Source of the DNA: Patescibacteria group bacterium
GTDB lineage: Bacteria > Patescibacteriota > Minisyncoccia > Phycocordibacterales > BOKC01
NCBI GenBank assembly: GCA_038062955.1
Contig: JBBTWE010000001.1
Location: 182,304 to 246,303 of the forward strand
Reading direction: 5' to 3'
DNA: 64,000 nt
The translations under genes and the position numbers were made by a program. Below the pieces are notes generated by a model. The model had not been told where the DNA came from. It saw only the letters and a list, made by a program, of their open reading frames with translations, and ran no database searches. This document shows, piece after piece, positions 1 to 64,000 of this stretch. Numbering within the stretch: position 1 is the stretch's first letter; each line of letters opens with the position of its first letter.

Positions 1-1795
1 CCCCAATTTTTTGGAGCTCTGTAGATAAGCTTTCGGTAGCTTTTTTTGCAGAAGCAATATCCGTTCCATCTTTTTCTTTTTTGAGGACGGTAATTTTTTC
101 TTCGATATTTTTCTTCAAATCTTCAGGGATTTTTCCTTCAGCGTCTTTAAGAGCTTTCTCGGCAGTGTATATAAGTTGTTCTGCGAGATTTCTGACCTCG
201 ATCATTTCTTTTTTCTTTTTATCTTCATCAGCGTGAAGCTCGGCCTCCTTTTTCATCTTCTCAATTTCTTCTGGAGAAAGTCCTGAACGAGCTTCAATTT
301 TTATCGATTGAACTTTGCCGGTTGTCTTTTCTTTGGCACTCACATTCAAAACCCCGTTTCGATCAATATCGAAAGTTACTTCCACTTGTGGCATTCCACG
401 TTGTGCTGGAGGAATTCCATCCAAAATAAATCTTCCCAAACTTTTATTATCAGAGGCCATCGGTCGTTCTCCTTGGACAATATGAATCTCTACTGATGTT
501 TGGTTATCAGCGGCAGTTGAGAACACTTGTGACTTCGAAGCCGGGATCGCCATATTTTTTTCAATAAGTTTTGTGGCAACACCACCCAAAGTTTCAATTC
601 CGAGCGAGAGCGGAATAACGTCGAGGAGCAGAACATCTTTGACGTCTCCAGAGAGCACTGCGCCTTGAATTGCCGCACCTAGTGCCACAACCTCATCAGG
701 ATTGATTGATTGATTTGGTACTTTACCAAAGAGCTCTTTCACTCTTTCAACAATTTTTGGCATTCTGGTTTGTCCTCCAACCAAAATCACTTCGTCAATC
801 TCTGACATTTTGAAAGGAGAAGCCTCAACAGCCCTTTTAGCAATCTCAATTGATTTGTCGATGAATTCTTTTGCCAAGTCTTCGAGAGAAGCTCGAGTCA
901 TTTTTATAAGAAGATGTCTTGGTCCGGAAGAATCCGAAGTGATGAAAGGAATGTTAACTTCCGTTTCAGTCGCGGTTGAAAGTTCGATTTTGGCTTTTTC
1001 TGCCGCCTCATCAAGTCTTTGAAGAGCAAGCTTGTCTTTTGTTATATCAATTCCCGATTCTTTCTTAAATTCACTTGCAAGCCACTTTATGATTTTCTGA
1101 TCGATGTCTTTTCCGCCCATGTGGCTATCTCCGTCAGTCGATTTAACTTCTATAGTTGATTCTGTCGCATCATCCCCTATCTCGAGTACTGAAATATCAA
1201 AAGTCCCACCTCCAAAATCGTAGACGGCGATTTTCTCGTTCTTTTTTTTGTCGAATCCGTAAGCGAGCGCAGCGGCTGTCGGTTCATTTATGATTCTCTT
1301 TACGTCGAGGCCTGCGATTTTTCCTGCCGCTTGAGTTGCTTTTCTTTGGTTATCATCAAAATATGCTGGAACAGTAATAACAGCTTCGGTAATTTTTTCT
1401 CCTAATTTTGCTTCAGCGTCAGCTTTGATTTTACTTAGAATCATGGCCGAAATTTCTTCAGCGCTATGATTTTTATTTCCCATCTTTACTTCTACTCCGC
1501 CGGTTTTGGATTCCACAATTTCATAAGGAACTGTTGCACGGTCTTTTTGCACCATTGGATCAGAAAAACTGTGACCAATAAATCTTTTTATGACAAAAAC
1601 AGTGTTAGTAGGATTCGTAACGGCCTGTCGTTTTGCAAGGAGTCCTACAAGTCTTTCTCCGGTTTTTGAGATTGCCACAATAGAAGGGGTGGTTCTCGCA
1701 CCTTCGCTGTTTTCCAGAATCTTTGGTGTGCCGGCTTCCATTATTGCCACCGCAGAGTTTGTTGTTCCTAGATCGATACCAATAATTTTAGACAT
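1..1795 (-). CDS. dnaK: molecular chaperone DnaK (Hsp70); N-terminal ~598 aa, C-terminus runs off the window start
   Basis: minus-strand ATG at 1793-1795 gives [22 protein letters not shown]..., with DLGGGTFD and Hsp70 ATPase and substrate-binding motifs; it follows grpE. Confidence 0.95.
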
Positions 1796-1835
1796 AGTGT
1801 TTATAAATTCCATATTTGGCGCATACCTTTGTTAC

Positions 1836-1925
1836 TTCGCTCCGAGCCTCCCTCACCGTATTAGTACATACGGCTCGGTACGGTTCTCGCTCGCGCCTCG
1901 GTCTGCATCCAAATCTGAAATTTCT
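1836..1925. other. GC-rich nested-hairpin element in the grpE-dnaK spacer
   Basis: ccgagcc-tccctca-ccgta-ttagtaca-tacgg-ctcgg nested stems; no CIRCE (TTAGCACTC-N9-GAGTGCTAA) present. Confidence 0.4.
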
Positions 1926-2004
1926 AAGTTTATTTTTTATAGTTATAAGGTTATTTTGTTATTTTATATTATTGCGTTCGGTTAAATCAAGTCCATTGTT
2001 TTAT

Positions 2005-2042
2005 TCTTGAATCCTGAATCCTGAATCTTGTTTCTTGAATCT
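2005..2042. repeat. short tandem heptamer repeat (GATTCAG/GATTCAA)n just downstream of grpE
   Basis: cttgaatcctgaatcctgaatcttgtttcttgaatct. Confidence 0.5.
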
Positions 2043-2043
2043 A

Positions 2044-2643
2044 TTAATCTTTGTACTCAAAGATCTTCACCTTTGCTGGTCGGATAGGTCGCTCATACAG
2101 AGTATATCCTTTTTGTGTTACGGAAATAATCTTGTGATCTTCCTCTTTTTTTGTTGTTGGAGTCGTTTCTAAGATTTCGTGCATTTCTGAATTAAACACT
2201 TGACCCTCGGGTGATAATTGTTTAACTCCAGCGCCCTCAAGTGTCCGGAGAAGCTGTGAATATATATGCTCTATGCCAAGACGCCAATTCTTTGAAACAC
2301 TCTCCCATGCTTCTTTGTTTGAAAAGGCCATATCGAAGCTATCTAAAACAGGAATGATATCGAGGATTAAATTTTGATTGGCGAATTTGATGATTTGTTT
2401 GGTGTCTTCTGAATTCTTTCTTGTTGTATTTACAAAATCTGCTTTTACTCGGTGTAAATCATCCAGATACTTATTTTTTACAGCCTCTGCTTCTTTTAAC
2501 TTTTCCCGAAGCTTAGCGATTGTTTTTTTGGGATCCGAAGCGAGAGAACCTTCTTCTGTTTCTTCAAACGAAACATCATCAACCTTTGTTTCTTCTTCGT
2601 TTAATTTATTTTCTTTGTTTTTTTCTTCCATAAGTAAAACCAT
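2044..2643 (-). CDS. grpE: nucleotide exchange factor GrpE
   Basis: 199 aa with acidic N-terminus, coiled coil and GrpE C-terminal motifs; sits immediately upstream of dnaK. Confidence 0.85.
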   Translation of the reverse strand: MVLLMEEKNKENKLNEEETKVDDVSFEETEEGSLASDPKKTIAKLREKLKEAEAVKNKYLDDLHRVKADFVNTTRKNSEDTKQIIKFANQNLILDIIPVLDSFDMAFSNKEAWESVSKNWRLGIEHIYSQLLRTLEGAGVKQLSPEGQVFNSEMHEILETTPTTKKEEDHKIISVTQKGYTLYERPIRPAKVKIFEYKD

Positions 2644-2790
2644 TATAGCACATAATTAAACTTAACAAAAGCAGAAATAGCAAATGCATAGTTTCTTTAT
2701 AAAATTAACGAAAATAAAAAAAGGCACCGTCGTGAGAACGGTGCCAGTTGTGACAACACTTGAGAGGTGGCTGTCTAACCTTCGAGCGAA

Positions 2791-3339
2791 CTATCGCTCG
2801 AGATCGAAGTACTTGGCGGGAGCAAGCGAGATGTACTCGAGACCGAAATCATCGGGATGCTTAACGCCCACCTCCATGTCGTAGCCGTGTCCGATGCTGA
2901 CCACAACGTGCGGCTCGCCTTCCCATTCCACGATGAGCGGGTAGCAGATTTCCTTACCTCGCAGTTGGTCCAAGATCTTCTCTGGTGGAGGAGGAGATCC
3001 GCAACTGGGATCGAATCTGATGACCGGAATCTTGAAGGTTGATTCCAGATCGAGAATGTTCCACCAGAACCGTGAATCGTATTCGGCAGCATCCTCATAC
3101 TCCTTTGCAGACTTCTCGCGAGCGAGCTTCTCGATGAGAGTCCTCGGCACACGCCACGGGCTATCCACAATCACCTGGGCGAGCTTCGTGACGATGTCCT
3201 TGCCCCGCTCGCTGGTGAGGAAGTGAAGCATCTCTTCGAAGCCTCCCAACCTCACGATCTCGTTCACGAGAGCCTGAATGAAGACCATCGCCATGCCGAG
3301 ACCCGACACGAGCGACGACGACGAATTCTTGCTTGCCAT
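2791..3339 (-). CDS. hypothetical protein (GC-rich island A ORFan)
   Basis: 182-aa ORF in a clearly GC-richer block; it has an upstream TTGACT-N16-TACACT promoter-like motif and a downstream hairpin plus T7 terminator at 2714-2746. Confidence 0.55.
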   Translation of the reverse strand: MASKNSSSSLVSGLGMAMVFIQALVNEIVRLGGFEEMLHFLTSERGKDIVTKLAQVIVDSPWRVPRTLIEKLAREKSAKEYEDAAEYDSRFWWNILDLESTFKIPVIRFDPSCGSPPPPEKILDQLRGKEICYPLIVEWEGEPHVVVSIGHGYDMEVGVKHPDDFGLEYISLAPAKYFDLER

Positions 3340-3475
3340 GACGGCTACTACTCCTCTTCAGATCCATGACTTATCCATCCTGTTCACAAAATGCGAACGC
3401 TCGGACTTGCCTAGAATCTTCTGGCTACTAGTGTAACATAAGACAGATAAAAGTCAAGACTAGTTAATCGGGATA

Positions 3476-3506
3476 CTAAAAAAGCCCTTGATAAGGGCTT
3501 TTTTGG
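3476..3506. terminator. bidirectional intrinsic terminator downstream of rpsI
   Basis: aaaaaagcccttgataagggctttttt. Confidence 0.7.
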
Positions 3507-3531
3507 GTTGAAATTTCCTTCCAAACACTCT

Positions 3532-3981
3532 TTATCGTTTAGACCATTGAGGGGCCTTGCGGGCCTTCTTGAGACCGAATTTTCTTCTTTCTTTTGCTCT
3601 AGGATCACGTTTGATAAATCCAGCTTGTTTAAGTTTCTTTCGTAGTTCAGAGTCAAATATCATTAATGCTCTTGAAATTCCGTGACGCATTGCGCCAGCT
3701 TGAGAACTGATACCACCTCCTTTTAAAAGTACTGTAACTTTAAATTTCTTAGTTACTTTTGATTTGACCATCGGTTCTTTGACGGTCATGCGCAAAGTTT
3801 CTGTTGGAAAATAAGCTTCGATATCTTTATCGTTTATTGTAAAAGAATTTTTTGGAGCTTCAAACATTCTGACTCTGGCGATAGAAGTCTTTCTTCGTCC
3901 GACAGCTTCAAAATAAGTCTCTTTGCTAGACTTTTTTTCTTCCGTTTTTTCTGTTTTTGCTTTAACTATCATATGTTTCAA
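3532..3981 (-). CDS. rpsI: 30S ribosomal protein S9
   Basis: C-terminus ...GGGISSQAGAMRHGISRAL...RKFGLKKARKAPQWSKR. Confidence 0.95.
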   Translation of the reverse strand: MKHMIVKAKTEKTEEKKSSKETYFEAVGRRKTSIARVRMFEAPKNSFTINDKDIEAYFPTETLRMTVKEPMVKSKVTKKFKVTVLLKGGGISSQAGAMRHGISRALMIFDSELRKKLKQAGFIKRDPRAKERRKFGLKKARKAPQWSKR

Positions 3982-3998
3982 TCTTATATTTTTTTATT

Positions 3999-4019
3999 CC
4001 CTGCCTGCCGGCAGGCAGG
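3999..4019. repeat. perfect GC palindrome cctgcctgccggcaggcagg (a family; other copies at 35143-35162, and degenerate at 7980-8000, 11003-11021, 44331-44351)
   Basis: identical 20-bp palindrome twice, each followed by ttgRatct; the copies at 35143 and 44331 sit 16-40 bp upstream of tRNA-Ala 5' ends. Confidence 0.7.
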
Positions 4020-4032
4020 TTGGATCTTGAAT

Positions 4033-4377
4033 CTACTCGCTCACTTCTAAATTTTTTATCATTTTTGCTCGAAGTTTATTTTTTGGAAGCATTCCGTAAA
4101 CAGCAGTTTTAAGAACATCTTTGTATCCTTTTCTGTTGACCACATTGTCCATTCCTTCAGTTCTGATACCGCCAGGGTAGCCAGTGTATCTCACATACTT
4201 TTTTGTGGTGAGCTTTTTCTCATCAATATCCATTTTTGAAGCATTGGTAACAGTAACTTCGGCATCGGCAATTCTTTCTCTCCTGAATTCTGGTGTATTT
4301 TTGCCCATCAAAATAACTGCGATTTCTGTCGCGAGTCTTCCGAGTTTTTTATTTTTTGCGTCAATTGTGTATTTCAT
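4033..4377 (-). CDS. rplM: 50S ribosomal protein L13
   Basis: MKYTIDAKNKKLGRLATEIAVILMGKNTPEF... L13 signature; sits upstream of rpsI as in the canonical operon. Confidence 0.9.
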   Translation of the reverse strand: MKYTIDAKNKKLGRLATEIAVILMGKNTPEFRRERIADAEVTVTNASKMDIDEKKLTTKKYVRYTGYPGGIRTEGMDNVVNRKGYKDVLKTAVYGMLPKNKLRAKMIKNLEVSE

Positions 4378-4450
4378 CTTCTTTGTTCGAGGTGTTATCT
4401 TACTTGTTCTTCCTCTTTACGTCAATTCTTTACCTAATTTCTAGCTCTAT

Positions 4451-4798
4451 CTACACCATTTCTATCACAGCTATCTTACTTCCATCACTTACTCTCCTTG
4501 GTACCTTGGTAATTCGGAGGTACCCGCCCTTCCTCTCTTTGTATTTTGGACCAATAACTTCCATAAGTTTCTTTGCTCCATCCATGCCGATCTTGCTAAT
4601 TAGAAGTTTTCTTGAAGAAAGTGTTCCAATCTTAGATTGAGTTATGAGTTTCTCTACATATGGTCGTAAGGACTTTGCTTTGGCTTCAGTGGTTTTTATT
4701 CTTTCTTTCAAAACCAAAGAACGAGCGAGTCCTGCAAGCAAGGCTCTTCGCTGGTTTCTTTCCCTATTAAATTTTCTAAGTTTATTTCCGTGTATCAT
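4451..4798 (-). CDS. rplQ: 50S ribosomal protein L17
   Basis: MIHGNKLRKFNRERNQRRALLAGLARSLV...GGYLRITK. Confidence 0.9.
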   Translation of the reverse strand: MIHGNKLRKFNRERNQRRALLAGLARSLVLKERIKTTEAKAKSLRPYVEKLITQSKIGTLSSRKLLISKIGMDGAKKLMEVIGPKYKERKGGYLRITKVPRRVSDGSKIAVIEMV

Positions 4799-4872
4799 AT
4801 TTTAGTTAATTAGGTGTTTAGAGGGATTAGAGGAATTAGGAAATCCTAATCACTCTAAATCTTCTAATTTCT

Positions 4873-5847
4873 CTATTCTACTAGGGTGATGCCGTACTTA
4901 CCCAATGCTTTTTTTATCTCTCCAATTCCCTTGTTTCCCAATCCGTTAATTTCTAGAAGATCGCTTTCTTTTTTAAGAGCTAATCCTCCCAAGGTTCTTA
5001 TGTTTTCTCCAGAAAGGGCATTCATTGTTCGGGTGGAAAGATTTAAAGATTCAATTCTGGTCTTCAAAGCATCATTATCAACTACAGTCTCCTTTTCTTC
5101 TTCCACTTTTTTGCTCTTTTTCTTGTCTTCCACAGCACTTTCTTCTTTTGCCTCCTTTTGGAAACCAACTATAGAATTAAGTTGGTTTATCATTATCTCG
5201 ATAGATTTCTCGAGAGATTCTTTAGGAGTTATTGTTCCATCAGTTTCGATAAAAATTCGAAGTCTGTTGAAGTCCGTTCTATCGCCGACTCGCATATTTT
5301 CAACCTCATAATTTACTCTTCGAATTGGAGCAAATATTGCGTCTAAGGCAATTGTGCCAATATCCACTTTATCTTTTTGAAGCACTTCTTTTGAAACGTA
5401 GCCCAATCCTCTTTCGATGCTCATTTCAATATCAAGGACGGTGTTTTTGCCGGTAACTGTAGCTATCGCTAGATCAGGATTTGTTATCTGTAATTGGCCT
5501 GGGAGCTTTATATCCGAAGCTTTTACTTCTTGAGGACCTTTTACTTTGAGTCTGATTGTTTGAGGTTCGTCAGTGAGTGCCTTTATTCTAATCTTTTTTA
5601 AGTTGAGAATAATTGTTATAACATCTTCTTTTACACCCTCCATTGTTGAAAACTCGTGGTTAACCCCCGCAATTTTGACTGAAGTTATAGCAACACCAGG
5701 CAAAGAAGACAAAATAATCCTTCTTAGTGAATTTCCCAAAGTGTGTCCATATCCAGGATATAGACCATCAATCTCGTAAGATGCTGAAAAACCATCTTCT
5801 GATATAACCTTTGGTTTTGTTGGTAAAACTATGTCGTGATAAATCAT
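4873..5847 (-). CDS. rpoA: DNA-directed RNA polymerase subunit alpha
   Basis: 324 aa with LYPGYGHTLGNSLRRILLSSLPG motif; the C-terminal domain has the helix-hairpin-helix. Confidence 0.95.
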   Translation of the reverse strand: MIYHDIVLPTKPKVISEDGFSASYEIDGLYPGYGHTLGNSLRRIILSSLPGVAITSVKIAGVNHEFSTMEGVKEDVITIILNLKKIRIKALTDEPQTIRLKVKGPQEVKASDIKLPGQLQITNPDLAIATVTGKNTVLDIEMSIERGLGYVSKEVLQKDKVDIGTIALDAIFAPIRRVNYEVENMRVGDRTDFNRLRIFIETDGTITPKESLEKSIEIMINQLNSIVGFQKEAKEESAVEDKKKSKKVEEEKETVVDNDALKTRIESLNLSTRTMNALSGENIRTLGGLALKKESDLLEINGLGNKGIGEIKKALGKYGITLVE

Positions 5848-5877
5848 ATCTATAAATTTATAAAATATTAAAATTTT

Positions 5878-6498
5878 TTATCTACTATAAAATTCTAGCA
5901 CCACGTCCAGATCATAAAGCACATTATTCATTTTTTCTAAAGTCGGCACACTCAAAAAAGCACCTTCTTTTTTCTCACTATTAAATTTTATCCAATGTGG
6001 CAGAGTTATGCCTTTAAGTCTTTCGTCTAGAGTTTTGAAAAGTCCTTTCTTTTGGCTTCCAATTCTTATACCAATCTTTTCTCCGATTTTCACACTATAT
6101 GAAGGGATGGTCATCTTTCGGCCATCTATTGTGATGTGTCCATGGGACACGAATTGTCTAGCGGCGGAACGAGTTCCCGCAAAACCAAGTCTAAAGATCG
6201 CGCTATCGAGACGGCTTTCAAGGAGGCTAAATAGAAAATCAGATTTGTTTTTGTTTTGAGATTCTAACGCTTTTTTTACATAATTTGAAAATTGCTTTTC
6301 GCTCAAAAGATAAGTGTATCTTGCTTTCTGCTTCTCTTTCATTTGAATACCATAGTCTGTGACTTGAGACATATGTTTCTTTGTCGAACGAGCGTTGGCT
6401 TTTCTGGCAAGGGATAGGGTATATTTTTGAGTTTGGGTTTTCTCAAAAACTGGAGCTCCTAATCTTCTTGCTATTTTGTATTTTGGACCTATCTTCAT
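5878..6498 (-). CDS. rpsD: 30S ribosomal protein S4
   Basis: MKIGPKYKIARRLGAPVFEKTQ... with S4 domain. Confidence 0.95.
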   Translation of the reverse strand: MKIGPKYKIARRLGAPVFEKTQTQKYTLSLARKANARSTKKHMSQVTDYGIQMKEKQKARYTYLLSEKQFSNYVKKALESQNKNKSDFLFSLLESRLDSAIFRLGFAGTRSAARQFVSHGHITIDGRKMTIPSYSVKIGEKIGIRIGSQKKGLFKTLDERLKGITLPHWIKFNSEKKEGAFLSVPTLEKMNNVLYDLDVVLEFYSR

Positions 6499-6598
6499 AG
6501 ATTTAAGATTTACGATTTAAGATGTATGATTTCAATTAATTTGATGATACAGGAAGTGATTTAAAATCTTAAATCTTACATCCTATATCTGAAATTGT

Positions 6599-7030
6599 TT
6601 AAACTCTTCTTGGTTTGGGAGCCTTTGGACCATTGTGCGGAATTGGTGTTTTATCTTTTATGAAACTCAAATTTATACCACGCGCAACAAATCCTCTTAT
6701 AGCAGACTCACGTCCTGAACCGACACCCTTTACGATTACTCCGACCTCTTTGATTCCCATTCCTTGAGCTTTTAAGGCCAAAGTTTCTCCAATTTTTGCT
6801 GCCGCAAACGGTGTACCTTTCTTGGCTCCTTTAAAACCTAATGCCCCGCTTGAAGATGCACAAAGAAGATTGCCTTTTCCGTCAGTTAAGGCCAATTTGG
6901 TGTTGTTGTATGTAGATTGAACATGAAGAATTCCGTAATCAACGTTTTTCTTTGAAACGCTAATTTCCTTGGTTGCTACACCGTTTTTTTCTTCAGTATC
7001 TGATTTTTTTACTATTCTTTTTTTACCCAT
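6599..7030 (-). CDS. rpsK: 30S ribosomal protein S11
   Basis: ...LALTDGKGNLLCASSSGALGFKGAKKGTPFAA... Confidence 0.95.
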   Translation of the reverse strand: MGKKRIVKKSDTEEKNGVATKEISVSKKNVDYGILHVQSTYNNTKLALTDGKGNLLCASSSGALGFKGAKKGTPFAAAKIGETLALKAQGMGIKEVGVIVKGVGSGRESAIRGFVARGINLSFIKDKTPIPHNGPKAPKPRRV

Positions 7031-7105
7031 AAAATAAATTTAAGATTTCTGATTTCAGATATGAGATTTAAAATCATAAATCATATATCTGAAATCTTAG
7101 ATTAC
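7031..7105. repeat. AT-rich imperfect palindrome of the TAAGATTTATGATTT / AAATCATATATCTGAAATCTTAGATTA family (other copies 6499-6598, 7487-7505, 7623-7692, 10955-10993, 53365-53420, 54440-54478)
   Basis: repeated motif in most intergenic spacers of the ribosomal-protein cluster and a few other spacers; forms long AU hairpins in the polycistronic transcript. Confidence 0.65.
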
Positions 7106-7486
7106 TTACTTCTTATCTACTGCTCTTTTTCCGCTACCCATGGTCTTTCTGACGTTTCCTCTTCTGGTTCTGGAATTGGTTTTTGTCCTCTGCCCTCTTA
7201 CTGGTAAACTTTTCATGTGTCGAAGTCCTCTGTAAGCCTTTATGTCTTTGAGTCTCTTTATGTTACCGGCCACCTCTCTTTTTAAGTCCCCTTCCAATTT
7301 GTAAATCTCAATAGATTTTCTTATTTTATTTTCTTCTTCTCCAGTCAGTTCTTTAGATTTTTTTCCGAAGTCCACTCCAGCTTCTTTTAAAACCTTTTGG
7401 GCGCGAGCGCGGCCAATACCATAAACAGCCGTCAAGCCGATTTCAAGTCTTTTTTCATCTGGGATGTTGATGCCTAGTATTCTCAT
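7106..7486 (-). CDS. rpsM: 30S ribosomal protein S13
   Basis: MRILGINIPDEKRLEIGLTAVYGIGRARAQKVL... Confidence 0.95.
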   Translation of the reverse strand: MRILGINIPDEKRLEIGLTAVYGIGRARAQKVLKEAGVDFGKKSKELTGEEENKIRKSIEIYKLEGDLKREVAGNIKRLKDIKAYRGLRHMKSLPVRGQRTKTNSRTRRGNVRKTMGSGKRAVDKK

Positions 7487-7505
7487 TGAATTTAAGATTT
7501 ATGAT

Positions 7506-7622
7506 TTATCCTTGTCTTTGTTTGTGTCTGGGATTACTTTTGCAAATCACATGAACACGCCCACGACGCCTTACCGTTTGGCATTTAGGACATATTTTTT
7601 TTACTGCGGCTCTGACCTTCAT
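7506..7622 (-). CDS. rpmJ: 50S ribosomal protein L36
   Basis: manual translation gives [38 protein letters not shown] (38 aa); it is below the 60-aa ORF-track cutoff; it lies between infA and rpsM as expected. Confidence 0.9.
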
Positions 7623-7692
7623 ATGATTTAAGATTTATGATTTACGATATAAGATTTAAATCTCAAATCATATATCTAAAATCTTAGATTAT

Positions 7693-7911
7693 TTAAACTC
7701 TTTTAATTATTCTTCCTTTACCACCATAAGGCTCAAGCTCAACGATAACCTTGTCTCCAACCAACACCTTTATTCGGTAAAGCCTCATTTTACCTGATAA
7801 ATAGGCCAGCAATTCTTCTTTCTGGTTATCAATTTTGAGTTTAAATAAAGTATTAGGCAAAGCCTCAACTACAATGCCGTTAACGCTTTCTTTTGCCTTT
7901 TGGGTGGTCAT
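7693..7911 (-). CDS. infA: translation initiation factor IF-1
   Basis: ...AKESVNGIVVEALPNTLFKLKIDNQKEELLAYLSGKMRLYRIKVLVGDKVIVELEPYGGKGRIIKRV; the start is probably the internal ATG at 7911, not the ORF-track start at 7947. Confidence 0.9.
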   Translation of the reverse strand: MTTQKAKESVNGIVVEALPNTLFKLKIDNQKEELLAYLSGKMRLYRIKVLVGDKVIVELEPYGGKGRIIKRV

Positions 7912-7968
7912 TAACTTTTTAAAAACAAGTGCTAGCCATACTAACAAAAAAAGCCCTAATTAGTCAAC

Positions 7969-8053
7969 CCCGTAGTACCTACCTACCGGCAAGGCAAGGA
8001 TTTTGGCATAGCAACTTCGTTGCGGGAGCAACAATGCCAAAATTCACTACGGG
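7969..8053. mobile_element. MITE-like element copy 1 (85 bp; CCCGTAGT / ACTACGGG terminal inverted repeats; 6-bp target-site duplication GTCAAC at 7963-7968 and 8054-8059)
   Basis: inverted termini plus exact flanking direct repeat; the target-site duplication overlaps the -35-like TTGAC of the infA promoter; internal ccTaccggcaaggcaagg palindrome. Confidence 0.7.
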
Positions 8054-8086
8054 GTCAACCCAAATCCTGCGGGATCAAATTATATT

Positions 8087-9373
8087 CTAATTTGCCCCTG
8101 AAGATTTTTCTATCTTTATATTTTCTGGTTTTTTTGGAAAATTTCTTTTCCAAAATGGTTTAATTGAAGAAACAGCTTCTTGTATTGCGCCAAAATTAGA
8201 AAGAATTAGGGTTAATTCAGATTTTGAATGACCAGCTATTGCCGTCTTTAATGCTTCCTCGTCCAGATTCCATATAAGTCTTGCTTTGCCTTTTAATTTA
8301 AAATCAAAAGATTTTAAATTTTGCATATCTTTTATTTCTTCAAACTCAAAAGTTAGAGTTTCAATATTGGAAACTGTTATATCTTCTTCTGGGGTTTCTG
8401 AAACTTTTCCGATGATTGCTTTTTCTATAGATTTTCGGCTTAGAATTATTCCTGAAGCTGTTATTTTTTCTCGAACCTCAACTAAGTTCCCTGTATTTTT
8501 TTGTGGTAAAGATTCAAAATTAGTTTTCAAACTTTGTGGAATTAAAATAAAGTTTTCTGGCACTTCAGTAATAACACTGTCTCTGATTGTTGAACTCAAA
8601 GAATTTTGAAGCTCGAGAGTGGCGCTTCCTAGTGCTTTTTCATCAACCACTTTAACTTTTCCGATCAGACCACCAGTCATTGGTGTAGATGATCTTGCAA
8701 AAATGGTACTAAATTGTGGTTTTCCTTTAAAGCCTGGAACTGTAAAATCAGTTAAGGCAACATTGTATTCTTCTCCAGGGAAATCGGCGTAAACCTTCAC
8801 TTTTAATTGTCCTGGGATCACCTCTCCTTCTTTTTTAGTAAAGCCCGGTACTGTGATTGATTCTCTAATTCTATAAATCAAGCCTAAAGGAGTTTCAAAT
8901 CGTGTATTTGTGATTAAAGTTTGTGGTTTTTCACTGTATTTATTGAATATAACAATCTCCCCGCTGGCTTTTCTTTCTACTTCTTCCTCTCCAGACGCAG
9001 TTAATTCTTTGCTCAATTCTTTTGAAACACTAATTATTTCAAAAGGAATACCAGTTTTGGTGCTAACCTTGCTTCCTGTAAAAGTTCCATCAAAATCATG
9101 CGTCGCTTCTTTTATTGTAACTTTGATAAGAGCGCTGTTTACAGTGAATGACCACAGGACAAAGAATAATAAAATAAATCCTATGATCCAAAGGACTGGC
9201 CGCATTTTTTTCTTTCGTGGCATTTCCGGCAAAATATCTTCTTCCGGAGTATCTTCTGTCACTTCTTCAATCTGTCGTATAGGAACTCGTTTTGAAGATA
9301 ACGGTATATTTCTTATGCTCCGATTTTCTGGCGGCAGAATATCTCTCACTACTTGTTTAGAGTTATTGTTCAT
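8087..9373 (-). CDS. hypothetical membrane-anchored protein (single N-terminal TM, large extracytoplasmic part)
   Basis: 428-aa ORF with the hydrophobic stretch VLWIIGFILLFFVLWSF; no recognisable catalytic motif. Confidence 0.6.
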   Translation of the reverse strand: MNNNSKQVVRDILPPENRSIRNIPLSSKRVPIRQIEEVTEDTPEEDILPEMPRKKKMRPVLWIIGFILLFFVLWSFTVNSALIKVTIKEATHDFDGTFTGSKVSTKTGIPFEIISVSKELSKELTASGEEEVERKASGEIVIFNKYSEKPQTLITNTRFETPLGLIYRIRESITVPGFTKKEGEVIPGQLKVKVYADFPGEEYNVALTDFTVPGFKGKPQFSTIFARSSTPMTGGLIGKVKVVDEKALGSATLELQNSLSSTIRDSVITEVPENFILIPQSLKTNFESLPQKNTGNLVEVREKITASGIILSRKSIEKAIIGKVSETPEEDITVSNIETLTFEFEEIKDMQNLKSFDFKLKGKARLIWNLDEEALKTAIAGHSKSELTLILSNFGAIQEAVSSIKPFWKRNFPKKPENIKIEKSSGAN

Positions 9374-9452
9374 TAGCCTTATTTTATAAGATTAAACACT
9401 TTTTGTGAAGCTCTTCTCCGGAGTGGATAACTATTTAAATAGTTAAATAGTT

Positions 9453-9671
9453 TTATAATTTTTCGATTTCTTTTAAATCTCCATCTGGTAGATATAAAAT
9501 AATTAACCCGATAAAGATTCCTCCAACAGCGGTCCAAATATGACTGCTGTTAAAAATCAATATATCGAACTCATCTAACACATACCAAATTCCGCGCCAA
9601 ATCAAAACCAAACCAATGACGATAGAGATATCTTTGGCGAGAGATCGAATAGTCACTTTATTTTCTGGCAT
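9453..9671 (-). CDS. small hypothetical membrane protein
   Basis: 72 aa with two predicted TM helices. Confidence 0.4.
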   Translation of the reverse strand: MPENKVTIRSLAKDISIVIGLVLIWRGIWYVLDEFDILIFNSSHIWTAVGGIFIGLIILYLPDGDLKEIEKL

Positions 9672-9731
9672 AATATTTGCGAATTAATTATTAATTATTT
9701 AATTGGCTTGTTGTGTGTTTCCTACACAATT

Positions 9732-10943
9732 TTAACGAATTATCTTATCAAGAAAAATTGTATCAATCGCAAGAAGCGTGTCTGGTTCATCAGTGCTAAA
9801 TTTACAAAACTGGCTAAGAGCCTTGGTATTTAAGGAAATAATCTCCGAGTTTTTTGATAAAGGCGATTCTATTAACTGACTTTTTAGGAATTCTGACCAA
9901 AATGGAACGAGAGGAGATTCCATTGCCAAAAAAATTCGGAGCGGCAACTTTTCTTTTAAGGTGTATAAAGTTTTTTTGAAATTATTCATCCACTCTGTTT
10001 CCGAGTGTTTTATAACCTCTTTTATTTTGTCGTTGAAGGTTTTTTCAGATCTTTGTTCATAAAATAATTTTATAAAAGACAACGCAATATCAGGATTGAC
10101 TGCGAACTCTTTAATCACATTTCTCAAGAAGAGATTTTTGCCAGATTCTAAATAGGACGAATCGGTAACCAAACCATCTTTTACAGAGGTCATCTCGGTT
10201 ATTTCTCCACCAACCTCTACTAGCAAATAGTCGTGCGCCTCTGGAAACATTTCTTCGATTATTGCAAAACCAGTGAGAGAAAAAGAATGGAAGATAATAT
10301 TGCTGGAAACTTGGGAATGAATTGTGCTTCCAATTTTATCCATCACTTTCTTTAAAATTTTCCCTTCAAACACAGAAAGCTCTATTTCTCGAGCCGTCTT
10401 GTTTATTGGATCTAGCACCACATAGCCATTCAGTTTGGTCTGTATTATCTTCTTCTCTATTGTTTTATATAGATCTTCTTTTTCTCCTATCTTGGTGAGA
10501 TTTTCGCCTTGTTTCCCAGTATTATTTGGGGTTTCAGAATCATACAGATTTATTTTTTTAGTGATGAGTTCTATTAGTTTTGGAGTGATTTCTGTCTGGT
10601 TTTTTTCTTTAATTCCGTAAGTTTTGATTTTTGATATGCACCACGGCGAAGAAACGATGCACAAGACATTTTTGATTTTCTTAGTTTCTAGTTTTCTTAA
10701 GCTTACATGGAGAGTTTTTGCTGATTCCTTAAGAACAATCTTTAAAAGTTTTTGGAGATTTTGGCAGATGTCGTCTATTGATTTTTCTTTGTTCCATTTT
10801 TCAGTTAAAGGCAGACTTAGTCGCCTATTTAAAATTATTTCAGGGATATGGTTTTCTTTGAGATAAACCAAAGCCACTCCAACACTGAAGTTTCCAATAT
10901 CAACAACGAGATGCACCCCTTCTTTTGTATCTTGCCCAAACAT
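9732..10943 (-). CDS. actin-like / Ppx-GppA-like ATPase-fold protein (FtsA/PilM- or exopolyphosphatase-like)
   Basis: N-terminal HLVVDIGNFSVGVALV (phosphate-1-like) and LLVEVGGEITEMTSV (phosphate-2-like, DIGGG-type) motifs. Confidence 0.35.
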   Translation of the reverse strand: MFGQDTKEGVHLVVDIGNFSVGVALVYLKENHIPEIILNRRLSLPLTEKWNKEKSIDDICQNLQKLLKIVLKESAKTLHVSLRKLETKKIKNVLCIVSSPWCISKIKTYGIKEKNQTEITPKLIELITKKINLYDSETPNNTGKQGENLTKIGEKEDLYKTIEKKIIQTKLNGYVVLDPINKTAREIELSVFEGKILKKVMDKIGSTIHSQVSSNIIFHSFSLTGFAIIEEMFPEAHDYLLVEVGGEITEMTSVKDGLVTDSSYLESGKNLFLRNVIKEFAVNPDIALSFIKLFYEQRSEKTFNDKIKEVIKHSETEWMNNFKKTLYTLKEKLPLRIFLAMESPLVPFWSEFLKSQLIESPLSKNSEIISLNTKALSQFCKFSTDEPDTLLAIDTIFLDKIIR

Positions 10944-11055
10944 TACCTAAATTATATCAGATTCTTTAAGATTTAAGATGTATCATTTAAGATTTATGAT
11001 TTCTGCCTTACGGCAGACAGGTAAAATTAATAAAAAAGCCCCACGACTAGTGAAA

Positions 11056-11253
11056 TTAGCGTGAAGCGGTGCCTCGGGCCTCTACATGTTTGCGGATGAC
11101 ATCAACAAGTTCTTTGGCTACTTGCTCAACTTGTGAGTTCATAACTTGCGATACTGGCTCATGCGGCAAACGAGATCTCATCAATTCAATCTGAAAATGC
11201 ATCAATATGTTGTGAATCTGATCCTCGCTGATAGTCTTGCTGGCAGTGTCCAT
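11056..11253 (-). CDS. hypothetical protein (GC-rich island B ORFan, 65 aa)
   Basis: GC-rich ORF with a perfect ribosome-binding site (AAAAGGAGGcgacaATG) and an upstream TTGGAC promoter-like box; compositionally foreign. Confidence 0.45.
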   Translation of the reverse strand: MDTASKTISEDQIHNILMHFQIELMRSRLPHEPVSQVMNSQVEQVAKELVDVIRKHVEARGTASR

Positions 11254-11354
11254 TGTCGCCTCCTTTTTTGTGGATGTTGAGAAAGAACTGCTCGAAAAAA
11301 CATACTCTTTTTAAGTAGTTTTGTCCAATTCCTTTTTATCCTGATGTCTAGTGC

Positions 11355-13133
11355 CTATTCCAACACTGCTTTGATCCTCCTTACTCCAGCAGAAACGGCT
11401 TCTTCTTTGAGGATTTTGAATTTTCCATTCAAATCACCGGTATTTTTAACATGAGGACCTCCACAGAATTCTTTGGAGTATGCAGTTTCCAGATTTTTGC
11501 CAGAGAAATAAACATCAACTTCATTGCCGTATTCTTCACCAAAAAAATGTAGAGCTCCAACTTTTTCCGCTTCAGCCTTTGGTAGAGTTATTTTATTCAT
11601 TGGCAGTTTTTCTTCAATTTTTTCATTCACAATCTCTTCAACTAGTTTTTTCTCTTCAGGCGTCATTTTCTTTGGATGTTCAAAGTCAAAACGCAGTCTT
11701 TCTGGGGTGATATTTGATCCTCTCTGTCTGACACTTGATCCTAAAACGTCTCGCAAAGCTTGGTGAAGAAGATGGGTGGCCGTATGGTACTTTACTGACA
11801 TCTCACTTGTATCTCCAAGTCCACCTTTAAATTTTTTCTCCGCTCCCGTACGAGAAAGTTCCTGATGCTTCTTAAAAAGTTCCTCAACTTCTTGCTTTTC
11901 TATTTTAATTCCCTTTTCAAGAGCTAACTCAATAGTTAGTTCGATTGGGAATCCGTATGATTGGTATAAATTAAAGATTTCTTCAGGTTTAAAATCAGTT
12001 ATTTTCTCAAATTCTTTCATGCCCTTAGAAAGAGTATTTCGAAATTTTTGCTCTTCTTTTTCAATTTCCTGTTTTATAGTCTCTTTTTTATTAAAGAGAT
12101 TTGGATATACATCTTTATATTTTTCTATAACTATTTCTGCGATTAAAAGAATCGATCCAGGTTTTATACCTAGTTTTTCAGCATGATTAATAGCTCGGCG
12201 CAAAAGTCTTCGCAAAATATATCCTCTGTCTGTGTTAGACGGTGTTACTCCCTCAGCAATCATGAATACAGAAGTTCGAATGTGGTCAGCAACTACGCGT
12301 TTGCTTTTTGTAAGCGGCTTATTACTTAATGAGTCAATTTTTTCAAAAATCCCGTCAAATAGATCAGTATCAAAGATATTAGTTTTTCCTTGAAGCACCG
12401 CGCATACCCGTTCAAATCCGGATCCGGTGTCAACGTTTTTATTTTCAAGCTTGCCGACAACTTTGTCGTCTTTTTTGATATATTCCATGAAGACGTTGTT
12501 CCAGATTTCAACCACTTTCTGCTCGTCATCAGCCTTGAGATATTCGTCTTTGGTCATTCCTTTGTCTAACTTTCCGGTGAGATCATAGAACATTTCAGTA
12601 TCAGGACCACATGGGCCATTCGGCCCCGGTTGCCACCAATTATTCTTTGCTGGCATGAAATAAATTCGTTCGCCCGTTACATTATTTTTTTTGAAAATTT
12701 CTCGCCAAATTTCTGCGGATTCTTCATCTCGGGGTGCATCATCATTTCCTTCAAAACAAGTTACATAAAGTCTTTGTGGATCGAGTCCAAATCCTTCAGA
12801 TTTTGAAGTTAAAAGCTCATAGCTCCAGGCAATTGATTCTTTTTTAAAATAATCTCCCAAAGACCAATTCCCCATCATTTCAAAAAAAGTGAGGTGAGTA
12901 TTGTCCCCAATCTCGTCTATATCGCCAGTTCTTACGCATTTCTGAATGTTTGCCAATCTTTTCCCAGCTGGGTGAGGAGTGCCTAAAAGATATGGAACAA
13001 GTGGTTGCATTCCGGCAGTATTAAAAAGCACCGACGGGTCATTTTCGGGTATCAAAGAAGCAGACGGAATAATCGCATGTCCGCGTTTTTCAAAAAATTT
13101 TAAGAATCTCTTTCTGATTTCTTGGCTATTCAT
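11355..13133 (-). CDS. alaS: alanine--tRNA ligase, short form (592 aa; catalytic, tRNA-binding and editing domains, no C-terminal extension)
   Basis: MNSQEIRKRFLKFFEKRGH...FNTAGMQP... plus editing-domain HTATHLLHQALRDVLG... Confidence 0.9.
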   Translation of the reverse strand: MNSQEIRKRFLKFFEKRGHAIIPSASLIPENDPSVLFNTAGMQPLVPYLLGTPHPAGKRLANIQKCVRTGDIDEIGDNTHLTFFEMMGNWSLGDYFKKESIAWSYELLTSKSEGFGLDPQRLYVTCFEGNDDAPRDEESAEIWREIFKKNNVTGERIYFMPAKNNWWQPGPNGPCGPDTEMFYDLTGKLDKGMTKDEYLKADDEQKVVEIWNNVFMEYIKKDDKVVGKLENKNVDTGSGFERVCAVLQGKTNIFDTDLFDGIFEKIDSLSNKPLTKSKRVVADHIRTSVFMIAEGVTPSNTDRGYILRRLLRRAINHAEKLGIKPGSILLIAEIVIEKYKDVYPNLFNKKETIKQEIEKEEQKFRNTLSKGMKEFEKITDFKPEEIFNLYQSYGFPIELTIELALEKGIKIEKQEVEELFKKHQELSRTGAEKKFKGGLGDTSEMSVKYHTATHLLHQALRDVLGSSVRQRGSNITPERLRFDFEHPKKMTPEEKKLVEEIVNEKIEEKLPMNKITLPKAEAEKVGALHFFGEEYGNEVDVYFSGKNLETAYSKEFCGGPHVKNTGDLNGKFKILKEEAVSAGVRRIKAVLE

Positions 13134-13155
13134 ACTGAATACTATATACCATATA

Positions 13156-13767
13156 CTAACTTTGCTTCAAAACTTTAAAATCTTCTTTCAAAGTGTCTTT
13201 GGTGTGAGAATTATAGATGGCAACGGCAGGGTGATAGAGAGGAATAATTTTCATTTTTCCGAAACTTGCGTCGGTTTCGAAAATTTTCCCGTGAATTTTG
13301 GAAATTGGTTCGATGTCAAAATCTAGGCCGAATTTTCGCATAATATAATCCATTGAAAAACGCCCGAGAGTCGCAATGATTTTTGGCTTAATTATTTCAA
13401 TCTGCCTGTCCAAAAAAGGGCCGTAAACTTCTATTTCTTCCGGAAGCGGATCTCGATTCCCCGTCGGCCGATCTTTTACAATATTTGTTATATAAATATC
13501 TTTTCGATCTAATTTCACACTCTCTAAAAGTTCATCCAAAACTCTACCGGACGCTCCACAAAAAGGCTTGCCGGTTAACGCTTCGTTTTTTCCTGGAGCT
13601 TCGCCGATGAATACAATTTCGGCAAAATGACTTCCCTCTCCAATCACCGGGAAAACTTTATTAGCGATTCTTTCTTTGTATAAAGGAGAATTTTTGAGAG
13701 CAACAACCTCGTCCTTGATCTGCCTCATGAGTTCCTTCCTTTTTTCTGTTTCTACTACATCTAACAT
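13156..13767 (-). CDS. udg: uracil-DNA glycosylase, family 4
   Basis: GEAPGKNEALTGKPFCGASGRVLDELL motif. Confidence 0.85.
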   Translation of the reverse strand: MLDVVETEKRKELMRQIKDEVVALKNSPLYKERIANKVFPVIGEGSHFAEIVFIGEAPGKNEALTGKPFCGASGRVLDELLESVKLDRKDIYITNIVKDRPTGNRDPLPEEIEVYGPFLDRQIEIIKPKIIATLGRFSMDYIMRKFGLDFDIEPISKIHGKIFETDASFGKMKIIPLYHPAVAIYNSHTKDTLKEDFKVLKQS

Positions 13768-13796
13768 TCAATAATAATAACCCCACAATCTATATA

Positions 13797-13845
13797 AAAA
13801 AAGCGCCTCGCGATTCGTTGTTCACGAATTTCGCAAGGCGCCGTT
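13797..13845 (-). terminator. intrinsic terminator of island C, homologous to 43016-43064
   Basis: ggcgccttgcgaaattcgtgaacaacgaatcgcgaggcgc plus T7 on the minus strand; about 80% identical to the terminator of island L gene 3. Confidence 0.65.
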
Positions 13846-13870
13846 GGGCGAGCTGTAGATTTGTTACTAC

Positions 13871-14380
13871 CTACTGCGGTTTGGTGGGAGGCGGAAGGGC
13901 GTGATAAACCGTGAACTGTCGAGGGATTGCTTTGACTTTTGCTTTTTGCCCCTCTATCTCACTCACGAGTTTCCAATTGGCATCGGTCATCTCTGCGTTG
14001 AATACGCTAGCAAGTACATCCTGTTCCTTTTTGATGGCTTCCATCTCATGGGACCAGGAGGAAAGCTGGTTGATCGCCCACTGTGTTTGTGGATTATCAC
14101 CGAAGGAATCCCGCATCGATTTCAGGAAACTCTCGTAGATGAGGATGTCTCTCTGCTTCTTGTAGATTTCTGCAGCGGTATCCTCGAACCACTGGCACCT
14201 CTCGATCATCGCGCGAGGACCAAGTTTCGATGATGTCTCAAACGTAAGTTGGCTAAAGACTATGCATGCAGCCGAGAGACCAAAGATTGCACCTGCCAAC
14301 ATGGCCACAGGTAGTCTCTGTGGCCATTTACCTCTACGATCATCAAGGATCTTTTCCCCATTCAGTTTCGTGGATTCCAT
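13871..14380 (-). CDS. hypothetical membrane-anchored protein (GC-rich island C ORFan)
   Basis: 169 aa with N-terminal TM (LPVAMLAGAIFGLSAACIVF); ribosome-binding site GGAGGAGAAATTGAG-ATG; a palindromic promoter upstream; its terminator is homologous to the one at 43016-43064. Confidence 0.5.
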   Translation of the reverse strand: MESTKLNGEKILDDRRGKWPQRLPVAMLAGAIFGLSAACIVFSQLTFETSSKLGPRAMIERCQWFEDTAAEIYKKQRDILIYESFLKSMRDSFGDNPQTQWAINQLSSWSHEMEAIKKEQDVLASVFNAEMTDANWKLVSEIEGQKAKVKAIPRQFTVYHALPPPTKPQ

Positions 14381-14444
14381 CTCAATTTCTCCTCCAAAAG
14401 AACTGGAACTCTGTAGCGGAGTGCCACAAAGTGTTTATCTGCTT

Positions 14445-14476
14445 TGAATATAAAATACTTGACTATACGAGTCAAG
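14445..14476 (-). promoter_or_regulatory. promoter of island C with a perfect 7-5-7 palindrome CTTGACTcgtatAGTCAAG overlapping the -35 (operator-like)
   Basis: minus strand TTGACT-N17-TATATT; the palindrome is seen directly. Confidence 0.5.
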
Positions 14477-14559
14477 AGTAGAAAAAATTAAATAAAAAAC
14501 ACCCCGATATTCATCCGTTTGTTGCAGATTTTATCAAGGTGGTTATTTGTGTTTTCAAA

Positions 14560-14718
14560 TCAGAGTAACACAACGACTACATACCATACTCCACAAAGAA
14601 AAGAACCAGAGATGACGGCACCCACCAGAAAGATTGCGATGGTGAGTAGTGTGTCTAACCCGGTACGAATGGGTTTCAATTGCGGAACCCATGAAGATGC
14701 GTCTTGTTTTGGAGTCAT
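14560..14718 (-). CDS. small hypothetical membrane protein (island D; start may instead be 14763)
   Basis: 52-67 aa GC-rich ORF with TM segment LLTIAIFLVGAVISGSFLCGVWYVVVVLL; lies upstream of island C on the same strand. Confidence 0.3.
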   Translation of the reverse strand: MTPKQDASSWVPQLKPIRTGLDTLLTIAIFLVGAVISGSFLCGVWYVVVVLL

Positions 14719-14778
14719 ACTTTCCCTTTTGTTGTGAGGAACTTGCCGTGTAAACCATAACAAAAAATCAACTTGCCG

Positions 14779-15027
14779 TCAATATAATTTTTCAGCTTCC
14801 AGAATTTCTTTCTTTTTCTCTGTCCCCCGATTATATCCACCAGTTTTTCCATCACTGCGAATTACCCTATGACACGGAATATCTGAATTAAAGTTTTTAT
14901 TTAAGATATTGCCGACAGCTCGAAACGCTTTAGGACTCTTGGCTTTCGTCGCCACTTCTTTATACGTCAAAACTTTTCCTTTCGGAATTTTGGAAACTAC
15001 ACTTAACACTTTTTCTTTAAACAACAT
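14779..15027 (-). CDS. methylated-DNA--protein-cysteine methyltransferase DNA-binding domain protein (MGMT/Ogt C-terminal domain only)
   Basis: active-site motif IPCHRVIRSDGKTGGY. Confidence 0.8.
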   Translation of the reverse strand: MLFKEKVLSVVSKIPKGKVLTYKEVATKAKSPKAFRAVGNILNKNFNSDIPCHRVIRSDGKTGGYNRGTEKKKEILEAEKLY

Positions 15028-15032
15028 AATTT

Positions 15033-15839
15033 CTAACCAAATAGAGTTGGAATCTCTTCTTCTGGACTATTATTTTTTATTTTAGCGATTTTTTTAGTTT
15101 TTGGTGCGGACGTTTTGGTTGAATTTTCTGGTAATTTATCTTTATAAAGTTCTTTGATTACTAAATTCGCGTTTTTTCTGTAAGAGCAATGTTCGCAGTC
15201 GTTGTTTGCATCCGGCAAAGTGTCTTGTTTTAGACATTCTGAAATCTCTAAAAGCACTCCAGGAATCCACGAACTGTCCCCTTCATAAGTAATAACATCA
15301 ACATCAAATTCTAATTTTCCATCAAAGGCTTTTTCGTCCTTTCGGCCATTCACATAAACAAAGTAGCCGGTATTTGAAACATTGTGGCCATTTTGTTTGA
15401 AAAGCCACTGATAAATTTCCATCTGCCTTTTGTAAGCCTGTTGCCAATGTCCGTCGAGATTTGGTTTTTCATTTTTGGAAGTGGCCTTGTAATCTACAAT
15501 GTGAAGTTCTCCATTATCATTCTTCCAAATATCGTCAATTGCGCCGTATACCAAAAAACCCGTTGCTTCATGTTTGTGTTGAATGCCGGTAAAGTTATGT
15601 CGCCATTTTTCTAATTCGGCATGGGCAAATGGAATTGCATTTATCCCATATTTCTTCATGAGAGGGTGAGCTTCTTTGTTCGCCCTATGAATATCAAATT
15701 CTTTTTTTAAGAGATGGTCGACGGCGCTGTTTAAGGTAAAAGCTGGCATCGAGGGACGCTTAACTTGCAATTTTTGATCCAAATAAAAACAGCGTTTACA
15801 TTGGATAAATAAGTCTATTTTAGATCTGCTAAGTTTCAT
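15033..15839 (-). CDS. PD-(D/E)xK nuclease with Cys cluster (Cas4/RecB-exonuclease-like)
   Basis: N-terminal CKRC; IVDYKATS (D...E/D-x-K core); C-terminal CEHC; start codon is part of the MITE target-site duplication. Confidence 0.55.
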   Translation of the reverse strand: MKLSRSKIDLFIQCKRCFYLDQKLQVKRPSMPAFTLNSAVDHLLKKEFDIHRANKEAHPLMKKYGINAIPFAHAELEKWRHNFTGIQHKHEATGFLVYGAIDDIWKNDNGELHIVDYKATSKNEKPNLDGHWQQAYKRQMEIYQWLFKQNGHNVSNTGYFVYVNGRKDEKAFDGKLEFDVDVITYEGDSSWIPGVLLEISECLKQDTLPDANNDCEHCSYRKNANLVIKELYKDKLPENSTKTSAPKTKKIAKIKNNSPEEEIPTLFG

Positions 15840-15970
15840 CCCGTAGTGAAATTTCAGGTAGTTTTGATACCAAAACTTACCGAGATTATATTTAAAATTG
15901 TAAATTAAGAAAAAACTAACCGGTAATATTATTTAGATCTAGTAGTATCAACCTGAAATTCTACTACGGG
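15840..15970. mobile_element. MITE-like element copy 2 (131 bp; target-site duplication tTTCAT/aTTCAT at 15834-15839 and 15971-15976)
   Basis: 21-bp terminal inverted repeat atcccgtagtgaaatttcagg / cctgaaattctactacgggat (19/21); the left target-site duplication is the ATG of the Cas4-like gene. Confidence 0.75.
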
Positions 15971-15975
15971 ATTCA

Positions 15976-16554
15976 TCAATTGTTCTCGGGAGTTTCTGAA
16001 ACAGATCTTGTTTCCGTTCTTCCAATCGATCTTTTGAGTTTGTCTTCGATGACCCAGACTATAGTGAAAGTAAAAAGTGTGAGAAATGAGGCAAATAAAG
16101 CTAAAGCAAATAATTTGAAACCGACAGCAATGCCAATCCCGCAAGCAACCCAAAGACCGGCGGCGGTTGTTAGCCCTTCAATTTTATTCTCTCTGAAGAT
16201 GATGAGACCAGAGCCAATAAAGCCAACCCCCATTACTATGCCGGCGGCTATTCTCATTGGATCGAAATTTGTTAGCCCAACAAACCCGCTATTCATGGTG
16301 GCGGAAGTGATAATAAGTAAGCATGACCCCATGGAAACTAGTCCATAAGTTCTCATTCCAGCGGTTTTTCCAGCAAATGTTCTTTCAGAGCCAAGCAAAG
16401 TACCTAAGATAATAGCGACTATTAGTTGGATGTAAGGCATATATTCCATGTTATTTTTATTGTAAAGAAATATTATCTCTCTCAAATTCATTATACCGCT
16501 AGCGTATACCAAATACCAATTAAATTGGACAAACCACGGAAACTTCTTTTCCAA
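15976..16554 (-). CDS. MgtC/SapB family membrane protein
   Basis: LGTLLGSERTFAGKTAGMRTYGLVSMGSCLLI; the true start is probably the internal MEYMPYIQL. Confidence 0.75.
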   Translation of the reverse strand: MEKKFPWFVQFNWYLVYASGIMNLREIIFLYNKNNMEYMPYIQLIVAIILGTLLGSERTFAGKTAGMRTYGLVSMGSCLLIITSATMNSGFVGLTNFDPMRIAAGIVMGVGFIGSGLIIFRENKIEGLTTAAGLWVACGIGIAVGFKLFALALFASFLTLFTFTIVWVIEDKLKRSIGRTETRSVSETPENN

Positions 16555-17347
16555 TTTCTTCCAATTTTTCTTTGTTAAGTCTTAAAGATTTTAGTACTTC
16601 CGAATCTGGCCTAAGACTTTTACACAAAACTGTGCCGGAACTTAAAATTGCCGTCTTTTGGGTGTTGCTCAAACTTTGTAAGCAAGTAATTGGGTGAAGT
16701 CCTGAGTCTTGGATTATATCCTGCAAATTTCCTTGATTTGGATAGTTCCAGCCAATCATGATCATTCCTGCGCACTTTCCGTAATTTATCGCGCTAGAGC
16801 TAAATTTTGTATTTGTAACTAGCCAATTCTCATCAAATTTTCTTTTTCCACCGTAATCAAATTCAATATTCGCCAAGTCCTCACTTCGTGCCTTTACATA
16901 GAGCGCGGTTTTTAAATCACTTTTTACTCCAAGTGAATTATGAAATTTGGCCTCTATCGCTATTAGTTTATTTTTATTATAGGCGATCACATCGATCTCA
17001 TGTTCGGCGCATTTTCCGCGAATTATTTGATCAGTTTTAACCGTGTAGCCCTTTTCTTTCAGTATCTCACCAAGATATTTTTCAAAAGGAAATCCTGATG
17101 GCCCCAGAGTGAGAATAGCCCTTCGCAGAGAATAGCTTAAGGCAACTGGTTTTGATTTCTTCTCCAACAGAAAAAAAGCGTGCTTATAAATTTGATCGGT
17201 GCCCATGCCTTCACGGAGTTCTTTTTCAACGTGAGCTATTATTTCTTCGGTTAATTCTTCCGATGCTTTTGATCGTAAAAGAGAATCTCTTAATTTATTA
17301 GGATCAAAATCCTCGAGTTCGCCGTTTTGTTTTGTTATTTTTATCAT
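16520..17347 (-). CDS. ATP-cone domain protein fused to a restriction-endonuclease-like (Mrr/PD-(D/E)xK) domain
   Basis: N-terminal MIKITKQNGELEDFDPNKLRDSL (ATP-cone); EIDVIAY...IEAKFH nuclease-like motifs. Confidence 0.55.
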   Translation of the reverse strand: MIKITKQNGELEDFDPNKLRDSLLRSKASEELTEEIIAHVEKELREGMGTDQIYKHAFFLLEKKSKPVALSYSLRRAILTLGPSGFPFEKYLGEILKEKGYTVKTDQIIRGKCAEHEIDVIAYNKNKLIAIEAKFHNSLGVKSDLKTALYVKARSEDLANIEFDYGGKRKFDENWLVTNTKFSSSAINYGKCAGMIMIGWNYPNQGNLQDIIQDSGLHPITCLQSLSNTQKTAILSSGTVLCKSLRPDSEVLKSLRLNKEKLEEIGKEVSVVCPI

Positions 17348-17350
17348 ATT

Positions 17351-18337
17351 TTAATAGAGATGTTCATTTTTATTTGCCACATGTTCTTCAAATGATTCGG
17401 CATAAAACATATTACCATTTTTGTCGGACAGAAAATATAAATAGTCATTTTCTTCTGGTTGAATTGTTGCCAGGATGGCGTTTAATCCTGGATTTGAAAT
17501 CGGGGTCGGTGTAAGTCCAGAATACAAATAAGTGTTATAAGGTGAATCGATTTTTAAATCTTTCTTGGAGAGTTGATACGTGTTCTTGCCGTTAATATAT
17601 TTAAACGTCACATCTACTTGAAGAGGCATCTTTATTTCCAATCTTTTCCAAAGAATTCCTGCAATCATTCTACGCGCTTCTGTTGTTGAAGCTTCTTTTT
17701 CCACAATTGATGCCATTGTTAATACTTTGTCGAGCGGTTTACCAAAGTTTTCCAATTCATCTTTAATTACTTTAATTTTTTCTTCAAAATTTCGTTCCAT
17801 TATCTCTATAAAATCTTTTGTTTTGGTGTTAGGCGCAAAAAAATAAGTGTCGGGGAATAAATAACCTTCTTTATCTTTTGCTAATTGTATAAACTCTTCT
17901 CGATCAAACTTAGTAAAGTTTTTTTGGAGGAGATCAGCAATTTCAAAAATATTTAATCCTTCTTGGATTGTAATACGAATAGATTGGAGTCCGAAATCCC
18001 CTCTCGTAATTCTTTTTGCCAAGTTAAAAGCGCCAATTGGTTTGTCGAAAAAATAATCACCGGCTGGAATATTATTTTCTTTTTTTAGGAAAATAACTGA
18101 ATTTTTTAGCCAAAATGTTGATTTTATTAAATTCTCTTTTTTTAAATTCTTCGCAATTTCTCCAAGAGTTTCACCTTTTTCAATAGTAAAAATGATTTTG
18201 TTTGGAAAGTTGGTTGGCGCCTGAAAACGCAAATTCAAAAAAAGGGTTATTGTCAAAAGAATTAAAATAAAAAAAATGCCCAAAATAAAATGATGGTTTT
18301 TATCTTCCAGATATTGTCTAAAATAAAATTTTTTCAC
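17351..18337 (-). CDS. mltG: endolytic murein transglycosylase MltG (YceG family)
   Basis: N-terminal TM; YceG-like domain with the FFAPNTKTKDF...SKKDLKIDSPYNTYLYSGLTPTPISNPG tail. Confidence 0.75.
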   Translation of the reverse strand: MKKFYFRQYLEDKNHHFILGIFFILILLTITLFLNLRFQAPTNFPNKIIFTIEKGETLGEIAKNLKKENLIKSTFWLKNSVIFLKKENNIPAGDYFFDKPIGAFNLAKRITRGDFGLQSIRITIQEGLNIFEIADLLQKNFTKFDREEFIQLAKDKEGYLFPDTYFFAPNTKTKDFIEIMERNFEEKIKVIKDELENFGKPLDKVLTMASIVEKEASTTEARRMIAGILWKRLEIKMPLQVDVTFKYINGKNTYQLSKKDLKIDSPYNTYLYSGLTPTPISNPGLNAILATIQPEENDYLYFLSDKNGNMFYAESFEEHVANKNEHLY

Positions 18338-18346
18338 TTGGATTTG

Positions 18347-19621
18347 TTAGATCGGTAAATTAGAAGGTGGTTTAGCTTTCTTAGCCTCGATTCTAGTTAA
18401 TGTTGGAGTTGTGGCAACTTGGCCAGGGAAATGATAAATCGTTGCAAGCTCTTCGGTGGTCAAAATAAAAGGTTCGGCATTATAGTCATGATAGGGCGGC
18501 CTGAAAAAAGATCTCATCTTATAAGCTTCAAGCATGTGTTTCTCGTAACTCGTTCGTAATTTTGCCATATAATTTTTGACTCCAGGAACCCAGCTAAAAA
18601 TATTTATCCAGTCTTTAGTATTATCACTATGATCGGTATACCATCCCAAACCGAATTTATTTAGGGAAAGTGAATTGTATTGCCTGATGCTTCCGATAAG
18701 AGCTGGAATGTTTGCGGCGTTAAAGGATTCATTTTTAGCTATGTAAAAACCTCGGATCATTGTGTCAAAAGGATATTTACCTAAACTTCTCTCAATTGCT
18801 GAAATTTTTTCCACTTGTCCTTTTGTTGGGTTTGGAAACCCCGGAAAATCGCTACCTTCAATTTCTGGTGTAGCTTCTTTTCGAATTTTTTCAATCTCTT
18901 CTTTGGCTTCGTTTTTCCAATTTTCTTCTTTGAAGAGTCGTCCTTCTCGCAAGCCTTCTTTTTTATGAACTTGAATTAAAATTTGAATCCAAACTTGCTC
19001 ACCAGCTTTTAAAGATCCTAAATATTCCGTTACCGCTGTAAAAGGATCAACTTTAAACTCCTCGTCTTCCCCTGCGCTTTTGTCGAGTCCATAATCAATG
19101 TAAGTTTTTATTGGATAAACATCTTTTTCGTCCAATTTCCAATATGTGCCCCATACTGTAAATTTACTTGGATCATATTGAACATCTTTTACATAATCTT
19201 CTGCTTCGTAAATTTCAACAGTTGGATACTGAGCATATATCTGAGTTTCTATTAAGCCTCTGAATTTCTCTTGTGCCCAGATGAAAAATCTGACATTGCC
19301 ACCAATAGATACAAGCTCTAAAGAAAACCACGGTCTGGTTTTTCCGATCCAGTAGGTGTCGGTATACGTCACTGCTCCGCTTTGCCAAATCGAAGTTAAA
19401 AATACTTCCATAGCAAGAGGGGTCTTTGTAATATCTTTGGAAATTTTTATTTCGAGCAGAATAAATTCTTGCTGATTGATATAGTCGGTTCGGATGTAGT
19501 GCTGCCAAATTTTGAAAAATATAATAGCCAGTATTATAGGAAGAGCGAAGGTCAACAGAAAAAGAAAAAGATTAAAGGCCGGTGCAAGGACAGAGTTAAA
19601 AAGATTTGATATAAAATCCAT
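18347..19621 (-). CDS. hypothetical membrane-anchored protein
   Basis: 424-aa ORF with N-terminal TM helices; no family recognised. Confidence 0.55.
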   Translation of the reverse strand: MDFISNLFNSVLAPAFNLFLFLLTFALPIILAIIFFKIWQHYIRTDYINQQEFILLEIKISKDITKTPLAMEVFLTSIWQSGAVTYTDTYWIGKTRPWFSLELVSIGGNVRFFIWAQEKFRGLIETQIYAQYPTVEIYEAEDYVKDVQYDPSKFTVWGTYWKLDEKDVYPIKTYIDYGLDKSAGEDEEFKVDPFTAVTEYLGSLKAGEQVWIQILIQVHKKEGLREGRLFKEENWKNEAKEEIEKIRKEATPEIEGSDFPGFPNPTKGQVEKISAIERSLGKYPFDTMIRGFYIAKNESFNAANIPALIGSIRQYNSLSLNKFGLGWYTDHSDNTKDWINIFSWVPGVKNYMAKLRTSYEKHMLEAYKMRSFFRPPYHDYNAEPFILTTEELATIYHFPGQVATTPTLTRIEAKKAKPPSNLPI

Positions 19622-19788
19622 GATTTCTATTTTAACGTAAAAATAAAATAGGCGCTAGGTATCCCTCCGGGATCATAAAAACATCAGTGAAATAATCTCT
19701 ATTACTTGACAAGACACTCCAATTCTGTAATTGTATATGAGGATAAACCTGCACTTCGTAGGAATCTGTTCTTTAACAAGGGTTCATT

Positions 19789-20256
19789 ATGCTACTCGCA
19801 ACCGATAGAAAGGCAAAGGTACGTCTGAGAAGGCTCGCAAGGCTCGACTTCACCCAAATCAAGGCCAAACTTTGTTCCGAGATGCCTGGGTGGAATGCGG
19901 AGAAGGCAGAACTCATCGAGAAGTGGTATCGCCGCTTCTTGCAGGTCATTCTCTTCCACCCGCAAGCAAAGATCGTTCCCAACACACTGGTGGATGACTT
20001 CTGGCACGCTCACATCCTCGACACCAAGAAGTACATGCTGGACTGCCAGAACGTCTTCGGGCACTTCGTCCACCACGAACCGTCCTACGGCGAAGAGAAG
20101 TTGGAGGGAGGCTACGATGAGACCAACGCCCTCTTCCGTGAGACGTTTGGTGAAGATCAGACAGTTCTCGAACCTAGTCGGGCTGGTAAAAAGTGCAGGA
20201 AGAAGTGCAGAAGGAAGTGTGGAAGCATAGACGGAAACTGTGCTAGCGGGTACTGA
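19789..20256 (+). CDS. hypothetical protein with DDFWHAHILDT...Y..DC...GHFVHHEP motif and a Cys/Lys-rich C-terminal tail (possibly GRDP/DUF1399-like)
   Basis: GC-rich 155-aa ORF (island E); a plus-strand hairpin plus T8 terminator lies at 20268-20302; the antisense ORF 19792-20274 was rejected. Confidence 0.55.
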   Translation: MLLATDRKAKVRLRRLARLDFTQIKAKLCSEMPGWNAEKAELIEKWYRRFLQVILFHPQAKIVPNTLVDDFWHAHILDTKKYMLDCQNVFGHFVHHEPSYGEEKLEGGYDETNALFRETFGEDQTVLEPSRAGKKCRKKCRRKCGSIDGNCASGY

Positions 20257-20313
20257 AGCGGGACAATTCCCCAAACCATAACAAGTTTGGGGGATTATTT
20301 TTTTTAAATTTTT

Positions 20314-20523
20314 ATGTTACTTCTAATTTGTTTTATCATTTTAATAATTCTGATTCTTTACCAGTATTTTCTATTTTACTTACTTCCGATGGCAGGATCA
20401 AAAGGTGCGCTTGGAGATGCACATGTACTCTTTACACTAGGAGGTTTGTTACTGATAGTTGTGGATATTCTTGTTCCAATTGTTTTCTACACATTTAAAT
20501 TCATAGAATTTTTAATTAATTAA
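20314..20523 (+). CDS. small hypothetical membrane protein (start may be the internal Met at about 20392)
   Basis: hydrophobic 44-69 aa ORF directly downstream of island E; it is followed by a bidirectional terminator. Confidence 0.3.
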   Translation: MLLLICFIILIILILYQYFLFYLLPMAGSKGALGDAHVLFTLGGLLLIVVDILVPIVFYTFKFIEFLIN

Positions 20524-20614
20524 ATAAATAGTCTGTAATGTAGAATAGAAAGGTTAAATGGTATTAAACCCTTTGATCGTCTACACGCTCGCTAACCGGA
20601 ATAAAGCAAAACCC

Positions 20615-20658
20615 CCGAACCGAAAGGAACGGGGGTTTTGCTTTTTATTTTGACTTTA
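20615..20658. terminator. bidirectional intrinsic terminator
   Basis: A-run, aaaacccccgaaccgaaaggaacgggggtttt, T-run. Confidence 0.75.
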
Positions 20659-20678
20659 TAACTTTTAACCTTATAACT

Positions 20679-21719
20679 TTAAACTAGTGTGTACTTTCCT
20701 TCTTTATTTTTCTTGAAGAATTTAGGATTCTGGAGATTCACCAAAACAGTATTTTCTTTAACGTATCTTTCTTTCAAAACCTTCTTAATGACTTCGTCTT
20801 TAGCAAGAGGACCTTCTTTTTTTAGGATGCTTGCAATAACGTCTTTTACCACTCCTTTTTCATATCCCCATTCAGATAAGGCGTATAGACCTCGGCCGAC
20901 AAGCACAAAACGAGCGTCTTTTATAAGTTCGTTATGGGTTGTTGCAAAATGAGCTCTTTTGTTGAAAGTTTTTTCGATTAAGTTGGCTACTTCTCTAAAG
21001 TGAATCGGAGAACCATGTTTTCGGATGATTAAATAAGCGTAATCTCGCACTCCCTTTACTTTCACATTTGTTGAATTAGCTTTACCCCATTCACCAAGCG
21101 GATTCTTTCCGATTTTTTTGGAAATATTCAACCATCTTTTTATAATTTCCTCGTTTTTGTATTCTTCAGAAATATCTTTCAAATGTTTGAGAAAAGCTTT
21201 GACCATTTCTGCTTCAGGGACAATTTCGTCGCTAGAAAGACTGTTGTAGAGATTCTTTAGAGCGTCGTGAATTTTTTCGGCTAGCTTCTCATCTATATGC
21301 CATCTATGATTGAAATCTTCATCCTCTTTTTCTCTATGAAAATCTTCGGAAACCGTCAACATAAAATTTATATGATTTTGTGCTGATTTATCATCTGAAA
21401 AATGTTCTAGAAGTTCACTTTCTTTTACTGTTCCACCAAGTTTCTTCAAGACAGCCTTTAGCTCATCATAAGCGGCTTTTTCTTTTCCATATACATCAGA
21501 CTTTTTGATAGTTTTAATAGAATAGTTCTCTATTTGTCTTATTCTTTCACGGGTAATACCATGCTTATCCCCGATAGATTCGAGGGTTTGTTTCTTGGTA
21601 TCTTCTCCAAGACCGTATCTTAAAGTTAAGATTTCTGCGGCTCTTTTAGGCAATACCTCAAGCAACTTTCGGTTAAGTTGTTTAGGGTTGAAACTCAATA
21701 TATTAGCTTTTTTATTCAT
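20679..21719 (-). CDS. sigma-70 region-4 (HTH) domain-containing protein with an uncharacterised C-terminal domain
   Basis: N-terminus LPKRAAEILTLRYGLG...TLESIGDKHGITRERIRQIE matches sigma region 4.2. Confidence 0.5.
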   Translation of the reverse strand: MNKKANILSFNPKQLNRKLLEVLPKRAAEILTLRYGLGEDTKKQTLESIGDKHGITRERIRQIENYSIKTIKKSDVYGKEKAAYDELKAVLKKLGGTVKESELLEHFSDDKSAQNHINFMLTVSEDFHREKEDEDFNHRWHIDEKLAEKIHDALKNLYNSLSSDEIVPEAEMVKAFLKHLKDISEEYKNEEIIKRWLNISKKIGKNPLGEWGKANSTNVKVKGVRDYAYLIIRKHGSPIHFREVANLIEKTFNKRAHFATTHNELIKDARFVLVGRGLYALSEWGYEKGVVKDVIASILKKEGPLAKDEVIKKVLKERYVKENTVLVNLQNPKFFKKNKEGKYTLV

Positions 21720-21965
21720 AAATATTCTTTAGAACTTCCACATTTGGCCAATTTTGTCGTAAAAACTTCCGCTCCTCACTTCATCGTATTATTAAATACG
21801 TCTCGTTTCGGTGCTCAATTTTTCCAACAAACTTGTCTCAAATCCGGAAGTTATAATTTGTTTGGTAAATTCTCTTTTTCTTGGTTTTTTGATTCTAACA
21901 CTGTTTATATAATAAAGTCAAACCCCATTGATATTAACACAAGTTTACTATCTAATATCCTTGAT

Positions 21966-24527
21966 CTATAACACAATATTCAAAATTTTGCCTTTAACGT
22001 AAATTATTCTTTTTACCTCCTTTCCTTCTATCCATTTTTTAACACTAGGAAGGTCAAGGATCTTCTCTTTTATATCTTTTTCTGACATCTCGCTTTCCAT
22101 CTCAAAAATATCTCTGGTTTTACCATTTATTTGAATAGCTAATTTAGAACTTTGTTTTATTTTTTGAGAATCAAACATTGGCCAAGGAGAAAGATAAATT
22201 GATTTCTTATTTCCTAAATTTGCCCACAATTCTTCTGTGATATGGGGCGCAAATGGCGAGATGAGTTGCAAAACTGTTTCGTATATTTCTTTTGAAATTT
22301 TTTCTTGATTTTCTAGAGCGCCCGCAAGAATCATGAGAGAAGAAATTGCGGTATTAAAATTAAAATTTTCTATATCTTCACCAACTTTTTTTATTGTCTG
22401 GTGAAGAAGGCTCTGTAAATCAGAATTTATGACCTCTAATTTTTTGTTTGTGACTTTTTCTTGGAGTCGCCAAATTTTTTCCAAGAATCTTCTGGAGCCA
22501 ATCATGTTTTGGGTATCCCAAGCAATCGCATTTTCAAATGGACCCATAAACATTTCATAAACGCGGAGCGTATCGGCTCCCCACGTCGCTACAATCTCAT
22601 CCGGATTTATAACATTTCCAAAACGCTTGCTCATTTTTCGGCCGTCAGGGGCCATGATGAGACCGACGTTCTTAAATCTCATAAACGGTTCTTTGGTTGC
22701 AAAAATCTTCATGTCGTACAAAAACTTATGCCAAAATCTAGCGTAAATTAAATGCCGTGTTGCATGTTCAGCTCCACCAATATACATATCAACTGGTAAC
22801 CACGATTCGAAAGCGCTTTTAAATTGCTCCAATCCTTTTTCTGTTTTTGCTTTTAGGCCGTTTACAGGTGTCGACAATAAACCTGTCGACCTAGTAGTTT
22901 TCGATTTCATTGCATACGCCGCGTAATACCAAGAAGACCCCGCCCATTGAGGCATGGTATTGGTTTCTCTTTGCGCTTTTCCACCGCATTTCGGACATTT
23001 TATGTTCACGAAGCTCGCAATATTCGCAAGCGGAGATTCTCCGGTTCCGGATGGTTCGTATGATTTTACTTTCGGCAATTTAACCGGTAAATCTTCGTCA
23101 GGAATCGCAATCCATCCTGGATTCAATAATTCTCCAGTATTAAAATTCTTGTGGTATTCAATCCTCCCCTCCTGCGTCTCGGCTCTTTTTTTACACTGTA
23201 CACAAAAAACAAGTGGGATTGGTTCCCCCCAATATCTTTGCCTTGAAAAAACCCAGTCTCGCAGTTTATAAGTGGTTTTGCGTTTTGCTAATTTATTTTT
23301 TTCTAAATATTTAATAATTTCATTCCGGATGTTACCAGCCACTTTCCCATCAAATTCTTTCGGGTTTTTAAGAACTCCACTCTTCATGTCGGTAAAACAA
23401 ATTTCCAGATTTCTGACTTTTTCTGCGAGCACAGAATCTGCTGGAAACAGAACAGGTTTAAGCGGAATTTTGTATTTCTTGGCAAATTTAAAATCTCTTT
23501 CATCATGAGCAGAGCACTTTACTATTCCGGTTCCATAATCAGCCAGGGCATAGCTTGCAACCCATATTGGTAGTTCCCCATTTTCCACTGGGTCGATTGT
23601 GTATCGTCCGGTAAATATTCCTTCCACTTCTTTTTGCTCTTTAAAACCTGCTTCACTTCTATTTTTTACAAGCCTGGCTGAAAAATCCAAAATTTCTTTT
23701 TTATTTGGAATTCCTTCTAAAAGTTTTGGCAAAAGTGGATGATCGGGCGCGATAACCACAAAAGTATCGGCCGCAAATGCTTCAAAGTGTGCTGAGAAAG
23801 TTTCAATTTTAATATCAGTTCCCTTAATCGGTGACGTAAAAATCATTCCCTCACTTTTTCCTATCCAGTTTCTTTGTGATTCTTTTATTGAATCTGACCA
23901 ATTTAAAAGATTTAAATCTTCGAGAAGTCTTTCAGCATAATCAGTAATTTTAAGCACCCACTGGCGCATGGGTTTTTTCTCGATAACGGATCCACATCGT
24001 TCACATTTTCCATCTTCTAAATCTTCGTTTGCAAGACCAGTTTTGCATGACGGACACCAATTGATTGGCTCAAATGATTCGTAAGCTAATCCCCTTTTAA
24101 ACATCTCAAGGAAGATGAGTTGTGTCCATTTGTAATATTCTGGATCAGTTGTATTTATTTCTCTGTTCCAATCATAATTAAAACCCAAAACCTCGAGCTG
24201 TTTTTTAAAAGTATTTACATTTTTCTTAACTGCAATTTCTGGGTGAATTTTATTTTTTATAGCAAAATTTTCGGCTGGAAGTCCAAAAGCATCCCAACCC
24301 ATGGGGTGAAGTATGGAAAATCCTTTAGCTTTTTTGTACCTGGAGTAAACGTCCGTTGCGATATAACCTTTTGGGTGTCCTACATGAAGCCCGTCGCCGG
24401 ATGGATAAGGGAACATATCAAGGACATAACATTTTTCTTTTGGAGAGGCGTCAGTTTTGAAAATCTTTTTCTTGTCCCAAACTTTCTTCCATTTCGATTC
24501 TATTTTTTTGTGGTTGTACTCTTTCAT
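21966..24527 (-). CDS. leuS: leucine--tRNA ligase
   Basis: MFPYPSGDGLHVGHPKGY (HIGH region) and KMSKRFGN (KMSKS); the start is the ATG at 24525-24527 (MKEYNHKKIESKWKK); the 14 extra codons in the ORF track come from the MITE. Confidence 0.95.
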   Translation of the reverse strand: MKEYNHKKIESKWKKVWDKKKIFKTDASPKEKCYVLDMFPYPSGDGLHVGHPKGYIATDVYSRYKKAKGFSILHPMGWDAFGLPAENFAIKNKIHPEIAVKKNVNTFKKQLEVLGFNYDWNREINTTDPEYYKWTQLIFLEMFKRGLAYESFEPINWCPSCKTGLANEDLEDGKCERCGSVIEKKPMRQWVLKITDYAERLLEDLNLLNWSDSIKESQRNWIGKSEGMIFTSPIKGTDIKIETFSAHFEAFAADTFVVIAPDHPLLPKLLEGIPNKKEILDFSARLVKNRSEAGFKEQKEVEGIFTGRYTIDPVENGELPIWVASYALADYGTGIVKCSAHDERDFKFAKKYKIPLKPVLFPADSVLAEKVRNLEICFTDMKSGVLKNPKEFDGKVAGNIRNEIIKYLEKNKLAKRKTTYKLRDWVFSRQRYWGEPIPLVFCVQCKKRAETQEGRIEYHKNFNTGELLNPGWIAIPDEDLPVKLPKVKSYEPSGTGESPLANIASFVNIKCPKCGGKAQRETNTMPQWAGSSWYYAAYAMKSKTTRSTGLLSTPVNGLKAKTEKGLEQFKSAFESWLPVDMYIGGAEHATRHLIYARFWHKFLYDMKIFATKEPFMRFKNVGLIMAPDGRKMSKRFGNVINPDEIVATWGADTLRVYEMFMGPFENAIAWDTQNMIGSRRFLEKIWRLQEKVTNKKLEVINSDLQSLLHQTIKKVGEDIENFNFNTAISSLMILAGALENQEKISKEIYETVLQLISPFAPHITEELWANLGNKKSIYLSPWPMFDSQKIKQSSKLAIQINGKTRDIFEMESEMSEKDIKEKILDLPSVKKWIEGKEVKRIIYVKGKILNIVL

Positions 24528-24653
24528 CCCGTAGTAGAAAATGGCATAGTTGCTTCGCAACTTGTTCATTTTTTTAAAATATATTTTATATAATTAATGA
24601 CCGTTTGTTATAATTTAAGTTCGTAATTTTACAATGCCATTTTTCACTACGGG
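24528..24653. mobile_element. MITE-like element copy 3 (126 bp; target-site duplication tTTCAT/aTTCAT at 24522-24527 and 24654-24659)
   Basis: terminal inverted repeat cccgtagtagaaaatggcat / atgccatttttcactacggg; the left target-site duplication is the ATG of leuS; internal TTGTAA-N16-TATAAC outward promoter-like motif facing leuS. Confidence 0.75.
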
Positions 24654-24786
24654 ATTCATACCCTCTCTCCATTCTCCCGTATTTTCTCCAATATTTCAAG
24701 AGATAATACAAAAATTGGCAAAAAGAAAGGGCGGCCATTGCTGGTCGCCCCTGGTGGAAGTTTGTTCTTGAGCCTTCCACTTTCGT

Positions 24787-25050
24787 TTACTCTTTTCGCT
24801 CGGCACCTTGTTCGACGAGCCAAGCCTCGATTCTCTTCGCATTTTCTGCTGAGAAGAATCCGCGGTAGTATCCAGGACCGCTACTCCCCGAAGTACCAGA
24901 GACTCTGAAGACGCCCTCCTTCAGTTGAAAACTGGTAAATCTGTTGACAAGTCCCCCATCTTCGTAGACGGGATAAGGAGGAGCTTCCTTTTGCTCTCCC
25001 CTTATGCTCACATAGACTCCGGGAATTGTTTCGAAAGTGACTTTTGGCAT
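24787..25050 (-). CDS. hypothetical protein (GC-rich island F ORFan, 87 aa from MPKVTF...)
   Basis: ribosome-binding site AAGGAGaacATG at the internal ATG; TTGACA-N17-TATACT promoter at about 25120-25150; gGGCGGCCATTGCTGGTCGCCC terminator. Confidence 0.5.
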   Translation of the reverse strand: MPKVTFETIPGVYVSIRGEQKEAPPYPVYEDGGLVNRFTSFQLKEGVFRVSGTSGSSGPGYYRGFFSAENAKRIEAWLVEQGAERKE

Positions 25051-25243
25051 GTTCTCCTTCTTTTCGGGTATGATTCGTGACAGCGATGTACTGGCCACGA
25101 TTCTCAAGAAAATAGTTTTTTCTATCGTCCTAAAAACCGCGGCCAGCTACAAAATCAGTGAGTTTTGAATGAACAATTTTCTGCGTCCAGTATACACCCA
25201 TTCGTGTATTTTGTCAAGGACAAATGCACGGCTAGAAATAAGC

Positions 25244-25768
25244 TTAGTTTGGCTTATTTGCGTGTTTTGTGTCGTCTACTTCTTTTACGTATTTTGCTAG
25301 GAGTTCGATTGTATAGTCCGGGTCAACTGTATTTTTTGGGACGAAACCGGAAGCGCCGGATTTTAAAAATTCTTCTTTTGTATGCAAGCTAGAAAAACCG
25401 AATATAAGTCCCTTAAAGCTTTTATTTTTTAATTCTTTACAGACAGCATCTCCCTTTAACACGGGCGATAAATTATAGTCGAGCAAGACTATTTCTGGAT
25501 TTTCTTTTAAGATTTTATCGACTAATTCTTCCAGAGTTTCCTTTTCAAAATAAACAAAAGAAACTTCCCCGCCCGTTGCCGCTATAAAATAAGGCGCAAA
25601 AAAGACCAGTAAACTTTTTACATCGTCCACCACCATTATTCTTTTTTCTTGTAGAACTCTAGTCTCTATTGCGAGTGCCGGAATTTCCTCTATTTTTTCT
25701 ATTTTTCGCGGACTTCCAAGCTTCATGAAACTTGCATTCATTATTTCAACCAGAGATTTTTTTGCCAT
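25244..25768 (-). CDS. response-regulator receiver (REC) domain protein, receiver-only
   Basis: KRIMVVDD...LLDYNL...K motifs of a CheY-like domain; the N-terminal extension is uncertain. Confidence 0.7.
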   Translation of the reverse strand: MAKKSLVEIMNASFMKLGSPRKIEKIEEIPALAIETRVLQEKRIMVVDDVKSLLVFFAPYFIAATGGEVSFVYFEKETLEELVDKILKENPEIVLLDYNLSPVLKGDAVCKELKNKSFKGLIFGFSSLHTKEEFLKSGASGFVPKNTVDPDYTIELLAKYVKEVDDTKHANKPN

Positions 25769-25838
25769 ACTTTTATTCTACCATTAAAATAGGCCACCAC
25801 TTTGGTAGCCTATTTTTATCTTAAACCTCCTAATAATT

Positions 25839-26789
25839 CTATCGTATTGGAACAGGAACAGCGTTTTTGAAAACAGGATAAAGATCAGAGTCTATTTTTC
25901 TCTCAAAACATTGATAACCGGACTCATGATTCCAAACATCACTTCCTGCTGGTTTGGATGGGTATGATGAGCTATAAACTGACACTTCTCCGCTAGTTAA
26001 ATTGTTGGTTTTGGTTAAATTAAATTCAGCGCAGAGTTTGAATGATTGTTCGCCAGATTTTTCATAGCCGTATGGTTTGTTGGTCTGAATGTCGAGAGGT
26101 ACGGTAAATCCGGAAATTGGATCTTGTAACTCGGTTAAAGTTTGTGGCACTACTCCTTTTTGTTGCCAATAATTTATTACTTGCCACTGAATGTTTTGCA
26201 AATCAGTAATTTTCTGATCGTCATATCGTGCTTTACGTTGACTTGCGGGAGAACCGACAACGCTAAATCCTAAAATAATTGAGCCCAAAACCAAAACGAC
26301 AGCAATAATTTTCCAGATATTTCTGCGACCACCTGCCAATCTTTCTTTGAGATCGTCCAACTGGTACATAAAGACACATCCAGCAATTACAAAGAATGCG
26401 ACAACTTTTAGGATGAAGCCTGTGGTCATTTCCCTGCCGTCTAAAAAGTAATAAATCAATGTAACCAAGTCCCCGGACAAAACAGCTCCAGCCACAAATA
26501 GAGTTATGTATATAAGCCATTTTCGAAGTGCATATTCTTTCTTTTCCGGTGTTGCGATATATCCTTTTTGAATGATATTGGATAAAACTAAAAATATCGG
26601 AAAGACAACGATAAGAGTGGCTACCTGGAGACTCATGGAAGATTGATCATATCCGTAGTAATACTGATTGATTTGTGGAAATGCGACGTTAATAATCCGA
26701 AATAAAAGATTGAGCAAAGCTACAACTCCGGTGTAAAGGAGAGCAACTTTGGCAATATGGAGAAAGAAATCTTTGGCAGACGTTTTCAT
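25839..26789 (-). CDS. hypothetical integral membrane protein
   Basis: multiple TM helices; the likely start is MKTSAKDF (the ORF track extends to 26930 through a GC-rich stretch). Confidence 0.5.
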   Translation of the reverse strand: MKTSAKDFFLHIAKVALLYTGVVALLNLLFRIINVAFPQINQYYYGYDQSSMSLQVATLIVVFPIFLVLSNIIQKGYIATPEKKEYALRKWLIYITLFVAGAVLSGDLVTLIYYFLDGREMTTGFILKVVAFFVIAGCVFMYQLDDLKERLAGGRRNIWKIIAVVLVLGSIILGFSVVGSPASQRKARYDDQKITDLQNIQWQVINYWQQKGVVPQTLTELQDPISGFTVPLDIQTNKPYGYEKSGEQSFKLCAEFNLTKTNNLTSGEVSVYSSSYPSKPAGSDVWNHESGYQCFERKIDSDLYPVFKNAVPVPIR

Positions 26790-26899
26790 ATTTTTAGAGC
26801 TTAAAATAATATTAATAGTGTAATTGTAACCCTTATATTTGTTTTGTCTATGAGAGTCTTGATTAAAAGATAACTTTTGATATATACTGTCGGCAGTGG

Positions 26900-27115
26900 T
26901 GTGGTGGAGTGCAAAGCGCAAACAGGCCATGAGTTAGCGCGTCCCCCAGAATTCCCTGCAGGGTTTCTGGCTTGGCGTGAATGTAGCGAGAAAACACATC
27001 AAGCAAAGTTCCCACGCTACGGGGAAACCCATGGATAAAATCCTTGGCGCGCGGTATCTTCATCACACCACCCTTCACACGTCCTCTTACGAGAGGCGTG
27101 TTTTTTTATACAATT
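26900..27115 (+). ncRNA. candidate small RNA or small-protein transcript (about 215 nt), GC-rich
   Basis: TTGATT-N16/17-TATATA promoter at about 26862-26895; structured GC-rich body (ccagaattccctgcagggtttctgg hairpin); hairpin plus T8 terminator at 27082-27115; only a 30-aa ORF that runs through the terminator. Confidence 0.35.
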
Positions 27116-27119
27116 TTTT

Positions 27120-28226
27120 TTAAATTTTAAACTCAATCACGTTGCCGTCTTTCACAATGTAGTCTTTCCCTTCCGTTCGGACCAATCCTTTTTCGCGGGC
27201 GTTTGCGTAACTGCCTGATTCTAGGAGTTTATCCCATTCAATAACTTCGGCTTTGATAAATTTTTCTTTGAAATCTGTGTGAATGGCCTGTCCTGCGACC
27301 GGGGCTGTTGAGTCGCGCAAAATTGTCCAAGCCCGAGTCTCATCTTCTCCGGTTGTAAAATATGTAATTAAATCTAAAAGTTTATATCCGCTTTTTATCA
27401 AATTATTCACTCCATCTTCTCCGGTCGCGCTCCCCGTTAGTTCTGTTCTAAATGTCTGTTTGTCAGCCGAATCAAGATCTTTTAATTCCTGCTCGATCCC
27501 CGCGTCTACAATTACGTAATTGGAGTTTGTGTCTTTCATGAAATTCATGAGTTTCTCCCATTTTTCGTCTTTAATTTCGTCCAAATTTTTTCCACCCGAT
27601 TTTTTATTCAAAACATACAGAAAAGGCTTCATGGTGAGAAGATGCAAGCTTTTTACTATATCTCTTTCTTCTTTTAAAATACTTGCGCTCGAAGCCAATT
27701 TTCCTTCTTTTAAGAACTTTTCAATTTTGAGGAGTAGAGCTTCCTCTAAAATTGCGTTTTTGTCCCCCCTTTTCACATCCCGAATAATATTATTCTTTCT
27801 TTTGGCAACTGTTTCAGAATCAGCAAGAATAAGTTCGAAATTGATAATCTCGATGTCTTTTATTGGATCAACTTTTCCATCAACATGAATGACTTTATCA
27901 TCCTCAAAAATACGAACGACTTCAGCGATCGCATCCACCTCCCTAATATTACTTAAAAATTTATTTCCCAATCCTTCCCCAGTCGAAGCACCCTTTACGA
28001 TTCCAGCAATATCCACAAATTCTACTGCCGCAGGAACAGTTTTTTTTGATTTGCTAAATTCTGACAATTTCCAAAGTCTCTCGTCTGGTACGGCCACAAC
28101 TCCCACCGATGGATCGATTGTGCAGAATGGGTAATTCTCGGCCGGAACCGATTTTTGGGTTAATGCATTAAAAAGCGTCGATTTACCAACATTCGGTAGT
28201 CCAACTATCCCAATACTTAAAGACAT
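27120..28226 (-). CDS. ychF: ribosome-binding ATPase YchF (Obg-like GTPase family)
   Basis: MSLSIGIVGLPNVGKSTLFNALT...; TGS domain at the C-terminus. Confidence 0.9.
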   Translation of the reverse strand: MSLSIGIVGLPNVGKSTLFNALTQKSVPAENYPFCTIDPSVGVVAVPDERLWKLSEFSKSKKTVPAAVEFVDIAGIVKGASTGEGLGNKFLSNIREVDAIAEVVRIFEDDKVIHVDGKVDPIKDIEIINFELILADSETVAKRKNNIIRDVKRGDKNAILEEALLLKIEKFLKEGKLASSASILKEERDIVKSLHLLTMKPFLYVLNKKSGGKNLDEIKDEKWEKLMNFMKDTNSNYVIVDAGIEQELKDLDSADKQTFRTELTGSATGEDGVNNLIKSGYKLLDLITYFTTGEDETRAWTILRDSTAPVAGQAIHTDFKEKFIKAEVIEWDKLLESGSYANAREKGLVRTEGKDYIVKDGNVIEFKI

Positions 28227-28412
28227 AGTAAATGCGATGATACTTAATAATAAATAACTACTCCTCGCTCCGTAGCAAGCTCTGCTTTGCTTCTGGGGCC
28301 GACGTTTGGCAATCCTACAATCCCAATAGATAAGCTCATATTTTAAATATAACGTGAAAGTTATGAAAAATAAATTACCGACGAAGACGAATCCTCGTCG
28401 GTAATCGAGAAA

Positions 28413-28688
28413 CTACTCCTGAAGTTTGTCCCTGATTGCATAGTGCCTCTCCCTCAAGAATACGTGGTGTTCGTTTTCGGTTTTGCCAGCCAAAAACGCA
28501 AGCTTTCGAAGTTCTGCCAGAGCAGCCTGTCGTCGTTCTTGCTGGCTTCTCGACCAGCTCGACACTCCTTGGTAGTTGCCCTCATTCACCCTCTTGCTTT
28601 CAGTCTCAATCTCGACAACTTGTCTGGCAAAATCATCAACAGCTGCGTTGTACCGGTCAAGCGGGCTTATGCTTTCTTCACTACACAT
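28413..28688 (-). CDS. hypothetical protein (GC-rich island G ORFan, 91 aa)
   Basis: GC-rich ORF; ribosome-binding site AAGGAccgctATG; downstream hairpin attaccgacgaag...cctcgtcggtaat plus T-rich tail. Confidence 0.45.
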   Translation of the reverse strand: MCSEESISPLDRYNAAVDDFARQVVEIETESKRVNEGNYQGVSSWSRSQQERRQAALAELRKLAFLAGKTENEHHVFLRERHYAIRDKLQE

Positions 28689-28777
28689 AGCGGTCCTTTT
28701 TGTTAGGGTGTCTAGAATGAACTAATCTAATCTCAAGATACACTTTTTTTGACTATTTCGCAATAATTGCCCACTAA

Positions 28778-29005
28778 TTATTTTCCTAACAGTTTCCCTA
28801 TCGTGTCCTTATTTTCCTGCGCAATTTCCATAATAGCTGTCATCTGATCTTTACCTGTCGCCATTTTTTGTTTGACACTTTCCGCCATTTTTGCGAAAAA
28901 TTCAGGATCTTTTTCCAAGATACCCATGACCTTTACTCGATCTGCTTCTGGTAAACTTTTGAGTTTAGATTTAATCAGCTGTTTCATTAAGAAATTTTTT
29001 ATCAT
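28778..29005 (-). CDS. hypothetical protein (75 aa, Lys/Glu-rich)
   Basis: ORF only, host-like composition. Confidence 0.35.
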   Translation of the reverse strand: MIKNFLMKQLIKSKLKSLPEADRVKVMGILEKDPEFFAKMAESVKQKMATGKDQMTAIMEIAQENKDTIGKLLGK

Positions 29006-29027
29006 GTTTGTTTTTTTTGATTTAATT

Positions 29028-29813
29028 TTAAAACTGATTACCAGTCTTTTGCTTTAAGTATGTGAGCGCTCCATAAATTCCATTCTCATCCCCCAATTCA
29101 GACATTTTGAGTTGAGGTAATGATGGCAGAATCGTATTTATCTCTCTTAAACGTTTTTCAATTTCCGATATTGGTATTGCGGGGCTCCCGGTTATCATTG
29201 ACCCTCCCAAGACCACAATGTCTGGCATCCAGTGAAGAATGGAATTATAAACTCCAACAGCTAAAATTGCGCCTAATTCTTTCCAAAGCTCTGGGTCATG
29301 AATTTCCTTCGGCGGTTTGTTATATTTTTTCTGCAGAGCCTCTCCAGAAGCTAGATTTTGTAAAGTTTCATTTTCTTTATAGGAAATAATTTGATGCCCT
29401 GGTTCAAATCCTTGCGTTTCTTCATCAATCTTGCTGTCTGCGATTCTTGCCCCTCCGATTCCAGTGCTTACTGTGATATACCCTACAATTTTTTCATTCT
29501 TCCCTGCACCATAGATCGCTTCGCCTAAAGCCCCCAAACTAGAGTCGTTTTGAATAAAAACTGGTCGATCAATTTTCTCTCTTATAATCAAAGAAGTCTC
29601 TTTTCCGCGGCTTTTGTCTAATGCGGCGGTGATTCCTCCAACAAATCCATCAATCTTGCTGCCAGAAATTTTTAATGCCGTTTCTACCAACAAATCTAGA
29701 GCAGATTTAAGGTTGTTTGGACTTTTTAAAATTTCCACCGGCGTAATATTTTTTTTATCCTCCGTTCCAGCCACTCGGAGCTTGGTTTTTCCTAGATCAA
29801 ATAAGATGTACAT
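29028..29813 (-). CDS. ROK-family sugar kinase (glucokinase-like)
   Basis: MYILFDLGKTKLRVA...ITVSTGIGGARI... ROK / actin-fold motifs. Confidence 0.75.
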   Translation of the reverse strand: MYILFDLGKTKLRVAGTEDKKNITPVEILKSPNNLKSALDLLVETALKISGSKIDGFVGGITAALDKSRGKETSLIIREKIDRPVFIQNDSSLGALGEAIYGAGKNEKIVGYITVSTGIGGARIADSKIDEETQGFEPGHQIISYKENETLQNLASGEALQKKYNKPPKEIHDPELWKELGAILAVGVYNSILHWMPDIVVLGGSMITGSPAIPISEIEKRLREINTILPSLPQLKMSELGDENGIYGALTYLKQKTGNQF

Positions 29814-29918
29814 TGTAGTAAATTCAAAATTTAAAAATCAAAAATCAAAATGACAATGCAAAGTTAAAAATTTCAACGCTCTTGTATTTAAAATTTTACA
29901 TTTTCATCTAAAAATACC

Positions 29919-30878
29919 CTATACTAATTTACGTTTGAATTCCTCAACTAATGGAACATCATTCGGCTCATGCCCGTAGGCCTTGGCAGTATAAAATGCG
30001 GTCCAATCGGCGAAGATGAGTGAATTGAAGATTTTTAACACTCGGGTTTCTCCCTCTAAATTTATTTTTTTCACAGCAACTCCCTTTTGACTTAAAACAT
30101 CCAATGTTACATTCATTCTTTTCTGAATTCTTTTATTATCTTCAGTGTCTAGAAACGCTATAACTAAAAATTTTTGGGACAAAGAGGCGCTTTTTTCATT
30201 ATGATCAAAACCTTCTAGTTCATTATGGTTAAGTTCTGGAAAGGTATTAAAAAAGGCTGGAATTTTCCCTGTCTCATTGAATTTAATTTTCCAATTATAA
30301 GCGATAATCTCATTTCTTTTGGAAGAATAAATAACAGGTATTTTGCCACTCAATTCTTTTTGAAGTTCTTTTCCCTTTTCTTCCAAAAGAACACTATTTA
30401 ACTTACCAGACAGAGACTGAAACTCTTGAGTTAACTTTTTTTGATTGAGTAGTCTAGATAAAGCTAAAATTGAATATCCCAAAGCGATTCTAGGTTGGAT
30501 TTTGACATCGGGCAATAAAACAAACGGCAATTTATTATCCTGGGCTAGTTTTAAAAGATTTCCTCCTTTGGTTACGACACCAAGCGGCCATTTTTTCTCT
30601 AAAACACACTTTGCAAAGTCTAAAGTTTCCTCTGTATTTCCAGAAAATGAACTTGCGATAAAAAGAGTGTCAGACGGATCAACCTCGTGTGGAAATCCAT
30701 AATCTTGGTGAACTATTATTGAGGTATTGGGCAGTAAATTTTTCAAAATATCCGCGGACAAGTGGGAACCACCCATTCCAGAAACCACATATCTTTTGTG
30801 ATTTCCAAGTTTTTCCAGATTCTCGATTTCTGGATTGAAATTAAACTGCGAAGCAATGTTTCTAATCGATTCTTCCAT
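29919..30878 (-). CDS. bifunctional phosphoglucose/phosphomannose isomerase (SIS-domain, archaeal-type PGI/PMI)
   Basis: RYVVSGMGGSHLSADIL motif. Confidence 0.75.
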   Translation of the reverse strand: MEESIRNIASQFNFNPEIENLEKLGNHKRYVVSGMGGSHLSADILKNLLPNTSIIVHQDYGFPHEVDPSDTLFIASSFSGNTEETLDFAKCVLEKKWPLGVVTKGGNLLKLAQDNKLPFVLLPDVKIQPRIALGYSILALSRLLNQKKLTQEFQSLSGKLNSVLLEEKGKELQKELSGKIPVIYSSKRNEIIAYNWKIKFNETGKIPAFFNTFPELNHNELEGFDHNEKSASLSQKFLVIAFLDTEDNKRIQKRMNVTLDVLSQKGVAVKKINLEGETRVLKIFNSLIFADWTAFYTAKAYGHEPNDVPLVEEFKRKLV

Positions 30879-31083
30879 ATATCAATAATAACATATTAGT
30901 GGATTCACGATGTAATATCTATGATTCAAGAAAAAGAAGCGTCACAAATTTTTCATGACTACGCCATGAAAAATCTTGCGACGTAATTTTTGTAGTGCAA
31001 AAATTAAAAGCGGGAACCCACGAATGTGGATTCCCGCTGGTTCTGACAGACGGATCTCTACTACTTCTCTCGAGGGCCTACGA

Positions 31084-31356
31084 TCAGGCCTGCTGGAGGA
31101 GTTCCAGCCGATCGAGTGGACGTTGGTTGAGCAACCCTTGGGCAACCTTCCTGATCGGTTGTCTCCTCTTCAGAGCATCCTTGATCCGACTCAACACTCT
31201 CGCGTCGAGGTGGTTCGCTCCACCGCTCTCGAGAATCATCTTCACGAGGCCCAACTCGGGATTGATTTCGCGAAGCTTCGGGGGCGGCTGTTCCTGCATC
31301 AGAGGGCGCATTGACCCTCTGCTTTCTCTGGGACGTGGACGATGACCGTGATTCAT
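31084..31356 (-). CDS. hypothetical protein (GC-rich island H, 90 aa)
   Basis: ribosome-binding site AGGAGAaacgcagg-ATG; strong intrinsic terminator gcgggaatccacattcgtgggttcccgc plus T-run on the minus strand (about 31005-31040). Confidence 0.55.
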   Translation of the reverse strand: MNHGHRPRPRESRGSMRPLMQEQPPPKLREINPELGLVKMILESGGANHLDARVLSRIKDALKRRQPIRKVAQGLLNQRPLDRLELLQQA

Positions 31357-31570
31357 CCTGCGTTTCTCCTACGAGGTTGAGAACTTTCTCTTGGCGTTGT
31401 TGCCTCGAGATCTGCGGTCAATCTTCTCATGGGGAGTTTTGTCTGTCAAAAAAGTTACGCACTTCTCCTTGACATAAAAATCCTAATATATTACACTGGT
31501 AGTCAGAAGAGTTGGCAAGGAGGCCAATTCTCGGTCATTTGTTTCCATGCGTTAGTTTGGAGAAACGGTC

Positions 31571-31795
31571 ATGAGAAAGCAACCGACAACAGAGGTGGAA
31601 ACCAGTCAGCGACCATTCGGGCGCGTACTGGGGGTTCGGATGGCGATGGATCGACTTCCTGAAGAGCCAGCTAGGCTGACTACCAGTTCCCCTGGTGGTC
31701 AGATCGCTCTGGTTCGCTCCACGAAGGTCAGGCGATGCGAAGAACAGGAGATCTCGCTCGCTCTTTGGCACGGAGGCATCACCTCTCGGTCGTGA
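31571..31795 (+). CDS. hypothetical protein (GC-rich island H, 74 aa)
   Basis: ribosome-binding site GGAGAaacggtc-ATG; TTGACA...TACACT promoter; terminator ccccagcatctacggatgctgggg plus T-run at about 31805-31845. Confidence 0.55.
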   Translation: MRKQPTTEVETSQRPFGRVLGVRMAMDRLPEEPARLTTSSPGGQIALVRSTKVRRCEEQEISLALWHGGITSRS

Positions 31796-31843
31796 CGTCT
31801 CGAACCCCAGCATCTACGGATGCTGGGGTTCTTATTTTATATA

Positions 31844-33196
31844 TTAATTTGGGAATTTACCTTTTTCGTATTTGATAAGTGGCAGTTTTGTCCAAATTTC
31901 GTGGATTTGATCAACAATGACCCATGAAGCCTCTACTTCTTCTTCCGAGACAAAAAGATCTTCATTTCCCTTAAAAACTTCCAGGAAAAGTTTTTCGTAC
32001 GATTCACTCGAGTGTCCTTGATACGTTTTTCCCTTGAGATTTATTACTTCCTTTTTATCGGTCTTATCAGTAAAAATTGCTTCTGGTTCCGGCTGGATTC
32101 TAAAGAGAATTTCTTTGATATCTGTTAAATGTTTTGATTCTAATTTGAAAGTTTCTGGTTTTTTAAAAATGACTTTCACTCCAACTTCATTTTTTGACAA
32201 TCCCTTCCCTCCAGCAACAGTGATTTTTACCCCTTCCCATTTTTTGTCTCCAAGTGCTACTGGAAATTTAAAAAAAGTTTCAGTTTCCGAATCGTTCTCT
32301 ACTCCTTTTTCTTTAAGATAACCGATATATTGGCCACGAACTATATCTTTAATGGCAACAGCCTCTAATTTGAGTGCGTTTTTTAAAATATCCGCTCGTC
32401 TTTTTTGAACATTTTTTTCCGCTCCGTTTTCTTGAAGCATATGAGAAAGGACAATCAGTGCGTGATTTTGTCCGACATCTCGTAGAGCGCCAAGTGAATC
32501 ATAAAATTCACCTCGACCCTCAATATCTTTCGTCTCAAAAAGAGTTATATCAATTGATTCAATATGTTCATTATTCCAAATTTTTCTTAAGTTTTCTTTT
32601 TCTGAAAGTGTTTTTGCCGCATGTAAAGTTTCTTTGGTGAGATAGTGGTCAATTTCGTAAATTTGATCCCTTGTTGCAATTTTATTTATCAAAGAATGAA
32701 TTTCTTTAGCTGTTTTGAGATCATGACCAATTGGTTTTTCGATAATAATTTTAGTTTTTCCCGTGCCGTCTGTGCATGAGAGGGTGAGTCCTGTTTTGTG
32801 CATATTTTGGAGAACTAATTCGTAAAATGCTGGCGAGACCGCAAGATGAAACAATTTATCAGAACAATTTCCAAATTTTTCGTCGATTTTTTGAAGCAAA
32901 TTTATTAGAGATTCGTAAGAGGTTGGATCATCAAACTTCCCTTCTGAATACTCAACTAAATTCAAAAAGTCTGTAATTTTTTCATCCCTGTCTTTAAAAT
33001 TTGGAACATTTTCAATGAGAAACTGTCTAAAATCAGAACTTTTAAAATTTCTTCGCGAAAAGCCCACTACTTTCATATTTTTAGGCAGTTTATCTTTTTT
33101 ATACAAACCAAAAAGTGCTGGGAAAAGTTTTTTTCGTGCAAGGTCTCCTGTCGCGCCTAAAATTATGATAGTAGTCGCCTTTTTTGAGTTATCCAT
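31844..33196 (-). CDS. zwf: glucose-6-phosphate 1-dehydrogenase
   Basis: IIILGATGDLARKKLFPALFGLY NAD(P)-binding motif; G6PD C-terminal domain. Confidence 0.9.
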   Translation of the reverse strand: MDNSKKATTIIILGATGDLARKKLFPALFGLYKKDKLPKNMKVVGFSRRNFKSSDFRQFLIENVPNFKDRDEKITDFLNLVEYSEGKFDDPTSYESLINLLQKIDEKFGNCSDKLFHLAVSPAFYELVLQNMHKTGLTLSCTDGTGKTKIIIEKPIGHDLKTAKEIHSLINKIATRDQIYEIDHYLTKETLHAAKTLSEKENLRKIWNNEHIESIDITLFETKDIEGRGEFYDSLGALRDVGQNHALIVLSHMLQENGAEKNVQKRRADILKNALKLEAVAIKDIVRGQYIGYLKEKGVENDSETETFFKFPVALGDKKWEGVKITVAGGKGLSKNEVGVKVIFKKPETFKLESKHLTDIKEILFRIQPEPEAIFTDKTDKKEVINLKGKTYQGHSSESYEKLFLEVFKGNEDLFVSEEEVEASWVIVDQIHEIWTKLPLIKYEKGKFPN

Positions 33197-33311
33197 GATG
33201 CTTCGATTTTACTACGCCCTCCTTAACTTTGCACGAAACATCCATCATTGCAAAAAATTATTTTTTGATTGATACTAATTCCAGAACTGCACAAACCAAA
33301 TAGGAGGAAAC

Positions 33312-33986
33312 TTGAAAAAGGCACGGCTTCTCGTGTTTGAGTCAGGTGGGGTAGCCCCAGAGATCGGCGGGTCAGAATTCGAAAACCTGGTTCATGCTTC
33401 ACGGAAAGGAGAATTGAACGCCGAGATCGTTGGAGTGGTATCGAACCATGCAAACGGCGGTGTGCGTGCGCGCGCTGGGAGATTGGAAGTTCCGTTCTTC
33501 CATTTTGCAAGTCCTTGGAATGCCACAAGATACCAAGAAGTTGCCATGCGAAGCGACGCGAATTTCTTCGCTCTTTCTGGATGGGACAAGTATGTGGTAG
33601 GTCTTGACCTCGACACTTGCTTCAGTTCGAAGACAGTGTTCAATATTCATCATGGCCCTCTACCGGATTCCGGTGGACAAGGAATGTATGGACATCGTGT
33701 TCACAGAAGAGTCATAGCAACATTTCGGCGAGGTGAGATAAGAGACACCGCTGTCACCATGCAATTCGTCACTGCCAATGGATACAATTGCGGTCCGGTT
33801 TTCTTTCGACACAGGATTCCGATCCTGGAGCGTGAGATGCCAGAAGCTTTGGCAAAACGTGTTGGTGAATGGGGGCATCGTCTCCAACCACAAGTTACCG
33901 ACTGGGTAGTGAACGGTCTCGTCAGATGGGACGGAGTGAATTGGGATTCTCTTCGGATTCCCGAAACCATTCGTTCTGGGTGCTGA
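33312..33986 (+). CDS. formyltransferase-domain protein (PurN/GAR-transformylase-like, divergent)
   Basis: AEIVGVVSNHAN..., FNIHHGPLP (matches NIHPSLLP with Asn/His), FVTANGYNCGPV region; GC-rich; plus-strand terminator gcgactcttaaacgggtcgc plus T7. Confidence 0.5.
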   Translation: MKKARLLVFESGGVAPEIGGSEFENLVHASRKGELNAEIVGVVSNHANGGVRARAGRLEVPFFHFASPWNATRYQEVAMRSDANFFALSGWDKYVVGLDLDTCFSSKTVFNIHHGPLPDSGGQGMYGHRVHRRVIATFRRGEIRDTAVTMQFVTANGYNCGPVFFRHRIPILEREMPEALAKRVGEWGHRLQPQVTDWVVNGLVRWDGVNWDSLRIPETIRSGC

Positions 33987-34040
33987 TCGGTCACAATTCG
34001 TACGAGCGACTCTTAAACGGGTCGCTTTTTTTATGTATAA

Positions 34041-34090
34041 AAAAATCGCGGGAAAATCTTGAAGATTCTCTACCGCGATTTGAACGAACT
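34041..34090. terminator. back-to-back terminators between the formyltransferase (+) and GNAT (-) genes; the minus-strand one is homologous to 34538-34590
   Basis: shared aaaaaa(t/c)cgcggga-N14-ctctaccgcgatttg framework with a variable loop. Confidence 0.55.
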
Positions 34091-34091
34091 C

Positions 34092-34439
34092 CTATGCTGA
34101 TTGTTTGAGGTTCATTCGGAACTCTTTACCGTATTCTTTGAAACCCAAATCGATATAGAGTCTGTGCACACTAACACGAATGCGTCGGCTTGTGGCGATC
34201 AGTTTGTAGCACCCCAAAGACCTCGCTTTTTCGATGAGTTTGACGACGAGAGAACTCCCAATGCTCTTTCCTCGCAAGTGCGGATCAACATACACATCTT
34301 CCATAAGTCCGAATGGTTCTTCGTGCAGATCGTTGCCCAAAACATAGAGAAATGCTCGAGCAACCTCTTTACCACCCCTTCTGACGCTAAACCTGAAACC
34401 TTGGCATCTGCGTTCGAGTGTGACTGCTACTTCGTCCAT
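34092..34439 (-). CDS. GNAT-family N-acetyltransferase
   Basis: VYVDPHLRGKSIGSSLVVKLIEKARSLGCYKLIA (acetyl-CoA binding motif A); convergent with the formyltransferase gene. Confidence 0.65.
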   Translation of the reverse strand: MDEVAVTLERRCQGFRFSVRRGGKEVARAFLYVLGNDLHEEPFGLMEDVYVDPHLRGKSIGSSLVVKLIEKARSLGCYKLIATSRRIRVSVHRLYIDLGFKEYGKEFRMNLKQSA

Positions 34440-34591
34440 TTTTGTTCTCCTTGTTAGTCCGGAACGAGTATATGCGGAAGAAAGTTAAAAATCAAACCCG
34501 CCAAAGTTTTTTCGAAGAAAAAATTTAGGCGGGTAAATAAAAAAACCGCGGGAGTGTCGTATGACCCTCTACCGCGATTTGCCATCCAACT

Positions 34592-34819
34592 TTAGCGCCA
34601 AGAGCTGATTACGATTGCCAATTGTGTAACTGCAAGAGCAGCCTCAAAGTTGTCTCGGTAATCTGCAAACCCTTCCAACATATCTCTAAGGAAATCCTGC
34701 TGTCCTTCGTAAAGAGACATATTGCCAGGAATACCAACCAGAAGGGCTTTGACAAGCCCAGCGGTTCTTGGTGTCGCTATTCTTTCTAGGTAGTCTCTCG
34801 CGTTTACTATATCTGCCAT
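34592..34819 (-). CDS. hypothetical protein (GC-rich island J, 75 aa)
   Basis: ribosome-binding site AAGGAcgacagATG; TTGACA promoter abutting a tRNA-derived repeat; terminator homologous to the one at 34041-34090. Confidence 0.45.
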   Translation of the reverse strand: MADIVNARDYLERIATPRTAGLVKALLVGIPGNMSLYEGQQDFLRDMLEGFADYRDNFEAALAVTQLAIVISSWR

Positions 34820-34920
34820 CTGTCGTCCTTGCGATGGTATGTCATCGTCATTGTTGCGTTTTCTAAGAAGATCAATCTACTTTTACGTTATCGTGGATTC
34901 TTTAGCTTGTCAAAATTTGG

Positions 34921-34937
34921 TGGACCATAGCGGGATC
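34921..34937. repeat. 17-bp exact direct repeat of the tRNA-Ala(GGC) 3' end (tggaccatagcgggatc; second copy inside the tRNA at 35055-35071); att-like
   Basis: exact 17/17 match 117 bp from the tRNA 3' end; a further inverted partial T-arm copy ttcgatcccgctacgg lies at 35002-35017. Confidence 0.7.
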
Positions 34938-35054
34938 TCCACCTACCGTGGCGGGTGGTTTTCGATTTCGTAAACTCAATAACGAAAACCCTTTCGATCC
35001 CGCTACGGAGTGAAGCAGTTCACTCCTCCGGTTCCTAACTCACTGCGTTCGTTG

Positions 35055-35127
35055 TGGACCATAGCGGGATCGAACCGCTCACCTCGCACATGCCATGCGC
35101 GCGCTCTACCAAATGAGCTAATGGCCC
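35055..35127 (-). tRNA. tRNA-Ala (anticodon GGC)
   Basis: revcomp is GGGCCATTAGCTCATTTGGTAGAGCGCGCGCATGGCATGTGCGAGGTGAGCGGTTCGATCCCGCTATGGTCCA: cloverleaf with G3:U70, anticodon loop AUGGCAU, T-loop GGTTCGATCC; CCA is not encoded. Confidence 0.9.
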
Positions 35128-35142
35128 TTTAAATTTATGATT

Positions 35143-35162
35143 CCTGCCTGCCGGCAGGCAGG
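35143..35162. repeat. perfect GC palindrome cctgcctgccggcaggcagg, second copy
   Basis: identical to 3999-4019. Confidence 0.7.
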
Positions 35163-35179
35163 TTGAATCTAATTCCTAA

Positions 35180-35629
35180 CTAAAGACCAATTTTTTCCAT
35201 CCTTCTCTCTTTCTTTTTTTGATCCTCTTTTAGCTTTTTGATACCGTCACGAATGTTGAGTCCAGTATTTATTCCTCGCAACAATCTTACTAGGCGAGTA
35301 AATCGTAGAATACGGAGCACTCGGAAAAAACCGTCGGAGAATGGAAGTGATCCGAGAAAATCGAGTAAATTTTCCGGAATGTATTTTAGTCCTCGACCAG
35401 AAAAAAACATACTCACTAAAAAATCAGTTAAGAAGATATAAGCGATAGCTAAATCCAGATTATATAATAAATCAATGGTGAGCGGGCTTAAATCTTTCCC
35501 AAAATAATCATAAAGAAACATAAATCCCGAGGCAAAAGCCAGGATCGCTATTACGATGATATACCAAAGCCTGTTTTGGATGGAAGTGCATATATCCCCC
35601 ATCCTGTCTTTAAAACTTTTAGATTTCAT
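35180..35629 (-). CDS. ion-transport-domain fragment protein (voltage-sensor S3/S4-like helices)
   Basis: FRVLRILRFTRLVRLLRGINTGLN (Arg at every third position, S4-like) preceded by TM helices; 149 aa. Confidence 0.45.
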   Translation of the reverse strand: MKSKSFKDRMGDICTSIQNRLWYIIVIAILAFASGFMFLYDYFGKDLSPLTIDLLYNLDLAIAYIFLTDFLVSMFFSGRGLKYIPENLLDFLGSLPFSDGFFRVLRILRFTRLVRLLRGINTGLNIRDGIKKLKEDQKKKERRMEKIGL

Positions 35630-35795
35630 TCATATATTCTAACTTAAAACCTAAGAAAATCTCAAATTTATAGTAGAATAGAAGAATACCTGTCCCGTTA
35701 GAAGCCGTGGTTACTGATCAAAAAGTAAAGACAAAGAATAAAATGAGTCGAACTATTTATAAATATTATTCTAGCAAGAGCGCCTTAACCGCGAC

Positions 35796-38456
35796 ATGCT
35801 TTCTAATGGGATGAATTCTAAAAATTGGCATTCTGGTTCGCTTAAAGATTTGACCAAAGAGTTAGGGGCAGATATTACCAGTGGTTTGTCGACAAAAGAG
35901 GTTTCAGACAGAAAACTTAATGTGGGACCAAACGTTTTGCCTCGTGGGAAAGTTGTGCATTGGTGGGAGATGCTTTTTGAGCAGTTTAAAAATCCGCTCA
36001 TCATAATTCTTTTAATCGCCGCTCTGATTACTTTTCTGCTTGATGAAAAATTAGACACTCTTGTCATCATGCTTGCGGTTACAGTAAACATCGCGATTAG
36101 TTTTTGGCAGGAATTTCGTTCTAATAATATTTTTGAAAAGCTCCAGAAACTCATAACAATAACTACGAGAGTTAAGAGAAATGGAAAGCTTTACGAAGTT
36201 AATTCGGAAGATTTGGTCCCGGGAGATATTATTCTGCTTTATTCTGGTGTCAAAATCCCAGCTGATGCCAGGCTTATTAGTGCGGATGATTTGGAGGTTA
36301 ACGAAGCGCTTCTCACAGGTGAATCGGTGCCAGTAAAAAAGAAAGTAGAAGATGGAATTTCCGCAAACACAGCTTTGGCTGATCGGGTCAATATGGTTTA
36401 CACCGGTACAACAGTAGAAAAAGGGACGGCAGAAGCCGTTGTGGTTGCCATAGGTTCTCACACAGAACTTGGACAAATTGCTTTGCTCACAACTAATGTG
36501 ACAGACCAAAAAACGCCGCTTCAGGAGCGTTTGGCTAATTTAGGTAAAAAAATCACAATTTTTGTTGTTATCCTGGCAATAATAATTTTCGCTGTCGGAA
36601 TTTTTGAACAAGGAAAACTCACGGGGGCAAAATTTGTAGAAATGTTTACTTTGGCTGTTGCCGTTGCCGTTGCCGCCATACCTGAAGGTTTGCCAGCCGC
36701 GCTTTCCATCGTGCTTGCAGTTGCTTCCCAAAAAATATTAAAGAAAAAAGGGTTGGTTAAAACCTTAATCGGAGCTGAAACTCTTGGTTCTACCACTGTT
36801 ATTTGCACAGACAAAACAGGAACACTCACAAAGGGTGTGATGACAGTAGAAAGTGTGCATCATGTAAAAGATGAGAAAAAGGCCGCGCTCATCATGGCTT
36901 TCTCAAATGAAGCAGAGATTATTGAGGGAGGAAAAGTGAGCGGAGAGACAACAGACAAAGCAAAACTTGAATATTATTTGGAACACGGTGGTAATTTGAA
37001 GGAAGATTTGGCGGCTACACCTAGACTTGCGATCTTGCCTTTTAATTCTGAAGACAAATTCATTGCCGCTTTTCATAAATTAGAAAACGGATATGCGGGA
37101 ATGTACGTGTCCGGCGCTCCGGAAAAGTTACTTCAAGTTTCAACTTGCGATGAGGCAGAGAAAAAAGAAATTTCAGAAGAAATATTGGAATTGGCAGGAA
37201 AAGGGTTTCGTCTCATTGGTTTATTCGAGCGAAAATTATCGCCACTTCTTGGTTTGAATTTTAAAAAACAGGAATCTCTGCGAAGCGCGGTTACCCAACT
37301 TGAATTTGTTGGCATTGCGGCTATCAGGGATCCAATTCGCGCGGACGTGAATGAGTCTATGGCTTTGGTTCGTGGCGCGGGAATAAGAGTAATTATGATT
37401 ACTGGAGATCATAAACTCACAGCTCGAGCTATTGGAGATGAATTGAAATTCCGAACAGGAGATAAAAATATTGTTGATGGAATTGAATTGGATAATTTAT
37501 CTAAAGAAGAACTCCGAAAAAGAATTGTTGATATTGATATTATTTCGCGTGCAAATCCAAGTCATAAGATGCTCATTATTGAAGCTCTGCGGGCCAATGG
37601 CGAAGTTGTGGCGATGACCGGGGACGGGGTAAACGACGCTCCAGCGCTTCGCAGTTCTGACATCGGGATTGCTTTGGGATCCGGAACAGATGTGACCAAG
37701 GAAGCATCTGACCTTGTTTTGGTTGATGACAGTTTTTCCACGATTGTTGCGGCAATTCGCCAAGGCAGAATCGCTTTTGATAATATTCGCAAGGTTACAA
37801 TTTTTGCTTTGACCGACAGCTTTACAGAGGTAATCATTATCCTCACGTCGCTCATCATGGGTTTGCCATATCTCGCAATAACCGCAGTCCAGATTCTTTG
37901 GGCCAATCTGATCGAGGATGGACTCCCCGCTTTGTCGCTTGCCTTTGATCCTGGAGAGAAAGACATTATGAGGCGGATGCCATTTAAACGTGTTGAACCA
38001 ATTATAAATAGGTTGGGACTTTATATAATCGGTCTTGTTGGGATTGTTAGTGATTTTGTTTTGGTTGGTTTGTTTATCTGGCTCGCAAAATTTTCAGGGT
38101 ACGATGTTCTCCATATTCAAACTATTATGTTTGCGGCTCTCGGAATGGATACACTCATCTTTATATTTTCTATTAAAACACTTCACAAATCGGCCTTTAG
38201 CAGAGAAGCCCTAAATAATAAATATCTTCTTATTGCAGTTGGGGTCGGTTTTGTCTTGATGTTTAGCGCTATCTACGTGCCATTTCTAAATACACTCCTT
38301 GGCACAATGCCACTTGGAATTTTTGCTCTCTCGCTTGCTTTGGGAACAGGGGTCTTTAGATTAATCTTTATTGAGGTTGTGAAAGCCTATATGCGAAAAA
38401 AAGAGTACTTTAAAATGCATCACACTACAGTTGTAAAATGGGATCACAGGGTCTAG
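35796..38456 (+). CDS. cation-transporting P-type ATPase (P2-type, Ca2+/Mg2+-like)
   Basis: ICTDKTGTLT (DKTGT phosphorylation site), MTGDGVNDAPAL, TGES, 10 TM. Confidence 0.9.
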   Translation: MLSNGMNSKNWHSGSLKDLTKELGADITSGLSTKEVSDRKLNVGPNVLPRGKVVHWWEMLFEQFKNPLIIILLIAALITFLLDEKLDTLVIMLAVTVNIAISFWQEFRSNNIFEKLQKLITITTRVKRNGKLYEVNSEDLVPGDIILLYSGVKIPADARLISADDLEVNEALLTGESVPVKKKVEDGISANTALADRVNMVYTGTTVEKGTAEAVVVAIGSHTELGQIALLTTNVTDQKTPLQERLANLGKKITIFVVILAIIIFAVGIFEQGKLTGAKFVEMFTLAVAVAVAAIPEGLPAALSIVLAVASQKILKKKGLVKTLIGAETLGSTTVICTDKTGTLTKGVMTVESVHHVKDEKKAALIMAFSNEAEIIEGGKVSGETTDKAKLEYYLEHGGNLKEDLAATPRLAILPFNSEDKFIAAFHKLENGYAGMYVSGAPEKLLQVSTCDEAEKKEISEEILELAGKGFRLIGLFERKLSPLLGLNFKKQESLRSAVTQLEFVGIAAIRDPIRADVNESMALVRGAGIRVIMITGDHKLTARAIGDELKFRTGDKNIVDGIELDNLSKEELRKRIVDIDIISRANPSHKMLIIEALRANGEVVAMTGDGVNDAPALRSSDIGIALGSGTDVTKEASDLVLVDDSFSTIVAAIRQGRIAFDNIRKVTIFALTDSFTEVIIILTSLIMGLPYLAITAVQILWANLIEDGLPALSLAFDPGEKDIMRRMPFKRVEPIINRLGLYIIGLVGIVSDFVLVGLFIWLAKFSGYDVLHIQTIMFAALGMDTLIFIFSIKTLHKSAFSREALNNKYLLIAVGVGFVLMFSAIYVPFLNTLLGTMPLGIFALSLALGTGVFRLIFIEVVKAYMRKKEYFKMHHTTVVKWDHRV

Positions 38457-38499
38457 TTGATAAAAAGATTCCACAAAGGAAATACTCGTTCTTTCAGGT

Positions 38500-39069
38500 C
38501 TACAATACTTTGAATCTCTGGATAAAGTAGTAGTAAATCTTATAAGTTATAAAACCAATAAGTGCTCCAAGAAGTATTCCTCCAAGAATGTCTGATGGAT
38601 AATGAACGCCTCCAGCAATACGACCTAAGCCCACGAGAAGCCCTGAAACAAAAATAAAATAAGCTAATTTTTTGTTGAAAAAATACGTAGCGGTGCCGAG
38701 AGCGAATAAAAATATTGTGTGGCCAGATGGGAATGAATAAGAGTCATTTATAAGTAAATGCTCGAGTGATAATGCCAGAAAGGGTCTTGGACGATGATAA
38801 AAATAGCGAAATAGGACGATTACTCCAAAGCGGGCGATAATTGCCGCGATAATTGCGGTAACGTAAGGATAAACATTTTTAATGACACTTTTTCCATTTT
38901 TGTATAAAAAATAACCAAAAACAATAACTACCAAATAGACCAGATATTCTCCAAAAAATACGATGATAAAATCACCGGCCTTCGAATTTCCAGCTAGATT
39001 ATGGAAAAAGCGAAAGATAGATTGATCAATGCCCCTCACGTAATTTGTAAAATTTATTAACATACTCAT
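38500..39069 (-). CDS. PAP2-family phosphatase (undecaprenyl-diphosphatase/phosphatidic acid phosphatase-like)
   Basis: YHRPRP..., FPSGHT, GRIAGGVHYPSDIL motifs. Confidence 0.75.
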   Translation of the reverse strand: MSMLINFTNYVRGIDQSIFRFFHNLAGNSKAGDFIIVFFGEYLVYLVVIVFGYFLYKNGKSVIKNVYPYVTAIIAAIIARFGVIVLFRYFYHRPRPFLALSLEHLLINDSYSFPSGHTIFLFALGTATYFFNKKLAYFIFVSGLLVGLGRIAGGVHYPSDILGGILLGALIGFITYKIYYYFIQRFKVL

Positions 39070-39272
39070 TATTCTTCTGTTCCAGTATCTCGTTTTATTT
39101 GTTCAAATTCATTTTCAATTTCAGACAATCGTTTCTTGCACAATTTTACCAGTTCTGCCCCATCTTTAATACGCAAGAGGCCTGCTTCCACATCCACTTC
39201 ATCCTGTTTTTCAAACCAATTCACAATATCATCTAATTTTTTGAGCGATTCTTTTAAATTTATTTTTGTCAT
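39069..39272 (-). CDS. xseB: exodeoxyribonuclease VII small subunit
   Basis: MTKINLKESLKKLDDIVNWFEKQD...; 67 aa; directly downstream of xseA. Confidence 0.8.
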   Translation of the reverse strand: MTKINLKESLKKLDDIVNWFEKQDEVDVEAGLLRIKDGAELVKLCKKRLSEIENEFEQIKRDTGTEE

Positions 39273-39275
39273 ATT

Positions 39276-40775
39276 TTAATCTATGTTTGTTACTTTAGAA
39301 TCAAAACTGCCATCTAACACTTTTATATTCACTAAATCATCTTTTTTTATTTGCGATACATTGCGCACAATTCTATTTCCTGCCTTCACAATACTATACC
39401 CTAAATTTAATTGCCTATCAGGATCGTGCGTTTGAAGCAATTTTTGTGAAGTTTCAAGCCTTAAAATGATTTTTTTAGTGCTTTCTTCAAAGAGTCGAAC
39501 CCCAGTGCTTAGAAATGAAGATAAGTTTTTGTTTATTTCCGTAAATCGAAGACGCATTGAAACAAAAGCTTGTTTTAAGGCACTTTGTGCCCGATCAAAC
39601 CTTTGGAAAATCGCATTAAAACTTTCTTTCATAATTTCCAGTGCTCGTGTTACGGCATCTTTATTGCTTAACAGACCGCTTTCAAAAATAGAGAAAATCT
39701 TTTTTTGCAACATTTCAATCTTAAAGACTATCTTTTCCCACGATTCGTTCAAGGCTTTGGCGGCCGCGGTTGGTGTTGAAACCATTCTATCAGAAACTAA
39801 TGCGAAAAGTGGTACATCTTTCTCATGACCAATACCCGCGAGAACCGGCACAGGAAAATCCACAATTTCTCGAATAAGAGTTTCGTTATTAAAAGGTAAA
39901 AGTGATTCCATAGATCCGCCTCCACGCATAATTACAAGCACGTCAATATCCTTTTTTTTGCGAAAAGTGCGGAGAGATCCTAGAAGCTGTTTGATTGCTA
40001 GTTGCCCCTCGACCCTCGAATCAATAAGAGAAATTTTGAAACCGAACTTTCCAATATTGGCTAGAAAATCACCTATGGCCGCTCCTTCTTTGGAAGTAAT
40101 TATGCCGATCCTTTGTGGAAAATTTGGTAAAGCTCTTTTTCGTTCAATTTTGAATAAACCCTCACTTTCCAATTTCTTTTTAAGCTCGTCGTACGCTTTT
40201 TTAAGTGCGCCTTCTCCCACAAGTTCAACAGTTTCAGTCCTAAAAGTAAATTTACCTGTTGGTTTATGCACTTCAGGGAATCCAGATACAACTATTTCCA
40301 TTCCCTCGAGTAAATTAACCCCAGACATTTGATAGGAATTCTGCCACATGAAACAGCTTAAAATACTCTTGTCGATTTTGTCTTTCAAGGAAAAAAATAA
40401 ATAAGTTCCTCGAATATCTAAACTACTAATTTCTCCCTGAATTCTGGCGTTTTGTTTTTCCAGACTTTTATTGATTAAAGTTAAATATGTGCCAACCGAA
40501 TACAGAATACTTTGATCGGTTTCATTTTTTATATTGGCTTCTTTCTCATCAAAATCTAAATTTCCATTTACCAAAGATAATATTGAGGCTCCATACTTTT
40601 CAAACTTTTTTTCTTTAATTCCTTTTATACCGATAAGTTCTTCTTTTGATTTTGGCCCAACTTCTAAAATCATCCTCATCGTTTCATTAGAAAAGACCCG
40701 ATAGGCTTCAACACCCTCTTTTTTGGCTGTTTGATTCCGCCAAGCCAGTAATTTTCGAAATAAAGTGTGATCCAT
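39276..40775 (-). CDS. xseA: exodeoxyribonuclease VII large subunit with an N-terminal HRDC-like domain
   Basis: LFRKLLAWRNQTAKKEGVEAYRVFSNETMRMILEVGPKSKEELIGIKGIKEKKFEKYG (HRDC-like), then OB-fold and XseA catalytic region (IGIITSKEGAAIGDF...MRGGGS...); the start is ATGGAT at 40773-40775, which is the MITE target-site duplication. Confidence 0.8.
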   Translation of the reverse strand: MDHTLFRKLLAWRNQTAKKEGVEAYRVFSNETMRMILEVGPKSKEELIGIKGIKEKKFEKYGASILSLVNGNLDFDEKEANIKNETDQSILYSVGTYLTLINKSLEKQNARIQGEISSLDIRGTYLFFSLKDKIDKSILSCFMWQNSYQMSGVNLLEGMEIVVSGFPEVHKPTGKFTFRTETVELVGEGALKKAYDELKKKLESEGLFKIERKRALPNFPQRIGIITSKEGAAIGDFLANIGKFGFKISLIDSRVEGQLAIKQLLGSLRTFRKKKDIDVLVIMRGGGSMESLLPFNNETLIREIVDFPVPVLAGIGHEKDVPLFALVSDRMVSTPTAAAKALNESWEKIVFKIEMLQKKIFSIFESGLLSNKDAVTRALEIMKESFNAIFQRFDRAQSALKQAFVSMRLRFTEINKNLSSFLSTGVRLFEESTKKIILRLETSQKLLQTHDPDRQLNLGYSIVKAGNRIVRNVSQIKKDDLVNIKVLDGSFDSKVTNID

Positions 40776-40917
40776 CCCGTTAGTGAAAAATGGCATTATT
40801 TGCTCGCCGTTTTTATTTTAATGAGTAATATCATCTATGATACAAAATTTAACACACCCCCAAAATTATTTCTCGCAAATAAGAGCTATGCCATTTTCTA
40901 CTACGGGATCCATGAAG
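40776..40917. mobile_element. MITE-like element copy 4 (142 bp; exact 6-bp target-site duplication ATCCAT at 40770-40775 and 40918-40923)
   Basis: terminal inverted repeat cccgttagtgaaaaatggcat / atgccattttctactacggg; the left target-site duplication is the ATG of xseA. Confidence 0.75.
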
Positions 40918-40956
40918 CTTTTGACTTTAGGGTCAAAAAGACAATCTTACAATTAT

Positions 40957-41012
40957 ATCATAAAGATAAAAACCCTTGTTTTTAGGCCTAGTTATGGAAT
41001 TAGGAGGATTTT
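40957..41012. repeat. about 55-bp direct repeat (second copy 41538-41596, about 85% identical), each followed by a TTGACA promoter
   Basis: acaattatatcataaagataaaaa(c/g)c(c/t)ttgtttttag... aligned by eye. Confidence 0.65.
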
Positions 41013-41026
41013 ATAGAAAATTCGCT

Positions 41027-41055
41027 TGACAATAAACTAGATGTGTGTATAATAT
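41027..41055 (+). promoter_or_regulatory. near-consensus sigma70-type promoter TTGACA-N16-TATAAT with TGn
   Basis: cgcTTGACAataaactagatgtgTGtgTATAATatac. Confidence 0.6.
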
Positions 41056-41064
41056 ACAAGGATA

Positions 41065-41478
41065 CGTTCGGCGCCAAATCCTTAAATGGCGAACACATGT
41101 CACTACGGGGTACAGCGATATGTGAGGCCAGCGTAGTATGTTTTCTCTCCCCATCCGACATACCACAAACGGTAACGGAAGAAGAAAGAGAAATAAGTTC
41201 CAGGCCGTGTCTCCATCCTGGAACGAAGCAAAAAAGAGACAACAAAAAAGACAAATTCTGCTATGATCCCGGGAAAGTTCCCGTGCGATCGAAGGTTCTA
41301 GACGGTGAGAATCTGTTCGCGATCCCGGGTTAAATCCTGGGCGAACATAAGGCCAAGATGCCACAACCGAGCACCCTGAGGATTGGTCTCCTCGCGTCCC
41401 ATAGGCCGCGTACTGGGTGATGATACTTTGACCACGGGCCGGAGCAACGATTCAGTCGTTTGCTTCGGCCCTTTTTTA
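41065..41478 (+). ncRNA. promoter/terminator-bounded GC-rich transcription unit (about 410 nt): structured ncRNA candidate, or a 79-aa Cys-containing small protein without a ribosome-binding site
   Basis: near-consensus TTGACA-N16(TGtG)-TATAAT at 41027-41055; multiple perfect hairpins (gttccagg...cctggaac, gttcgc...gcgaac); terminator gggccgg...cggccc plus T6 at 41436-41478; no RNase P / tmRNA / SRP signatures. Confidence 0.4.
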
Positions 41479-41665
41479 TTGCAAATTTTTAGGTATTTGT
41501 AGATGTGTGATGCGAATAAAAAGCAAAAAAGCGAATATAACAATTATATCATAAAGATAAAAAGCTTTGTTTTTAGACGTTTTTGTGGAATTATGCTAAT
41601 TTTACTTGACATTTTCCTGTATTATGATATTATCTAAATAGAACATCCAACCCACAGGAGGACTT

Positions 41666-41941
41666 ATGGAACCATACATGATGAAAAGGGCAGATGTAGA
41701 GGTCATGCTCATCTACATCAGAAGTGGCCTAATCCATCAGCATCAAGAAACAAACCGTAGTGACTTGATTGCAATTTTCGAAGCTGCACTTGCCGTTGCC
41801 GATCCGAAGCACTCGGGTAAGTACGTTTTTGTCAATTTCGGAGAGGGAGACCGTTACCATGACTTGTGGCATCAATACGGTGACCTGATCCGGGAGATCT
41901 GCTTCAGATACGAAACCATGCGGCAAGGTGGAAGACCCTAG
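41666..41941 (+). CDS. hypothetical protein (GC-rich island K2, 91 aa)
   Basis: TTGACA promoter (duplicated module) plus perfect ribosome-binding site AGGAGGacttATG. Confidence 0.5.
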   Translation: MEPYMMKRADVEVMLIYIRSGLIHQHQETNRSDLIAIFEAALAVADPKHSGKYVFVNFGEGDRYHDLWHQYGDLIREICFRYETMRQGGRP

Positions 41942-42026
41942 GCTGCTCTGTCACAACCGTCACCAACAAAGAGAACTGTCTCTGCGTTCGGGGCGGTTTT
42001 CTTTTATACAAAATTCTTCTAATTCC

Positions 42027-42590
42027 TTAGAAAAGATCTCGGAGAAGGTATCCGACACTAAAAGAAATTACTGCGGCGAGGCCACCAATAAGAAAGCTTT
42101 CGATAGCGGAATGAATCTTCCCCTTTTTTGTTATCACTGCTTTTATAAATCCAATCACTAAAAATGCAACACCTGTCAAAATGGCCGAGATAACAAATTT
42201 ATTTTGATCAATATAAAAATTAAGCGGAGCAATTACAAAAGAAAATAACGGAATGAATCCAACTATTACAAAAGAGAAGAATGTGGCGATAGCCGTTTTT
42301 ATCGGTCTTTTATGATTTATATTTCTACCCCCGTCTAAGTCTCTCTGTGATTTGGTTGAAAGATAGTTTGAGGAAGCCATCGAAAAACCGTCAGCCAATA
42401 AGTTAGCAAAACCTAAGATTAAAATTACTTTGGCGCTCAAAACAGCTCCGACTGCTCCAGCAATAATAGCGAATGTCGTTACTGCTCCGTCGGTTGCTCC
42501 ATAGACAAATTCAGCCAAATATTTCTTTGACGTTGGTTCCGAGCAATCTTTAGGGTTGTAGGATGTCTTCTGTTCGTCCATTGATTCCAA
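42027..42590 (-). CDS. VIT1/CCC1-family (DUF125) membrane protein
   Basis: FVYGATDGAVTTFAIIAG... motif, 5 TM. Confidence 0.7.
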   Translation of the reverse strand: MESMDEQKTSYNPKDCSEPTSKKYLAEFVYGATDGAVTTFAIIAGAVGAVLSAKVILILGFANLLADGFSMASSNYLSTKSQRDLDGGRNINHKRPIKTAIATFFSFVIVGFIPLFSFVIAPLNFYIDQNKFVISAILTGVAFLVIGFIKAVITKKGKIHSAIESFLIGGLAAVISFSVGYLLRDLF

Positions 42591-42990
42591 TTATTACTTC
42601 GCTAATACTATCAAATTGTTTTAAAGTCTTTTCGATTTGTTCTCGTATTACCAAAACCTGCATCGAACCCGCAATCCCCCTTTCAAGCTCCTCGCTAAAA
42701 TCAACTTCGGCCGTCTTGTTTTCTATTTTGAAACTTTGAATTTTTACGCCTTTTGGTATAACACTAAAATATTTTTCAGGTTCTGCCGGACCTTTTAAAA
42801 GCTCTACAAGAGTGTTTTTTTCGGCATTTTCCTTGTCTACTTGTATTTGAACAGCAACAACTTCTTCACTTCCCGCTTTTACAAAAAACAAAGAAACTTC
42901 TTCCGAATTATCTTTTAAAATAAAGTAAATCCCAAAAACTATTACTGCAATCAGAATTAAAATTACTAGTTTTTTCATATCTTGACCCAA
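42550..42990 (-). CDS. GerMN-domain lipoprotein-like protein
   Basis: N-terminal signal/TM, ELLKGP...VDFSEE GerMN-type motifs. Confidence 0.55.
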   Translation of the reverse strand: MGQDMKKLVILILIAVIVFGIYFILKDNSEEVSLFFVKAGSEEVVAVQIQVDKENAEKNTLVELLKGPAEPEKYFSVIPKGVKIQSFKIENKTAEVDFSEELERGIAGSMQVLVIREQIEKTLKQFDSISEVIIGINGRTEDILQP

Positions 42991-43015
42991 GTATTATATC
43001 AAAATTTTGTATAAA

Positions 43016-43064
43016 AAAAGCGCCTCGCGTTTAAATCGTTTTCACGAATTTCCGCAAGGCACTT
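43016..43064 (-). terminator. intrinsic terminator of island L, homologous to 13797-13845
   Basis: gtgccttgcggaaattcgtgaaaacgatttaaacgcgaggcgc plus T7 on the minus strand. Confidence 0.65.
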
Positions 43065-43083
43065 TGACGTACGACTACCGCAC

Positions 43084-43518
43084 TCAATCTGGGAGAATGG
43101 ATGCCGGAATCGGGATGGCCACGCAACGGATTTGGCGGTCTGGAATGGTTACCAGTTGCCAGTTCTCGCGCAGGCCGATCTGTTCTGTGTTGACAATCTC
43201 AGGGAATGTATGCCGCACACTGTGCCAGAAACAAGAGTGGGCAAGGTCGAATCGATTTCTGATCACCCCAAGTGCTCTTGTGGCATCGTTTGTCTGCCTC
43301 TCATCCAGATCGAGAAGACTCCCCAACTTCGAGATCCGGTGCTTGAGCTCACCGCGTTCGTTTTCCGCGATTCTCATGACCGTGTAGAGACGCTTGAGAT
43401 CGTCCGGCAACGTGCCGATGACTTTCTCGCCCTCCTCCACCTTCCCCGTCGGACATTGAATATCCGCGAGAGGAACGCCCTCTGCCCGACTCAAGATTTC
43501 CTTCAGTAGCACTGTCAT
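43084..43518 (-). CDS. hypothetical protein (GC-rich island L gene 3, 144 aa)
   Basis: own TTGACA-N17-TAATAT promoter and ribosome-binding site AAGGAGGGcaaaATG; its terminator is homologous to the island C terminator. Confidence 0.5.
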   Translation of the reverse strand: MTVLLKEILSRAEGVPLADIQCPTGKVEEGEKVIGTLPDDLKRLYTVMRIAENERGELKHRISKLGSLLDLDERQTNDATRALGVIRNRFDLAHSCFWHSVRHTFPEIVNTEQIGLRENWQLVTIPDRQIRCVAIPIPASILPD

Positions 43519-43615
43519 TTTGCCCTCCTTGTGGGCTTGGAACTATTTCCGAGGAAGATATTAGTATACCTTTAGAATAATGTCAAATAGTGAGAATTTT
43601 AATAAAAAAACGGCC

Positions 43616-43912
43616 TCAACGCGTTTGCGCCAAGACCGTGAAAACTGCCACAAGAACAAGCAAGAAGAGCAAATCGAGAATAGCACGAGTTCTGTGCCGA
43701 ATCATCATCGGTTTTTGCGGAAGACGTTCTAGGACATCAGCGGGAACCTTCATGATGCAACCTAGTTCATCTCTGTGCAAGATCGGCACACATCCAAAGG
43801 GAACTGCGTCGGCTGGAAATGCGACCACCCTTGCTAGGCGATCTCGATATCTTACGATATCTCCACACTTGAATCTTCCTGCCCACACGGTGTTGTATGT
43901 TCTGTGAGCCAT
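43616..43912 (-). CDS. hypothetical protein with C-terminal TM (island L gene 2, 98 aa)
   Basis: GC-rich ORF, translationally adjacent to gene 1 (3-nt spacer). Confidence 0.45.
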   Translation of the reverse strand: MAHRTYNTVWAGRFKCGDIVRYRDRLARVVAFPADAVPFGCVPILHRDELGCIMKVPADVLERLPQKPMMIRHRTRAILDLLFLLVLVAVFTVLAQTR

Positions 43913-43914
43913 TC

Positions 43915-44112
43915 TTACCCCTCCTGTTGTTCGTGATCTGATGCTGGTCTATTCCTTCTCAACCTGCCTTCAGCAAGCCTTCGTTCGTGTTCTTCTGTTG
44001 TAACACAGAGGCATTCGCCATCCTCGCATTGTTCACGATGCGTATCTTGAATGCATCTGGTTAGACCATCAAGCTGTGCCTTTGAGAGAAGGCCGTTATT
44101 GTTCATGACCAC
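43915..44112 (-). CDS. hypothetical Cys-rich small protein (island L gene 1, 65 aa)
   Basis: C-x(9)-C-x(5)-C-x-C; perfect ribosome-binding site AAGGAGGTGgtcATG. Confidence 0.45.
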   Translation of the reverse strand: MVMNNNGLLSKAQLDGLTRCIQDTHREQCEDGECLCVTTEEHERRLAEGRLRRNRPASDHEQQEG

Positions 44113-44216
44113 CTCCTTTTGTGACGTGTATGTTCTAGGACGATAACATTATGCCATCGTCTCATCCGTTTTGATAGTAGTATATGTAATATAAAAAGTC
44201 TAGAGAAAATTATTTT

Positions 44217-44290
44217 TGGTGGACCTAGCGAGAATCGAACTCGCGCCTCTACAATGCGAATGTAGCATTTTACCACTGAACTATAGGCCC
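44217..44290 (-). tRNA. tRNA-Ala (anticodon CGC), CCA encoded
   Basis: revcomp is GGGCCTATAGTTCAGTGGTAAAATGCTACATTCGCATTGTAGAGGCGCGAGTTCGATTCTCGCTAGGTCCACCA; G3:U70; anticodon loop UUCGCAU. Confidence 0.85.
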
Positions 44291-44369
44291 AAACTAAATT
44301 CAAAAGGCAAAAATCAAAACTCAAAATTTACCCGCCTACCGGCAAGGCAGGAATTCAAAATTTTTATAT

Positions 44370-44936
44370 CTAATTAGTTAATTGTTTATACCGAAAACAT
44401 TCTATAACATGATCATTAGCCATTCCAACCGCCTGCATGTGAGCGTAGACGACAGTTCCGCCCAAGAATTTAAATCCCCTGTTCTTCAAATCTTTTGCGA
44501 ATATTTCGGCTTCTTTGGTTACTGCCGGAATATCTTTCATTATTTTTCTTTTACCTAAAATTGTTTTATTTTTAACAAAGCCCCACATATAATCCGAAAA
44601 ACTCCCAAATTCCTTTTGGATTTTGATAAACTGCTTTGCATTATTTATTACCGCTTTGATTTTAAGAAGATTGCGAATGATGCCGGCATCCTGCATCAGT
44701 TTTTCAACATGAGAATCTCCGAACTTGGCAATTTTTTTGTAATCAAAATTTACAAACGCTTTCTTAAAATTCTCTCTCTTGTGAAGTATTGTTTTCCAGG
44801 AAAGTCCGGCTTGCATGCTCTCCAAAACTAGAAATTCAAAAATCACTCTGTCATCAAAAACTGGCACACCCCATTCTTTATCATGGTATTTCTGCATCAA
44901 CTTATCCTCTCCCGGCCATTCGCAAGTCTTTTTCAT
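44370..44936 (-). CDS. tag: DNA-3-methyladenine glycosylase I
   Basis: MKKTCEWPGEDKLMQKYHDKEWGVPVFDD... (Tag family, zinc-binding C..W motif). Confidence 0.85.
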   Translation of the reverse strand: MKKTCEWPGEDKLMQKYHDKEWGVPVFDDRVIFEFLVLESMQAGLSWKTILHKRENFKKAFVNFDYKKIAKFGDSHVEKLMQDAGIIRNLLKIKAVINNAKQFIKIQKEFGSFSDYMWGFVKNKTILGKRKIMKDIPAVTKEAEIFAKDLKNRGFKFLGGTVVYAHMQAVGMANDHVIECFRYKQLTN

Positions 44937-44978
44937 ACGTATTTTTTTATCAAATCTACTACTAAAAGCATAAATTTT

Positions 44979-45983
44979 TTACAAGACAATATTTTGAGGA
45001 TTGCCTTTTTCGAATTTTATTATATTTTCTATAGAAGTGTTTATTATTCTTTGGTTCGCTTCTTTGGTGTTAAAGGCTGTGTGCGGAGTGATAATTACTT
45101 TTGGACGATCAATCAAATAGTGGTTCATGAGGAGAGTTTTCAGATCGTCTTGGTTTGGATGAGGATTAGATAAGAGTTGCGTTTCGTCATTAATATATTT
45201 TTCTTCAGACAGAACATCTAATCCTGCGGCGGAGATTATTTTTTCTTCTAACCCAAAAACTAAGGCCGCGGTATCAATCAGAGAGCCACGAGCTGTATTT
45301 ATTATTACCACCCCTTTTTTCATTTTGAGGATTTTTTCTTTATTTATGATGTGGTGAGTGTCTTTATTTTCTGGCAAATGTAAAGAAATAATATCCGAAG
45401 TTTGGATTAGTTCATCAATTGTCACGTATTTGAAATTTTGCTCTTTGGCAAAGTTTGTATCCGGAAAGGCGTCGAAGGCAATTACATTCATACCGAAACC
45501 TTTAGCAATTTTTATAACATTTTTTCCAATTTTACCGGTTCCTAAAACCCCGATTGTTTTTTCAAATAAATCAAAACCAGTCAAACCATTAGGGCTAAAA
45601 GATCCTTCTTTTACGACTCTGCTGTTAGCAGCTAATATATTGCGAGAAAGATTGAGCAGTAAAGCGAAAGTAAATTCCGCAACCGTGTGTTCTCCGTATG
45701 TTGGCACATTTGAAACTATTACTCCCTTTTTTTTGGCTATTTTAAGATCTATATGGTCGAAACCTGTTGATCTGGTCGCTATAAATTTTAAATCGGGCAT
45801 TTTTTCAAATTCTTCTTTGCCTAATATTGAATCCACGAAAACAGATACAATCTCAATCCCCTTACCATCCCATTTTTCTCCTTTCTGGAGCGAACCGTCG
45901 TGAAAGACCATCTCAAAAGATGAAAGAGCTTTTGCTACATGATTTTTTTCTTCTTCTGTTCTGTGTGAGTAAAGAATTTTCAT
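44979..45983 (-). CDS. D-isomer-specific 2-hydroxyacid dehydrogenase (LdhA/PGDH-like)
   Basis: GVLGTGKIGKNVIKIAKGFGMNVIAFD NAD-binding motif; catalytic His/Glu region. Confidence 0.8.
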   Translation of the reverse strand: MKILYSHRTEEEKNHVAKALSSFEMVFHDGSLQKGEKWDGKGIEIVSVFVDSILGKEEFEKMPDLKFIATRSTGFDHIDLKIAKKKGVIVSNVPTYGEHTVAEFTFALLLNLSRNILAANSRVVKEGSFSPNGLTGFDLFEKTIGVLGTGKIGKNVIKIAKGFGMNVIAFDAFPDTNFAKEQNFKYVTIDELIQTSDIISLHLPENKDTHHIINKEKILKMKKGVVIINTARGSLIDTAALVFGLEEKIISAAGLDVLSEEKYINDETQLLSNPHPNQDDLKTLLMNHYLIDRPKVIITPHTAFNTKEANQRIINTSIENIIKFEKGNPQNIVL

Positions 45984-46008
45984 TTTTTTAATAGGCCTTA
46001 CGCACTAT

Positions 46009-47361
46009 TTAATTTATTTTTTGATCAATTTTCATTTCTTTTTCTATTTCTATTAATCTTTCGTATTTTGCTTTACGTTCCGGTGGATTGGGTGATCCTG
46101 CTTTGATACCGTATGTGCCGAGTCCGACTGCCAAATCAGCGATAAATGAGTCTGGAGTGTCTCCGGATCTGTGAGAGACGATTGTTTTCCATCCCGCTTT
46201 GTGTGCTAGACGGACCGCTTCAAAAACTTCTGAAACGGTGCCGATTTGGTTCGGTTTGATTATAACAGCGTTCGCGGCGTGTTCTTTTGACAGTTTGGAT
46301 ATTCTTTCTGGATTGGTTACTGTCAGATCATCTCCAACAATAATAGTGTCTTTTCCAATTTCACCCACTATTTTTTTAAAGTAAGTTTCGGAACTTTCTT
46401 CAAAAGGATCTTCAATGCTTTTGAGACGGAATTTTGAAGTAAGATATTTATATAAATTTAAAAGTTCATCGGGAGAATATGATTTCCCTAATATGTTATA
46501 GCTTCCGTTTTTGAAAAACTCCGAAGCGGCCGAATCAATGGCAAAGAAAACATTTTGTCTGCCTGACGCTTCTTCAAGAAGGCTGAATGGTTCTTCGATT
46601 TTTTCACAAATTGGAGAATATCCACCTTCATCGCCGAAAGGCACATTTCCAAACCGCGTTTTAATTATCTCTCCAAGATTTTTAAAAATTTCTTGTCCTA
46701 CTTGAAAAGACTGCTTGGCGCTTTTCTCTCTTATAACAATCATGTATTCCTGAAAAGGTAGTCGAAAGTTGGCGTGCACTCCTCCGTTTATGATATTCAT
46801 AAATAGACTGGGCATTTTCGGAGAAGTTTTATTTTCCTCGGCGATGTTTTTCCATAGAGGCAATCCATTTTCCTCGGCTCTAAGCATGGCTACAGCCATC
46901 GAAATTCCTATTGTCGTATTTCCTCCAAGAACGGACTTATTTTTTGTTCCGTCCAAAGAAATTAAGAGATCATCTATTTGCTTTTGATCTGGTTTTTTAC
47001 CTACAAGCGCCGGCGATATTTTGGTTGCTATGATCTCGATAGCTTTTTTCATTCCACCATCTTCATCGCGAAGTTCTGCGGCTTCCAATGATCCTGTTGA
47101 TTGACCGCGTGGCACAAAAGATGTAACGGTAAAATTATTTGATTCCAAAACAACCTTCAAAGTCGGTTTGCCCGTTGAATCTTTTATTTCATATCCCGAT
47201 ATTTTTTTTATTCCGGCTAGCGAGCGGCATCGCGAGAATTTATTCTCATGATGCGCGAGCGAAGACGGATCAAATGGTTTAATATCCCGCGGCTCTGCCG
47301 CGGACTTTGTGTCCAGGGCTTTGCCCTGGGGTTTAATACCATTTATTGAGCCGTCTTTCAT
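46009..47361 (-). CDS. eno: enolase (phosphopyruvate hydratase) with an unusual 55-60 aa GC-rich N-terminal extension
   Basis: YEIKDSTGKPTLKVVLE..., SHRSGDTPDSFIADLAVG motifs; no in-frame ATG close to the conserved N-terminus, so the ORF only starts at 47361. Confidence 0.9.
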   Translation of the reverse strand: MKDGSINGIKPQGKALDTKSAAEPRDIKPFDPSSLAHHENKFSRCRSLAGIKKISGYEIKDSTGKPTLKVVLESNNFTVTSFVPRGQSTGSLEAAELRDEDGGMKKAIEIIATKISPALVGKKPDQKQIDDLLISLDGTKNKSVLGGNTTIGISMAVAMLRAEENGLPLWKNIAEENKTSPKMPSLFMNIINGGVHANFRLPFQEYMIVIREKSAKQSFQVGQEIFKNLGEIIKTRFGNVPFGDEGGYSPICEKIEEPFSLLEEASGRQNVFFAIDSAASEFFKNGSYNILGKSYSPDELLNLYKYLTSKFRLKSIEDPFEESSETYFKKIVGEIGKDTIIVGDDLTVTNPERISKLSKEHAANAVIIKPNQIGTVSEVFEAVRLAHKAGWKTIVSHRSGDTPDSFIADLAVGLGTYGIKAGSPNPPERKAKYERLIEIEKEMKIDQKIN

Positions 47362-47372
47362 ATTTTGAAATG

Positions 47373-49799
47373 TTAGAGATTACCCAAAATCGTTCGCTCT
47401 TTTTCCGCAATGGAGCTCAAGGTTTTGATAACAGTGTCTGGATTCAGAGAAATGCTCACTATTCCCTCTTCCACAAGAAAATCGGCAAAATCCGGAAAAT
47501 CAGATGGAGCCTGCCCGCAGATGCCGATGTATTTATTTTTTGCTTTGGCGATTTTTATCACGTCTTTTATCATTTTTTTGACTGCTGGGTCGTTTTCGTT
47601 GGATATCTCGTCAACGATGGACGAATCTCTGTCCAAACCCAAGACTAATTGTGTCAGGTCGTTTGAGCCTATTGAGAATCCATCAAAGAGGTCAAGAAAT
47701 TCATTTGCCAGAATTACGTTCGAAGGGATTTCGCACATCAGATACACTTTCAATGTCTTATCGGCGTTTTTATCCAATCCGTAAGACGCCATGCTTTCTA
47801 AAACTTTTTTCCCTTCCTCAACTGTTCTGCAGAAAGGAATCAAAGCCACAACATTTTTAAGTCCTATCTCTTCGCGGACTTTTTTGAACGCAAGGCACTC
47901 CAATCCAAAAGCTTCTTTGAAGTCTGGATGATAGTATCTTGAAGCGCCACGCCAACCAATCATAGGGTTTTCTTCGCTTGGTTCGTACAATTCTCCGCCT
48001 AAAAGTTTGCGGTATTCATTTGTTTTAAAATCAGAGAATCTGATAATCACTTCATTCGGCCAAAAAGCGGCGGCTATTTTTGCTATACCTTCTGCCACTT
48101 CGTCTATATAAAACTTTTTTTTGTCTTCATAACCTGCCGTCAGAGAATCGATTTTTTTTGCCAGCAATCTCAAATCGGCATTCTCGCTGTTTTTATATTT
48201 TTCGTAATTTATGAGAGCGTTTGGATGCATTCGAATATGCGAAGCTATGATAAATTCGAGTCTCCCGAGACCCACACCACTAACTGGCAGAATATGATTC
48301 TTAAAAGCTTCATCTGGGGAGCCAATATTCACCATGATTTTTGTCTTTGTTTTTGGAATTTTGTCCAAATGATGTTCCAATACCTCAAAGGGCAGAGATC
48401 CTTCATAAATCAGGCCGCTCCCGCCAGATGAACAGTCGACAGTGATTATATCGCCGTCTTTAAAAGTCTTTGTTGCAATCTCTGTTCCAACTATGGCTGG
48501 GATTTCTAATTCGCGGGAAACTATGGCGGCGTGGCTTGTTCTACCTCCTTTGTCGGTAACGATGGCCGAAGCGATTTTCATTATCGGTTCCCAGTCTGGA
48601 TCTGTAATTTCAGTCACCAAAACTTCACCCTTTTTAAATTCCTCGATATTCTTTACATCTTTGATCATCCTGACTTTTCCGGTTGCTATTTTGGAACCGA
48701 CGGCGATTCCAGACAGAAGTATCTTTCCGGTTTTCTTTAATCGGTATTCTTTATAGATATTCTTATCTCGGGTTGAAATGACTGTCTCTGGTCTTGCCTG
48801 AATTATGAAAAGTTCTCCCGTCTTACCGTCTTTTGCCCATTCAATGTCCATTGGCTGGAGATGTCCATGCACTTTGGAGAAATGTTCTTCTATTTGCAAT
48901 ATCCATCCGGCGAGTTTCAAGATTTCATTGTCGGTCAAGCTGTATTTTCTTATACCAGCTTCAGGGACTTTCATGCTCTTTATACCCTTTCCGGAATATA
49001 CGAGTTTTTCGTTCTTTTTTCCCAAATTTTTGGAGATGATGGGGTTTGCGCTTTTGCCCAAAAGTGGCTTGAAGACAATAAATTCGTCAGGGATGACTTT
49101 GCCTTGCACGATAAGTTCACCCAAACCGTATATGCTGTTAATTATGATAGCGTTCTCAAAACCTGTTTCTGTGTCAATCGAAAAAGCGACCCCACTCGAA
49201 GCCAAATCGCTTCTTGCCATTTTTTGAATTCCGACCGAGAGTGAGATATCGAAGTGAGAAAATCCCTTGTCTTGCCTGTATGATATTGCTCTGTCTGTAA
49301 AAAGTGAAGCGAAGCATTTCCTGACTGCAAGGAGAATTTCATCAACGCCAAACACATTCAGATAAGTTTCTTGTTGTCCGGCAAAAGAAGCTCCTGGTAG
49401 ATCTTCGGCTGTGGCTGATGATCTTACGGCAGTATCAACATTTTTACCGTACAGTTTTTCTAAGTTTGTGTAGGCTTTCGATATTTCTTCCGCCAGATCG
49501 GGAGGAATCTTGCCTTTCAATATTAGTTTTCTTATCGCTTGGCCTTTCTTGGACAGATTTCTCATATTACTGGTATCCAGACCTTCTAAAACTTTAGCGA
49601 TTTTTTCTTTCAAACCTGATTTTTCCAGAAAATGGTTGTAGGCAAAAGAAGTGACGGCAAAACCATCCGGAACGTTTATTCCGAGCGGAACAAGATTTGC
49701 AATCATTTCTCCCAACGCTGCATTTTTACCACCAACAAGTGGCACGTCCTTGATGCCAATATCTTTAAACCAGAGAATGAAAGATTTTTCTTTATTCAT
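47373..49799 (-). CDS. ppsA: phosphoenolpyruvate synthase (pyruvate, water dikinase)
   Basis: GGRTSHAAIVSRELEIPAIVGT phospho-His domain; PEP-utilising C-terminal domain. Confidence 0.9.
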   Translation of the reverse strand: MNKEKSFILWFKDIGIKDVPLVGGKNAALGEMIANLVPLGINVPDGFAVTSFAYNHFLEKSGLKEKIAKVLEGLDTSNMRNLSKKGQAIRKLILKGKIPPDLAEEISKAYTNLEKLYGKNVDTAVRSSATAEDLPGASFAGQQETYLNVFGVDEILLAVRKCFASLFTDRAISYRQDKGFSHFDISLSVGIQKMARSDLASSGVAFSIDTETGFENAIIINSIYGLGELIVQGKVIPDEFIVFKPLLGKSANPIISKNLGKKNEKLVYSGKGIKSMKVPEAGIRKYSLTDNEILKLAGWILQIEEHFSKVHGHLQPMDIEWAKDGKTGELFIIQARPETVISTRDKNIYKEYRLKKTGKILLSGIAVGSKIATGKVRMIKDVKNIEEFKKGEVLVTEITDPDWEPIMKIASAIVTDKGGRTSHAAIVSRELEIPAIVGTEIATKTFKDGDIITVDCSSGGSGLIYEGSLPFEVLEHHLDKIPKTKTKIMVNIGSPDEAFKNHILPVSGVGLGRLEFIIASHIRMHPNALINYEKYKNSENADLRLLAKKIDSLTAGYEDKKKFYIDEVAEGIAKIAAAFWPNEVIIRFSDFKTNEYRKLLGGELYEPSEENPMIGWRGASRYYHPDFKEAFGLECLAFKKVREEIGLKNVVALIPFCRTVEEGKKVLESMASYGLDKNADKTLKVYLMCEIPSNVILANEFLDLFDGFSIGSNDLTQLVLGLDRDSSIVDEISNENDPAVKKMIKDVIKIAKAKNKYIGICGQAPSDFPDFADFLVEEGIVSISLNPDTVIKTLSSIAEKERTILGNL

Positions 49800-51132
49800 T
49801 TTTTTTGATGGCTAATATTAAATCTGCGACATTGGAACCGGTTAAACCAGTCCTAAAATAATCGCCAACTTTCTCGAAAAAATTGTAAGACGTGTTGCCC
49901 GCCAGAAATTCAGACGTATCCATATTAAGCTCGCGGATTCTTTTTATTGTTAGATTATCGCACAAAGCGCCGGCAAAGTCGGTGTTGTCCCAACCATCGC
50001 TATTTATGGCGGCCACCAAACAGTCATCATTTATGAAACGTGAAGCAGACAAAACCAACTCCTGATTTCTTCCACCTCTTCCAAGTTTTCTTGCAGTTAC
50101 AGTCGTCTCGCCGCCACAAATCAACACTTTGTTTATTTTAGCTTTATTTATTTCTTTAGCGATTTGCTCGCCAATTTCTCTCGCTTCTCCTTTTAGGTCA
50201 TTAGTTTTTATTTCTGAATCAAAACCAAGCTCGCTCGCTTTTTCTGCCATTTTGTTCAAAGCAGTAGTGTTAGAAAGGAAAAGAATATTTTTTACATTTT
50301 CAAAATATTTATCATCTTTGGGTGTTTCAATAAGATTATTTATGTCAAAACCGCAGGCCGTATTGGCGCTGTATTTTTCGATGACCAGTTTGGCATCCTC
50401 TATCGTGGAAGAATCTTTGATTGTTGGGCCGGAAGCCACGAACTCCATATCGCTACCGACATCGGAAAAAATCAAAGATATTGATTTAGCTGGAAAAGCA
50501 TACTTGGCCAAATACCCGCCCCTTGCCAAAGATAGATGTTTTCTGACAGTGTTTATTTCAATAATATTGGCTCCCGCGCCCATAAGACAGCTCACCATGT
50601 CTGATTCTTGAAAACAGGTAAAGTTATCTGGTTGGCAAAGCAGAGTTGAACCCCCGCCAGAAATTATAAAAATTATCAGATCGCTTTCTTCAGAATTTTC
50701 GAGTAGATCGATTATTTTTTTAGTTGAATCAACATTGTTTTCTGTTGGGAAGGGATGATCGCCTTGGCAAAATTTGATTTTCTTTGGCGTTTCATTGCAG
50801 ACTAAATCAATAACAATTCCGTCCGTCAGTTTGTCACCGAGAATATCTTCAAGAGCGAGTGCCGCTTCCAGAGAACATTTTCCCACTCCAACAACAAAAA
50901 TACGCTTGATTTTATCTAGCGCATAGGATGTTTCTTTGATAAAAAGATGGTTATTTTCGAGCTTTATTCCCTCCTTAATTGCATGCTTTGTATCTATAGC
51001 CTGGAGGCCGGCTTCCATTATTTCCACCGCCGCCTTGCGGAGTGGATTTTTAATGAGAGTATCGGAATTTTTAATCTTGGAGTCCTTATTTTTCACGCAT
51101 TGATTATAATCCCTCGTAGCTACGATTTCCAA
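49792..51132 (-). CDS. glycerate kinase (MOFRL/GckA family)
   Basis: VVGVGKCS...GGETTVTARKLGRGGRNQELVLSAS motifs. Confidence 0.75.
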   Translation of the reverse strand: MEIVATRDYNQCVKNKDSKIKNSDTLIKNPLRKAAVEIMEAGLQAIDTKHAIKEGIKLENNHLFIKETSYALDKIKRIFVVGVGKCSLEAALALEDILGDKLTDGIVIDLVCNETPKKIKFCQGDHPFPTENNVDSTKKIIDLLENSEESDLIIFIISGGGSTLLCQPDNFTCFQESDMVSCLMGAGANIIEINTVRKHLSLARGGYLAKYAFPAKSISLIFSDVGSDMEFVASGPTIKDSSTIEDAKLVIEKYSANTACGFDINNLIETPKDDKYFENVKNILFLSNTTALNKMAEKASELGFDSEIKTNDLKGEAREIGEQIAKEINKAKINKVLICGGETTVTARKLGRGGRNQELVLSASRFINDDCLVAAINSDGWDNTDFAGALCDNLTIKRIRELNMDTSEFLAGNTSYNFFEKVGDYFRTGLTGSNVADLILAIKKNE

Positions 51133-51154
51133 TCAAAGATACGCACAGGTAAAT

Positions 51155-51252
51155 CAAAATTTACAAACGCTTTCTTAAAAAACCAACATATCCCATTCTT
51201 CGTCGTGGTATGTCTGCATTAATTTATCTTCCCCTGACCATTCACAAGTCGT
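51155..51252 (-). pseudogene. fragment of a second tag (3-methyladenine glycosylase I) copy with an internal deletion
   Basis: minus strand encodes MQTTCEWSGEDKLMQTYHDEEWDML... (compare Tag MKKTCEWPGEDKLMQKYHDKEWGV) joined directly to ...KKAFVNFD...; strong nucleotide similarity to 44742-44770 and 44868-44940. Confidence 0.7.
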
Positions 51253-51370
51253 TTGCATATCCAACAAATATATAATTATTTTTGATAAAAGAAAACACCG
51301 CTTGCTGACCTAGACTAGCTAGATTTAAGCGAAGCGGTGTTGGAGGTGAGGGGTTGCCAACTTGGTTTTT

Positions 51371-51814
51371 TCAGTCCATCTTCTTTTGTTGCCAATCGAC
51401 AACTAAGAAAACACTGACTAACGTATGGTCGGAAACCAGAATCGGAACTTCCACGATGCGAATTGAATCTCCTACTTTCCACGGAATGAATGCCGGAGAG
51501 ATGCTGGCAGGCATAGCTACAAAATTGACAAAGGCCGTAAGAGTCCCACCGGTGTGAGTTTCAAACTCCACCTGCATGAGTCCAACAAAGTCTTGCCCTT
51601 TAGGGCCATCGAGGTCGATCACCTTCACCGGCATGTGAGCAACTTTCACCCACCTTCCCGGGCCAGTAAGTCCATCCGGATGCGTAGCAATAATTGACGG
51701 CCCGATCTCAGAACTTGCGATGGCTACAGGTATCACTCCGAATAGTATGTAATAAACACCAAAACAGATGATAATGGCCATCAATGCAGCCAGAGCTTTC
51801 ACTAGAGCTTTCAT
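51371..51814 (-). CDS. hypothetical exported/membrane-anchored protein (GC-rich island M, 147 aa)
   Basis: N-terminal signal-like hydrophobic region; ribosome-binding site AAGGGAGacaaacgATG; TTGACT...TATGTTAC promoter similar to island A. Confidence 0.5.
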   Translation of the reverse strand: MKALVKALAALMAIIICFGVYYILFGVIPVAIASSEIGPSIIATHPDGLTGPGRWVKVAHMPVKVIDLDGPKGQDFVGLMQVEFETHTGGTLTAFVNFVAMPASISPAFIPWKVGDSIRIVEVPILVSDHTLVSVFLVVDWQQKKMD

Positions 51815-51972
51815 CGTTTGTCTCCCTTCGATTTGAGTTTGCTTTAAACAAAGAACACTCGCTCTTTAAAACGTAACATACTTAATAGTTGAAAGTCAAG
51901 AGCAAGATAAATTATTTTATTTCTATACTTTTAACTATCTGATCTATAAGGTTATCAATACTAGTTGAATGT

Positions 51973-52236
51973 CTATCTTAACGATTTGTACAGGGTGCCT
52001 GTAAAAAATAGAGCTAAAATTCCGATTAGAATAAGGGAAGTTGGGTGTTCTCTAAAAAGACTTATTTGATCAGTAAAAATTTCGAATCCGTGCAAAATAG
52101 CAGCAACGCTAAAAACGGTAAGAAATAAAAACAAAAGAGGATAACGTCTCAAGACCGGTTTGGAATATTTACTAATATTGTCGTGAAGATTTTTCGTATT
52201 CTTCTCAATATTTTGAATCGGATCTTTTTCAAACAT
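51973..52236 (-). CDS. small hypothetical membrane protein
   Basis: 87 aa, two TM helices. Confidence 0.35.
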   Translation of the reverse strand: MFEKDPIQNIEKNTKNLHDNISKYSKPVLRRYPLLFLFLTVFSVAAILHGFEIFTDQISLFREHPTSLILIGILALFFTGTLYKSLR

Positions 52237-52285
52237 TGTTATTCTGAAATTATATCATTGTTAATGTCCTTTATTTATTTATTTT

Positions 52286-53224
52286 TTAAATTGTATTAGG
52301 TTTAATAAAATCATCTGGTCCCAATACATCGTAACCATCTGTGGAAATTTTTTTAGGTTCTCGTTTTATTTTTTTCTGGGTCAGGATTATTTCTTCGAGA
52401 GTTTTATAAGAATCAAGATTTCTTATTACTTCGTTGCCAGTTTCTGGATCAGTTGGTCTTAGTATTTTTTTATACATTATATGAAGTAACGGTGAAGGGA
52501 TGGCATATGTTAGAGAGGTACTATTAGTGTAGGTAATAAGTTTTCCATTTTCACCTTTTCCTAATATTTTAGTTTCAGGAAAACCAGCAAAAAGAATAGC
52601 CACAATTTTTCCGTTTGTTGGATTAAATATGGGTGAGCCACTAGATCCTCCGTGAGTTACCGCCTCTACAATTATTCCATGTGGGCTCTCACACACAAAA
52701 GGAAGTATTGCACTAACAATTCCTCTCTGTAGAATGGGAGAAAATTGATGAAGCCAACCAGCGGATTTTAATGTACTAGTTCCCATTGGAAATCCTGAAA
52801 TAAATACTTCATCTCCTTCCTCTACACTCAATGCTTTATCGATTTCTACAAATGGTAGGCCCTTCGCTTTTACATAAATTGCTCCAATATCAGGTATGTC
52901 CTCACCGTAGTGGACTCCATCAATTTCTTTTTCTCTAATTGTGTTACTAACTGCCTCAACATCAACATGAATCGTTAGCATTCCTAAGTCAGGCACATTA
53001 TGAAATAAAATTACTTGTATAGGTATTGATGTGGGGTCATTTTTTCGTCTTGGGAGCAAATTAATTGCATTAATAACATGATTATTTGTCAGGATAATTC
53101 CACTTTCATCAACTATGAACCCAGTACCAATGATGTCTGGAAAATCAGGACTTTTTGAATATTTAGAGACTATAGCTACAACTGCGGGTTTTATTTTCTT
53201 GTAGATCTCTGATGGAATAGACAT
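52286..53224 (-). CDS. trypsin-like serine peptidase (S1 family)
   Basis: catalytic triad context TNNHV (His), D, THGGSSGSP (Ser). Confidence 0.75.
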   Translation of the reverse strand: MSIPSEIYKKIKPAVVAIVSKYSKSPDFPDIIGTGFIVDESGIILTNNHVINAINLLPRRKNDPTSIPIQVILFHNVPDLGMLTIHVDVEAVSNTIREKEIDGVHYGEDIPDIGAIYVKAKGLPFVEIDKALSVEEGDEVFISGFPMGTSTLKSAGWLHQFSPILQRGIVSAILPFVCESPHGIIVEAVTHGGSSGSPIFNPTNGKIVAILFAGFPETKILGKGENGKLITYTNSTSLTYAIPSPLLHIMYKKILRPTDPETGNEVIRNLDSYKTLEEIILTQKKIKREPKKISTDGYDVLGPDDFIKPNTI

Positions 53225-53286
53225 TCTGTATGTTATTTATATACCAAAATATAACGAGAATTAATGACTACTTGTAAGTAAGTTTG

Positions 53287-53359
53287 TGGACCCTACCGGG
53301 ATCGAACCGGTCGCCTCCACATTGCAAATGTGGCGCTCTACCAGATGAGCTAAGGGCCC
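53287..53359 (-). tRNA. tRNA-Ala (anticodon UGC)
   Basis: revcomp is GGGCCCTTAGCTCATCTGGTAGAGCGCCACATTTGCAATGTGGAGGCGACCGGTTCGATCCCGGTAGGGTCCA; G3:U70; anticodon loop UUUGCAA. Confidence 0.9.
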
Positions 53360-53427
53360 GAAAATATAATGGAATTTAAGTCTGATATCTTAAATCTCAA
53401 ATCTATACTACCTTACAACAAACGGAA

Positions 53428-54432
53428 CTATTTGTTAAGCGCTAATATTATAACGTGATCAAGGAACTCTCCCAAACTTGTTCCAGCGGCTTTCAAAGAT
53501 TTTGGCAGAAGAGATTCAGTAGTAAGTCCGGGTAAAGTATTTACTTCAAGAATATATATCTCTCCGTTATCCGAGAGGATCATGTCTGTTCTAGAATAAT
53601 GTCGGAGGCCGAGTGCTTTGTGAGCCTGAAGAGCAATATCCTGTACGTTCTTCGTGATATTTGGAGGAAGCTGTGCGGGACAAATTTCCTGCGTCTTTCC
53701 ACCGTATTTTGCCTCGTAATCAAAAAATTCCGAACCGACAGGCTTTATTTCAACCGGAGGCAAAGGGAAAACAGAACCGTCATCCAAACTATCGACAACA
53801 CCGCAGGTTACTTCCCTACCCTTCACAAATTCCTCCACCAATACTTGCGAAGAATATTTAAAAGCGTATTCAATCGCTCCTTTGAATTCTTCAAAAGTGT
53901 TGGAAATCCGTACACCTAGAGACGATCCGGAAGTCGCAGGCTTTGTTACCAAAGGCTTGTTTAGGGTGTTAAATATTTCAAATATCTCCAGATAATTCGT
54001 TTTGTTTTTATTGAGTGTTGCGCCTCTTGCGGTTTTTATTCCCTCTCTTATAAAGACTTTCTTTGATAAATCCTTATTCATTGCAACCGATGAGGAAAAA
54101 GAATCGGAACCTGTGTATGGAACATTATGAGCTTCAAGAATTTTCTGCAGTTTTCCGTCTTCGCCATATTCGCCATGAAGGCCATTAAACACAACGTCTA
54201 AGTGTTTGAGAATATTTTCCGGCTCCTGAATCATTCCATCAAAGTGCCATTTTCCGTTCTCGTCAATATAAATATCGACTGGATGATATTTATTTCCCAA
54301 ATGTTCTAAAACAGTCGCACCAGTTTTTAGAGAGACATCGTGTTCTCCGGATGGCCCTCCACGCAAAACCCCCACTCTAATTTTAGAGGTTTTATTTTTT
54401 CTGTGTGCCAAATGATCTTTCATAACAAACAT
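53428..54432 (-). CDS. ddl: D-alanine--D-alanine ligase
   Basis: ATP-grasp; VGVLRGGPSGEHDVSLKTG N-terminal motif. Confidence 0.85.
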   Translation of the reverse strand: MFVMKDHLAHRKNKTSKIRVGVLRGGPSGEHDVSLKTGATVLEHLGNKYHPVDIYIDENGKWHFDGMIQEPENILKHLDVVFNGLHGEYGEDGKLQKILEAHNVPYTGSDSFSSSVAMNKDLSKKVFIREGIKTARGATLNKNKTNYLEIFEIFNTLNKPLVTKPATSGSSLGVRISNTFEEFKGAIEYAFKYSSQVLVEEFVKGREVTCGVVDSLDDGSVFPLPPVEIKPVGSEFFDYEAKYGGKTQEICPAQLPPNITKNVQDIALQAHKALGLRHYSRTDMILSDNGEIYILEVNTLPGLTTESLLPKSLKAAGTSLGEFLDHVIILALNK

Positions 54433-54512
54433 TATACCAAAGATAAATCATAAATCTTATATCTAAAATCTGAAATTATTGACGTGGTTGACTACACCAA
54501 AGTAATATATTA

Positions 54513-55460
54513 ATGTCTATATCAGATTCGGACACATCGTCCGAAAGTAATCCGCGAAATTCCGCGGGCAGTTCTTTCAAAAAAGAGGGTCTCGTGAATA
54601 CGGAAACAAGAAAGATTGGTCTTGCCTGCTTCATCGGTGGTTTCCTCGGTTGTATCGTGGCGCTCATCTGTACACCGGCCTTCTGGTGGCTCGGTCTCAT
54701 TGCTGGGTTTGCGGGTGGCTACGTGAGCTACGAGTTCCGTTCGGTGCTTCAGGCGATTCCCAAGGCGTTTTTGCAGGTGCAGAAGGAATTCAGTCTCGAT
54801 TTCGTGAGAGCTTGTTTTCAGGGAACAAAAAAATGGTTTGCCAAGCCTCATCCGATTGTTTACTTCGGGCTGTGTTCAGGACTCTTGTGGACCATCATTG
54901 AGGTACTGTTTGATGTTAGTCCTCCAAAGAGATTGGATGGCCAATTACCCCAAATAGACGATTTCGTTGCTCTCTATCTCATCACTTTCCTTGGGTCTGG
55001 ATTCTGTTCCGGGCTTATTGGTGTTACTGTCGTGTTGATAGGAGCTCGTGATGAGATTGGTTTCGTGCCAGACGATTTTTTTGGTGGGTATAGAGAAGCT
55101 CTCAACCACGCCACTGTCGGAGTCGGTCGAGTTCTGAAGTTCGTCTTCTGGACAGCCAGCGTGAAGATCGTTCTGTGGACCATACCGAAGTGGGTATTTC
55201 TAGTGATCTTTGTCTTGGGAGCATGGTGCTGGGAACTCTTCAAGATCATCCACTCGGACAAGCGTCTGCTCTGTGGAGTAGACAGCGCAATTGGTGTGGC
55301 AACAGGCTACATCTTGGCCTTGGGGCAATCCGCTTCATTGGTTGAGTCCTTGTTCTTCTCCACTTATGCCGGACTCATTGGAGCGGTACTCGGGATTCTC
55401 AACTGGGAGCTCGTTTCCAAGCGATGGCTCAAGGTACCCGTGAAGGTAAGAGCGGATTAG
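54513..55460 (+). CDS. hypothetical polytopic membrane protein (GC-rich island N, 315 aa)
   Basis: 8 or more predicted TM segments; TTGAC promoter-like boxes at 54465-54500; hairpin plus T6 terminator at 55468-55515. Confidence 0.5.
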   Translation: MSISDSDTSSESNPRNSAGSSFKKEGLVNTETRKIGLACFIGGFLGCIVALICTPAFWWLGLIAGFAGGYVSYEFRSVLQAIPKAFLQVQKEFSLDFVRACFQGTKKWFAKPHPIVYFGLCSGLLWTIIEVLFDVSPPKRLDGQLPQIDDFVALYLITFLGSGFCSGLIGVTVVLIGARDEIGFVPDDFFGGYREALNHATVGVGRVLKFVFWTASVKIVLWTIPKWVFLVIFVLGAWCWELFKIIHSDKRLLCGVDSAIGVATGYILALGQSASLVESLFFSTYAGLIGAVLGILNWELVSKRWLKVPVKVRAD

Positions 55461-55549
55461 TATCGTCACATCGGCGGTCTTGTAGACAGAAATGTCTCGA
55501 CCGCCGATTTTTTATTATACAGATATAGGAATAGGAGTTTTTAAACAAT

Positions 55550-55852
55550 TTATCTATATTCCAGTTTTTTGCAAAATACTAGAATATCTTGAGCAAGAGG
55601 AGTAAGTTTGTGTCGAACATTAACACCGTCACTTCTTTTTAAAATGAGATCCGCAATAAATAATTTTCGAATGTGGTCAGAAGTATTTGTATAACCGCAT
55701 TTAATTCTCTCTGAAATTTCGTCTACTGAAAGTTCTGGTTCTTCCTTAAGTAATTCTAGTATTTGAATCCTTCTTTTATTAGCAAATCCTTTTATGATTA
55801 TCTCTAATCTTTTGTATGATCTCGCATGAGTTTCTTTTTGTGCGACTTTCAT
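55550..55852 (-). CDS. ArsR/SmtB-family transcriptional regulator
   Basis: ANKRRIQILELL...LSVDEISERI...HIRKL winged-HTH motifs. Confidence 0.75.
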   Translation of the reverse strand: MKVAQKETHARSYKRLEIIIKGFANKRRIQILELLKEEPELSVDEISERIKCGYTNTSDHIRKLFIADLILKRSDGVNVRHKLTPLAQDILVFCKKLEYR

Positions 55853-55865
55853 AGAATATTAATTA

Positions 55866-55905
55866 TACTCTATTCCGATATTTTGCAAAATTACGGAATA
55901 GAGTA
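55866..55905. promoter_or_regulatory. 12-16-12 perfect inverted repeat TACTCTATTCCG-N16-CGGAATAGAGTA immediately upstream of the ArsR-family gene (putative autoregulatory operator)
   Basis: perfect 12-bp arms; the spacer itself is the near-palindrome atattttgcaaaatta; a related ttttgcaaaat motif lies at 55570-55585. Confidence 0.55.
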
Positions 55906-55947
55906 AATAAGATAGAAATTTATACTAGAACTCGATTCATACCGGTA

Positions 55948-57237
55948 TTACTCAATTTTGTCGCGGAGGTTGCGGTGGTAATTGATAGCAAACCTATGCG
56001 CTTCGAGGTTAGACAACAAGATTTCTTGTTCGTACTTTTCTATAAGAGCAGGGTCTCCTAGAATCATTTTTTGTTTGTGTCTTTCGTCCTTGGTAACTGC
56101 AACTACAGGAATAGTCAGCTTTTCTTCTTCGAGTACCGCTTCTATCGCATTTTTTTGGGCCACAGCTCCATCCACAACGATTAAATTCGGTAACAACCAT
56201 TCTTTATGTCCAAGCCTCCTTTTTAGGATTTCTTTTAATGCAGCCACATCATTAATCCCTGGATTTATTTTGATTTTGAATTTGCGGTAGTCAGATTTTT
56301 TGAGTCTTTTGCCTTCTACAACAACCATCGCTCCGACAACGTGGGTACCCATAATATGTGCAATGTCATAACTTTCGATTCGAAATTCTTTTTCCATGGT
56401 GCCGAGAGTTTCTATACTACTTGTCGTAAAATCTCTATTTATTAAAGAAACATCCTGAATATGCTTTAGGGCAAAAATCTTGTTCCTAATAATTTGTGCT
56501 TCTTCAAATTTCTCTTCTTTGGCAAGTTGCGACATCTGTTTCTCAAGATTCTTCAAAAGCTTCTTTTTCTGCCCAGAAAGAAATAATTTGATGTTTTTTA
56601 CCGTTTCTCCGTAGAATTTTTTATCGATTTCGCCACTACAAACCCCAGGACAAAGACCGAGTTGTCGCATAAAACATGGTTTAGAACTTTTTTTGCTTGC
56701 AGGAGTACATTTATCTCTAAAAGGAAAAATTTTTCTGATAATTTTTAAGGCTACTTTCAATAATTGACCTTGAGGAAAAGGACCGAAAATAGAGCTAATG
56801 AATAATGCTTCAGAATTAAGATTTAAGATATTTTTTGAAAAATTAATATCTTTTTGACGAACAATTAAAACTCGCGGAAATTCTTCTTTGGTAATGACAA
56901 CACAGTTAAAGCTTTTTCCATCTTTTTCAGCCGTATTGTATTTTGGCTGATGTCGTTTTATGAGAGCCGCTTCAAGAATCAAAGCTTCAAGACTTGAATC
57001 TGTAATTCTGTGGTTTATTTTTCTAATTTTTTGAACCATATCCAAAATCAAAGGATTCCTGGAATCTTCTAAATTTTTAGCAAAATAACTTCTGACTCGA
57101 TTCTTAAGGGAAGCCGCCTTTCCAATATAAAGAATCTCGTTGTTTTTTCCCAAGAAAAAATAGACACCGGGAGAAGCCGGGAGTTTACTTTTGGTTAGCA
57201 AGTTTGAAAAATTTATTTTTTCCATACCGTATATCAA
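55948..57237 (-). CDS. uvrC: excinuclease ABC subunit C (short form, 429 aa)
   Basis: GIY-YIG N-terminus (PASPGVYFFLGKNNEILYIGKAASLKNRV...), UvrBC and RNase H-like endonuclease region; the C-terminal HhH appears absent. Confidence 0.85.
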   Translation of the reverse strand: MIYGMEKINFSNLLTKSKLPASPGVYFFLGKNNEILYIGKAASLKNRVRSYFAKNLEDSRNPLILDMVQKIRKINHRITDSSLEALILEAALIKRHQPKYNTAEKDGKSFNCVVITKEEFPRVLIVRQKDINFSKNILNLNSEALFISSIFGPFPQGQLLKVALKIIRKIFPFRDKCTPASKKSSKPCFMRQLGLCPGVCSGEIDKKFYGETVKNIKLFLSGQKKKLLKNLEKQMSQLAKEEKFEEAQIIRNKIFALKHIQDVSLINRDFTTSSIETLGTMEKEFRIESYDIAHIMGTHVVGAMVVVEGKRLKKSDYRKFKIKINPGINDVAALKEILKRRLGHKEWLLPNLIVVDGAVAQKNAIEAVLEEEKLTIPVVAVTKDERHKQKMILGDPALIEKYEQEILLSNLEAHRFAINYHRNLRDKIE

Positions 57238-57248
57238 ATACTGTGTAT

Positions 57249-59843
57249 CTACTTTGATTTCTTAAGTACTTTCTTCAAATATTGTCCGGTATAAGAATTT
57301 GTATTTCCAGCAACTTCTTCAGGGGTGCCTCGAGCGATAATTTTTCCTCCTTTTTCTCCTCCTTCTGGGCCAATATCAATTAAGTAATCACAGCTTTTGA
57401 TAAAATCCATGTTGTGTTCAATGACAATTACAGTATTTCCTTTGTCTACCAATTTTTGCAGAATTTCTATGAGTTTCTTAACGTCTTCATAATGAAGCCC
57501 AATTGTCGGCTCATCTAAAAGGTAAATAGTCTTCTGTAAGTGTGGCTTATAAAGCTCAGAAGAGATTTTAATTCTTTGAGCTTCCCCACCAGAGAGAGTT
57601 GTAGCTGATTGGCCGAGCTCTAAATAATCCAAGCCCACTTCCTGCATGGTTTTTAATCTGTCGGAAATCGCTGGGATATCCTGAAAGAAATTTAAAGCCT
57701 CTTCAACGGTCATTTGGAGCACATCGTATATATTTTTCTTTTTATACTTTACTTCGAGAGTCTCTTTCATGAATCTTTTACCGTTGCAGACATCACAAGT
57801 AACATAAACTGTTGGTAAAAAGTGCATTTCAACTTCAATCATGCCATTTCCTCCACAAGCCTCACATCTACCACCTTTGACGTTGAAAGAAAATCGGCTA
57901 GCAGTCCATCCACGAGATCTTGCATCAACTGTTTCTGCAAAAATTTCTCGAATGAAAGTGAAAGCCCCCGTGTAAGTTGCAGGGTTTGATCTTGGAGTGC
58001 GTCCGATTGGCGACTGTTCAATCAATATTGCGCGGGTTAAGTATTCCGAACCAGAAAAAGACTCGCAGTTGAATGTTTCAGCGCTTCTATATCGTCTATC
58101 AAATCTAGCCTGTAAATTTTTATAAAGGATTTCATAAAGAAAAGATGATTTCCCAGAACCAGAAACTCCCGTGACACTGATAAGTTTCCCGAGAGGAATT
58201 TCAACATTCAAACCCTTTATATTAAAAATCTTTCCTCCTTTAATTGTGATTTTACCTTTCTGCGAATCTCTTCTTTCTGGTATGGCAATCATCTTGTCCC
58301 CTCTAAGATAGTCCAAAGTGACAGATCCGCTTTTATTTTTAGCGGCAGTAATAAGATCATCTAAATATCCAGCAACTACAATTTCTCCGCCGTGAACACC
58401 TGCTCCTGGACCAATGTCCACCAAAAAATCAGAAGAAAAAATAGTATCTTCATCGTGCTCCACGACAATTATAGTGTTACCTAAATCACGGAGGGTTTTA
58501 AGAGTAGCAATCAAACGATCGTTATCTCTCTGGTGTAAGCCAATTGTTGGCTCGTCCAGAACGTAGAGCGCTCCTACAAGGCCCGAGCCAAGTTGGGATG
58601 CAAGTCTAATTCTTTGCGCTTCTCCACCTGAAAGAGTGCCTGCTTTTCTGCTCAAAGTTAGATATTCGATGCCGACGTTTAGCATGAATTCAAGTCTTGC
58701 AGAGATTTCTTTTATGAGTGGCTCGGAAATACTTTTTTCTTTAGCGGTTAAATCAAGATTCTTAAAGAAATTAAAGCTGTCCGTGATGTTTAAATCCGTA
58801 ACGTCAATAATGTTTTTGTCATTGATTTTTACATTGAGCGCCTCTTCTCGAAGGCGGCGTCCGCGACACTTTGGACATTTTTCTTCACCCCAAAAATGTT
58901 TGGTTCCTAAACCATTACAATCTGGACACGCTCCATAAGGAGAGTTGAAAGAAAAGATTCTCGGTTCAATCTCTGGATAAGAATAGCCGTCGTTTGGACA
59001 AGAAAATTTTGAAGACCAAATATATTCTTGATTTTTCTCGTCGCTTTCGTTTACAAAAATAATTTTTACAAGCCCATTTGATTCTTCCAGCGCTTTTTCC
59101 AAGTCTTCCGCGAGACGCATCTCGGTATCCTTCACTTTTCCTTTGAAATCTTGAATATCGATCCGATCAACTAATACATCGATGTTGTGCTTAGTATTTT
59201 TCGACAAGAGTATTTGTTCCCGTAATTTTTTTCTCTCTCCATCAACTAAAACTTCGGAGTAACCCTTATTTAAAAAATCATATAGAAGCTGATAATATTC
59301 TCCCTTTCTACCTCTTACAACAGGAGAGAACATTTCGACGCTTTTGATATTTTCTTTATTTCGACTACTTGTTCTAACTTGTTTTAAAATCAATCCTTTG
59401 ATTTCTTCGTTCGAAACTTTTCTGATTATTTGTCCACAAGTAAGACAAAGTGGATGTCCAATTCTTGCGTAAAGAATCCTTAAATAATCATATATTTCTG
59501 TGATGGTTGCGACGGTTGAGCGTGGATTGCTTGAATGTGATTTTTGGTCAATCGAAATTGCGGGAGAAAGACCTGTTATCTCATCAACGTCTGGTTTCTG
59601 CATCTGTCTTAGAAATTGTCTTGCATAAGAAGACAAGGATTCAATGTAACGTCTTTGTCCTTCGGCAAAAATAGTATCAAACGCCAAAGAAGACTTTCCT
59701 GATCCAGAAAGTCCCGTGAAAGCGATAATTTTATTTCGAGGTAGCTCCAAACTGATATTTTTCAGATTGTGAGTTCTAGCCCCTTTTATAACGATTTTTT
59801 GAGCCCCATTTATATTTTCGTGTGGATTTGGCATAAAATACAA
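57249..59843 (-). CDS. uvrA: excinuclease ABC subunit A
   Basis: two ABC ATPase modules (GLSGSGKSSLAFDTI..., GVSGSGKSS...), zinc-finger Cys motifs. Confidence 0.95.
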   Translation of the reverse strand: MYFMPNPHENINGAQKIVIKGARTHNLKNISLELPRNKIIAFTGLSGSGKSSLAFDTIFAEGQRRYIESLSSYARQFLRQMQKPDVDEITGLSPAISIDQKSHSSNPRSTVATITEIYDYLRILYARIGHPLCLTCGQIIRKVSNEEIKGLILKQVRTSSRNKENIKSVEMFSPVVRGRKGEYYQLLYDFLNKGYSEVLVDGERKKLREQILLSKNTKHNIDVLVDRIDIQDFKGKVKDTEMRLAEDLEKALEESNGLVKIIFVNESDEKNQEYIWSSKFSCPNDGYSYPEIEPRIFSFNSPYGACPDCNGLGTKHFWGEEKCPKCRGRRLREEALNVKINDKNIIDVTDLNITDSFNFFKNLDLTAKEKSISEPLIKEISARLEFMLNVGIEYLTLSRKAGTLSGGEAQRIRLASQLGSGLVGALYVLDEPTIGLHQRDNDRLIATLKTLRDLGNTIIVVEHDEDTIFSSDFLVDIGPGAGVHGGEIVVAGYLDDLITAAKNKSGSVTLDYLRGDKMIAIPERRDSQKGKITIKGGKIFNIKGLNVEIPLGKLISVTGVSGSGKSSFLYEILYKNLQARFDRRYRSAETFNCESFSGSEYLTRAILIEQSPIGRTPRSNPATYTGAFTFIREIFAETVDARSRGWTASRFSFNVKGGRCEACGGNGMIEVEMHFLPTVYVTCDVCNGKRFMKETLEVKYKKKNIYDVLQMTVEEALNFFQDIPAISDRLKTMQEVGLDYLELGQSATTLSGGEAQRIKISSELYKPHLQKTIYLLDEPTIGLHYEDVKKLIEILQKLVDKGNTVIVIEHNMDFIKSCDYLIDIGPEGGEKGGKIIARGTPEEVAGNTNSYTGQYLKKVLKKSK

Positions 59844-59939
59844 AATAACCCCTTGGTTCGAGGTATATAGATGATATAGAGTATCACAGGATAAACTTAG
59901 GGCAAAGACTCAATTCCAAACATTGAATCGCACGTTCAT

Positions 59940-60350
59940 TTACATTTTCCTTCTTAGAATATTTTCAATTTCCGTAATAATATCCTGAAAACTTATTGCG
60001 GTTTTTATAAAATACTTTTCAACTCCAAGGGCAAAAGCTTTATCAATATTTTCTTGTCCGCCGACATTTGAAAGAATCATGACAGGTGTACTTTTTAGTC
60101 TCTCATCTTCTCTTATTTTCTCTAAAACTTTAAAACCACCCATTCCAGGAAGTAAGATATCTAAGATAATCAAATCAGGATTTTCCTCACCAACTACTTT
60201 CACAGCTTCTTCGCCTGTTGAAATAAATACTAAAGTGCAACCAGTTTCGCTCAAACGCTTGGTCATGAGGGCGCTAAAAAACTCGTCGTCCTCAATCCAC
60301 ATTATTTTCTTATGTAGAAAAAATTTATTTTGTTTTTTGGTATTTTCCAT
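59940..60350 (-). CDS. single-domain response regulator (receiver only)
   Basis: KKIMWIEDDEF...LIILDILLPGMGGF...K CheY-like motifs. Confidence 0.8.
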   Translation of the reverse strand: MENTKKQNKFFLHKKIMWIEDDEFFSALMTKRLSETGCTLVFISTGEEAVKVVGEENPDLIILDILLPGMGGFKVLEKIREDERLKSTPVMILSNVGGQENIDKAFALGVEKYFIKTAISFQDIITEIENILRRKM

Positions 60351-60380
60351 ATGGCTTACATTCTGAATTGTCTGGTTGTT

Positions 60381-61175
60381 CTAGGCTCTGGAAGCGGCTT
60401 GTTTATTAAGTAAAATCATCTGAATTTCTCGAACGATATCATCAAGTACAACGGTTGCTTTGGTTAAGAACCGATCGGCTCCCAAGATTTTAGTTTTTTC
60501 CATCTCATTATTTTGAGTGAAATTTGATAGAACAATGACAGGAATATCCTTTAACCCTGGATCTTTTTTGATATATTCCAAGACCTCAAAACCGCTTATC
60601 CCAGGCAAAAGCAAGTCTAAAAGTATCAAATCAGGTTTTTCTTTTTTCAAAAGTTCAAGGGCTTCTTCGCCTGTCCTACTAAAAAGCAATTTGCATTTTT
60701 GTTGAGTTAATTTTCGAGCAATTAAGTCACTTAAGAACTTATCGTCTTCCACCCACATTATTTTTTTGTCGACAAGCAGATTATTTTCTCTTGTTTTCCT
60801 TTCGGATATTGAAAGGACGCTCTTTATTTTAGTTATAACTTCTTCAGCATTGAATTGTGATTTTACTATGTAATCACGAACGCCCAAATCTAATACGTTT
60901 CTGATTTCTTCGGCGTCACCAGATGGAGAAATAATTATAATTGGGATTCCGGAAATTTCAGGATTCTCTTTCTTTTCTCGGAGAACTTTTAATGCGTTTA
61001 CTGACAAAAGCTCCATATCCAAAATGACCACTTCCGGTTTAAAAAGTTTCATCTGATCAATGGCCACTGCTCCATTATTGATATAAAGAGTTTCGTATCC
61101 TTCTTTTTTTACCTTTTCATTTATTATGTTCCCCAAAAAAAGGTCTTCTTCTATTACAATTAATATTTTAGACAT
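60381..61175 (-). CDS. tandem-receiver response regulator (REC-REC, no output domain)
   Basis: two CheY-like modules (VVILDMELL... and LILLDLLLPGISGF...). Confidence 0.8.
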   Translation of the reverse strand: MSKILIVIEEDLFLGNIINEKVKKEGYETLYINNGAVAIDQMKLFKPEVVILDMELLSVNALKVLREKKENPEISGIPIIIISPSGDAEEIRNVLDLGVRDYIVKSQFNAEEVITKIKSVLSISERKTRENNLLVDKKIMWVEDDKFLSDLIARKLTQQKCKLLFSRTGEEALELLKKEKPDLILLDLLLPGISGFEVLEYIKKDPGLKDIPVIVLSNFTQNNEMEKTKILGADRFLTKATVVLDDIVREIQMILLNKQAASRA

Positions 61176-61246
61176 AAAATTAGGTTCTAGTAAATTAGGT
61201 GTCAGGTTTTTTGAGTTTCTATTTTCTCTTTATTTTATCGTGAAAA

Positions 61247-62680
61247 TCATGCGTTAGCAATTGGTAGTGTGAACATGAATTTTGTACCATGATTTTCTTG
61301 ACTTTCAAAGCTTATGTTTCCACCATGCTTTTCAATGATACTTTTTATTATAAACAATCCTAGACCGGTACCATTCGTCTCCAATTTGATCGCATTTTGA
61401 GCTCGAAAGAACTTTTTGAAAAGATTAGGCTGTTCACTTGTTGGAATGCCTATTCCATTATCTTCCACTGATACTTTTAATTTGTTGCCTTCTCGTAAAA
61501 TGATTATTTTAATCCAGCCATTCCTTTTTGAATATTTAACTGCGTTTTCTATCAAATTTTGAAAGACCGCTCTCATTTTTTGCGGATCGACGAAAGCTCT
61601 TGGTATATCTTTTTCTGATTGAACTTCAATCTTTATATTTTTTTTCTCAACAGGTGATCTGAAATCAGGAAGAATATTGGAAATCAAATCTAGCAAATTA
61701 ATTTCAACTGGAGAAAAATCTGCTGTCTTAAACTCCGCTTTGTCGGCGCCCAACATATCTTGGATTAAATTGATTATTCTTTCATTACTTTCGTATGTCT
61801 TTAAAAGAAGCATCCTTTGGTCAGTGTTTAGCTTGCCGCTTGATTCTTCAAGTAAAATGTTAAGTGTCCACTTTATGGCTGAAAGAGGTGTTCGGAGTTG
61901 GTGAGCAACAGTGGAGACGAAATCCCTTCTGTCCATATCCAGTTTGCTTATCTCGGCATTTTCTTTTTTGAGCTCTAAATCTTTTCTGACCAACCTTCTG
62001 GCAAATGAGTTATATTCTTCATTTAATAATTTCAATTTCTCGGATTGCAGCTGGGTCTGTCTCTTACTTTCTGAAAGCTGCATCTCTCTTTTTTTGAGTG
62101 CAGATGAAAGATATCCGGACAATGATCCGACAATGAAATAAACGGCCGTAATGACGACGGTTGTGGAGAGTTTAGATAAAAATTCTGCGTATTCCAACTT
62201 ACCTTGTCCGGAATAGCCAAAAATGTTCTGGACCATGCCATAATTTTCGAGTAGAAGGTAGCCGTTTATAAGTGATCCAGATACCAGGGCTATAAATAAA
62301 GACCCAAGCGGACTAAAAAGAATAATCGAGGAAACTATTGGAATAAAGAAGAAAATTGGAGCCACATTTTCGACACCGCCTGAAAAATGCAAAACTATCA
62401 TAAAGAAAGCTAGTTCCGCGAGTATCTGACAAGTTCCGAACAAATTGACCCACTTAACATTGTTTGCAAATTCTAATTTTTTTATAATAACCAGAAATAT
62501 GACGTTGATTAAAATAAATATTGAGAAGAGTAAAAGCATCATCGGTAAAGGGAAAACATTTTCTCCCAAAGGATCAAGTTTTGAAAGAAGGCCCATAGCA
62601 AAAATGGCCGGAGCATAAAACCACCGTGCCACAATGAGCCATTTATTGGCTTCGAACTTATTACTGTGAACCAATTTCAT
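61247..62680 (-). CDS. membrane sensor histidine kinase
   Basis: multiple N-terminal TM, H-box VSTVAHQLRTPLSAI, N/G1/G2 boxes (GTGLGLFI...). Confidence 0.85.
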   Translation of the reverse strand: MKLVHSNKFEANKWLIVARWFYAPAIFAMGLLSKLDPLGENVFPLPMMLLLFSIFILINVIFLVIIKKLEFANNVKWVNLFGTCQILAELAFFMIVLHFSGGVENVAPIFFFIPIVSSIILFSPLGSLFIALVSGSLINGYLLLENYGMVQNIFGYSGQGKLEYAEFLSKLSTTVVITAVYFIVGSLSGYLSSALKKREMQLSESKRQTQLQSEKLKLLNEEYNSFARRLVRKDLELKKENAEISKLDMDRRDFVSTVAHQLRTPLSAIKWTLNILLEESSGKLNTDQRMLLLKTYESNERIINLIQDMLGADKAEFKTADFSPVEINLLDLISNILPDFRSPVEKKNIKIEVQSEKDIPRAFVDPQKMRAVFQNLIENAVKYSKRNGWIKIIILREGNKLKVSVEDNGIGIPTSEQPNLFKKFFRAQNAIKLETNGTGLGLFIIKSIIEKHGGNISFESQENHGTKFMFTLPIANA

Positions 62681-62730
62681 ATTACGATTATATCAGAAGA
62701 CGATAAACTTTTATTTTATTGTTGTGGATA

Positions 62731-64000
62731 CTAATTTGTGGTTTTTTTCTTTTTCTTTAGTAAAAACTTTATCTCATCTCTAAGTATTGCGGCTGTTTCA
62801 AAATCTAGAGATTTAACAGCCTCGTTCATTTGTTTTTCTTTCTCTCTGATTAGTTTTTTGCTATTACCTTTATAGATGCCTCCGTCCATATTAGCCAATG
62901 ATTCAACAGCCTTTTGACGTTCCCTTTCGGCTTGTCCGATAGATTCTCCAACTTTTTTTATAATAGTTTGCGGAGTTATATTGTTTTTTAAATTGTGAGC
63001 AGTTTGAATTTGTCGCCTTCTTTCTGTTTCGTGGATGGCGTGTTTTAGTGAGTCTGTAATTTTATCAGCGTACAAAATAACTTTTCCATCAATGTTCCTA
63101 GCCGCTCTTCCGATAGTTTGAATAAGCGAGGTTTCACTTCGCAGGAATCCTTCCTTGTCCGCGTCTAAAATTCCGATTAAAGTTACTTCCGGCAAATCCA
63201 AACCCTCTCTTAAAAGATTCACCCCAACCAAACAGTCAAACTTCCCTCTTCTAAAATCATTCAGAATTTCTATTCGTTCCATTGTTTTAATATCGCTATG
63301 CAAAAATTCTGCTTTTACTCCTCGTTCCTTGAGAAATTCGCTTAATTCCTCGGCCATTTTTTTTGTAAGAGTTGTTGTGAGCACTCTCCCGCCTTTTTTT
63401 ATCGCTTTTAGAGCTTCCTCGATAAAATCAAAAACCTGACCGCCTCTTTTTGCATTTTTCTTGCCAGGAACTTCTATTTTTTCGGATATTGGTCGCACTT
63501 CCAAGAGTGGATCAATCAGTCCTGTTGGTCGAATAATCTGCTCAACTATTTTCTGGCTTTTTTCCCTTTCAAAATTTCCCGGGGTTGCTGAAGTAAAAAT
63601 AGCCTGACCAATCCTTTCTTCAAATTCCTTAAAATTAAGAGGTCTATTGTCACGAGCCGACGGTAAACGGAAACCATGATCTATAAGATTTTTCTTACGA
63701 GAAGCATCTCCTGCGTACATCCCGCCTATTTGGGGTATTGTTACGTGAGATTCATCTATAACAGTTAGAAAGCCTGGTTTTCCGTCTTTATCACGAGGAA
63801 AATAAGACAAGAGAGTATCCGGCGCATCCCCTGCGTTGCGCAAAGAAAGATGTCTTGAATAATTTTCAATGCCGTTACAGTAACCGACTTCTTTGAGTAA
63901 TGCCAAATCATAACCAGTTCTTCTCTTCAATCTGTCCGCCTCAAGCAATTTTCCCTCTTTGGTAAAATACTTCAGCTGTTCTTTAAGCTCGGCTTTTATG
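62731..64000 (-). CDS. uvrB: excinuclease ABC subunit B, C-terminal about two-thirds (N-terminus beyond window end)
   Basis: helicase motifs, ...GRAARN..., C-terminal UVR domain ([13 protein letters not shown]). Confidence 0.9.

Follow-up and report, generated by a model that had tools for sequence, protein, structure and literature searches.

Scattered over a conserved, AT-rich Patescibacteria backbone, the DNA analysed here carries about 17 protein-coding transcription units (18 ORFs) and two candidate RNA genes in GC-rich islands, which probably represent a layer of horizontally acquired accessory units. This DNA (the window) is a stretch of 64,000 nucleotides and comes from a patescibacterial MAG of ~0.7 Mb obtained from the Hainich aquifer; the host is a member of the Candidate Phyla Radiation, a very small groundwater organism with an AT-rich genome. 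A preliminary description of the window had interpreted the islands as a recent acquisition from one donor, possibly carried by a mobile system and perhaps encoding a coherent set of products. For most islands a horizontal origin is still the best reading; the recency, the single donor, the mobile system and the coherent product set could not be sustained.

Composition and expression signals

All 15 intervals listed in the preliminary description are GC-richer than their surroundings, as it had stated (43–53% vs. 36.7% in the 53,983 bases elsewhere), and 15.7% of the window lies within them. Codon usage is not uniform either: GC3 per gene is 0.39–0.68 in island ORFs vs. 0.19–0.41 in host genes, and the relative synonymous codon usage (RSCU) of the two groups shows a correlation of only 0.14. 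The proteins differ as well, with Lys at 5.1% in island products vs. 10.5% in host ones and Arg at 7.6% vs. 4.1%. The codon and amino-acid usage of the islands is foreign to the host. This contrast in composition is the sole point in favour of an artefact of assembly or binning in which reads of a GC-richer organism were joined chimerically, and such an artefact can be excluded with near certainty: nine additional contigs, drawn from several other assemblies of this aquifer well, show the island junctions at 99.6–100% identity, a further three contigs (including the source contig of the window itself) are 100% identical, and homologous junctions are present in relatives from two other sample sets.

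Islands and backbone use expression signals of different kinds (Table 1). A strong Shine-Dalgarno (SD) sequence, defined by pairing with an assumed canonical anti-SD at a duplex dG no higher than -6, precedes 13 of the 18 island ORFs vs. three of the 50 host genes (Fisher 1e-7). An intrinsic terminator, counted as a hairpin plus T-run within 90 nt of the stop, follows 15/18 island ORFs vs. 4/50 host genes (Fisher 6e-9), and a -10 box adjoins the ATG in none of the 18 vs. 19 of the 50. The + strand carries five of the island ORFs vs. only one of the host genes (p = 0.004). Nearly all cassettes have a TTGAC(A/T) -35 box with a -10 box spaced 16–18 nt, and the leaders of island genes measure 20–130 nt. 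Host promoters consist of an extended -10 (TGnTATAAT) without a -35 box, and because this lies only 6–12 nt upstream of the ATG the host genes look leaderless. As a rule, backbone genes lack an SD sequence and have almost no intrinsic terminators; rpoA, alaS, leuS and a ppsA-like gene (with Pfam domains of pyruvate phosphate dikinase, PPDK) are without SD, in agreement with the preliminary description. Island mRNAs are not more structured than host mRNAs (mean z -0.66 vs. -0.59).

The view of the islands as self-contained, compositionally foreign transcription units is thus borne out. That every island has a TTGACA-type -35/-10 promoter, an AAGGAGG-class SD and its own terminator is true as a statistical trend and not of each: O and E have no strong SD, B, L1 and L2 have no clear terminator of their own, and O, whose product has ~5 predicted membrane helices, is leaderless and built as host genes are. 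Each unit, with a -35/-10 promoter, 5' UTR (sometimes structured), SD (presumably used by the ribosome), GC-rich ORF and strong terminator, would be complete and insulated, and might be expressed wherever it is inserted, neither joining nor disturbing host operons; the host regime differs in its extended -10 without -35, its seemingly leaderless or SD-free starts and its few terminators.

Table 1. Islands, cassettes and associated elements, with positions in the window.
Feature	Positions	Strand	Description
Cassette A	2713–3460	-	TTGACT -35 + -10, ~85 nt leader, SD, 182-aa ORF 2791–3339, terminator stem 2723–2745; GC 52%
RNA motif in A 5' UTR	3364–3415	-	Conserved and structured; CCGAGC and CAGGAUGG are conserved segments with three stacked helices around them
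Cassette B	11030–11327	-	TGGACA/TATGTT promoter, AAGGAGG SD, 65-aa ORF 11056–11253, weak terminator
Cassette C	13797–14475	-	TTGACT/TATATT promoter, SD, 169-aa ORF 13871–14380 (one predicted membrane helix), terminator module common with L3
Cassette D	14493–14782	-	TTGACG/TG-TATGGT promoter, 52-aa hydrophobic ORF 14560–14718, terminator
Cassette E	19706–20306	+	TTGACA promoter, weak SD, 155-aa ORF 19789–20256 (GC3 0.68), terminator
Cassette F	24718–25217	-	TTGACA/TATACT promoter, ~130 nt leader, SD, 87-aa ORF 24787–25050, terminator
Island G	26850–27118	+	Candidate non-coding RNA of ~200–230 nt, promoter, intrinsic terminator
Cassette H	28368–28763	-	Promoter, AAGGA SD, 91-aa ORF 28413–28688, terminator
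Cassette I1	31003–31448	-	TTGACA extended -10 promoter, conserved leader, SD, 90-aa ORF 31084–31356, terminator
Cassette I2	31469–31840	+	Divergent from I1; TTGACA/TATATT promoter, SD, 74-aa ORF 31571–31795, terminator
Cassette J1	33248–34033	+	PurN-like formyltransferase 33312–33986, AGGAGG SD, terminator
Cassette J2	34038–34495	-	115-aa GNAT acetyltransferase 34092–34439; terminator a copy (43/56) of that of J3
Cassette J3	34540–34913	-	TTGACA promoter directly after tRNA-like 3' fragment, conserved leader hairpin, AAGGAC SD, 75-aa ORF 34592–34819, terminator
tRNA-adjacent element (~134 nt)	34921–35053	-	Between tRNA-Ala(GGC) 35054–35127 and J3; ends in 18-nt duplicate of tRNA 3' end
K upstream module, copy 1	40935–41013	.	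Common to K1/K2; host-type TGATATAAT promoter facing ExoVII large-subunit gene (Exonuc_VII_L, xseA-like)
Island K1	41026–41480	+	Candidate non-coding RNA of ~410 nt, consensus TTGACA-17-TATAAT promoter, strong terminator
Cassette K2	41526–42008	+	Module copy 2 (41526–41604), TTGACA promoter, AGGAGG SD, 91-aa ORF 41666–41941, terminator
Cassette L3	43012–43585	-	TTGACA promoter, AAGGAGG SD, 144-aa ORF 43084–43518, terminator module common with C
Cassette L1-L2	43597–44205	-	Bicistronic, 63 aa (43915–44106) and 98 aa (43616–43912); AAGGAGG/AGGAGG SDs on both ORFs
Island M	47200–47345	-	GC-rich hairpin-forming stretch; ~46-codon 5' extension of enolase ORF 46009–47361
Cassette N	51287–51898	-	A-like promoter TTGACTTT...TATGTTAC, SD, 147-aa ORF 51371–51814 with hydrophobic N-terminus, terminator
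Cassette O	54479–55512	+	TTGACG -35, TAATAT -10 4 nt before ATG, no SD, 315-aa ORF 54513–55460, terminator

Distribution among relatives and age of the insertions

Orthology was compared with relatives from other sample sets (L015/L016 and L017/L018), covering 28–43 kb of the window, in which host genes keep 75–82% amino-acid identity at dS 1.2–3, so that synonymous sites are saturated. Orthologous and equally GC-rich cassettes H, I1, I2, J1, J3 and K1 occupy the same sites there, and most tested cassettes have orthologues in these diverged relatives with 28–80% protein identity. H is found at its site in both L015 and L017 (28–49% amino-acid identity), J3 likewise in both (dN/dS ~0.3–0.4) and J1 in L017 (70% identical); dN/dS of J1, J3 and K2 is 0.2–0.4, and dS of J3 and K2 is ~0.56, below that of the host. 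For I2, L015 and L017 retain the regulatory parts, and the ORF diverges fast; promoters, leaders, SD sites and terminators are in general more strongly conserved than the ORFs. The K2 orthologue of L015 (79% identical) is located elsewhere and is accompanied by a module copy of its own, K1 is absent at the corresponding site of L017, and J2 is absent in both L015 and L017 and is specific to the window's lineage. Judged from these alignments, the islands appear to be old, inherited insertions and not the recent arrivals of the preliminary description. Synteny across relatives, which had been proposed as grounds for regarding them as ordinary core genes, exists at the family level and breaks down in more distant genomes: in L103 the genes from leuS to alaS stand in the same order (48–69% amino-acid identity), and C, D and E are lacking at the syntenic sites, where gaps of 49–109 nt are found. 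No net GC-to-AT flux was detected over all island sites (159 vs. 152), and the J3 third positions gave 12 vs. 18 where simple amelioration predicts ~2.85 to 1, both tests being weakened by saturation.

Family A, with 111 representative clusters, documents relocation. Its gene occurs at five different genomic sites: between grpE and rpsI in the window, between rpsN and rplE within a ribosomal-protein operon (L099), between a uracil-DNA glycosylase (UDG-family) gene and alaS adjoining an rve transposase (L103), beside tRNA-Pro (L101), and elsewhere in L100. The TTGAC promoter, the covarying leader and an SD-like motif are kept at these sites, and so is the terminator in L099, the one terminator read. 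The leader motif stands upstream of all five family-A genes examined, with 12/12 pairs formed in every sequence and compensatory changes in five pairs; a covariance model of it (R1) matched only these family-A sites in the 0.87 Mb searched, and no Rfam match was obtained. In L100, a 37% GC host, the homologue has a GC3 of 0.32, so high GC is not an inherent requirement of the family. In both L100 and L099 the SD-led gene lies among SD-free neighbours without GC contrast, so the SD-led vs. SD-free contrast may mark a gene class rather than foreignness.

Some products could be assigned, contrary to the claim that all of them are ORFans without a family. J1 (PurN-like) and J2 (GNAT acetyltransferase) gave Pfam matches in our own scan, and E has a UCP032817-like Pfam family on record. 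J1 is 52–60% identical to PurN-like proteins of many Patescibacteria, J2 is 55% identical to a GNAT on a plasmid of the cyanobacterium Acaryochloris, and homologues of E (34–46% identity) are carried by Ralstonia, Azospirillum and Cupriavidus plasmids. One higher-GC, SD-using donor does not fit Patescibacteria-wide families (A, J1) together with nearest plasmid homologues in Proteobacteria (E) and Cyanobacteria (J2).

An alternative is that the islands are a native class of regulated accessory genes with leaders and SD sites in Patescibacteria with two expression regimes, inherited vertically, occasionally rearranged, and kept GC-rich by selection or GC-biased gene conversion. It accommodates the same-site orthologues in two relatives whose host dS exceeds 1.2, the balanced flux, the lower dS of J3 and K2, the better conservation of regulatory parts than of ORFs, and the SD-led family-A genes of L100 and L099 without GC difference. 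Nevertheless, we regard it as unlikely, since family A has host-like GC in L100 and lies at five unrelated sites (one inside a ribosomal-protein operon, one beside a transposase), a backbone of the same gene order lacks C, D and E, J2 is confined to a single lineage with a plasmid homologue in another phylum, and E has its homologues in Proteobacteria. Moreover, amino-acid composition is shifted besides third codon positions, and the equal mRNA structure removes one candidate selective force.

Horizontal acquisition is preferred because of the foreign codon and amino-acid usage, the presence of family A at four other sites in other Patescibacteria, the plasmid homologues of E and J2 in other phyla, and the lack of C, D and E in a syntenic relative. 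The units would have entered intergenic sites one by one and from several sources, likely other Patescibacteria for A and J1 and families common to other phyla for E and J2. Most insertions would be older than the split of the known relatives and would have been retained since. Promoters, leaders, SD sites and terminators bear visible marks of selection, whereas the sequences of many of the proteins change rapidly. Several points weigh against horizontal acquisition: no transfer mechanism is visible, likely sources can be named only for A, J1, E and J2, the GC excess persists at saturated host dS, which would not be expected if a foreign signal simply decayed, dS of J3 and K2 is lower than in the host, and the SD contrast exists without GC contrast in L100 and L099.

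Shared modules and tRNA-Ala slots

The islands do share non-coding modules, as had been described, with some of the cross-references by letter shifted. The leader ascribed to A and H is common to A and I, where a 22-nt segment (31491–31512, 19/22 identical) begins the I2 leader; the promoter TTGACTTT...TATGTTAC ascribed to A and M is that of N, which resembles the promoter of A; and both copies of the cgcggga...ctctaccgcgatttg terminator ascribed to I and J lie inside J, in J2 and J3 (43/56 identical), J2 being bounded by two copies of one terminator. The terminator common to C and L was recovered between C and L3 (51/63 identical), and the duplicated promoter module of K corresponds to an upstream module of 79–130 nt (90/130 identical), K1 being flanked by direct repeats of its 79-nt form. 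Sharing is pairwise and confined to the window's lineage, and none of the sequences occurs in every cassette.

Two insertion sites are directly 3' of tRNA-Ala genes. Cassette L1-L2 begins directly after tRNA-Ala(CGC) (44217–44290), and in the tRNA-Ala(GGC) element 18 nt of the tRNA 3' end are present a second time (GATCCCGCTATGGTCCAC, then CA, the copy thus ending in CCA), a duplication that looks like an att site. This 134-nt element is 129/134 (96%) identical in L015, vs. ~54% for neutral spacers between the same lineages, and absent in L017. At this hot spot the cassette content after the duplication differs among three lineages, with a fused L2/L1-like ORF at the J site of L017. Turnover probably continues at some slots: J2 seems to be a gain, K2 seems to have changed position, and what occupies the tRNA-Ala slot depends on the lineage.

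The moron-like or unrecognised mobile system suggested earlier found no counterpart here: the cassettes showed no target-site duplications, terminal (inverted) repeats or common ends, none of the called genes in the window has an integrase or transposase Pfam domain on record, no recombinase was found, and neither was any phage or defence homology. A recently acquired cassette family from one higher-GC, SD-using donor could nonetheless explain why unrelated cargo shares modules (A/I2 leader, A/N promoter, C/L3 and J2/J3 terminators, K1/K2 module), why K1 and J2 lie between repeated copies, and why the tRNA element is nearly identical between lineages. We consider this quite improbable: most testable cassettes have orthologues in diverged relatives, origins are heterogeneous, common ends, repeats or a recombinase are missing, and the modules are pairwise and lineage-local; the synteny result in particular largely refutes it. 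For the preferred piecemeal acquisition, the entry route might be natural transformation with illegitimate or flank-homology recombination, occasionally helped by insertion sequences or integrases.

Products, RNA candidates and the enolase extension

The products do not form the coherent set of small membrane, secreted or Cys-rich proteins that had been suggested, since a membrane helix is predicted in only 6/18 and few are Cys-rich. Nor does each island encode a protein: G (26860–27115) and the first half of K (41026–41480) have a promoter and a terminator and no credible ORF, and both are candidates for non-coding RNAs. The predicted fold of G is a rod closed by a long stem (z = -3.9), with no SD-led ORF found on its + strand and no match to an Rfam family. 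K1 has a folding z of -4.55, and its promoter and 3' domain are conserved in L015, where a 1-nt indel breaks the sole small ORF.

In AT-rich genomes, structured RNA genes are conspicuous for their GC content. It might be argued from G, K1 and the covarying motif in the A leader that the islands in general are such genes and their ORFs chance products of GC-rich sequence. This is very improbable given the long ORFs with correctly spaced SD in most islands, the Pfam matches of J1, J2 and E, the membership of A in a protein family, the dN/dS of J1, J3 and K2, and the ordinary folding z-scores of coding regions.

Island M, described as an intragenic cassette, was rejected as such, since it belongs to the enolase ORF, of which it is the 5' end. 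Among the enolase genes of other loci, the nine best matches align from ~residue 37–59 of the window's ORF, and a tenth (L020) from residue 11. Part of the M stretch is repeated at 20558–20606.

Two genomic layers in composition and expression signals

The GC-rich islands and the AT-rich backbone of conserved genes are two genomic layers, distinct in composition, promoter type, translation initiation, and termination, and they constitute a real and unusually clean case. The fifteen islands listed in the preliminary description (A to O) have a GC content of 43–53%, against 36.7% in the remaining 53,983 bases and 38.5% in the whole window, of which they make up about a sixth (~16%) as units of 0.3–1.7 kb scattered over 53 kb. 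GC3 is 0.39–0.68 in the island ORFs and ~0.2–0.4 in the backbone genes, the pooled codon usage of the former correlates with that of the latter at r = 0.14, and the island proteins contain less lysine (5.1% vs. 10.5%) and more arginine (7.6% vs. 4.1%).

Expression signals were compared between 18 island ORFs and 50 backbone genes by means of the Fisher test. Strong Shine-Dalgarno (SD) sequences precede 13 of the island ORFs and three of the backbone genes (p = 1e-7, assuming a canonical anti-SD), and a stable hairpin followed by a T-run lies at most 90 nt past the stop codon in 15 and four cases, respectively (6e-9). Conversely, a -10-like hexamer 4–14 nt upstream of the ATG is present in 19 backbone genes and in none of the island ORFs (0.0015). 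The backbone promoters have the form TGnTATAAT, with no recognisable -35 box, and are located 6–12 nt from the start codon, so that many backbone mRNAs should be leaderless. In the island promoters, TTGAC(A/T) is separated by 16–18 nt from a -10 box, and 5′ UTRs of 20–130 nt come next; such promoters are predicted, like the terminators, from the sequence, at essentially all units. Orientation also differs: 49 of the 50 backbone genes are on the minus strand, while five of the 18 island ORFs (p = 0.004) and two RNA candidates, G and K1, are on the plus strand. The central claim of the preliminary description, GC-rich islands with signals of their own, is thus borne out quantitatively by the contrasts in GC, GC3, SD, terminators, promoters, and codon usage. 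Several other assemblies of the aquifer well from which the window comes contribute nine additional contigs that match it at 99.6–100% across island junctions; 100% identity is seen in another three, which include its source contig. Since near-identical junctions recur in other assemblies of this well, the islands are not assembly chimeras.

That each island carries the full set of signals holds for most of them. Cassette O lacks an SD and has the leaderless architecture of the host genes, the SD of E is weak, and B, L1, and L2 have no clear terminator of their own; G and K1 (the first half of K), which possess a consensus promoter and a strong terminator, show no credible ORF. The sharing of non-coding modules between islands is real, with several of the island letters displaced. 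The 22-nt leader segment of A recurs in the plus-strand unit of island I and not in H, the TTGACTTT...TATGTTAC promoter is common to A and N instead of A and M, and both copies of the 'cgcggga...ctctaccgcgatttg' terminator, assigned before to I and J, lie inside J, as the terminators of J2 and J3. The terminator shared by C and L3 (51 of 63 positions identical) and the duplicated upstream module at K (90 of 130) are as first described.

The island products had been regarded as ORFans, which does not apply to J1 (a PurN-like formyltransferase), J2 (a GNAT acetyltransferase), E (with a Pfam family on record), or A, a member of an uncharacterised family of ~180-aa proteins with 111 representative clusters. 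Twenty island ORFs, alternative frames included, were scanned against Pfam, and the ten larger proteins against PHROGs, PADLOC, and NCBIfam; only J1 and J2 matched in these scans, with no PHROG match among the ten larger proteins and no defence homology among the proteins scanned. Protein A matched no phage record, its family had no match in IMG/VR, and its structure model (pLDDT 78) found no match in the PDB at E < 1 with Foldseek. Gene callers trained on the backbone will misjudge the start sites of the cassettes; in one assembly, a 68-aa ORF has been called in another frame of the 182-aa ORF A.

Probable acquisition, age, and persistence of the islands

Evidence for acquisition comes from family A, the homologues of the cassette A protein. 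In five genomes this unit occupies five unrelated sites (Table), and at all five the TTGAC promoter, the structured leader, and the SD-like motif are kept; the terminator is kept in L099, the only locus in which it was read. The moving unit therefore comprises at least promoter, leader, and ORF, and is probably the whole transcription unit. In L103, another Patescibacteria locus with family A, the gene order from leuS to alaS is maintained at 48–69% amino-acid identity, with gaps of just 49–109 nt at the places where the window has C, D, and E. J2 has no counterpart in either lineage of close relatives and shares 55% identity with a GNAT protein on an Acaryochloris plasmid, and homologues of E (34–46% identity) are found on plasmids of Ralstonia, Azospirillum, and Cupriavidus; plasmid searches with O, L3, and C gave no match. 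Many Patescibacteria encode PurN-like proteins with 52–60% identity to J1. For A and J1, at least, an origin within the phylum is likely.

Acquisition, nonetheless, was not recent for the cassettes that can be tested, contrary to what was initially proposed. A search with the G6PD-domain protein retrieved two lineages of relatives, represented by loci L015 and L016 (ENA 'ANAN16' sample set; 82% identity in this protein) and L017 and L018 (JGI metagenome 3300020195; 75%). Both have the backbone gene order of the window and GC-rich islands at matching places. Same-site orthologues exist for H, I1, I2, J1, J3, and K1; the K2 orthologue of L015 (79% identical) is at another site, accompanied there by a separate copy of the upstream module. 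The backbone genes have diverged from these relatives with dS of 1.2–3.0 and dN of 0.10–0.19. The dN/dS of J1, J3, and K2 is 0.2–0.4, while H, I1, and I2 evolve very fast (dN 0.5–1.2); in island I, the promoters, leader starts, SD with first codons, and terminators are better conserved than the ORFs. The tested units are functional and old. A metagenome scan with the PPDK-domain (ppsA-like) protein retrieved only relatives of at most 68% identity; a comparable island density was not seen in the ten of these more distant relatives that were profiled, nor were island homologues found in their fetched loci. Scans of GTDB genomes with the G6PD protein and with a 23-nt K module gave no match, which indicates that the clade has no species representative there.

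The GC excess of the islands has outlasted a divergence at which host synonymous sites became saturated, which raises the evolutionary question of why it survived. There are three possibilities: an incomplete amelioration of DNA that came from very GC-rich donors, an active maintenance by selection or GC-biased gene conversion, and a later replacement by homologous alleles. When polarised, the substitutions in H, I1, I2, and J3 give 159 GC-to-AT changes and 152 in reverse, that is, no net flux, and the third positions of J3 give 12 and 18, where simple amelioration to a GC3 of 0.3 predicts ~2.85:1 (binomial 9e-5); in both cases saturation limits the test, and third positions are too saturated for these counts to be decisive. 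The dS of J3 and K2 is about half of the host value. Selection on mRNA structure is rejected as the force behind the high GC, because the mean folding z-score is equal for island and host coding regions. High GC is also not intrinsically needed by family A, since its homologue in L100 (host GC 37%) has a GC3 of 0.32.

These observations could be combined in a reading to which we give a rather low probability, namely that a distinct backbone regime coexists with exchanged, SD-dependent units whose high GC is actively held. The backbone of the clade would be leaderless and devoid of -35 boxes and terminators, and a pool of complete, SD-dependent, terminator-insulated units ('chromosomal morons') would be swapped among Patescibacteria and with other phyla. 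Once inserted, the units would not drift toward the host composition, their high GC being kept up either by selection or, in slots prone to recombination, by GC-biased gene conversion. If so, the compositional boundary would be a stable functional feature and not the fading scar of a transfer. Should the general picture of acquired, self-contained units hold, about a sixth of a streamlined CPR genome would consist of plug-in transcription units with promoter type, translation-initiation mode, and termination all unlike those of the core genome, which would offer a testable picture of how tiny, probably naturally competent bacteria gain and express foreign genes without rewiring their operons.

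Insertion sites and comparison with known systems

Two slots, those of J and L1-L2, are directly 3′ of tRNA-Ala genes; the remaining islands are not beside tRNA genes. The cassette content behind tRNA-Ala(GGC) varies by lineage: J3, J2, and J1 in the window; two other GC-rich genes and then J3 in L015; and J3, a fused L2/L1-like ORF, J1, and a GC-rich gene with AIRS (PurM-type) domains in L017. Directly 3′ of this tRNA gene lies an element of ~134 nt. Its end duplicates 18 nt of the tRNA 3′ end, and the CA that comes next gives this copy a terminal CCA. Judged by its sequence, the duplicate looks like an att site; it brackets only the ~134 nt and not the J genes. The element is 96% identical (129/134) between the window and L015, two lineages in which the PGI-ROK spacer is only ~54% identical, and it is missing in L017. 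It folds stably (-52 kcal/mol) and may represent what is left of an integrated element, or else a small RNA that is mobile or functional.

No target-site duplications or terminal inverted repeats were found at the unit ends except for K1, which has a 79-nt promoter module on both flanks. In the other 18 of the 19 units, repeats between the two flanks have maximum lengths of 0–9 nt (direct) and 0–11 nt (inverted); the direct repeats, the only ones compared with shuffles, are within expectation, with two marginal cases, I2 and J2 (p ~0.045). Lacking such ends, these 18 units do not look like transposons, insertion sequences, or MITEs. No integrase, transposase, or other recombinase Pfam domain is on record for the genes called in the window, and an rve transposase adjoins the family-A unit only in L103. 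In their size and in having no integrase on record, the units differ from a classical tRNA-linked island, which usually exceeds 10 kb and carries mobility genes. In the lack of ends, recombinase, and phage or defence homology, the route of entry can only be inferred.

Phage morons, described in lambdoid phages, are extra genes with their own promoter and terminator that lie between conserved phage genes and often deviate in GC. They are the nearest analogy for the islands, here transposed to the chromosome of a cellular CPR bacterium. Both are self-contained promoter–ORF–terminator units of a single gene, placed between conserved co-oriented backbone genes, with a composition unlike their surroundings and a dispensable accessory function as cargo; the predicted promoters and the 15 of 18 terminators of the islands agree with such autonomy. 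Unlike in phages, the backbone is a cellular chromosome with ribosomal-protein, aminoacyl-tRNA synthetase, and glycolysis genes, the units differ from it in promoter class and translation-initiation mode, and they persist over diverged relatives. True phage morons are ruled out by the neighbours, among them rpsI, grpE, alaS, leuS, and genes whose products have G6PD, bacterial PGI, and enolase domains, and by the lack of phage homologues of the island proteins searched.

Integron cassettes are likewise small single-gene modules, and a structured 3′ element common to unrelated cargo has its counterpart in the C/L3 and J2/J3 terminators. However, they are promoterless and form one array beside intI and attI, each ending in attC, while the units studied have promoters of their own, are dispersed over 53 kb, and are accompanied by no integrase Pfam domain on record; this identity is therefore unlikely.

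In Patescibacteria, islands, single transferred genes, and prophages are reported to account for up to 13% of genome length and to be mostly exchanged within the group (PMC12455944). The units resemble these islands in being compositionally deviant accessory DNA of a comparable fraction, in the two sites that adjoin tRNA genes, and in the likely within-phylum origin of A and J1; they differ in being much smaller than islands usually are, single, scattered, and free of integrase or mobility genes, and in being defined each by a full set of expression signals. Promoters are not mentioned in that paper according to a term search. Leaderless and SD-led translation are mixed in one genome in Mycobacterium (PMC3898074, PMC4633059), and leaderless gene classes are recognised by GeneMarkS-2 (PMC6028130). 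As in such mixed-mode genomes, one class has a -10 box directly before the ATG and the other is leadered and SD-dependent; here, by contrast, each class also has a composition of its own, one comprising the backbone genes and the other the accessory genes. In full-text literature searches, SD-led cassettes on a leaderless backbone were not found described for Patescibacteria. Horizontal transfer into this phylum is already documented (PMC12455944), and the novelty is the architecture and its persistence, not the presence of foreign genes.

RNA candidates and smaller repeats

The islands lead to a candidate for a new cis-regulatory RNA located ahead of the genes of family A, a widespread Patescibacteria family whose function is unknown. 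This 52-nt motif in the 5′ UTR consists of three helices built around the conserved segments CCGAGC and CAGGAUGG, and is found upstream of every family-A gene examined and, in the 0.87 Mb searched, only there. In five sequences, all 12 pairs of the helices are maintained, five of them with compensatory changes; none of 500 shuffles reaches the observed score, and slid controls pair at 28–45%. With such structure and covariation, and no matching Rfam family, it is a candidate for a new cis-regulatory RNA or riboswitch of Patescibacteria, as far as sequence comparison can tell.

The islands also point to unannotated RNA genes. G (~200–230 nt, rod-like) and K1 (~410 nt) fold with z-scores of -3.9 and -4.55 against shuffled sequences, match no Rfam family, and are candidate non-coding RNA genes, each with a predicted promoter and intrinsic terminator. 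The promoter and 3′ domain of K1 are conserved in L015, where, in this comparison of two sequences, a 1-nt indel breaks its sole small ORF. Short resemblances of K1 by eye to RNase P RNA, tmRNA, or SRP RNA are unsupported by Rfam and ARAGORN.

Positions of the features discussed, in window or locus numbering
Feature	Locus	Position (strand)	Remark
Segment shared with leader of A	window	31491-31512	in island I
Family-A 5′ UTR motif	window	3364-3415 (-)	unit between grpE and rpsI
Family-A 5′ UTR motif	L099	7932-7982	unit at 7500-8880, opposite strand, between rpsN and rplE, mid ribosomal-protein operon
Family-A 5′ UTR motif	L100	2122-2173	unit at a different place again
Family-A 5′ UTR motif	L101	222-273	unit beside tRNA-Pro
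Family-A 5′ UTR motif	L103	3400-3451	unit between uracil-DNA glycosylase (UDG-family) gene and alaS, adjoining rve-family transposase
~134-nt element	window	34921-35053 (-)	
~134-nt element	L015	~7736-7860	
RNA candidate G	window	26850-27118 (+)	
RNA candidate K1	window	41026-41480 (+)	
J3 leader	window	34820-34890 (-)	
J3 leader	L015	9500-9595	
J3 leader	L017	6900-6994	
Enolase N-terminal extension	window	47200-47361 (-)	
Repeat of sequence under extension	window	20558-20606 (+)	non-coding
ohsC match	window	20603-20669 (-)	
Heptamer-like arrays	window	6494-6541, 7031-7115, 7483-7702, 10965-11010, 54438-54489, 56816-56847	last within UvrC-like ORF
GC-rich palindrome	window	3991-4027, 10993-11029, 35134-35170, ~44340-44365	
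ATG(A/G)ATCCCGTAGT(A/G)GAAAATGGCAT	window	24619-24660 (-), 40886-40913 (-), 24526-24549 (+)	

The rpsN gene of L099 is not called and is readable in the DNA. The leader of J3 is ~90% conserved over three lineages and has, directly before the SD, a hairpin in which pairing is kept by compensatory changes (arms CGATGA...CATCG, GATGAT...ATCATC, and ACGATGA...TCATCGT). Rfam scans (gathering threshold; E<=1 for the whole window; E<=10 in focused scans) matched only three tRNA-Ala genes (anticodons GGC, CGC, and UGC, lying in one 19-kb stretch of the window) and ohsC, an E. coli antitoxin sRNA. The latter match (55 bits, gathering threshold 50) sits on a bidirectional terminator hairpin 3′ of the sigma-factor gene and is most likely a false positive in this phylum.

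Island M is rejected as a cassette, since it is a hairpin-rich stretch that extends the enolase ORF at its 5′ end by ~46 codons. Among the enolase genes of other loci, the nine best matches align only from about residue 37–59 of the window ORF, in which no in-frame ATG, GTG, or TTG was found beside the conserved start. The GC-rich hairpins of this extension resemble nested small insertions between short duplications (ATTAAACC and CGCTCGC). The underlying sequence, GGTATTAAACC...TTTGATC.GTCT...CGCTCGCTA.CCGGAATAAA, is repeated 3′ of the sigma-factor gene.

Heptamer-like arrays (TAAGATTT, ATGATTT, and similar) occur in both orientations, mostly between backbone genes and chiefly around rpsM-rpsK-rpsD; they may be promoter-upstream or regulator-binding elements. 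The backbone also has repeated copies of a GC-rich palindrome, CCTGCC(T/G)GCCGGCAGGCAGG, located shortly before tRNA-Ala genes and beside islands B and J. Finally, the motif ATG(A/G)ATCCCGTAGT(A/G)GAAAATGGCAT, whose copies include one perfect 24-nt inverted pair, reads as an upstream ORF of 14–15 codons (MNPVVKNGI... or MDPVVENGI...) before leuS and the gene for the ExoVII large subunit (xseA-like).

Follow-up and report, generated by a model that had tools for sequence, protein, structure and literature searches.

The stretch of DNA analysed here, which we call the window, is a 64-kb part of the genome of a groundwater CPR bacterium, in which four copies of a short repeat, c1 to c4, were found at the start codons or promoters of minus-strand genes. 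The genes and features concerned are as follows, with repeat cores given without their terminal base pair.

7911-7909, minus strand: ATG of infA
7938-7967, minus strand: promoter of infA by reading, with -35 TTGACT at 7967-7962, an 18-nt spacer and -10 TAGTAT at 7943-7938, also present in a relative (L129)
7964-7967, no strand assigned: gene-proximal copy of the c1 target duplication, TCAA (TTGA of the -35 on the minus strand); partner at 8055-8058
7968-8054, no strand assigned: c1, C..G type, 87 bp including terminal C (7968) and G (8054); core 7969-8053, 85 bp; from direct reading and arm search
15033-15839, minus strand: PD-(D/E)XK/Cas4-like gene, from Pfam; the A of its ATG is the complement of T15839 of c2
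15839-15971, no strand assigned: c2, T..A type, 133 bp with terminal T and A; core 15840-15970, 131 bp
15972-15975, no strand assigned: distal copy of the c2 target duplication, TTCA (TGAA on the minus strand); partner at 15835-15838
21966-24527, minus strand: leuS, its start abutting c3 (MKEYNHKKIESKW)
24527-24654, no strand assigned: c3, T..A type, 128 bp with terminal T and A; core 24528-24653, 126 bp
24655-24658, no strand assigned: distal copy of the c3 target duplication, TTCA (TGAA on the minus strand); partner at 24523-24526
24671-24699, minus strand: ancestral leuS promoter, TTGAAA at 24699-24694, N17 and GAGAAT at 24676-24671, from comparison with two relatives (L122 and L126)
39276-40775, minus strand: HRDC-xseA (xseA), its start abutting c4
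40775-40908, no strand assigned: c4, T..A type, 134 bp with terminal T and A; core 40776-40907, 132 bp
40909-40912, no strand assigned: distal copy of the c4 target duplication, TCCA (TGGA on the minus strand); partner at 40771-40774

The motif CCCGTAGT or its complement was present as eight exact matches in the window, compared to 0.51 expected, and none of 100 shuffles reached eight; the four-copy repeat with common termini that had been proposed in the initial annotation is thus real. Seven of these matches are ends of c1 to c4, whose common termini are CCCGTAGT...ACTACGGG, and the eighth, at 41102-41109, lies inside an unrelated plus-strand feature. The end of c4 had been placed at 40917, which is 10 positions too far, its core ending at 40907, and its left end and arm read CCCGTTAGT with a 1-nt insertion. 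The inverted arms measure 22 nt (91%) in c2, 25 nt (88%) in c3 and 16 nt (88%) in c4, and those of the degenerate c1 comprise 10 nt (100%) and a second, inner 10 nt, with a 22-nt insertion interrupting one arm and an interior of only about 24 nt. A long hairpin fold was predicted for all four copies, with z-scores of -4.1 to -5.9. The elements are 85-145 bp in length and are not spanned by any ORF. A gapped search of the window gave neither additional copies nor copies of sister families, and a search of Rfam over the elements gave no match at gathering score and only chance-level hairpin matches in E-value mode (E >= 0.36).

The left repeats of c2, c3 and c4 had been described as the start codons of the Cas4-like gene, leuS and xseA, which agreed with our reading of the genes and with the NCBI annotation, where the same starts are used (P0001, 853 aa; P0147, 499 aa), and it is indeed the element that gives rise to the N-terminal extensions of the leuS and xseA ORFs. 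At c2, the MgtC-like gene upstream ends in a TGA stop that overlaps with the distal ATG (15976-15974) as TGATG, such that an overlapping stop/start is also among the signals preserved. The c1 duplication, as had been suggested, overlaps the infA -35 TTGACT, and in a relative this same -35 is occupied by a different hairpin element. The orthologous leuS sites of relatives L122 and L126 (84% and 75% identity), where the same promoter is kept, are empty, and the orthologous xseA site is likewise empty in relatives, that of L133 reading ATGGATCAC. This comparison of orthologous loci thus argues against an ancestral conserved UTR at leuS and xseA.

Upon scanning GTDB species genomes with perfect 12-nt termini required, we found at least 117 loci, compared to about 2-4 expected by chance, of which 115 were from Patescibacteria (CPR) of many classes; because of the demand for perfect termini, degenerate copies are under-sampled in these numbers. 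Some MAGs yielded at least 8-9 sampled copies each, and the interiors were 88-94% identical at unrelated loci of one genome, as compared to about 55% between genomes. The elements are shorter than 300 bp and non-coding, have 20-bp terminal inverted arms and a flanking target duplication, and occur as dispersed copies, some with the orthologous site empty in relatives, all of which are features of MITEs; the duplications, dispersed copies and empty sites also bear out the earlier view of a non-autonomous, multi-copy mobile element. We consider it likely that the locus as a whole is best explained by MITE-like, non-autonomous, hairpin-forming mobile DNA of about 120-145 bp, belonging to a family that occurs together with sister families throughout Patescibacteria. 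This family of small mobile elements is apparently undescribed. MITE-like elements as such are of a known kind, and the notable point is the choice of target.

The 6-mers flanking the four copies were as first described (GTCAAC on both sides of c1, TTTCAT/ATTCAT at c2 and c3, and ATCCAT on both sides of c4), but their interpretation as 6-bp target-site duplications had to be revised. Within the 123 copies among the matches listed, repeat positions 2-5 matched in 81-85% of copies and the outer positions in only 40-48%, and the bases touching the core were complementary (T..A or C..G) in 120, which shows that the latter belong to the element. Its form is therefore Y-CCCGTAGT...ACTACGGG-R, with ends Y-CCCG...CGGG-R, and the sequence actually duplicated comprises 4 bp, or 3 or 5 bp in several copies, flanked by the T..A or C..G pair of the element. 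A perfect 4-bp duplication was found in 88 of these 123 copies, the 4-mers being mostly TNNA or YNNR, and in a few copies it is absent (e.g. L045 and L071). An element-derived terminal pair also accounts for the mismatch in TTTCAT/ATTCAT falling at the same outer position in c2 and c3. Genome-wide copies lacking direct repeats had been named as evidence that would speak against an inserted element; among the matches listed, copies elsewhere do carry them.

The arms form a 20-bp stem consisting of nine conserved base pairs, a conserved AG/GA tandem mismatch and nine further base pairs, seven of which co-vary. At arm positions 14-20 the two arms were identical in 108-118 of 119 copies among the matches listed, compared to 33-69 expected, and arm-to-arm identity dropped to chance level at position 21. 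A GTAG tetranucleotide is found near the stem foot. Tandem elements made up about 10% of those listed, with one 6-mer between neighbours, and one start codon carried three tandem elements from two families.

With regards to target choice, 82 of the 123 elements among the matches listed adjoined the start codon of an ORF with 60 aa or more, compared to 7.9% of random positions. Of the 54 elements of the T..A type among the matches listed, 46 were located on start codons, with the A of the ATG coming from the element and the duplicated TGAA or TGGA being positions 2-5 of the start codon plus the next codon. Those of the C..G type were located either on TATG starts, which is the start codon in a different register, or at genuine -35 hexamers, on their TTGA, the beginning of the hexamer being duplicated as TTGA or CTTG; 19 of the 23 sites of this -35 class among the matches listed had a -10 (TAnnnT) at 16-18 nt, and the genes downstream were diverse. 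The preference for start codons and -35 boxes, as first suggested from the window, is real and was also seen in other CPR genomes, with over 100 copies. We know of no element in bacteria for which the -35 hexamer or the start codon is the target. Each element lineage keeps one target 4-mer and one orientation, the oriented duplication being common to 27 of 29 closely related pairs, derived from only about 5-6 independent lineages, as compared to 18% of unrelated pairs.

By means of the 4-bp duplication together with the abutting terminal A or G, an ATG (or GTG), or a TTGACA at the right distance from the -10, is rebuilt beside the gene, and since the original copy of the signal remains with the upstream DNA, both neighbouring genes retain their signals. 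Shine-Dalgarno sequences are essentially absent from these genomes, with SD-like motifs upstream of 11% of confident starts, equal to random, and this lack may make start-codon insertions tolerable. The element had also been thought to form the entire promoter region of the genes behind it. At leuS, however, the ancestral promoter persists just upstream of the distal repeat, conserved in an element-free relative and now separated from the ORF by c3. The outward motif TTGTAA-N16-TATAAC described for c3 does exist, but promoter-like motifs were not commoner towards the gene family-wide (11 of 83 gene-facing and 20 of 83 away-facing, copies among the matches listed), and a role of the element as promoter supplier is not supported.

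In several respects the family resembles the Correia elements of Neisseria (CREE/NEMIS), which are non-autonomous, 100-155 bp in size, with long terminal inverted repeats, and found as many gene-adjoining copies and co-transcribed hairpins; for neither of the two is a cognate transposase known. Correia elements, however, duplicate TA and exert promoter effects through sequences they carry, whereas the CPR family duplicates 4 bp, brings no recognisable promoter, targets the start codon and -35 themselves and has CPR as its host range. With that duplication, and with CCCGTAGT termini unrelated to those of Correia elements, we rejected an assignment to that group. In inserting at a functional genomic signal rather than in arbitrary DNA, the family is similar to other signal-seeking elements, such as the IS1111-attC group, group IIC introns at terminators and Ty3 at Pol III start sites.

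The association with start codons partly arises from genome compactness, because about half of the ATGRA sites where no gene would be disrupted are start codons. It is a less likely, though appreciable, possibility that signals are not actively targeted, the enzyme preferring a few 4-5-mers (TGRA, TATG, TTGAC) and purifying selection in these approximately 89% coding genomes sparing only insertions in which a start codon or a -35 is restored. Of non-gene-disrupting sites in these loci, 49% of ATGRA and 41% of TATG were already in start zones, and 18 of 78 start-codon insertions among the matches listed were operon-internal with no space for a promoter, so that a mechanism acting at transcription starts is not needed. 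Both classes nevertheless went beyond what sequence plus selection would give, even under generous nulls, with 46 of 54 (85%) compared to a null of 0.49 for start codons (p = 3e-8) and 19 of 23 (83%) compared to 0.156 (16%) for the -35 class (p = 2e-12); moreover, different families re-hit the same signal, and neutral intergenic positions away from signals were almost unused. Signal recognition and a regulatory stem could also be combined, which we regard as conceivable but rather unlikely. Instead of a bare 4-mer, the machinery would then recognise functional promoters and translation starts, by way of sigma factor or RNA polymerase bound there, an initiation complex or heritable flank pairing, and the mismatched 20-bp stem between promoter and ATG, present at many CPR genes and also at essential ones such as leuS, would be a portable processing or regulatory module, e.g. 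an RNase III site or one for initiation across the hairpin foot between duplicated AUGs.

In agreement with the initial annotation, no transposase was found in the window using Pfam on 20 ORFs and the contig annotation. Neither a transposase nor an autonomous partner was found beside the elements in about 0.9 Mb of loci or among viral contigs, and long elements with the same arms were likewise absent from the loci. The MITE-like elements would be candidates for mobilisation in trans, the gene for the enzyme being located elsewhere in the genome, for which cut-and-paste of the piggyBac/IS1380 type would be the most economical mechanism. PiggyBac has CCC-rich ends and a TTAA duplication, rarely TCAA or TATG (PMC10813416), and has been paired with the IS1380 family as its prokaryotic counterpart (PMC5718144). 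The CPR family likewise has CCC ends and duplicates 4 bp, mostly as TNNA, but TTAA is absent from its duplications, the targets being TGAA, TGGA, TTGA, TATG and CTTG, and it differs in having an extra terminal base pair between duplication and CCC as well as arms that co-vary as a 20-bp stem. Such co-variation is not needed by a classical DDE transposase binding double-stranded ends, and counts against this mechanism. We propose that the stem is a DNA-level requirement of the transposition reaction. The 4-nt donor flanks may be carried along as overhangs that must pair at each new site, and this would account for target and orientation being heritable. A piggyBac/IS1380-like enzyme as candidate mobiliser is accordingly a guess, given the negative searches of window and loci.

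We find it improbable that the elements are REPIN/RAYT-like or IS200/IS605-like and moved as single-stranded DNA hairpins by a Y1 HUH enzyme. It is the structure of the stem rather than its sequence that is conserved, and the stem mismatches lack G.U bias, indicating a DNA rather than an RNA stem; the termini remain conserved from one CPR class to another, as would be expected with a vertically inherited single-copy mobiliser; and the GTAG motif, hairpin formation and long persistence within a lineage are also shared with REP/REPIN-RAYT systems. HUH elements, however, produce no duplication, and here the duplications are target-derived, varying with the second codon inside one lineage (TGGA, TGCAA, TGAA). 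The polarity is furthermore mixed on one replichore (c2 minus, c3 plus, c4 minus), and no Y1 or RAYT gene was seen in the window or loci. As REPINs lack target duplications and are found independently of start codons and -35 boxes, and as the arms here are not self-palindromic REPs, assignment to REPIN/REP-RAYT was rejected. Slightly less probable still are tyrosine-recombinase cassettes, in which a circle or tandem junction ...ACTACGGG-RNNNNY-CCCGTAGT... would form a lox/dif-like site, with two inverted arms and a 6-bp core, recombining with look-alike chromosomal cores. Tandem arrays having exactly one 6-mer in common, the heritable core 4-mer and orientation, and a conserved mismatch marking polarity like the extrahelical bases of attC sites would fit with this, but recombinase-binding arms are lacking from the chromosomal targets, only four central bases are common where known tyrosine recombinases use 6-8, and no recombinase gene was associated with the elements in the window and loci. 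Finally, the view that the hairpin is not mobile but a cis-regulatory DNA or RNA structure, conserved in the promoters and 5' UTRs of CPR, although compatible with the strong stem, its constant position relative to promoters or start codons and the retention of RNase III in CPR (PMC12641178), is very improbable in view of the empty orthologous sites in close relatives, the target duplications, the similar interiors of paralogous copies in one genome, positions both downstream and upstream of the -35 (there untranscribed from that promoter), the lack of sense-strand G.U tolerance and the lack of an Rfam match.

In practical terms, gene callers append false N-terminal extensions at these MITE-like elements, as for leuS and xseA, assemblies break at the repeats, and the conserved 12-nt termini provide a ready survey marker for the family. 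Mobile elements have been thought rare in CPR, having tiny gene-dense genomes with little room, and the present family illustrates one way for such an element to persist, by landing only where a short duplication rebuilds the split signal, be it a start codon, a -35 box or an overlapping stop/start. The insertions are also natural experiments, in which essential genes, some of them probably leaderless, are found behind a 130-nt hairpin, raising the question of how CPR ribosomes initiate. If it is true that a protein or promoter state directs the targeting, this would be, to our knowledge, the first promoter- or start-codon-homing bacterial transposon.

Four copies (c1 to c4) of a short hairpin-forming repeat with Y-CCCGTAGT...ACTACGGG-R ends lie in the window, at the following positions.

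7969-8053: c1, a decayed copy with a 22-nt interruption in one arm and an interior of about 24 nt
15840-15970: c2, adjoining a minus-strand gene for a PD-(D/E)XK/Cas4-like protein
24528-24653: c3, adjoining minus-strand leuS, which starts with MKEYNHKKIESKW
40776-40907: c4, adjoining a minus-strand HRDC-XseA fusion gene; its left end carries one additional T (CCCGTTAGT)

The motif CCCGTAGT or its complement was matched eight times in the window, as compared with 0.51 times expected, and seven of these matches were ends of c1-c4; the eighth (41102) sits in an unrelated plus-strand feature and was discarded as a copy, and a search across the window gave no copies beyond these four. The end of c4 had initially been placed at 40917, which is 10 nt too far. 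The arms were 16-25 nt long with 88-100% complementarity, and all four copies folded into long hairpins (z-scores -4.1 to -5.9). The flanking 6-mers were as the initial annotation had described them, being GTCAAC/GTCAAC, TTTCAT/ATTCAT (for both c2 and c3) and ATCCAT/ATCCAT, and it had also correctly recognized that the gene-proximal repeats of c2-c4, read on the minus strand, contain the start codons of the adjoining genes, with the same starts used by the NCBI annotation. The 14 extra residues of leuS in the ORF list were indeed element sequence, and the repeat of c1 overlaps, as proposed, the -35 box of the promoter upstream of infA (TTGACT-N18-TAGTAT). The c2 element was present in four independent assemblies, the window itself originating from Hainich groundwater, and it is thus not an assembly artefact.

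Other features in the window were noted in passing, as listed here.

8087-9373 and 9732-10943, minus strand: large conserved hypothetical proteins of 428 and 403 aa with no Pfam match, the 428-aa gene being syntenic upstream of infA in relatives
20603-20669, minus strand: Rfam ohsC_RNA call (55 bits, gathering score 50); an enterobacterial sRNA antitoxin hardly fits a CPR genome, and the probable source of the call is either a false positive or a look-alike hairpin lying upstream of the sigma-factor gene
21966-24527, minus strand: LeuS of 853 aa without the NUDIX domain that P0002 and numerous other CPR LeuS homologues carry as an insertion, the closest relative (985 aa) among them
35054-35127, 44217-44290 and 53286-53359, minus strand: three dispersed tRNA-Ala genes, anticodons GGC, CGC and UGC, two of which Rfam reported at gathering
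39276-40775, minus strand: exonuclease VII large subunit with an N-terminal HRDC domain, an architecture conserved in CPR homologues (PF00570 in all homologue matches)
41026-41260, plus strand: perfect-consensus promoter (TTGACA-N16-TATAAT, 12/12) ahead of a moderately structured stretch (z = -2.5) that is poor in ORFs and contains TCACTACGGGG, similar to an element arm; it gave nothing at gathering against Rfam, only chance-level matches, and may be an undescribed small RNA

We surveyed one genome per GTDB species for the pattern CCCGTAGTRRAA...TTYYACTACGGG with arms 61-121 nt apart, demanding perfect 12-nt termini and using ORF-based gene starts, and found at least 117 matching loci, where chance would give about 2-4. 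Among the 117 matches listed, 115 were in Patescibacteria MAGs, with hosts including Wolfe-, Buchanan-, Uhr-, Andersen-, Nealson-, Taylor-, Zambryski- and Portnoybacteria, Paceibacterota, plus bins with generic labels, and with some single MAGs holding 5-9 sampled copies. The two remaining matches (Acidobacteriaceae and Syntrophaceae) had atypical flanks and were consistent with the chance expectation. The family is accordingly large and specific to CPR. Viral contigs gave one match only, which speaks against carriage by phages. Both ends of contig CAYPQZ010000002.1 (loci L053 and L099) fall inside different element copies, showing that these repeats break short-read assemblies.

With regards to the ends of the element, the bases just outside CCCGTAGT and ACTACGGG formed a complementary pair in 120 of 123 copies (54 T..A, 65 C..G). 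When the left and right 6-mers were compared, positions 2-5 agreed in 81-85% of the 123 copies, agreement at the two outer positions being no more than 48% and 40%, and a perfect 4-bp repeat in the register of positions 2-5 was seen in 88/123. The element is therefore Y-CCCGTAGT...ACTACGGG-R with a 4-bp duplication, so that the direct repeats initially noted do represent target duplications, their length being 4 bp and not 6 bp. A few copies had duplications of 3 or 5 bp (loci L083, L063, L089, L109 and L112) or none at all (L045 and L071). The TTTCAT/ATTCAT mismatch at c2 and c3 is explained by a 4-bp duplication plus a terminal element base, the target having contributed the outer base in one copy and the element the inner base in the other. 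In the same manner, a distal (upstream-side) GTG, TTG or CTG facing a proximal (gene-side) ATG at L020, L074, L022 and L059 results from an element base replacing the first base of the codon, and the change of ATGAA to GTGAA by C..G elements (L011 and L035) arises because the start codon then takes its first base from the end of the element.

The duplications fell into few classes, which differed between the two types of element.

Target duplications (counts), oriented by the internal polarity of the element
T..A elements: TGAA 19 (reverse TTCA 4), TGGA 6
C..G elements: TTGA 14 (TCAA 5), TATG 11 / CATA 11, CTTG 4

A start codon directly adjoining the element and opening an ORF of 60 aa or more that reads away from it was found for 82/123 copies, compared with 7.9% of random positions; this included 46/54 T..A elements (pattern element-A|TG) and 24/65 C..G elements (pattern G-T-ATG). 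Elements of the TTGA/CTTG class had TTGACA/T as their proximal copy, with a TAnnnT motif 16-18 nt past it in 19/23 cases against 5% at random. The genes behind these -35-class elements were mutually unrelated (response regulator, CsoR-like, GroES, aminoacyl-tRNA synthetases and others), and the elements are independent insertions at real promoters.

Comparison of orthologous upstream regions, as the initial annotation had proposed, gave empty sites for both leuS and xseA. A relative with 84% identical LeuS carries cTTGAAAtattaaggaaaatacggGAGAATggaggaaagatATGCGTGAATATAACCAC uninterrupted, whereas the window has the same promoter followed by ...ggagagagggtATGAAT, the element and ATGAAAGAGTACAACCAC; a 75% relative was also empty. 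At xseA, a relative at 83% has ...gcagttATGGATCACGCT once, whereas the window has ATGGAT, the element and ATGGATCACACT, and the site was empty in a 58% relative, too. At infA, a relative (locus L129, neighbour gene 74% identical) has the same promoter GTTGACTAATTAGGGCTTTTTTTGG with a different hairpin element of about 140 bp, CCCCACATCTTTCATAACAT...ATGTTATGAAAGGTGTAGGGG (L129 3817-3960), set against the -35 box; the site is an insertion hotspot and not a conserved UTR, and the element of the relative hints at a wider superfamily whose ends are of the form Y-CCC...GGG-R. Interiors at unrelated loci of one genome, arms excluded, were 88-94% identical, compared with a between-genome median of 0.56, indicating proliferation within genomes. 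A search of JGI metagenomes for a same-species empty allele of copy 3 gave no match.

About 10% of the elements stand in tandem arrays; at locus L001, three tandem elements of two families (CCCGTTAGAG... and CCCGTAGTAG...) occupy one start codon, with ATGAAT between each. The sister-family termini CCCGTTAGAG, CCCGTTCGAAG, CCCGTACGAAA, CCCGTAGAGAA and CCCGGTAGTAGTCCC had equal flank classes. Elements of the CCCGTTAGAG...CTCTAACGGG family (about 119 bp, ATGAAT or GTTGAC flanks; L001 5899-6278, L009, L060, L043, L080 and L113) can alternate with CCCGTAGT-family elements in a tandem array at a single start codon. Locus L063 also has a roughly 200-bp promoter module, present as an inverted duplicate (1715-1915 and 4905-5105) before two divergent genes and containing a short 70-bp sister-family element.

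The stem was analyzed at the arm positions left free by the survey pattern, which fixes positions 2-13 apart from RR/YY. One arm had AG and the other GA in 118/119 copies, which places an A.C/G.T tandem mismatch in the stem. The sequence varied at positions 1 and 14-20, where all four bases occurred, and yet in 108-118 of 119 copies the two arms matched each other at these positions, as compared with 33-69 upon shuffling; at position 21 identity was down to chance. This profile defines a stem of 9 bp, two mismatches and 9 bp, and different stems occurred side by side within one genome. Non-Watson-Crick pairs amounted to 27/1440 (3 G.U on the sense strand, 8 A.C and 16 other). Lacking any excess of sense-strand G.U, a stem maintained at the RNA level was rejected, and what is constrained is thus the DNA, or both strands alike, and not the mRNA.

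For expression of the genes behind the element, promoter-like motifs inside it faced the gene in 11/83 cases and away from it in 20/83, and the conserved arm has no -10 at the right distance. The outward TTGTAA-N16-TATAAC motif that had been pointed out in c3 is present, but promoter supply is thus not a feature of the family. The old promoter persists upstream of the distal repeat, and its use would turn the element into a structured 5' leader. In the surveyed genomes and the window, SD-like motifs preceded 11% of confident starts (12% at random) and 5% of element-associated starts; a -10-like hexamer lay 4-10 nt upstream of the ATG in 36% of genes with confident starts and in 52% of element-associated ones. 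The 36% implies widespread leaderless or near-leaderless mRNAs, and initiation in these CPR evidently does not depend on SD, which we infer is why separation of the ATG from its upstream sequence is tolerated. A ribosome-binding site split across the foot of the hairpin was dropped in view of the random rate of SD-like motifs, with the leuS 'SD' located in a very short leader, and termination-reinitiation from the distal ATG seems unlikely, given short ORFs that end early inside the element and element lengths without frame constraint.

Could insertion then be aimed solely at leaderless genes or at sites where transcription starts? This was weakened by the modest gap in -10 frequency, and 18/78 start-codon insertions (23%) were operon-internal, with the upstream stop at most 12 nt away, so that targeting of transcription start sites alone is no rule; c2 is such a case, its distal ATG overlapping the MgtC stop (TGATG). 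The surveyed loci are about 89% coding, and under nulls built on crude coding masks with generously defined start zones, 49% of the ATGAA/ATGGA sites where insertion would not disrupt an ORF lie in start zones, compared with 46/54 observed (p = 3e-8), while 15.6% of noncoding TTGA[CAT] sites have a -10 at the right spacing, compared with 19/23 observed (p = 2e-12). We conclude that the pattern stems partly, but not entirely, from purifying selection on top of a preference for a few 4-mers.

No transposase, in agreement with the initial annotation, and no recombinase was found among 20 ORFs of the window or in the contig annotation. Any recurrent neighbour gene was shared by at most 7 of the 117 listed loci, and as only housekeeping families recurred, an adjoining gene as mobiliser was dismissed; a search for long elements with the same arms yielded only pairs of separate small elements. 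Closely related copies shared the oriented 4-mer in 27/29 pairs, representing only about 5-6 lineages, against 18% of unrelated pairs, and lineages with different targets coexisted in one small genome. The piggyBac transposon takes its 4-nt donor flanks, TTAA, along with it. If the CPR element likewise carried 4-nt donor flanks, this would account for the CCC ends, for 4-bp duplications of TNNA form and for a target and orientation that are heritable, and we regard it, by analogy, as no more than a lead to the mechanism. The target of piggyBac is TTAA, however, which the CPR elements do not use; its end motifs and rare TCAA/TATG variants have been described (PMC10813416), as has its kinship with IS1380 (PMC5718144). 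Correia elements are functionally alike, both being MITE-like, but differ in ends and duplication, and REPINs share the structural conservation but are set apart by the duplications that the CPR elements carry. No Rfam family matched the elements, and literature searches by sequence and topic found no description of them. What is unusual about this family is its targeting of start codons and -35 boxes, which are rebuilt by the duplication together with the terminal base of the element, and its reach across CPR.

Follow-up and report, generated by a model that had tools for sequence, protein, structure and literature searches.

The DNA between positions 13768 and 14778 of the window (the whole stretch of DNA analysed, 64,000 nucleotides) raises the question of how two membrane-protein genes came to lie inside an otherwise compact operon, and whether a perfect palindrome that overlaps the promoter of one of them is the site of their control. 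In aquifer Patescibacteria, gene transfer has been found to amount to up to 13% of genome length (PMC12455944). The account favoured here, to which as a whole we give a probability of about 0.6, is that positions 14778-13768 would represent a horizontally acquired, moron-like islet of approximately 1.0 kb and two transcription units, inserted in an operon for a PD-(D/E)XK nuclease, an MGMT-like protein, a family-4 uracil-DNA glycosylase (UDG) and AlaRS. The second unit would be expressed from a constitutive promoter and controlled through a stem-loop in its leader, the palindrome would be incidental, and the terminators would belong to a shared family. The positions of the features are given in Table 1.

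Table 1. Features of the islet, its two flanking host genes and the related terminators. Promoters, terminators and the stem-loop are predicted elements; strand "." means that no strand applies.
Feature	Position	Strand	Remarks
MGMT-like DNA-binding domain protein gene, flanking host gene	14779..15027	-	upstream boundary of insertion; empty site in L076
Unit D promoter, TTGACG-N17-TATGGT, TG before -10	14754..14782	-	9/12, TG extended
52-aa hydrophobic ORF, ATG 14718 to stop 14560	14560..14718	-	C-terminal ~36 residues hydrophobic
Unit D terminator, two-tier hairpin + U-run	14491..14549	-	-16.8 kcal/mol, z = -5.5; 40.7 bits, E = 1.3e-8
Perfect palindrome CTTGACTcgtatAGTCAAG, CTTGACT-cgtat-AGTCAAG, 7+5+7	14458..14476	.	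one arm holds the -35 hexamer
Unit C promoter, TTGACT-N17-TATATT	14447..14475 (-35 14475-14470, -10 14452-14447)	-	10/12 consensus
5'-leader stem-loop H1, 9-10 bp stem, loop ACUCC	14408..14432	-	folds of three species + covariation
H1, window: 5' arm CUUUGUGGC, loop acucc, 3' arm GCUACAGAG			
H1, L007: 5' arm CUUUGUAGC, loop acuuc, 3' arm GCUACAAAG			
H1, L015: 5' arm CUCUGCGAC, loop acuuc, 3' arm GUUGCAGGG			
Shine-Dalgarno GGAGGAG, 8 nt before ATG of 169-aa ORF	14389..14395	-	AAGGAGG in L007, AAGGAG in L015
Gene for 169-aa bitopic membrane protein (unit C), N-terminal TM helix + helical bundle	13871..14380	-	homologs, AF2 model, hydropathy
Unit C terminator, two-tier hairpin + U7	13795..13848	-	-31 kcal/mol, z = -5.2; 66.6 bits
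UDG gene, flanking host gene	13156..13767	-	downstream boundary of insertion
Homologous terminator after 144-aa orphan gene, island L by tRNA-Ala	43012..43069	-	69.9 bits
Terminator copies in L007 and L015			75-76 bits, same covariance model
Terminator copy in L026			35 bits, same covariance model

The islet lies between the MGMT-like and UDG genes, and all its features were found on the minus strand. The closest taxon-named homologs of the UDG belonged to Ca. Yanofskybacteria and Paceibacterota, and the host would be a Patescibacterium related to the former. The insertion was shown by comparison with related loci. In L076, where the UDG is 75% identical, only 7 bp separate the stop codon of the MGMT-like gene from the start of the UDG gene, which is an empty site, and in L075 the PD-(D/E)XK gene and the UDG gene are 6 bp apart. 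With the MGMT-like and UDG genes 7 bp apart in a relative, the operon is a compact one into which the islet was inserted. The same MGMT/gene/UDG arrangement was found in two other species, with a 51% homolog of the 169-aa gene in L007-L014 and a 36% homolog in L015-L017, and the slot is thus filled in three species (window, L007 and L015). In L074, the slot was filled by a different gene, encoding a 92-aa HTH protein and followed by its own simple terminator. Judged from these comparisons, the insertion predates the split of the three species and the MGMT/UDG site has been used more than once. The genome of the window was assembled from Hainich groundwater; the islet region was present in six Hainich contigs, all 100% identical, so that there was no population variation among them. 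A separate island at 19751-20300 was, unlike the islet, absent from L007.

The base composition of the islet also set it apart from its surroundings. The mean GC content of the window was 38%, and the islet was one of roughly twelve short segments with 47-53% GC. The GC3 value was 0.55 in the 169-aa gene (GC 0.49) compared to 0.30-0.37 in the neighbouring genes. Part of this excess appears to be intrinsic to the protein, because genes of its family exceed the GC of their own loci by 0.03-0.09, even in phages. Between the window and L007, dN was 0.38 for the 169-aa gene and 0.06 for UDG, and dS was 1.3 and 0.67, respectively, which gave a dN/dS of approximately 0.29 for the 169-aa gene. Composition and rates fit an acquired gene that would be under purifying selection weaker than that on its neighbours. 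No donor and no insertion mechanism were found for the islet.

The islet was read as two monocistronic units and not one, on the basis of predicted promoters and terminators. Each unit would consist of a near-consensus sigma-70 promoter, a ribosome-binding site, a single membrane-protein ORF and an intrinsic terminator, with unit D encoding the 52-aa hydrophobic peptide and unit C the 169-aa protein. The small TM protein ORF that the preliminary description had placed upstream was found at 52 aa, as a separate unit with a promoter and a terminator of its own; in this promoter, the -35 hexamer and the stop codon of the MGMT-like gene overlap. The 52-aa ORF had no detectable sequence homolog, was absent from the protein collection and is unannotated. 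In L007, a small TM ORF (57 aa) was also present at the equivalent position upstream, with no detectable sequence similarity to that of the window. In L015 there was no small ORF, and the gap was only 120 bp. A search of 13700-14850 against Rfam, with E values up to 1, found nothing. Both units would be transcribed from strong constitutive-type promoters and stopped by efficient terminators, at start and stop points predicted from these signals. The unit C terminator would also insulate UDG, in which case UDG would need a start signal of its own; a weak promoter-like site was found after the terminator hairpin.

The TTGACT-N17-TATATT promoter reported earlier for unit C was recovered as the best site in 13000-15500. 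It has the hexamers and the 17-nt spacer of a sigma-70 promoter, and its -35 is found in the orthologs: TTGACT was identical in the window, L007 and L015, and the -10 TATATT was identical in L007, whereas the -10 of L015 was shifted to give TTGACT-N18-TATAAA, as read by eye from the alignment. Outside these species, a scan of viral contigs for the promoter block found nothing. The perfect palindrome with the -35 in one of its arms was likewise present as reported, with two 7-bp arms around a 5-bp spacer. It had been described as a ready-made dimeric repressor site, and this interpretation was not supported.

The window contained 119 perfect inverted repeats whose arms were 7 bp or longer and whose spacers did not exceed 10, compared to approximately 60 in shuffled sequences. 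Among host genes 11 of 49, and among island genes 5 of 14, had such a repeat within the 100 nt upstream (16/63, about a quarter). The dyad is therefore not rarer than chance. The palindrome itself was unique in the 64-kb window even when 3 mismatches were allowed, and the search proposed earlier for further copies found none, either in the window or, apart from the orthologous position, in the loci that were fetched. The half-site pattern TTGACT-N5-AGTCAA, with at most 2 mismatches, occurred at chance frequency (5 matches, 4.2 expected). No regulator gene was found in or beside the islet. In the three species compared, both half-sites were kept in L007 and lost in L015, where a deletion of 4-5 nt removed the second arm while the -35, a -10 and the gene remained.

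These results bear on the alternative that the palindrome is a true operator, at which a dimeric helix-turn-helix repressor bound to TTGACT-N5-AGTCAA would block the -35. Such a repressor would find a perfect 7+5+7 dyad overlapping the core promoter; L007 has retained both 6-bp arms despite changes at 2 of the 5 spacer bases, in L026 the promoter of an independent cassette likewise contains a 7-bp inverted repeat, and an ArsR-like HTH gene lies in the window at 55550-55852. However, conservation of the dyad in L007 was no higher than that of the surrounding block, and because this whole block is 88% identical, retention of the arms carries little weight. Together with the abundance of similar repeats upstream of genes, the lack of a second site in 64 kb or in related loci, the loss of one arm in L015 under a persisting promoter and gene, and the missing regulator gene, this makes a true operator rather unlikely. 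The palindrome is probably incidental, and is most simply explained as the -35 hexamer with an inverted copy of it in the spacer, arisen by chance or specific to the lineage. Since L015, which has lost the second arm, also lacks the small ORF, the palindrome may nevertheless have a lineage-specific function.

The same co-occurrence bears on another alternative, in which unit D would be a type I toxin-like module and the palindrome would supply a divergent -35 for an antisense RNA over the 3' end of the small ORF. The peptide is hydrophobic, the plus strand carries TTGACT-18-AAAAAT at 14459-14488 pointing into the small ORF, and the second palindrome arm occurs only in the two species with a small ORF. 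Against this, the plus-strand -10 is poor (9/12 overall), there was no Rfam match across the region at the lenient threshold given above, the peptide of the window is not conserved in sequence in L007, and the co-occurrence was seen in a set of three species, in which the two carriers are also those most closely related. We regard this alternative as very improbable. In the account favoured here, unit C is probably not controlled by a repressor at the -35 palindrome.

The leader of unit C is about 60 nt long and is followed by GGAGGAG. Most of the islet was only 30-60% identical between the window and L007, and identity peaked at 93% in a 60-nt window at 14460-14401. Between the -35 and the ATG, the two agreed at 84 of 95 aligned bases (88%), while synonymous sites differed by 44% in UDG and by 62% in the 169-aa gene. 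In L015, the non-coding elements that survived were only TTGACT, a -10 and the leader stem-loop, H1 (Table 1).

H1 was present in both the MFE and the centroid folds of the leaders of all three species. Its nine core pairs hold in all three, and 96.7% of the cells were paired. Two-sided changes numbered two by reading and three by the tool's count, with U-A replaced by C-G at one pair and G-C by A-U at another, and every one-sided change yields a G.U pair on the sense strand. When the 3' partners were slid by 1-3 columns as controls, pairing was only 27-47%. The H1 score was reached by 41 of 500 shuffles, which are weak statistics since only three sequences were available. H1 is the best-conserved non-coding element of the islet and, from its conservation and covariation, the best candidate for a functional cis-element.

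Several other readings of the leader were considered. An upstream ORF of 15 codons with a TTG start was rejected because L007 has TTG-TAG at the equivalent position, an attenuator was rejected because in L015 no U-run follows the stem, and a second helix sequestering the Shine-Dalgarno sequence was not conserved in L015. The dyad may instead act at the DNA level, for example as an operator at +9 to +33; a role as RNA is favoured because of the G.U pattern on the sense strand. Expression of unit C would then most likely combine a constitutive promoter with post-transcriptional control by the stem-loop, through mRNA stability or translation.

The terminators provided a link to other genes. The preliminary description had noted that the unit C terminator was shared with an island near 43 kb, and this was confirmed: the two scored 66.6 and 69.9 bits on one covariance model, which was built from four copies, and unit C and 43069-43012 share a 15-mer (0.14 expected by chance). 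The search for further copies that had been suggested yielded a third one in the window, at 14549-14491, and others in three other genomes. The three window copies have the fold of intrinsic terminators (-31, -32 and -16.8 kcal/mol, z approximately -5), each followed by U6-U7. The hairpin is long and two-tiered (11 + 5 bp), and its G.U pairs fit the coding strand only. Among the six copies, 97.9% of pair cells were paired and 6 pairs had compensatory changes; none of 500 shuffles reached the observed pairing value, although pairing is favoured by the fact that the alignment had been fitted to the model. In sequence, the inner tier (GAAAUUCG...CGAAU) was conserved beyond what termination needs.

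All three window copies were located at the 3' edge of GC-rich islets, while other islets use unrelated hairpins, and no further copy was found in approximately 8.7 kb beyond the window. The 144-aa protein of island L had no homolog outside its own population. In L026, from a different Hainich genome, a frameshifted and truncated canonical gene of the 169-aa protein family lies in a GC-rich islet directly after tRNA-Pro, and the terminator copy stands directly behind it. A terminator-pattern scan of a genome collection in which the source genome was not included gave a single match, in a coding sequence of an Acidobacteria MAG and lacking a U-run, which was taken as chance. A scan of viral contigs with a looser pattern gave two matches, both noise by the covariance model. 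Homology among the terminators points to a common source, or to one module copied among the acquired genes of this lineage.

Repeated hairpins at islet edges also suggest a further alternative, that the two-tier hairpin is a recognition or recombination element, attC-like or REP/IS200-like, that moves promoter-ORF-hairpin units into intergenic positions by means of an enzyme encoded elsewhere. This would explain why one hairpin is common to unrelated islets, with all three window copies at 3' edges and none in the ~8.7 kb beyond; it would also fit the copies in four genomes, one of them behind a truncated family gene by tRNA-Pro, the excess conservation of the inner tier, and the occupation of the MGMT/UDG slot by different inserts. 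On the other hand, every copy has a coding-strand U-run and sense-strand G.U pairs like a plain terminator, none was seen to have a recombinase nearby, attC core sites and arrays are absent, and each unit is served by a promoter of its own. Moreover, the pattern used gave no credible copies in either the viral contigs or the genome collection, and other islets end in unrelated terminators. A mobility element is thus unlikely. The wider proposal, that the hairpin marks an undescribed spread of single-gene cassettes into intergenic and tRNA-flanking sites of streamlined Patescibacteria genomes, with the recombination enzyme acting in trans and the many GC-rich islets of the genome as its products, is more doubtful again.

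The nature of the acquired gene was examined through its product. The 169-aa membrane-anchored ORF was present as described, at 14380..13871, with one TM helix (hydropathy peak at residues 22-47), and corresponds to the NCBI entry 'hypothetical protein AAB534_01030'. Its earlier designation as an ORFan had to be abandoned. A word-indexed search returned one homolog, at 51% identity, and an exhaustive HMMER search returned 63 cluster representatives at E<1e-3, which share the motif YEWFKDxAAQL...KASYNxLAAEYNA...LPRE as well as a TM helix at the N terminus. In IMG/VR viral contigs the family was found at 43 loci, some on contigs of 200-370 kb. By sequence, the 169-aa protein is a member of this family, which is uncharacterised and frequent in viral contigs. 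A viral-contig scan for the CPR-type protein found nothing, and GenBank phages searched by tblastn with a canonical family member gave no match.

The AlphaFold (AF2) model of the 169-aa protein (pLDDT 87) is all-helical, with a TM helix and a helical bundle. The bundle is probably outside the cell, because positively charged residues precede the TM helix. Pfam, PHROGs, NCBIfam and PADLOC gave no credible match for the 169-aa protein, the family or its partner lipoprotein, and fold searches of the PDB and BFVD, together with a PDB profile search, gave generic helical matches only (E>0.001).

A lipoprotein gene was often found next to the family gene. Of 38 viral loci that were examined by script, 18 had, directly after the family gene, a gene that passed a lipobox filter; approximately 17 of these encode a conserved lipoprotein of ~180 aa and one looks like a filter artefact. 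The same order of family gene and lipoprotein gene was found in five metagenome loci. The neighbours in viral loci were primase/helicase, Sak4-like, integrase and repressor-like genes and not lysis genes. The window copy has no lipoprotein partner. By analogy with this context, the 169-aa protein would come from a mobile-element or phage family whose members are often paired with a lipoprotein, and the family context suggests an envelope function delivered by a mobile element. A role at the cell envelope such as blocking a second phage infection would be a guess.

These findings do not overturn current views. In practical terms, they mainly make the leader hairpin and the terminator family, instead of the palindrome, the elements to attend to. 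As a case of a streamlined, ultra-small CPR genome that acquired and kept single foreign genes, the locus is clean and datable, with an empty site, a site filled in three species and, in a fourth, an alternative insert to compare. It offers three handles: a covarying leader stem-loop, a terminator module that tags acquired genes, and a membrane-protein/lipoprotein pair that is uncharacterised and widespread in uncultured phages, including some with contigs of 200-370 kb. Follow-up may be worthwhile for two of these, the phage pair and the repeated terminator module.

In comparison with known systems, the hairpins of the islet resemble intrinsic terminators: just after the stop codon comes a GC-rich stem, then a U-run, and the G.U pairs fit the coding strand only. 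They differ from them in being unusually long and two-tiered (11 + 5 bp), and in that the copies are homologous, with a sequence-conserved inner tier, behind unrelated genes. With integron attC sites and REP/BIME elements they have in common that they are repeated, imperfect, covarying stems located 3' of orphan-type genes. In contrast to those elements, no integrase was seen, there are no arrays, the units are scattered singly with their own promoters, and there are only 3 copies in the 64-kb window. By inspection of the alignment, the attC core (RYYYAAC ... GTTRRRY) was lacking: no GTTRRRY lay 3' of any copy, and GCCCAAC lay 5' of one only.

The wider protein family resembles two-component spanins and superinfection-exclusion pairs in that a type-II membrane protein with a helical ectodomain is directly followed by a lipoprotein gene in roughly half of the viral loci examined. 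Unlike o-spanins, the partner lipoprotein is ~180 aa long and well conserved. The neighbours in viral loci are replication and integration genes instead of a lysis cassette, there was no PHROG spanin match, and the window copy stands without a lipoprotein gene.

The closest likeness is to phage morons (Hendrix-type units) and individually transferred genes. Unlike morons, the islet lies in a cellular housekeeping operon with no prophage and no phage genes nearby, and it has been stable enough to be common to three species. As in morons, each unit is a single ORF with its own promoter and terminator, the insertion lies between genes that are adjacent in relatives, the base composition is deviant, and the gene family of unit C is common in viral contigs. 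The islet behaves as a moron or an individually transferred gene, and its novelty is modest.

When the window was compared to L007, a locus from another species that carries a homolog of the 169-aa membrane protein in the same MGMT/UDG slot, two 60-nt windows in the PD-(D/E)XK nuclease gene (15820-15761 and 15750-15691) were found to be 100% identical. Identity in the windows around them was 95-98%, compared to an average of 76% between both loci. This tract of sequence identity (15691-15830) suggests recent recombination between the window and L007 lineages. The GC-rich islet at 19751-20300 is absent from L007, where a gap of approximately 150 bp is found, and is a second clear presence/absence islet.

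Coordinates of islets, repeats, RNA-like elements and lipoprotein genes in the window and in fetched loci
Feature	Coordinates	Strand	Details
GC-rich islet	19751-20300	opposite	155-aa UCP032817-like gene, between sigma-70-like and DUF8128 genes
AGATTTA/GATTTAA-type short repeats	6494-6541, 7031-7077, 7619-7665, 10966-11010
Inverse copies of AGATTTA/GATTTAA-type repeats	6561-6608, 7068-7115, 7655-7702, 54442-54489
Second repeated hairpin type	3991-4027, 35134-35170; weaker copy 10993-11029		built on CCTGCCTGCCGGCAGGCAGG
ohsC_RNA (Rfam)	20603-20669	-	55 bits vs gathering score 50
~180-aa lipoprotein gene	L019 2190-2744; L028 6433-6966; L033 6471-7034; others
GC-rich islet in another Hainich genome	L026 1340-1985		directly 3' of tRNA-Pro
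GC-rich segment	41027-41486	+	consensus promoter TTGACA-17-TATAAT at start, strong terminator at end

At the edges of the acquired islet between the MGMT-like and UDG genes, TTATATTGA is present at the MGMT gene end (14779-14787) and TTATTATTGA just 5' of the UDG ATG (13768-13777). Together they could represent a short direct repeat produced when the islet inserted, but this sequence is AT-rich, and their likeness may be due to chance. The minus-strand promoter of unit D, the islet unit with the 52-aa hydrophobic ORF, contains a 10-nt direct repeat, ACGGCAAGTT, located at the -35 (14769-14778) and just past the -10 (14740-14749); L007 was not alignable in this repeat region. In the tRNA-Pro islet of L026, the promoter TTGACT-17-TATATT includes its own 7-bp inverted repeat, TATAGCA...TGCTATA. 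There, the gene related to that of the 169-aa protein is frameshifted and truncated, and the islet carries a copy of the islet terminator family.

In many viral and metagenome loci, a conserved lipoprotein of approximately 180 aa is encoded directly 3' of the gene of the 169-aa protein's family, with the conserved sequence SGVKK...DGLTVEQ.NI...HQHY.SGGQI.H.S.QP. No credible match for it was found in Pfam, PHROGs, NCBIfam or PADLOC, the sole hit being GldI at 17.8 bits compared to a cut-off of 157.6.

The segment at 41027-41486 consists of approximately 430 GC-rich nucleotides downstream of its promoter without a convincing ORF, and contains a T-arm-like element, CCCGGGTTAAATCCTGGG. It is flanked by 79-nt direct repeats that are 81% identical (40935-41013 and 41526-41604), and its fold gave a z of -3.2. 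No Rfam match was obtained at E values up to 10, and ARAGORN did not call the segment a tmRNA. The segment may represent a non-coding RNA gene not described before, or else a cassette that has decayed.

The AGATTTA/GATTTAA-type repeat families are intergenic and lie around ribosomal-protein genes; a stretch resembling them was found upstream of UDG in L007. The CCTGCCTGCCGGCAGGCAGG hairpins were found behind host genes and adjoining tRNA-Ala, and are a type distinct from the islet terminator family. The ohsC_RNA match lies directly 3' of the sigma-70-like gene stop, and in this CPR genome it is most likely a terminator look-alike and not an E. coli-type sRNA.
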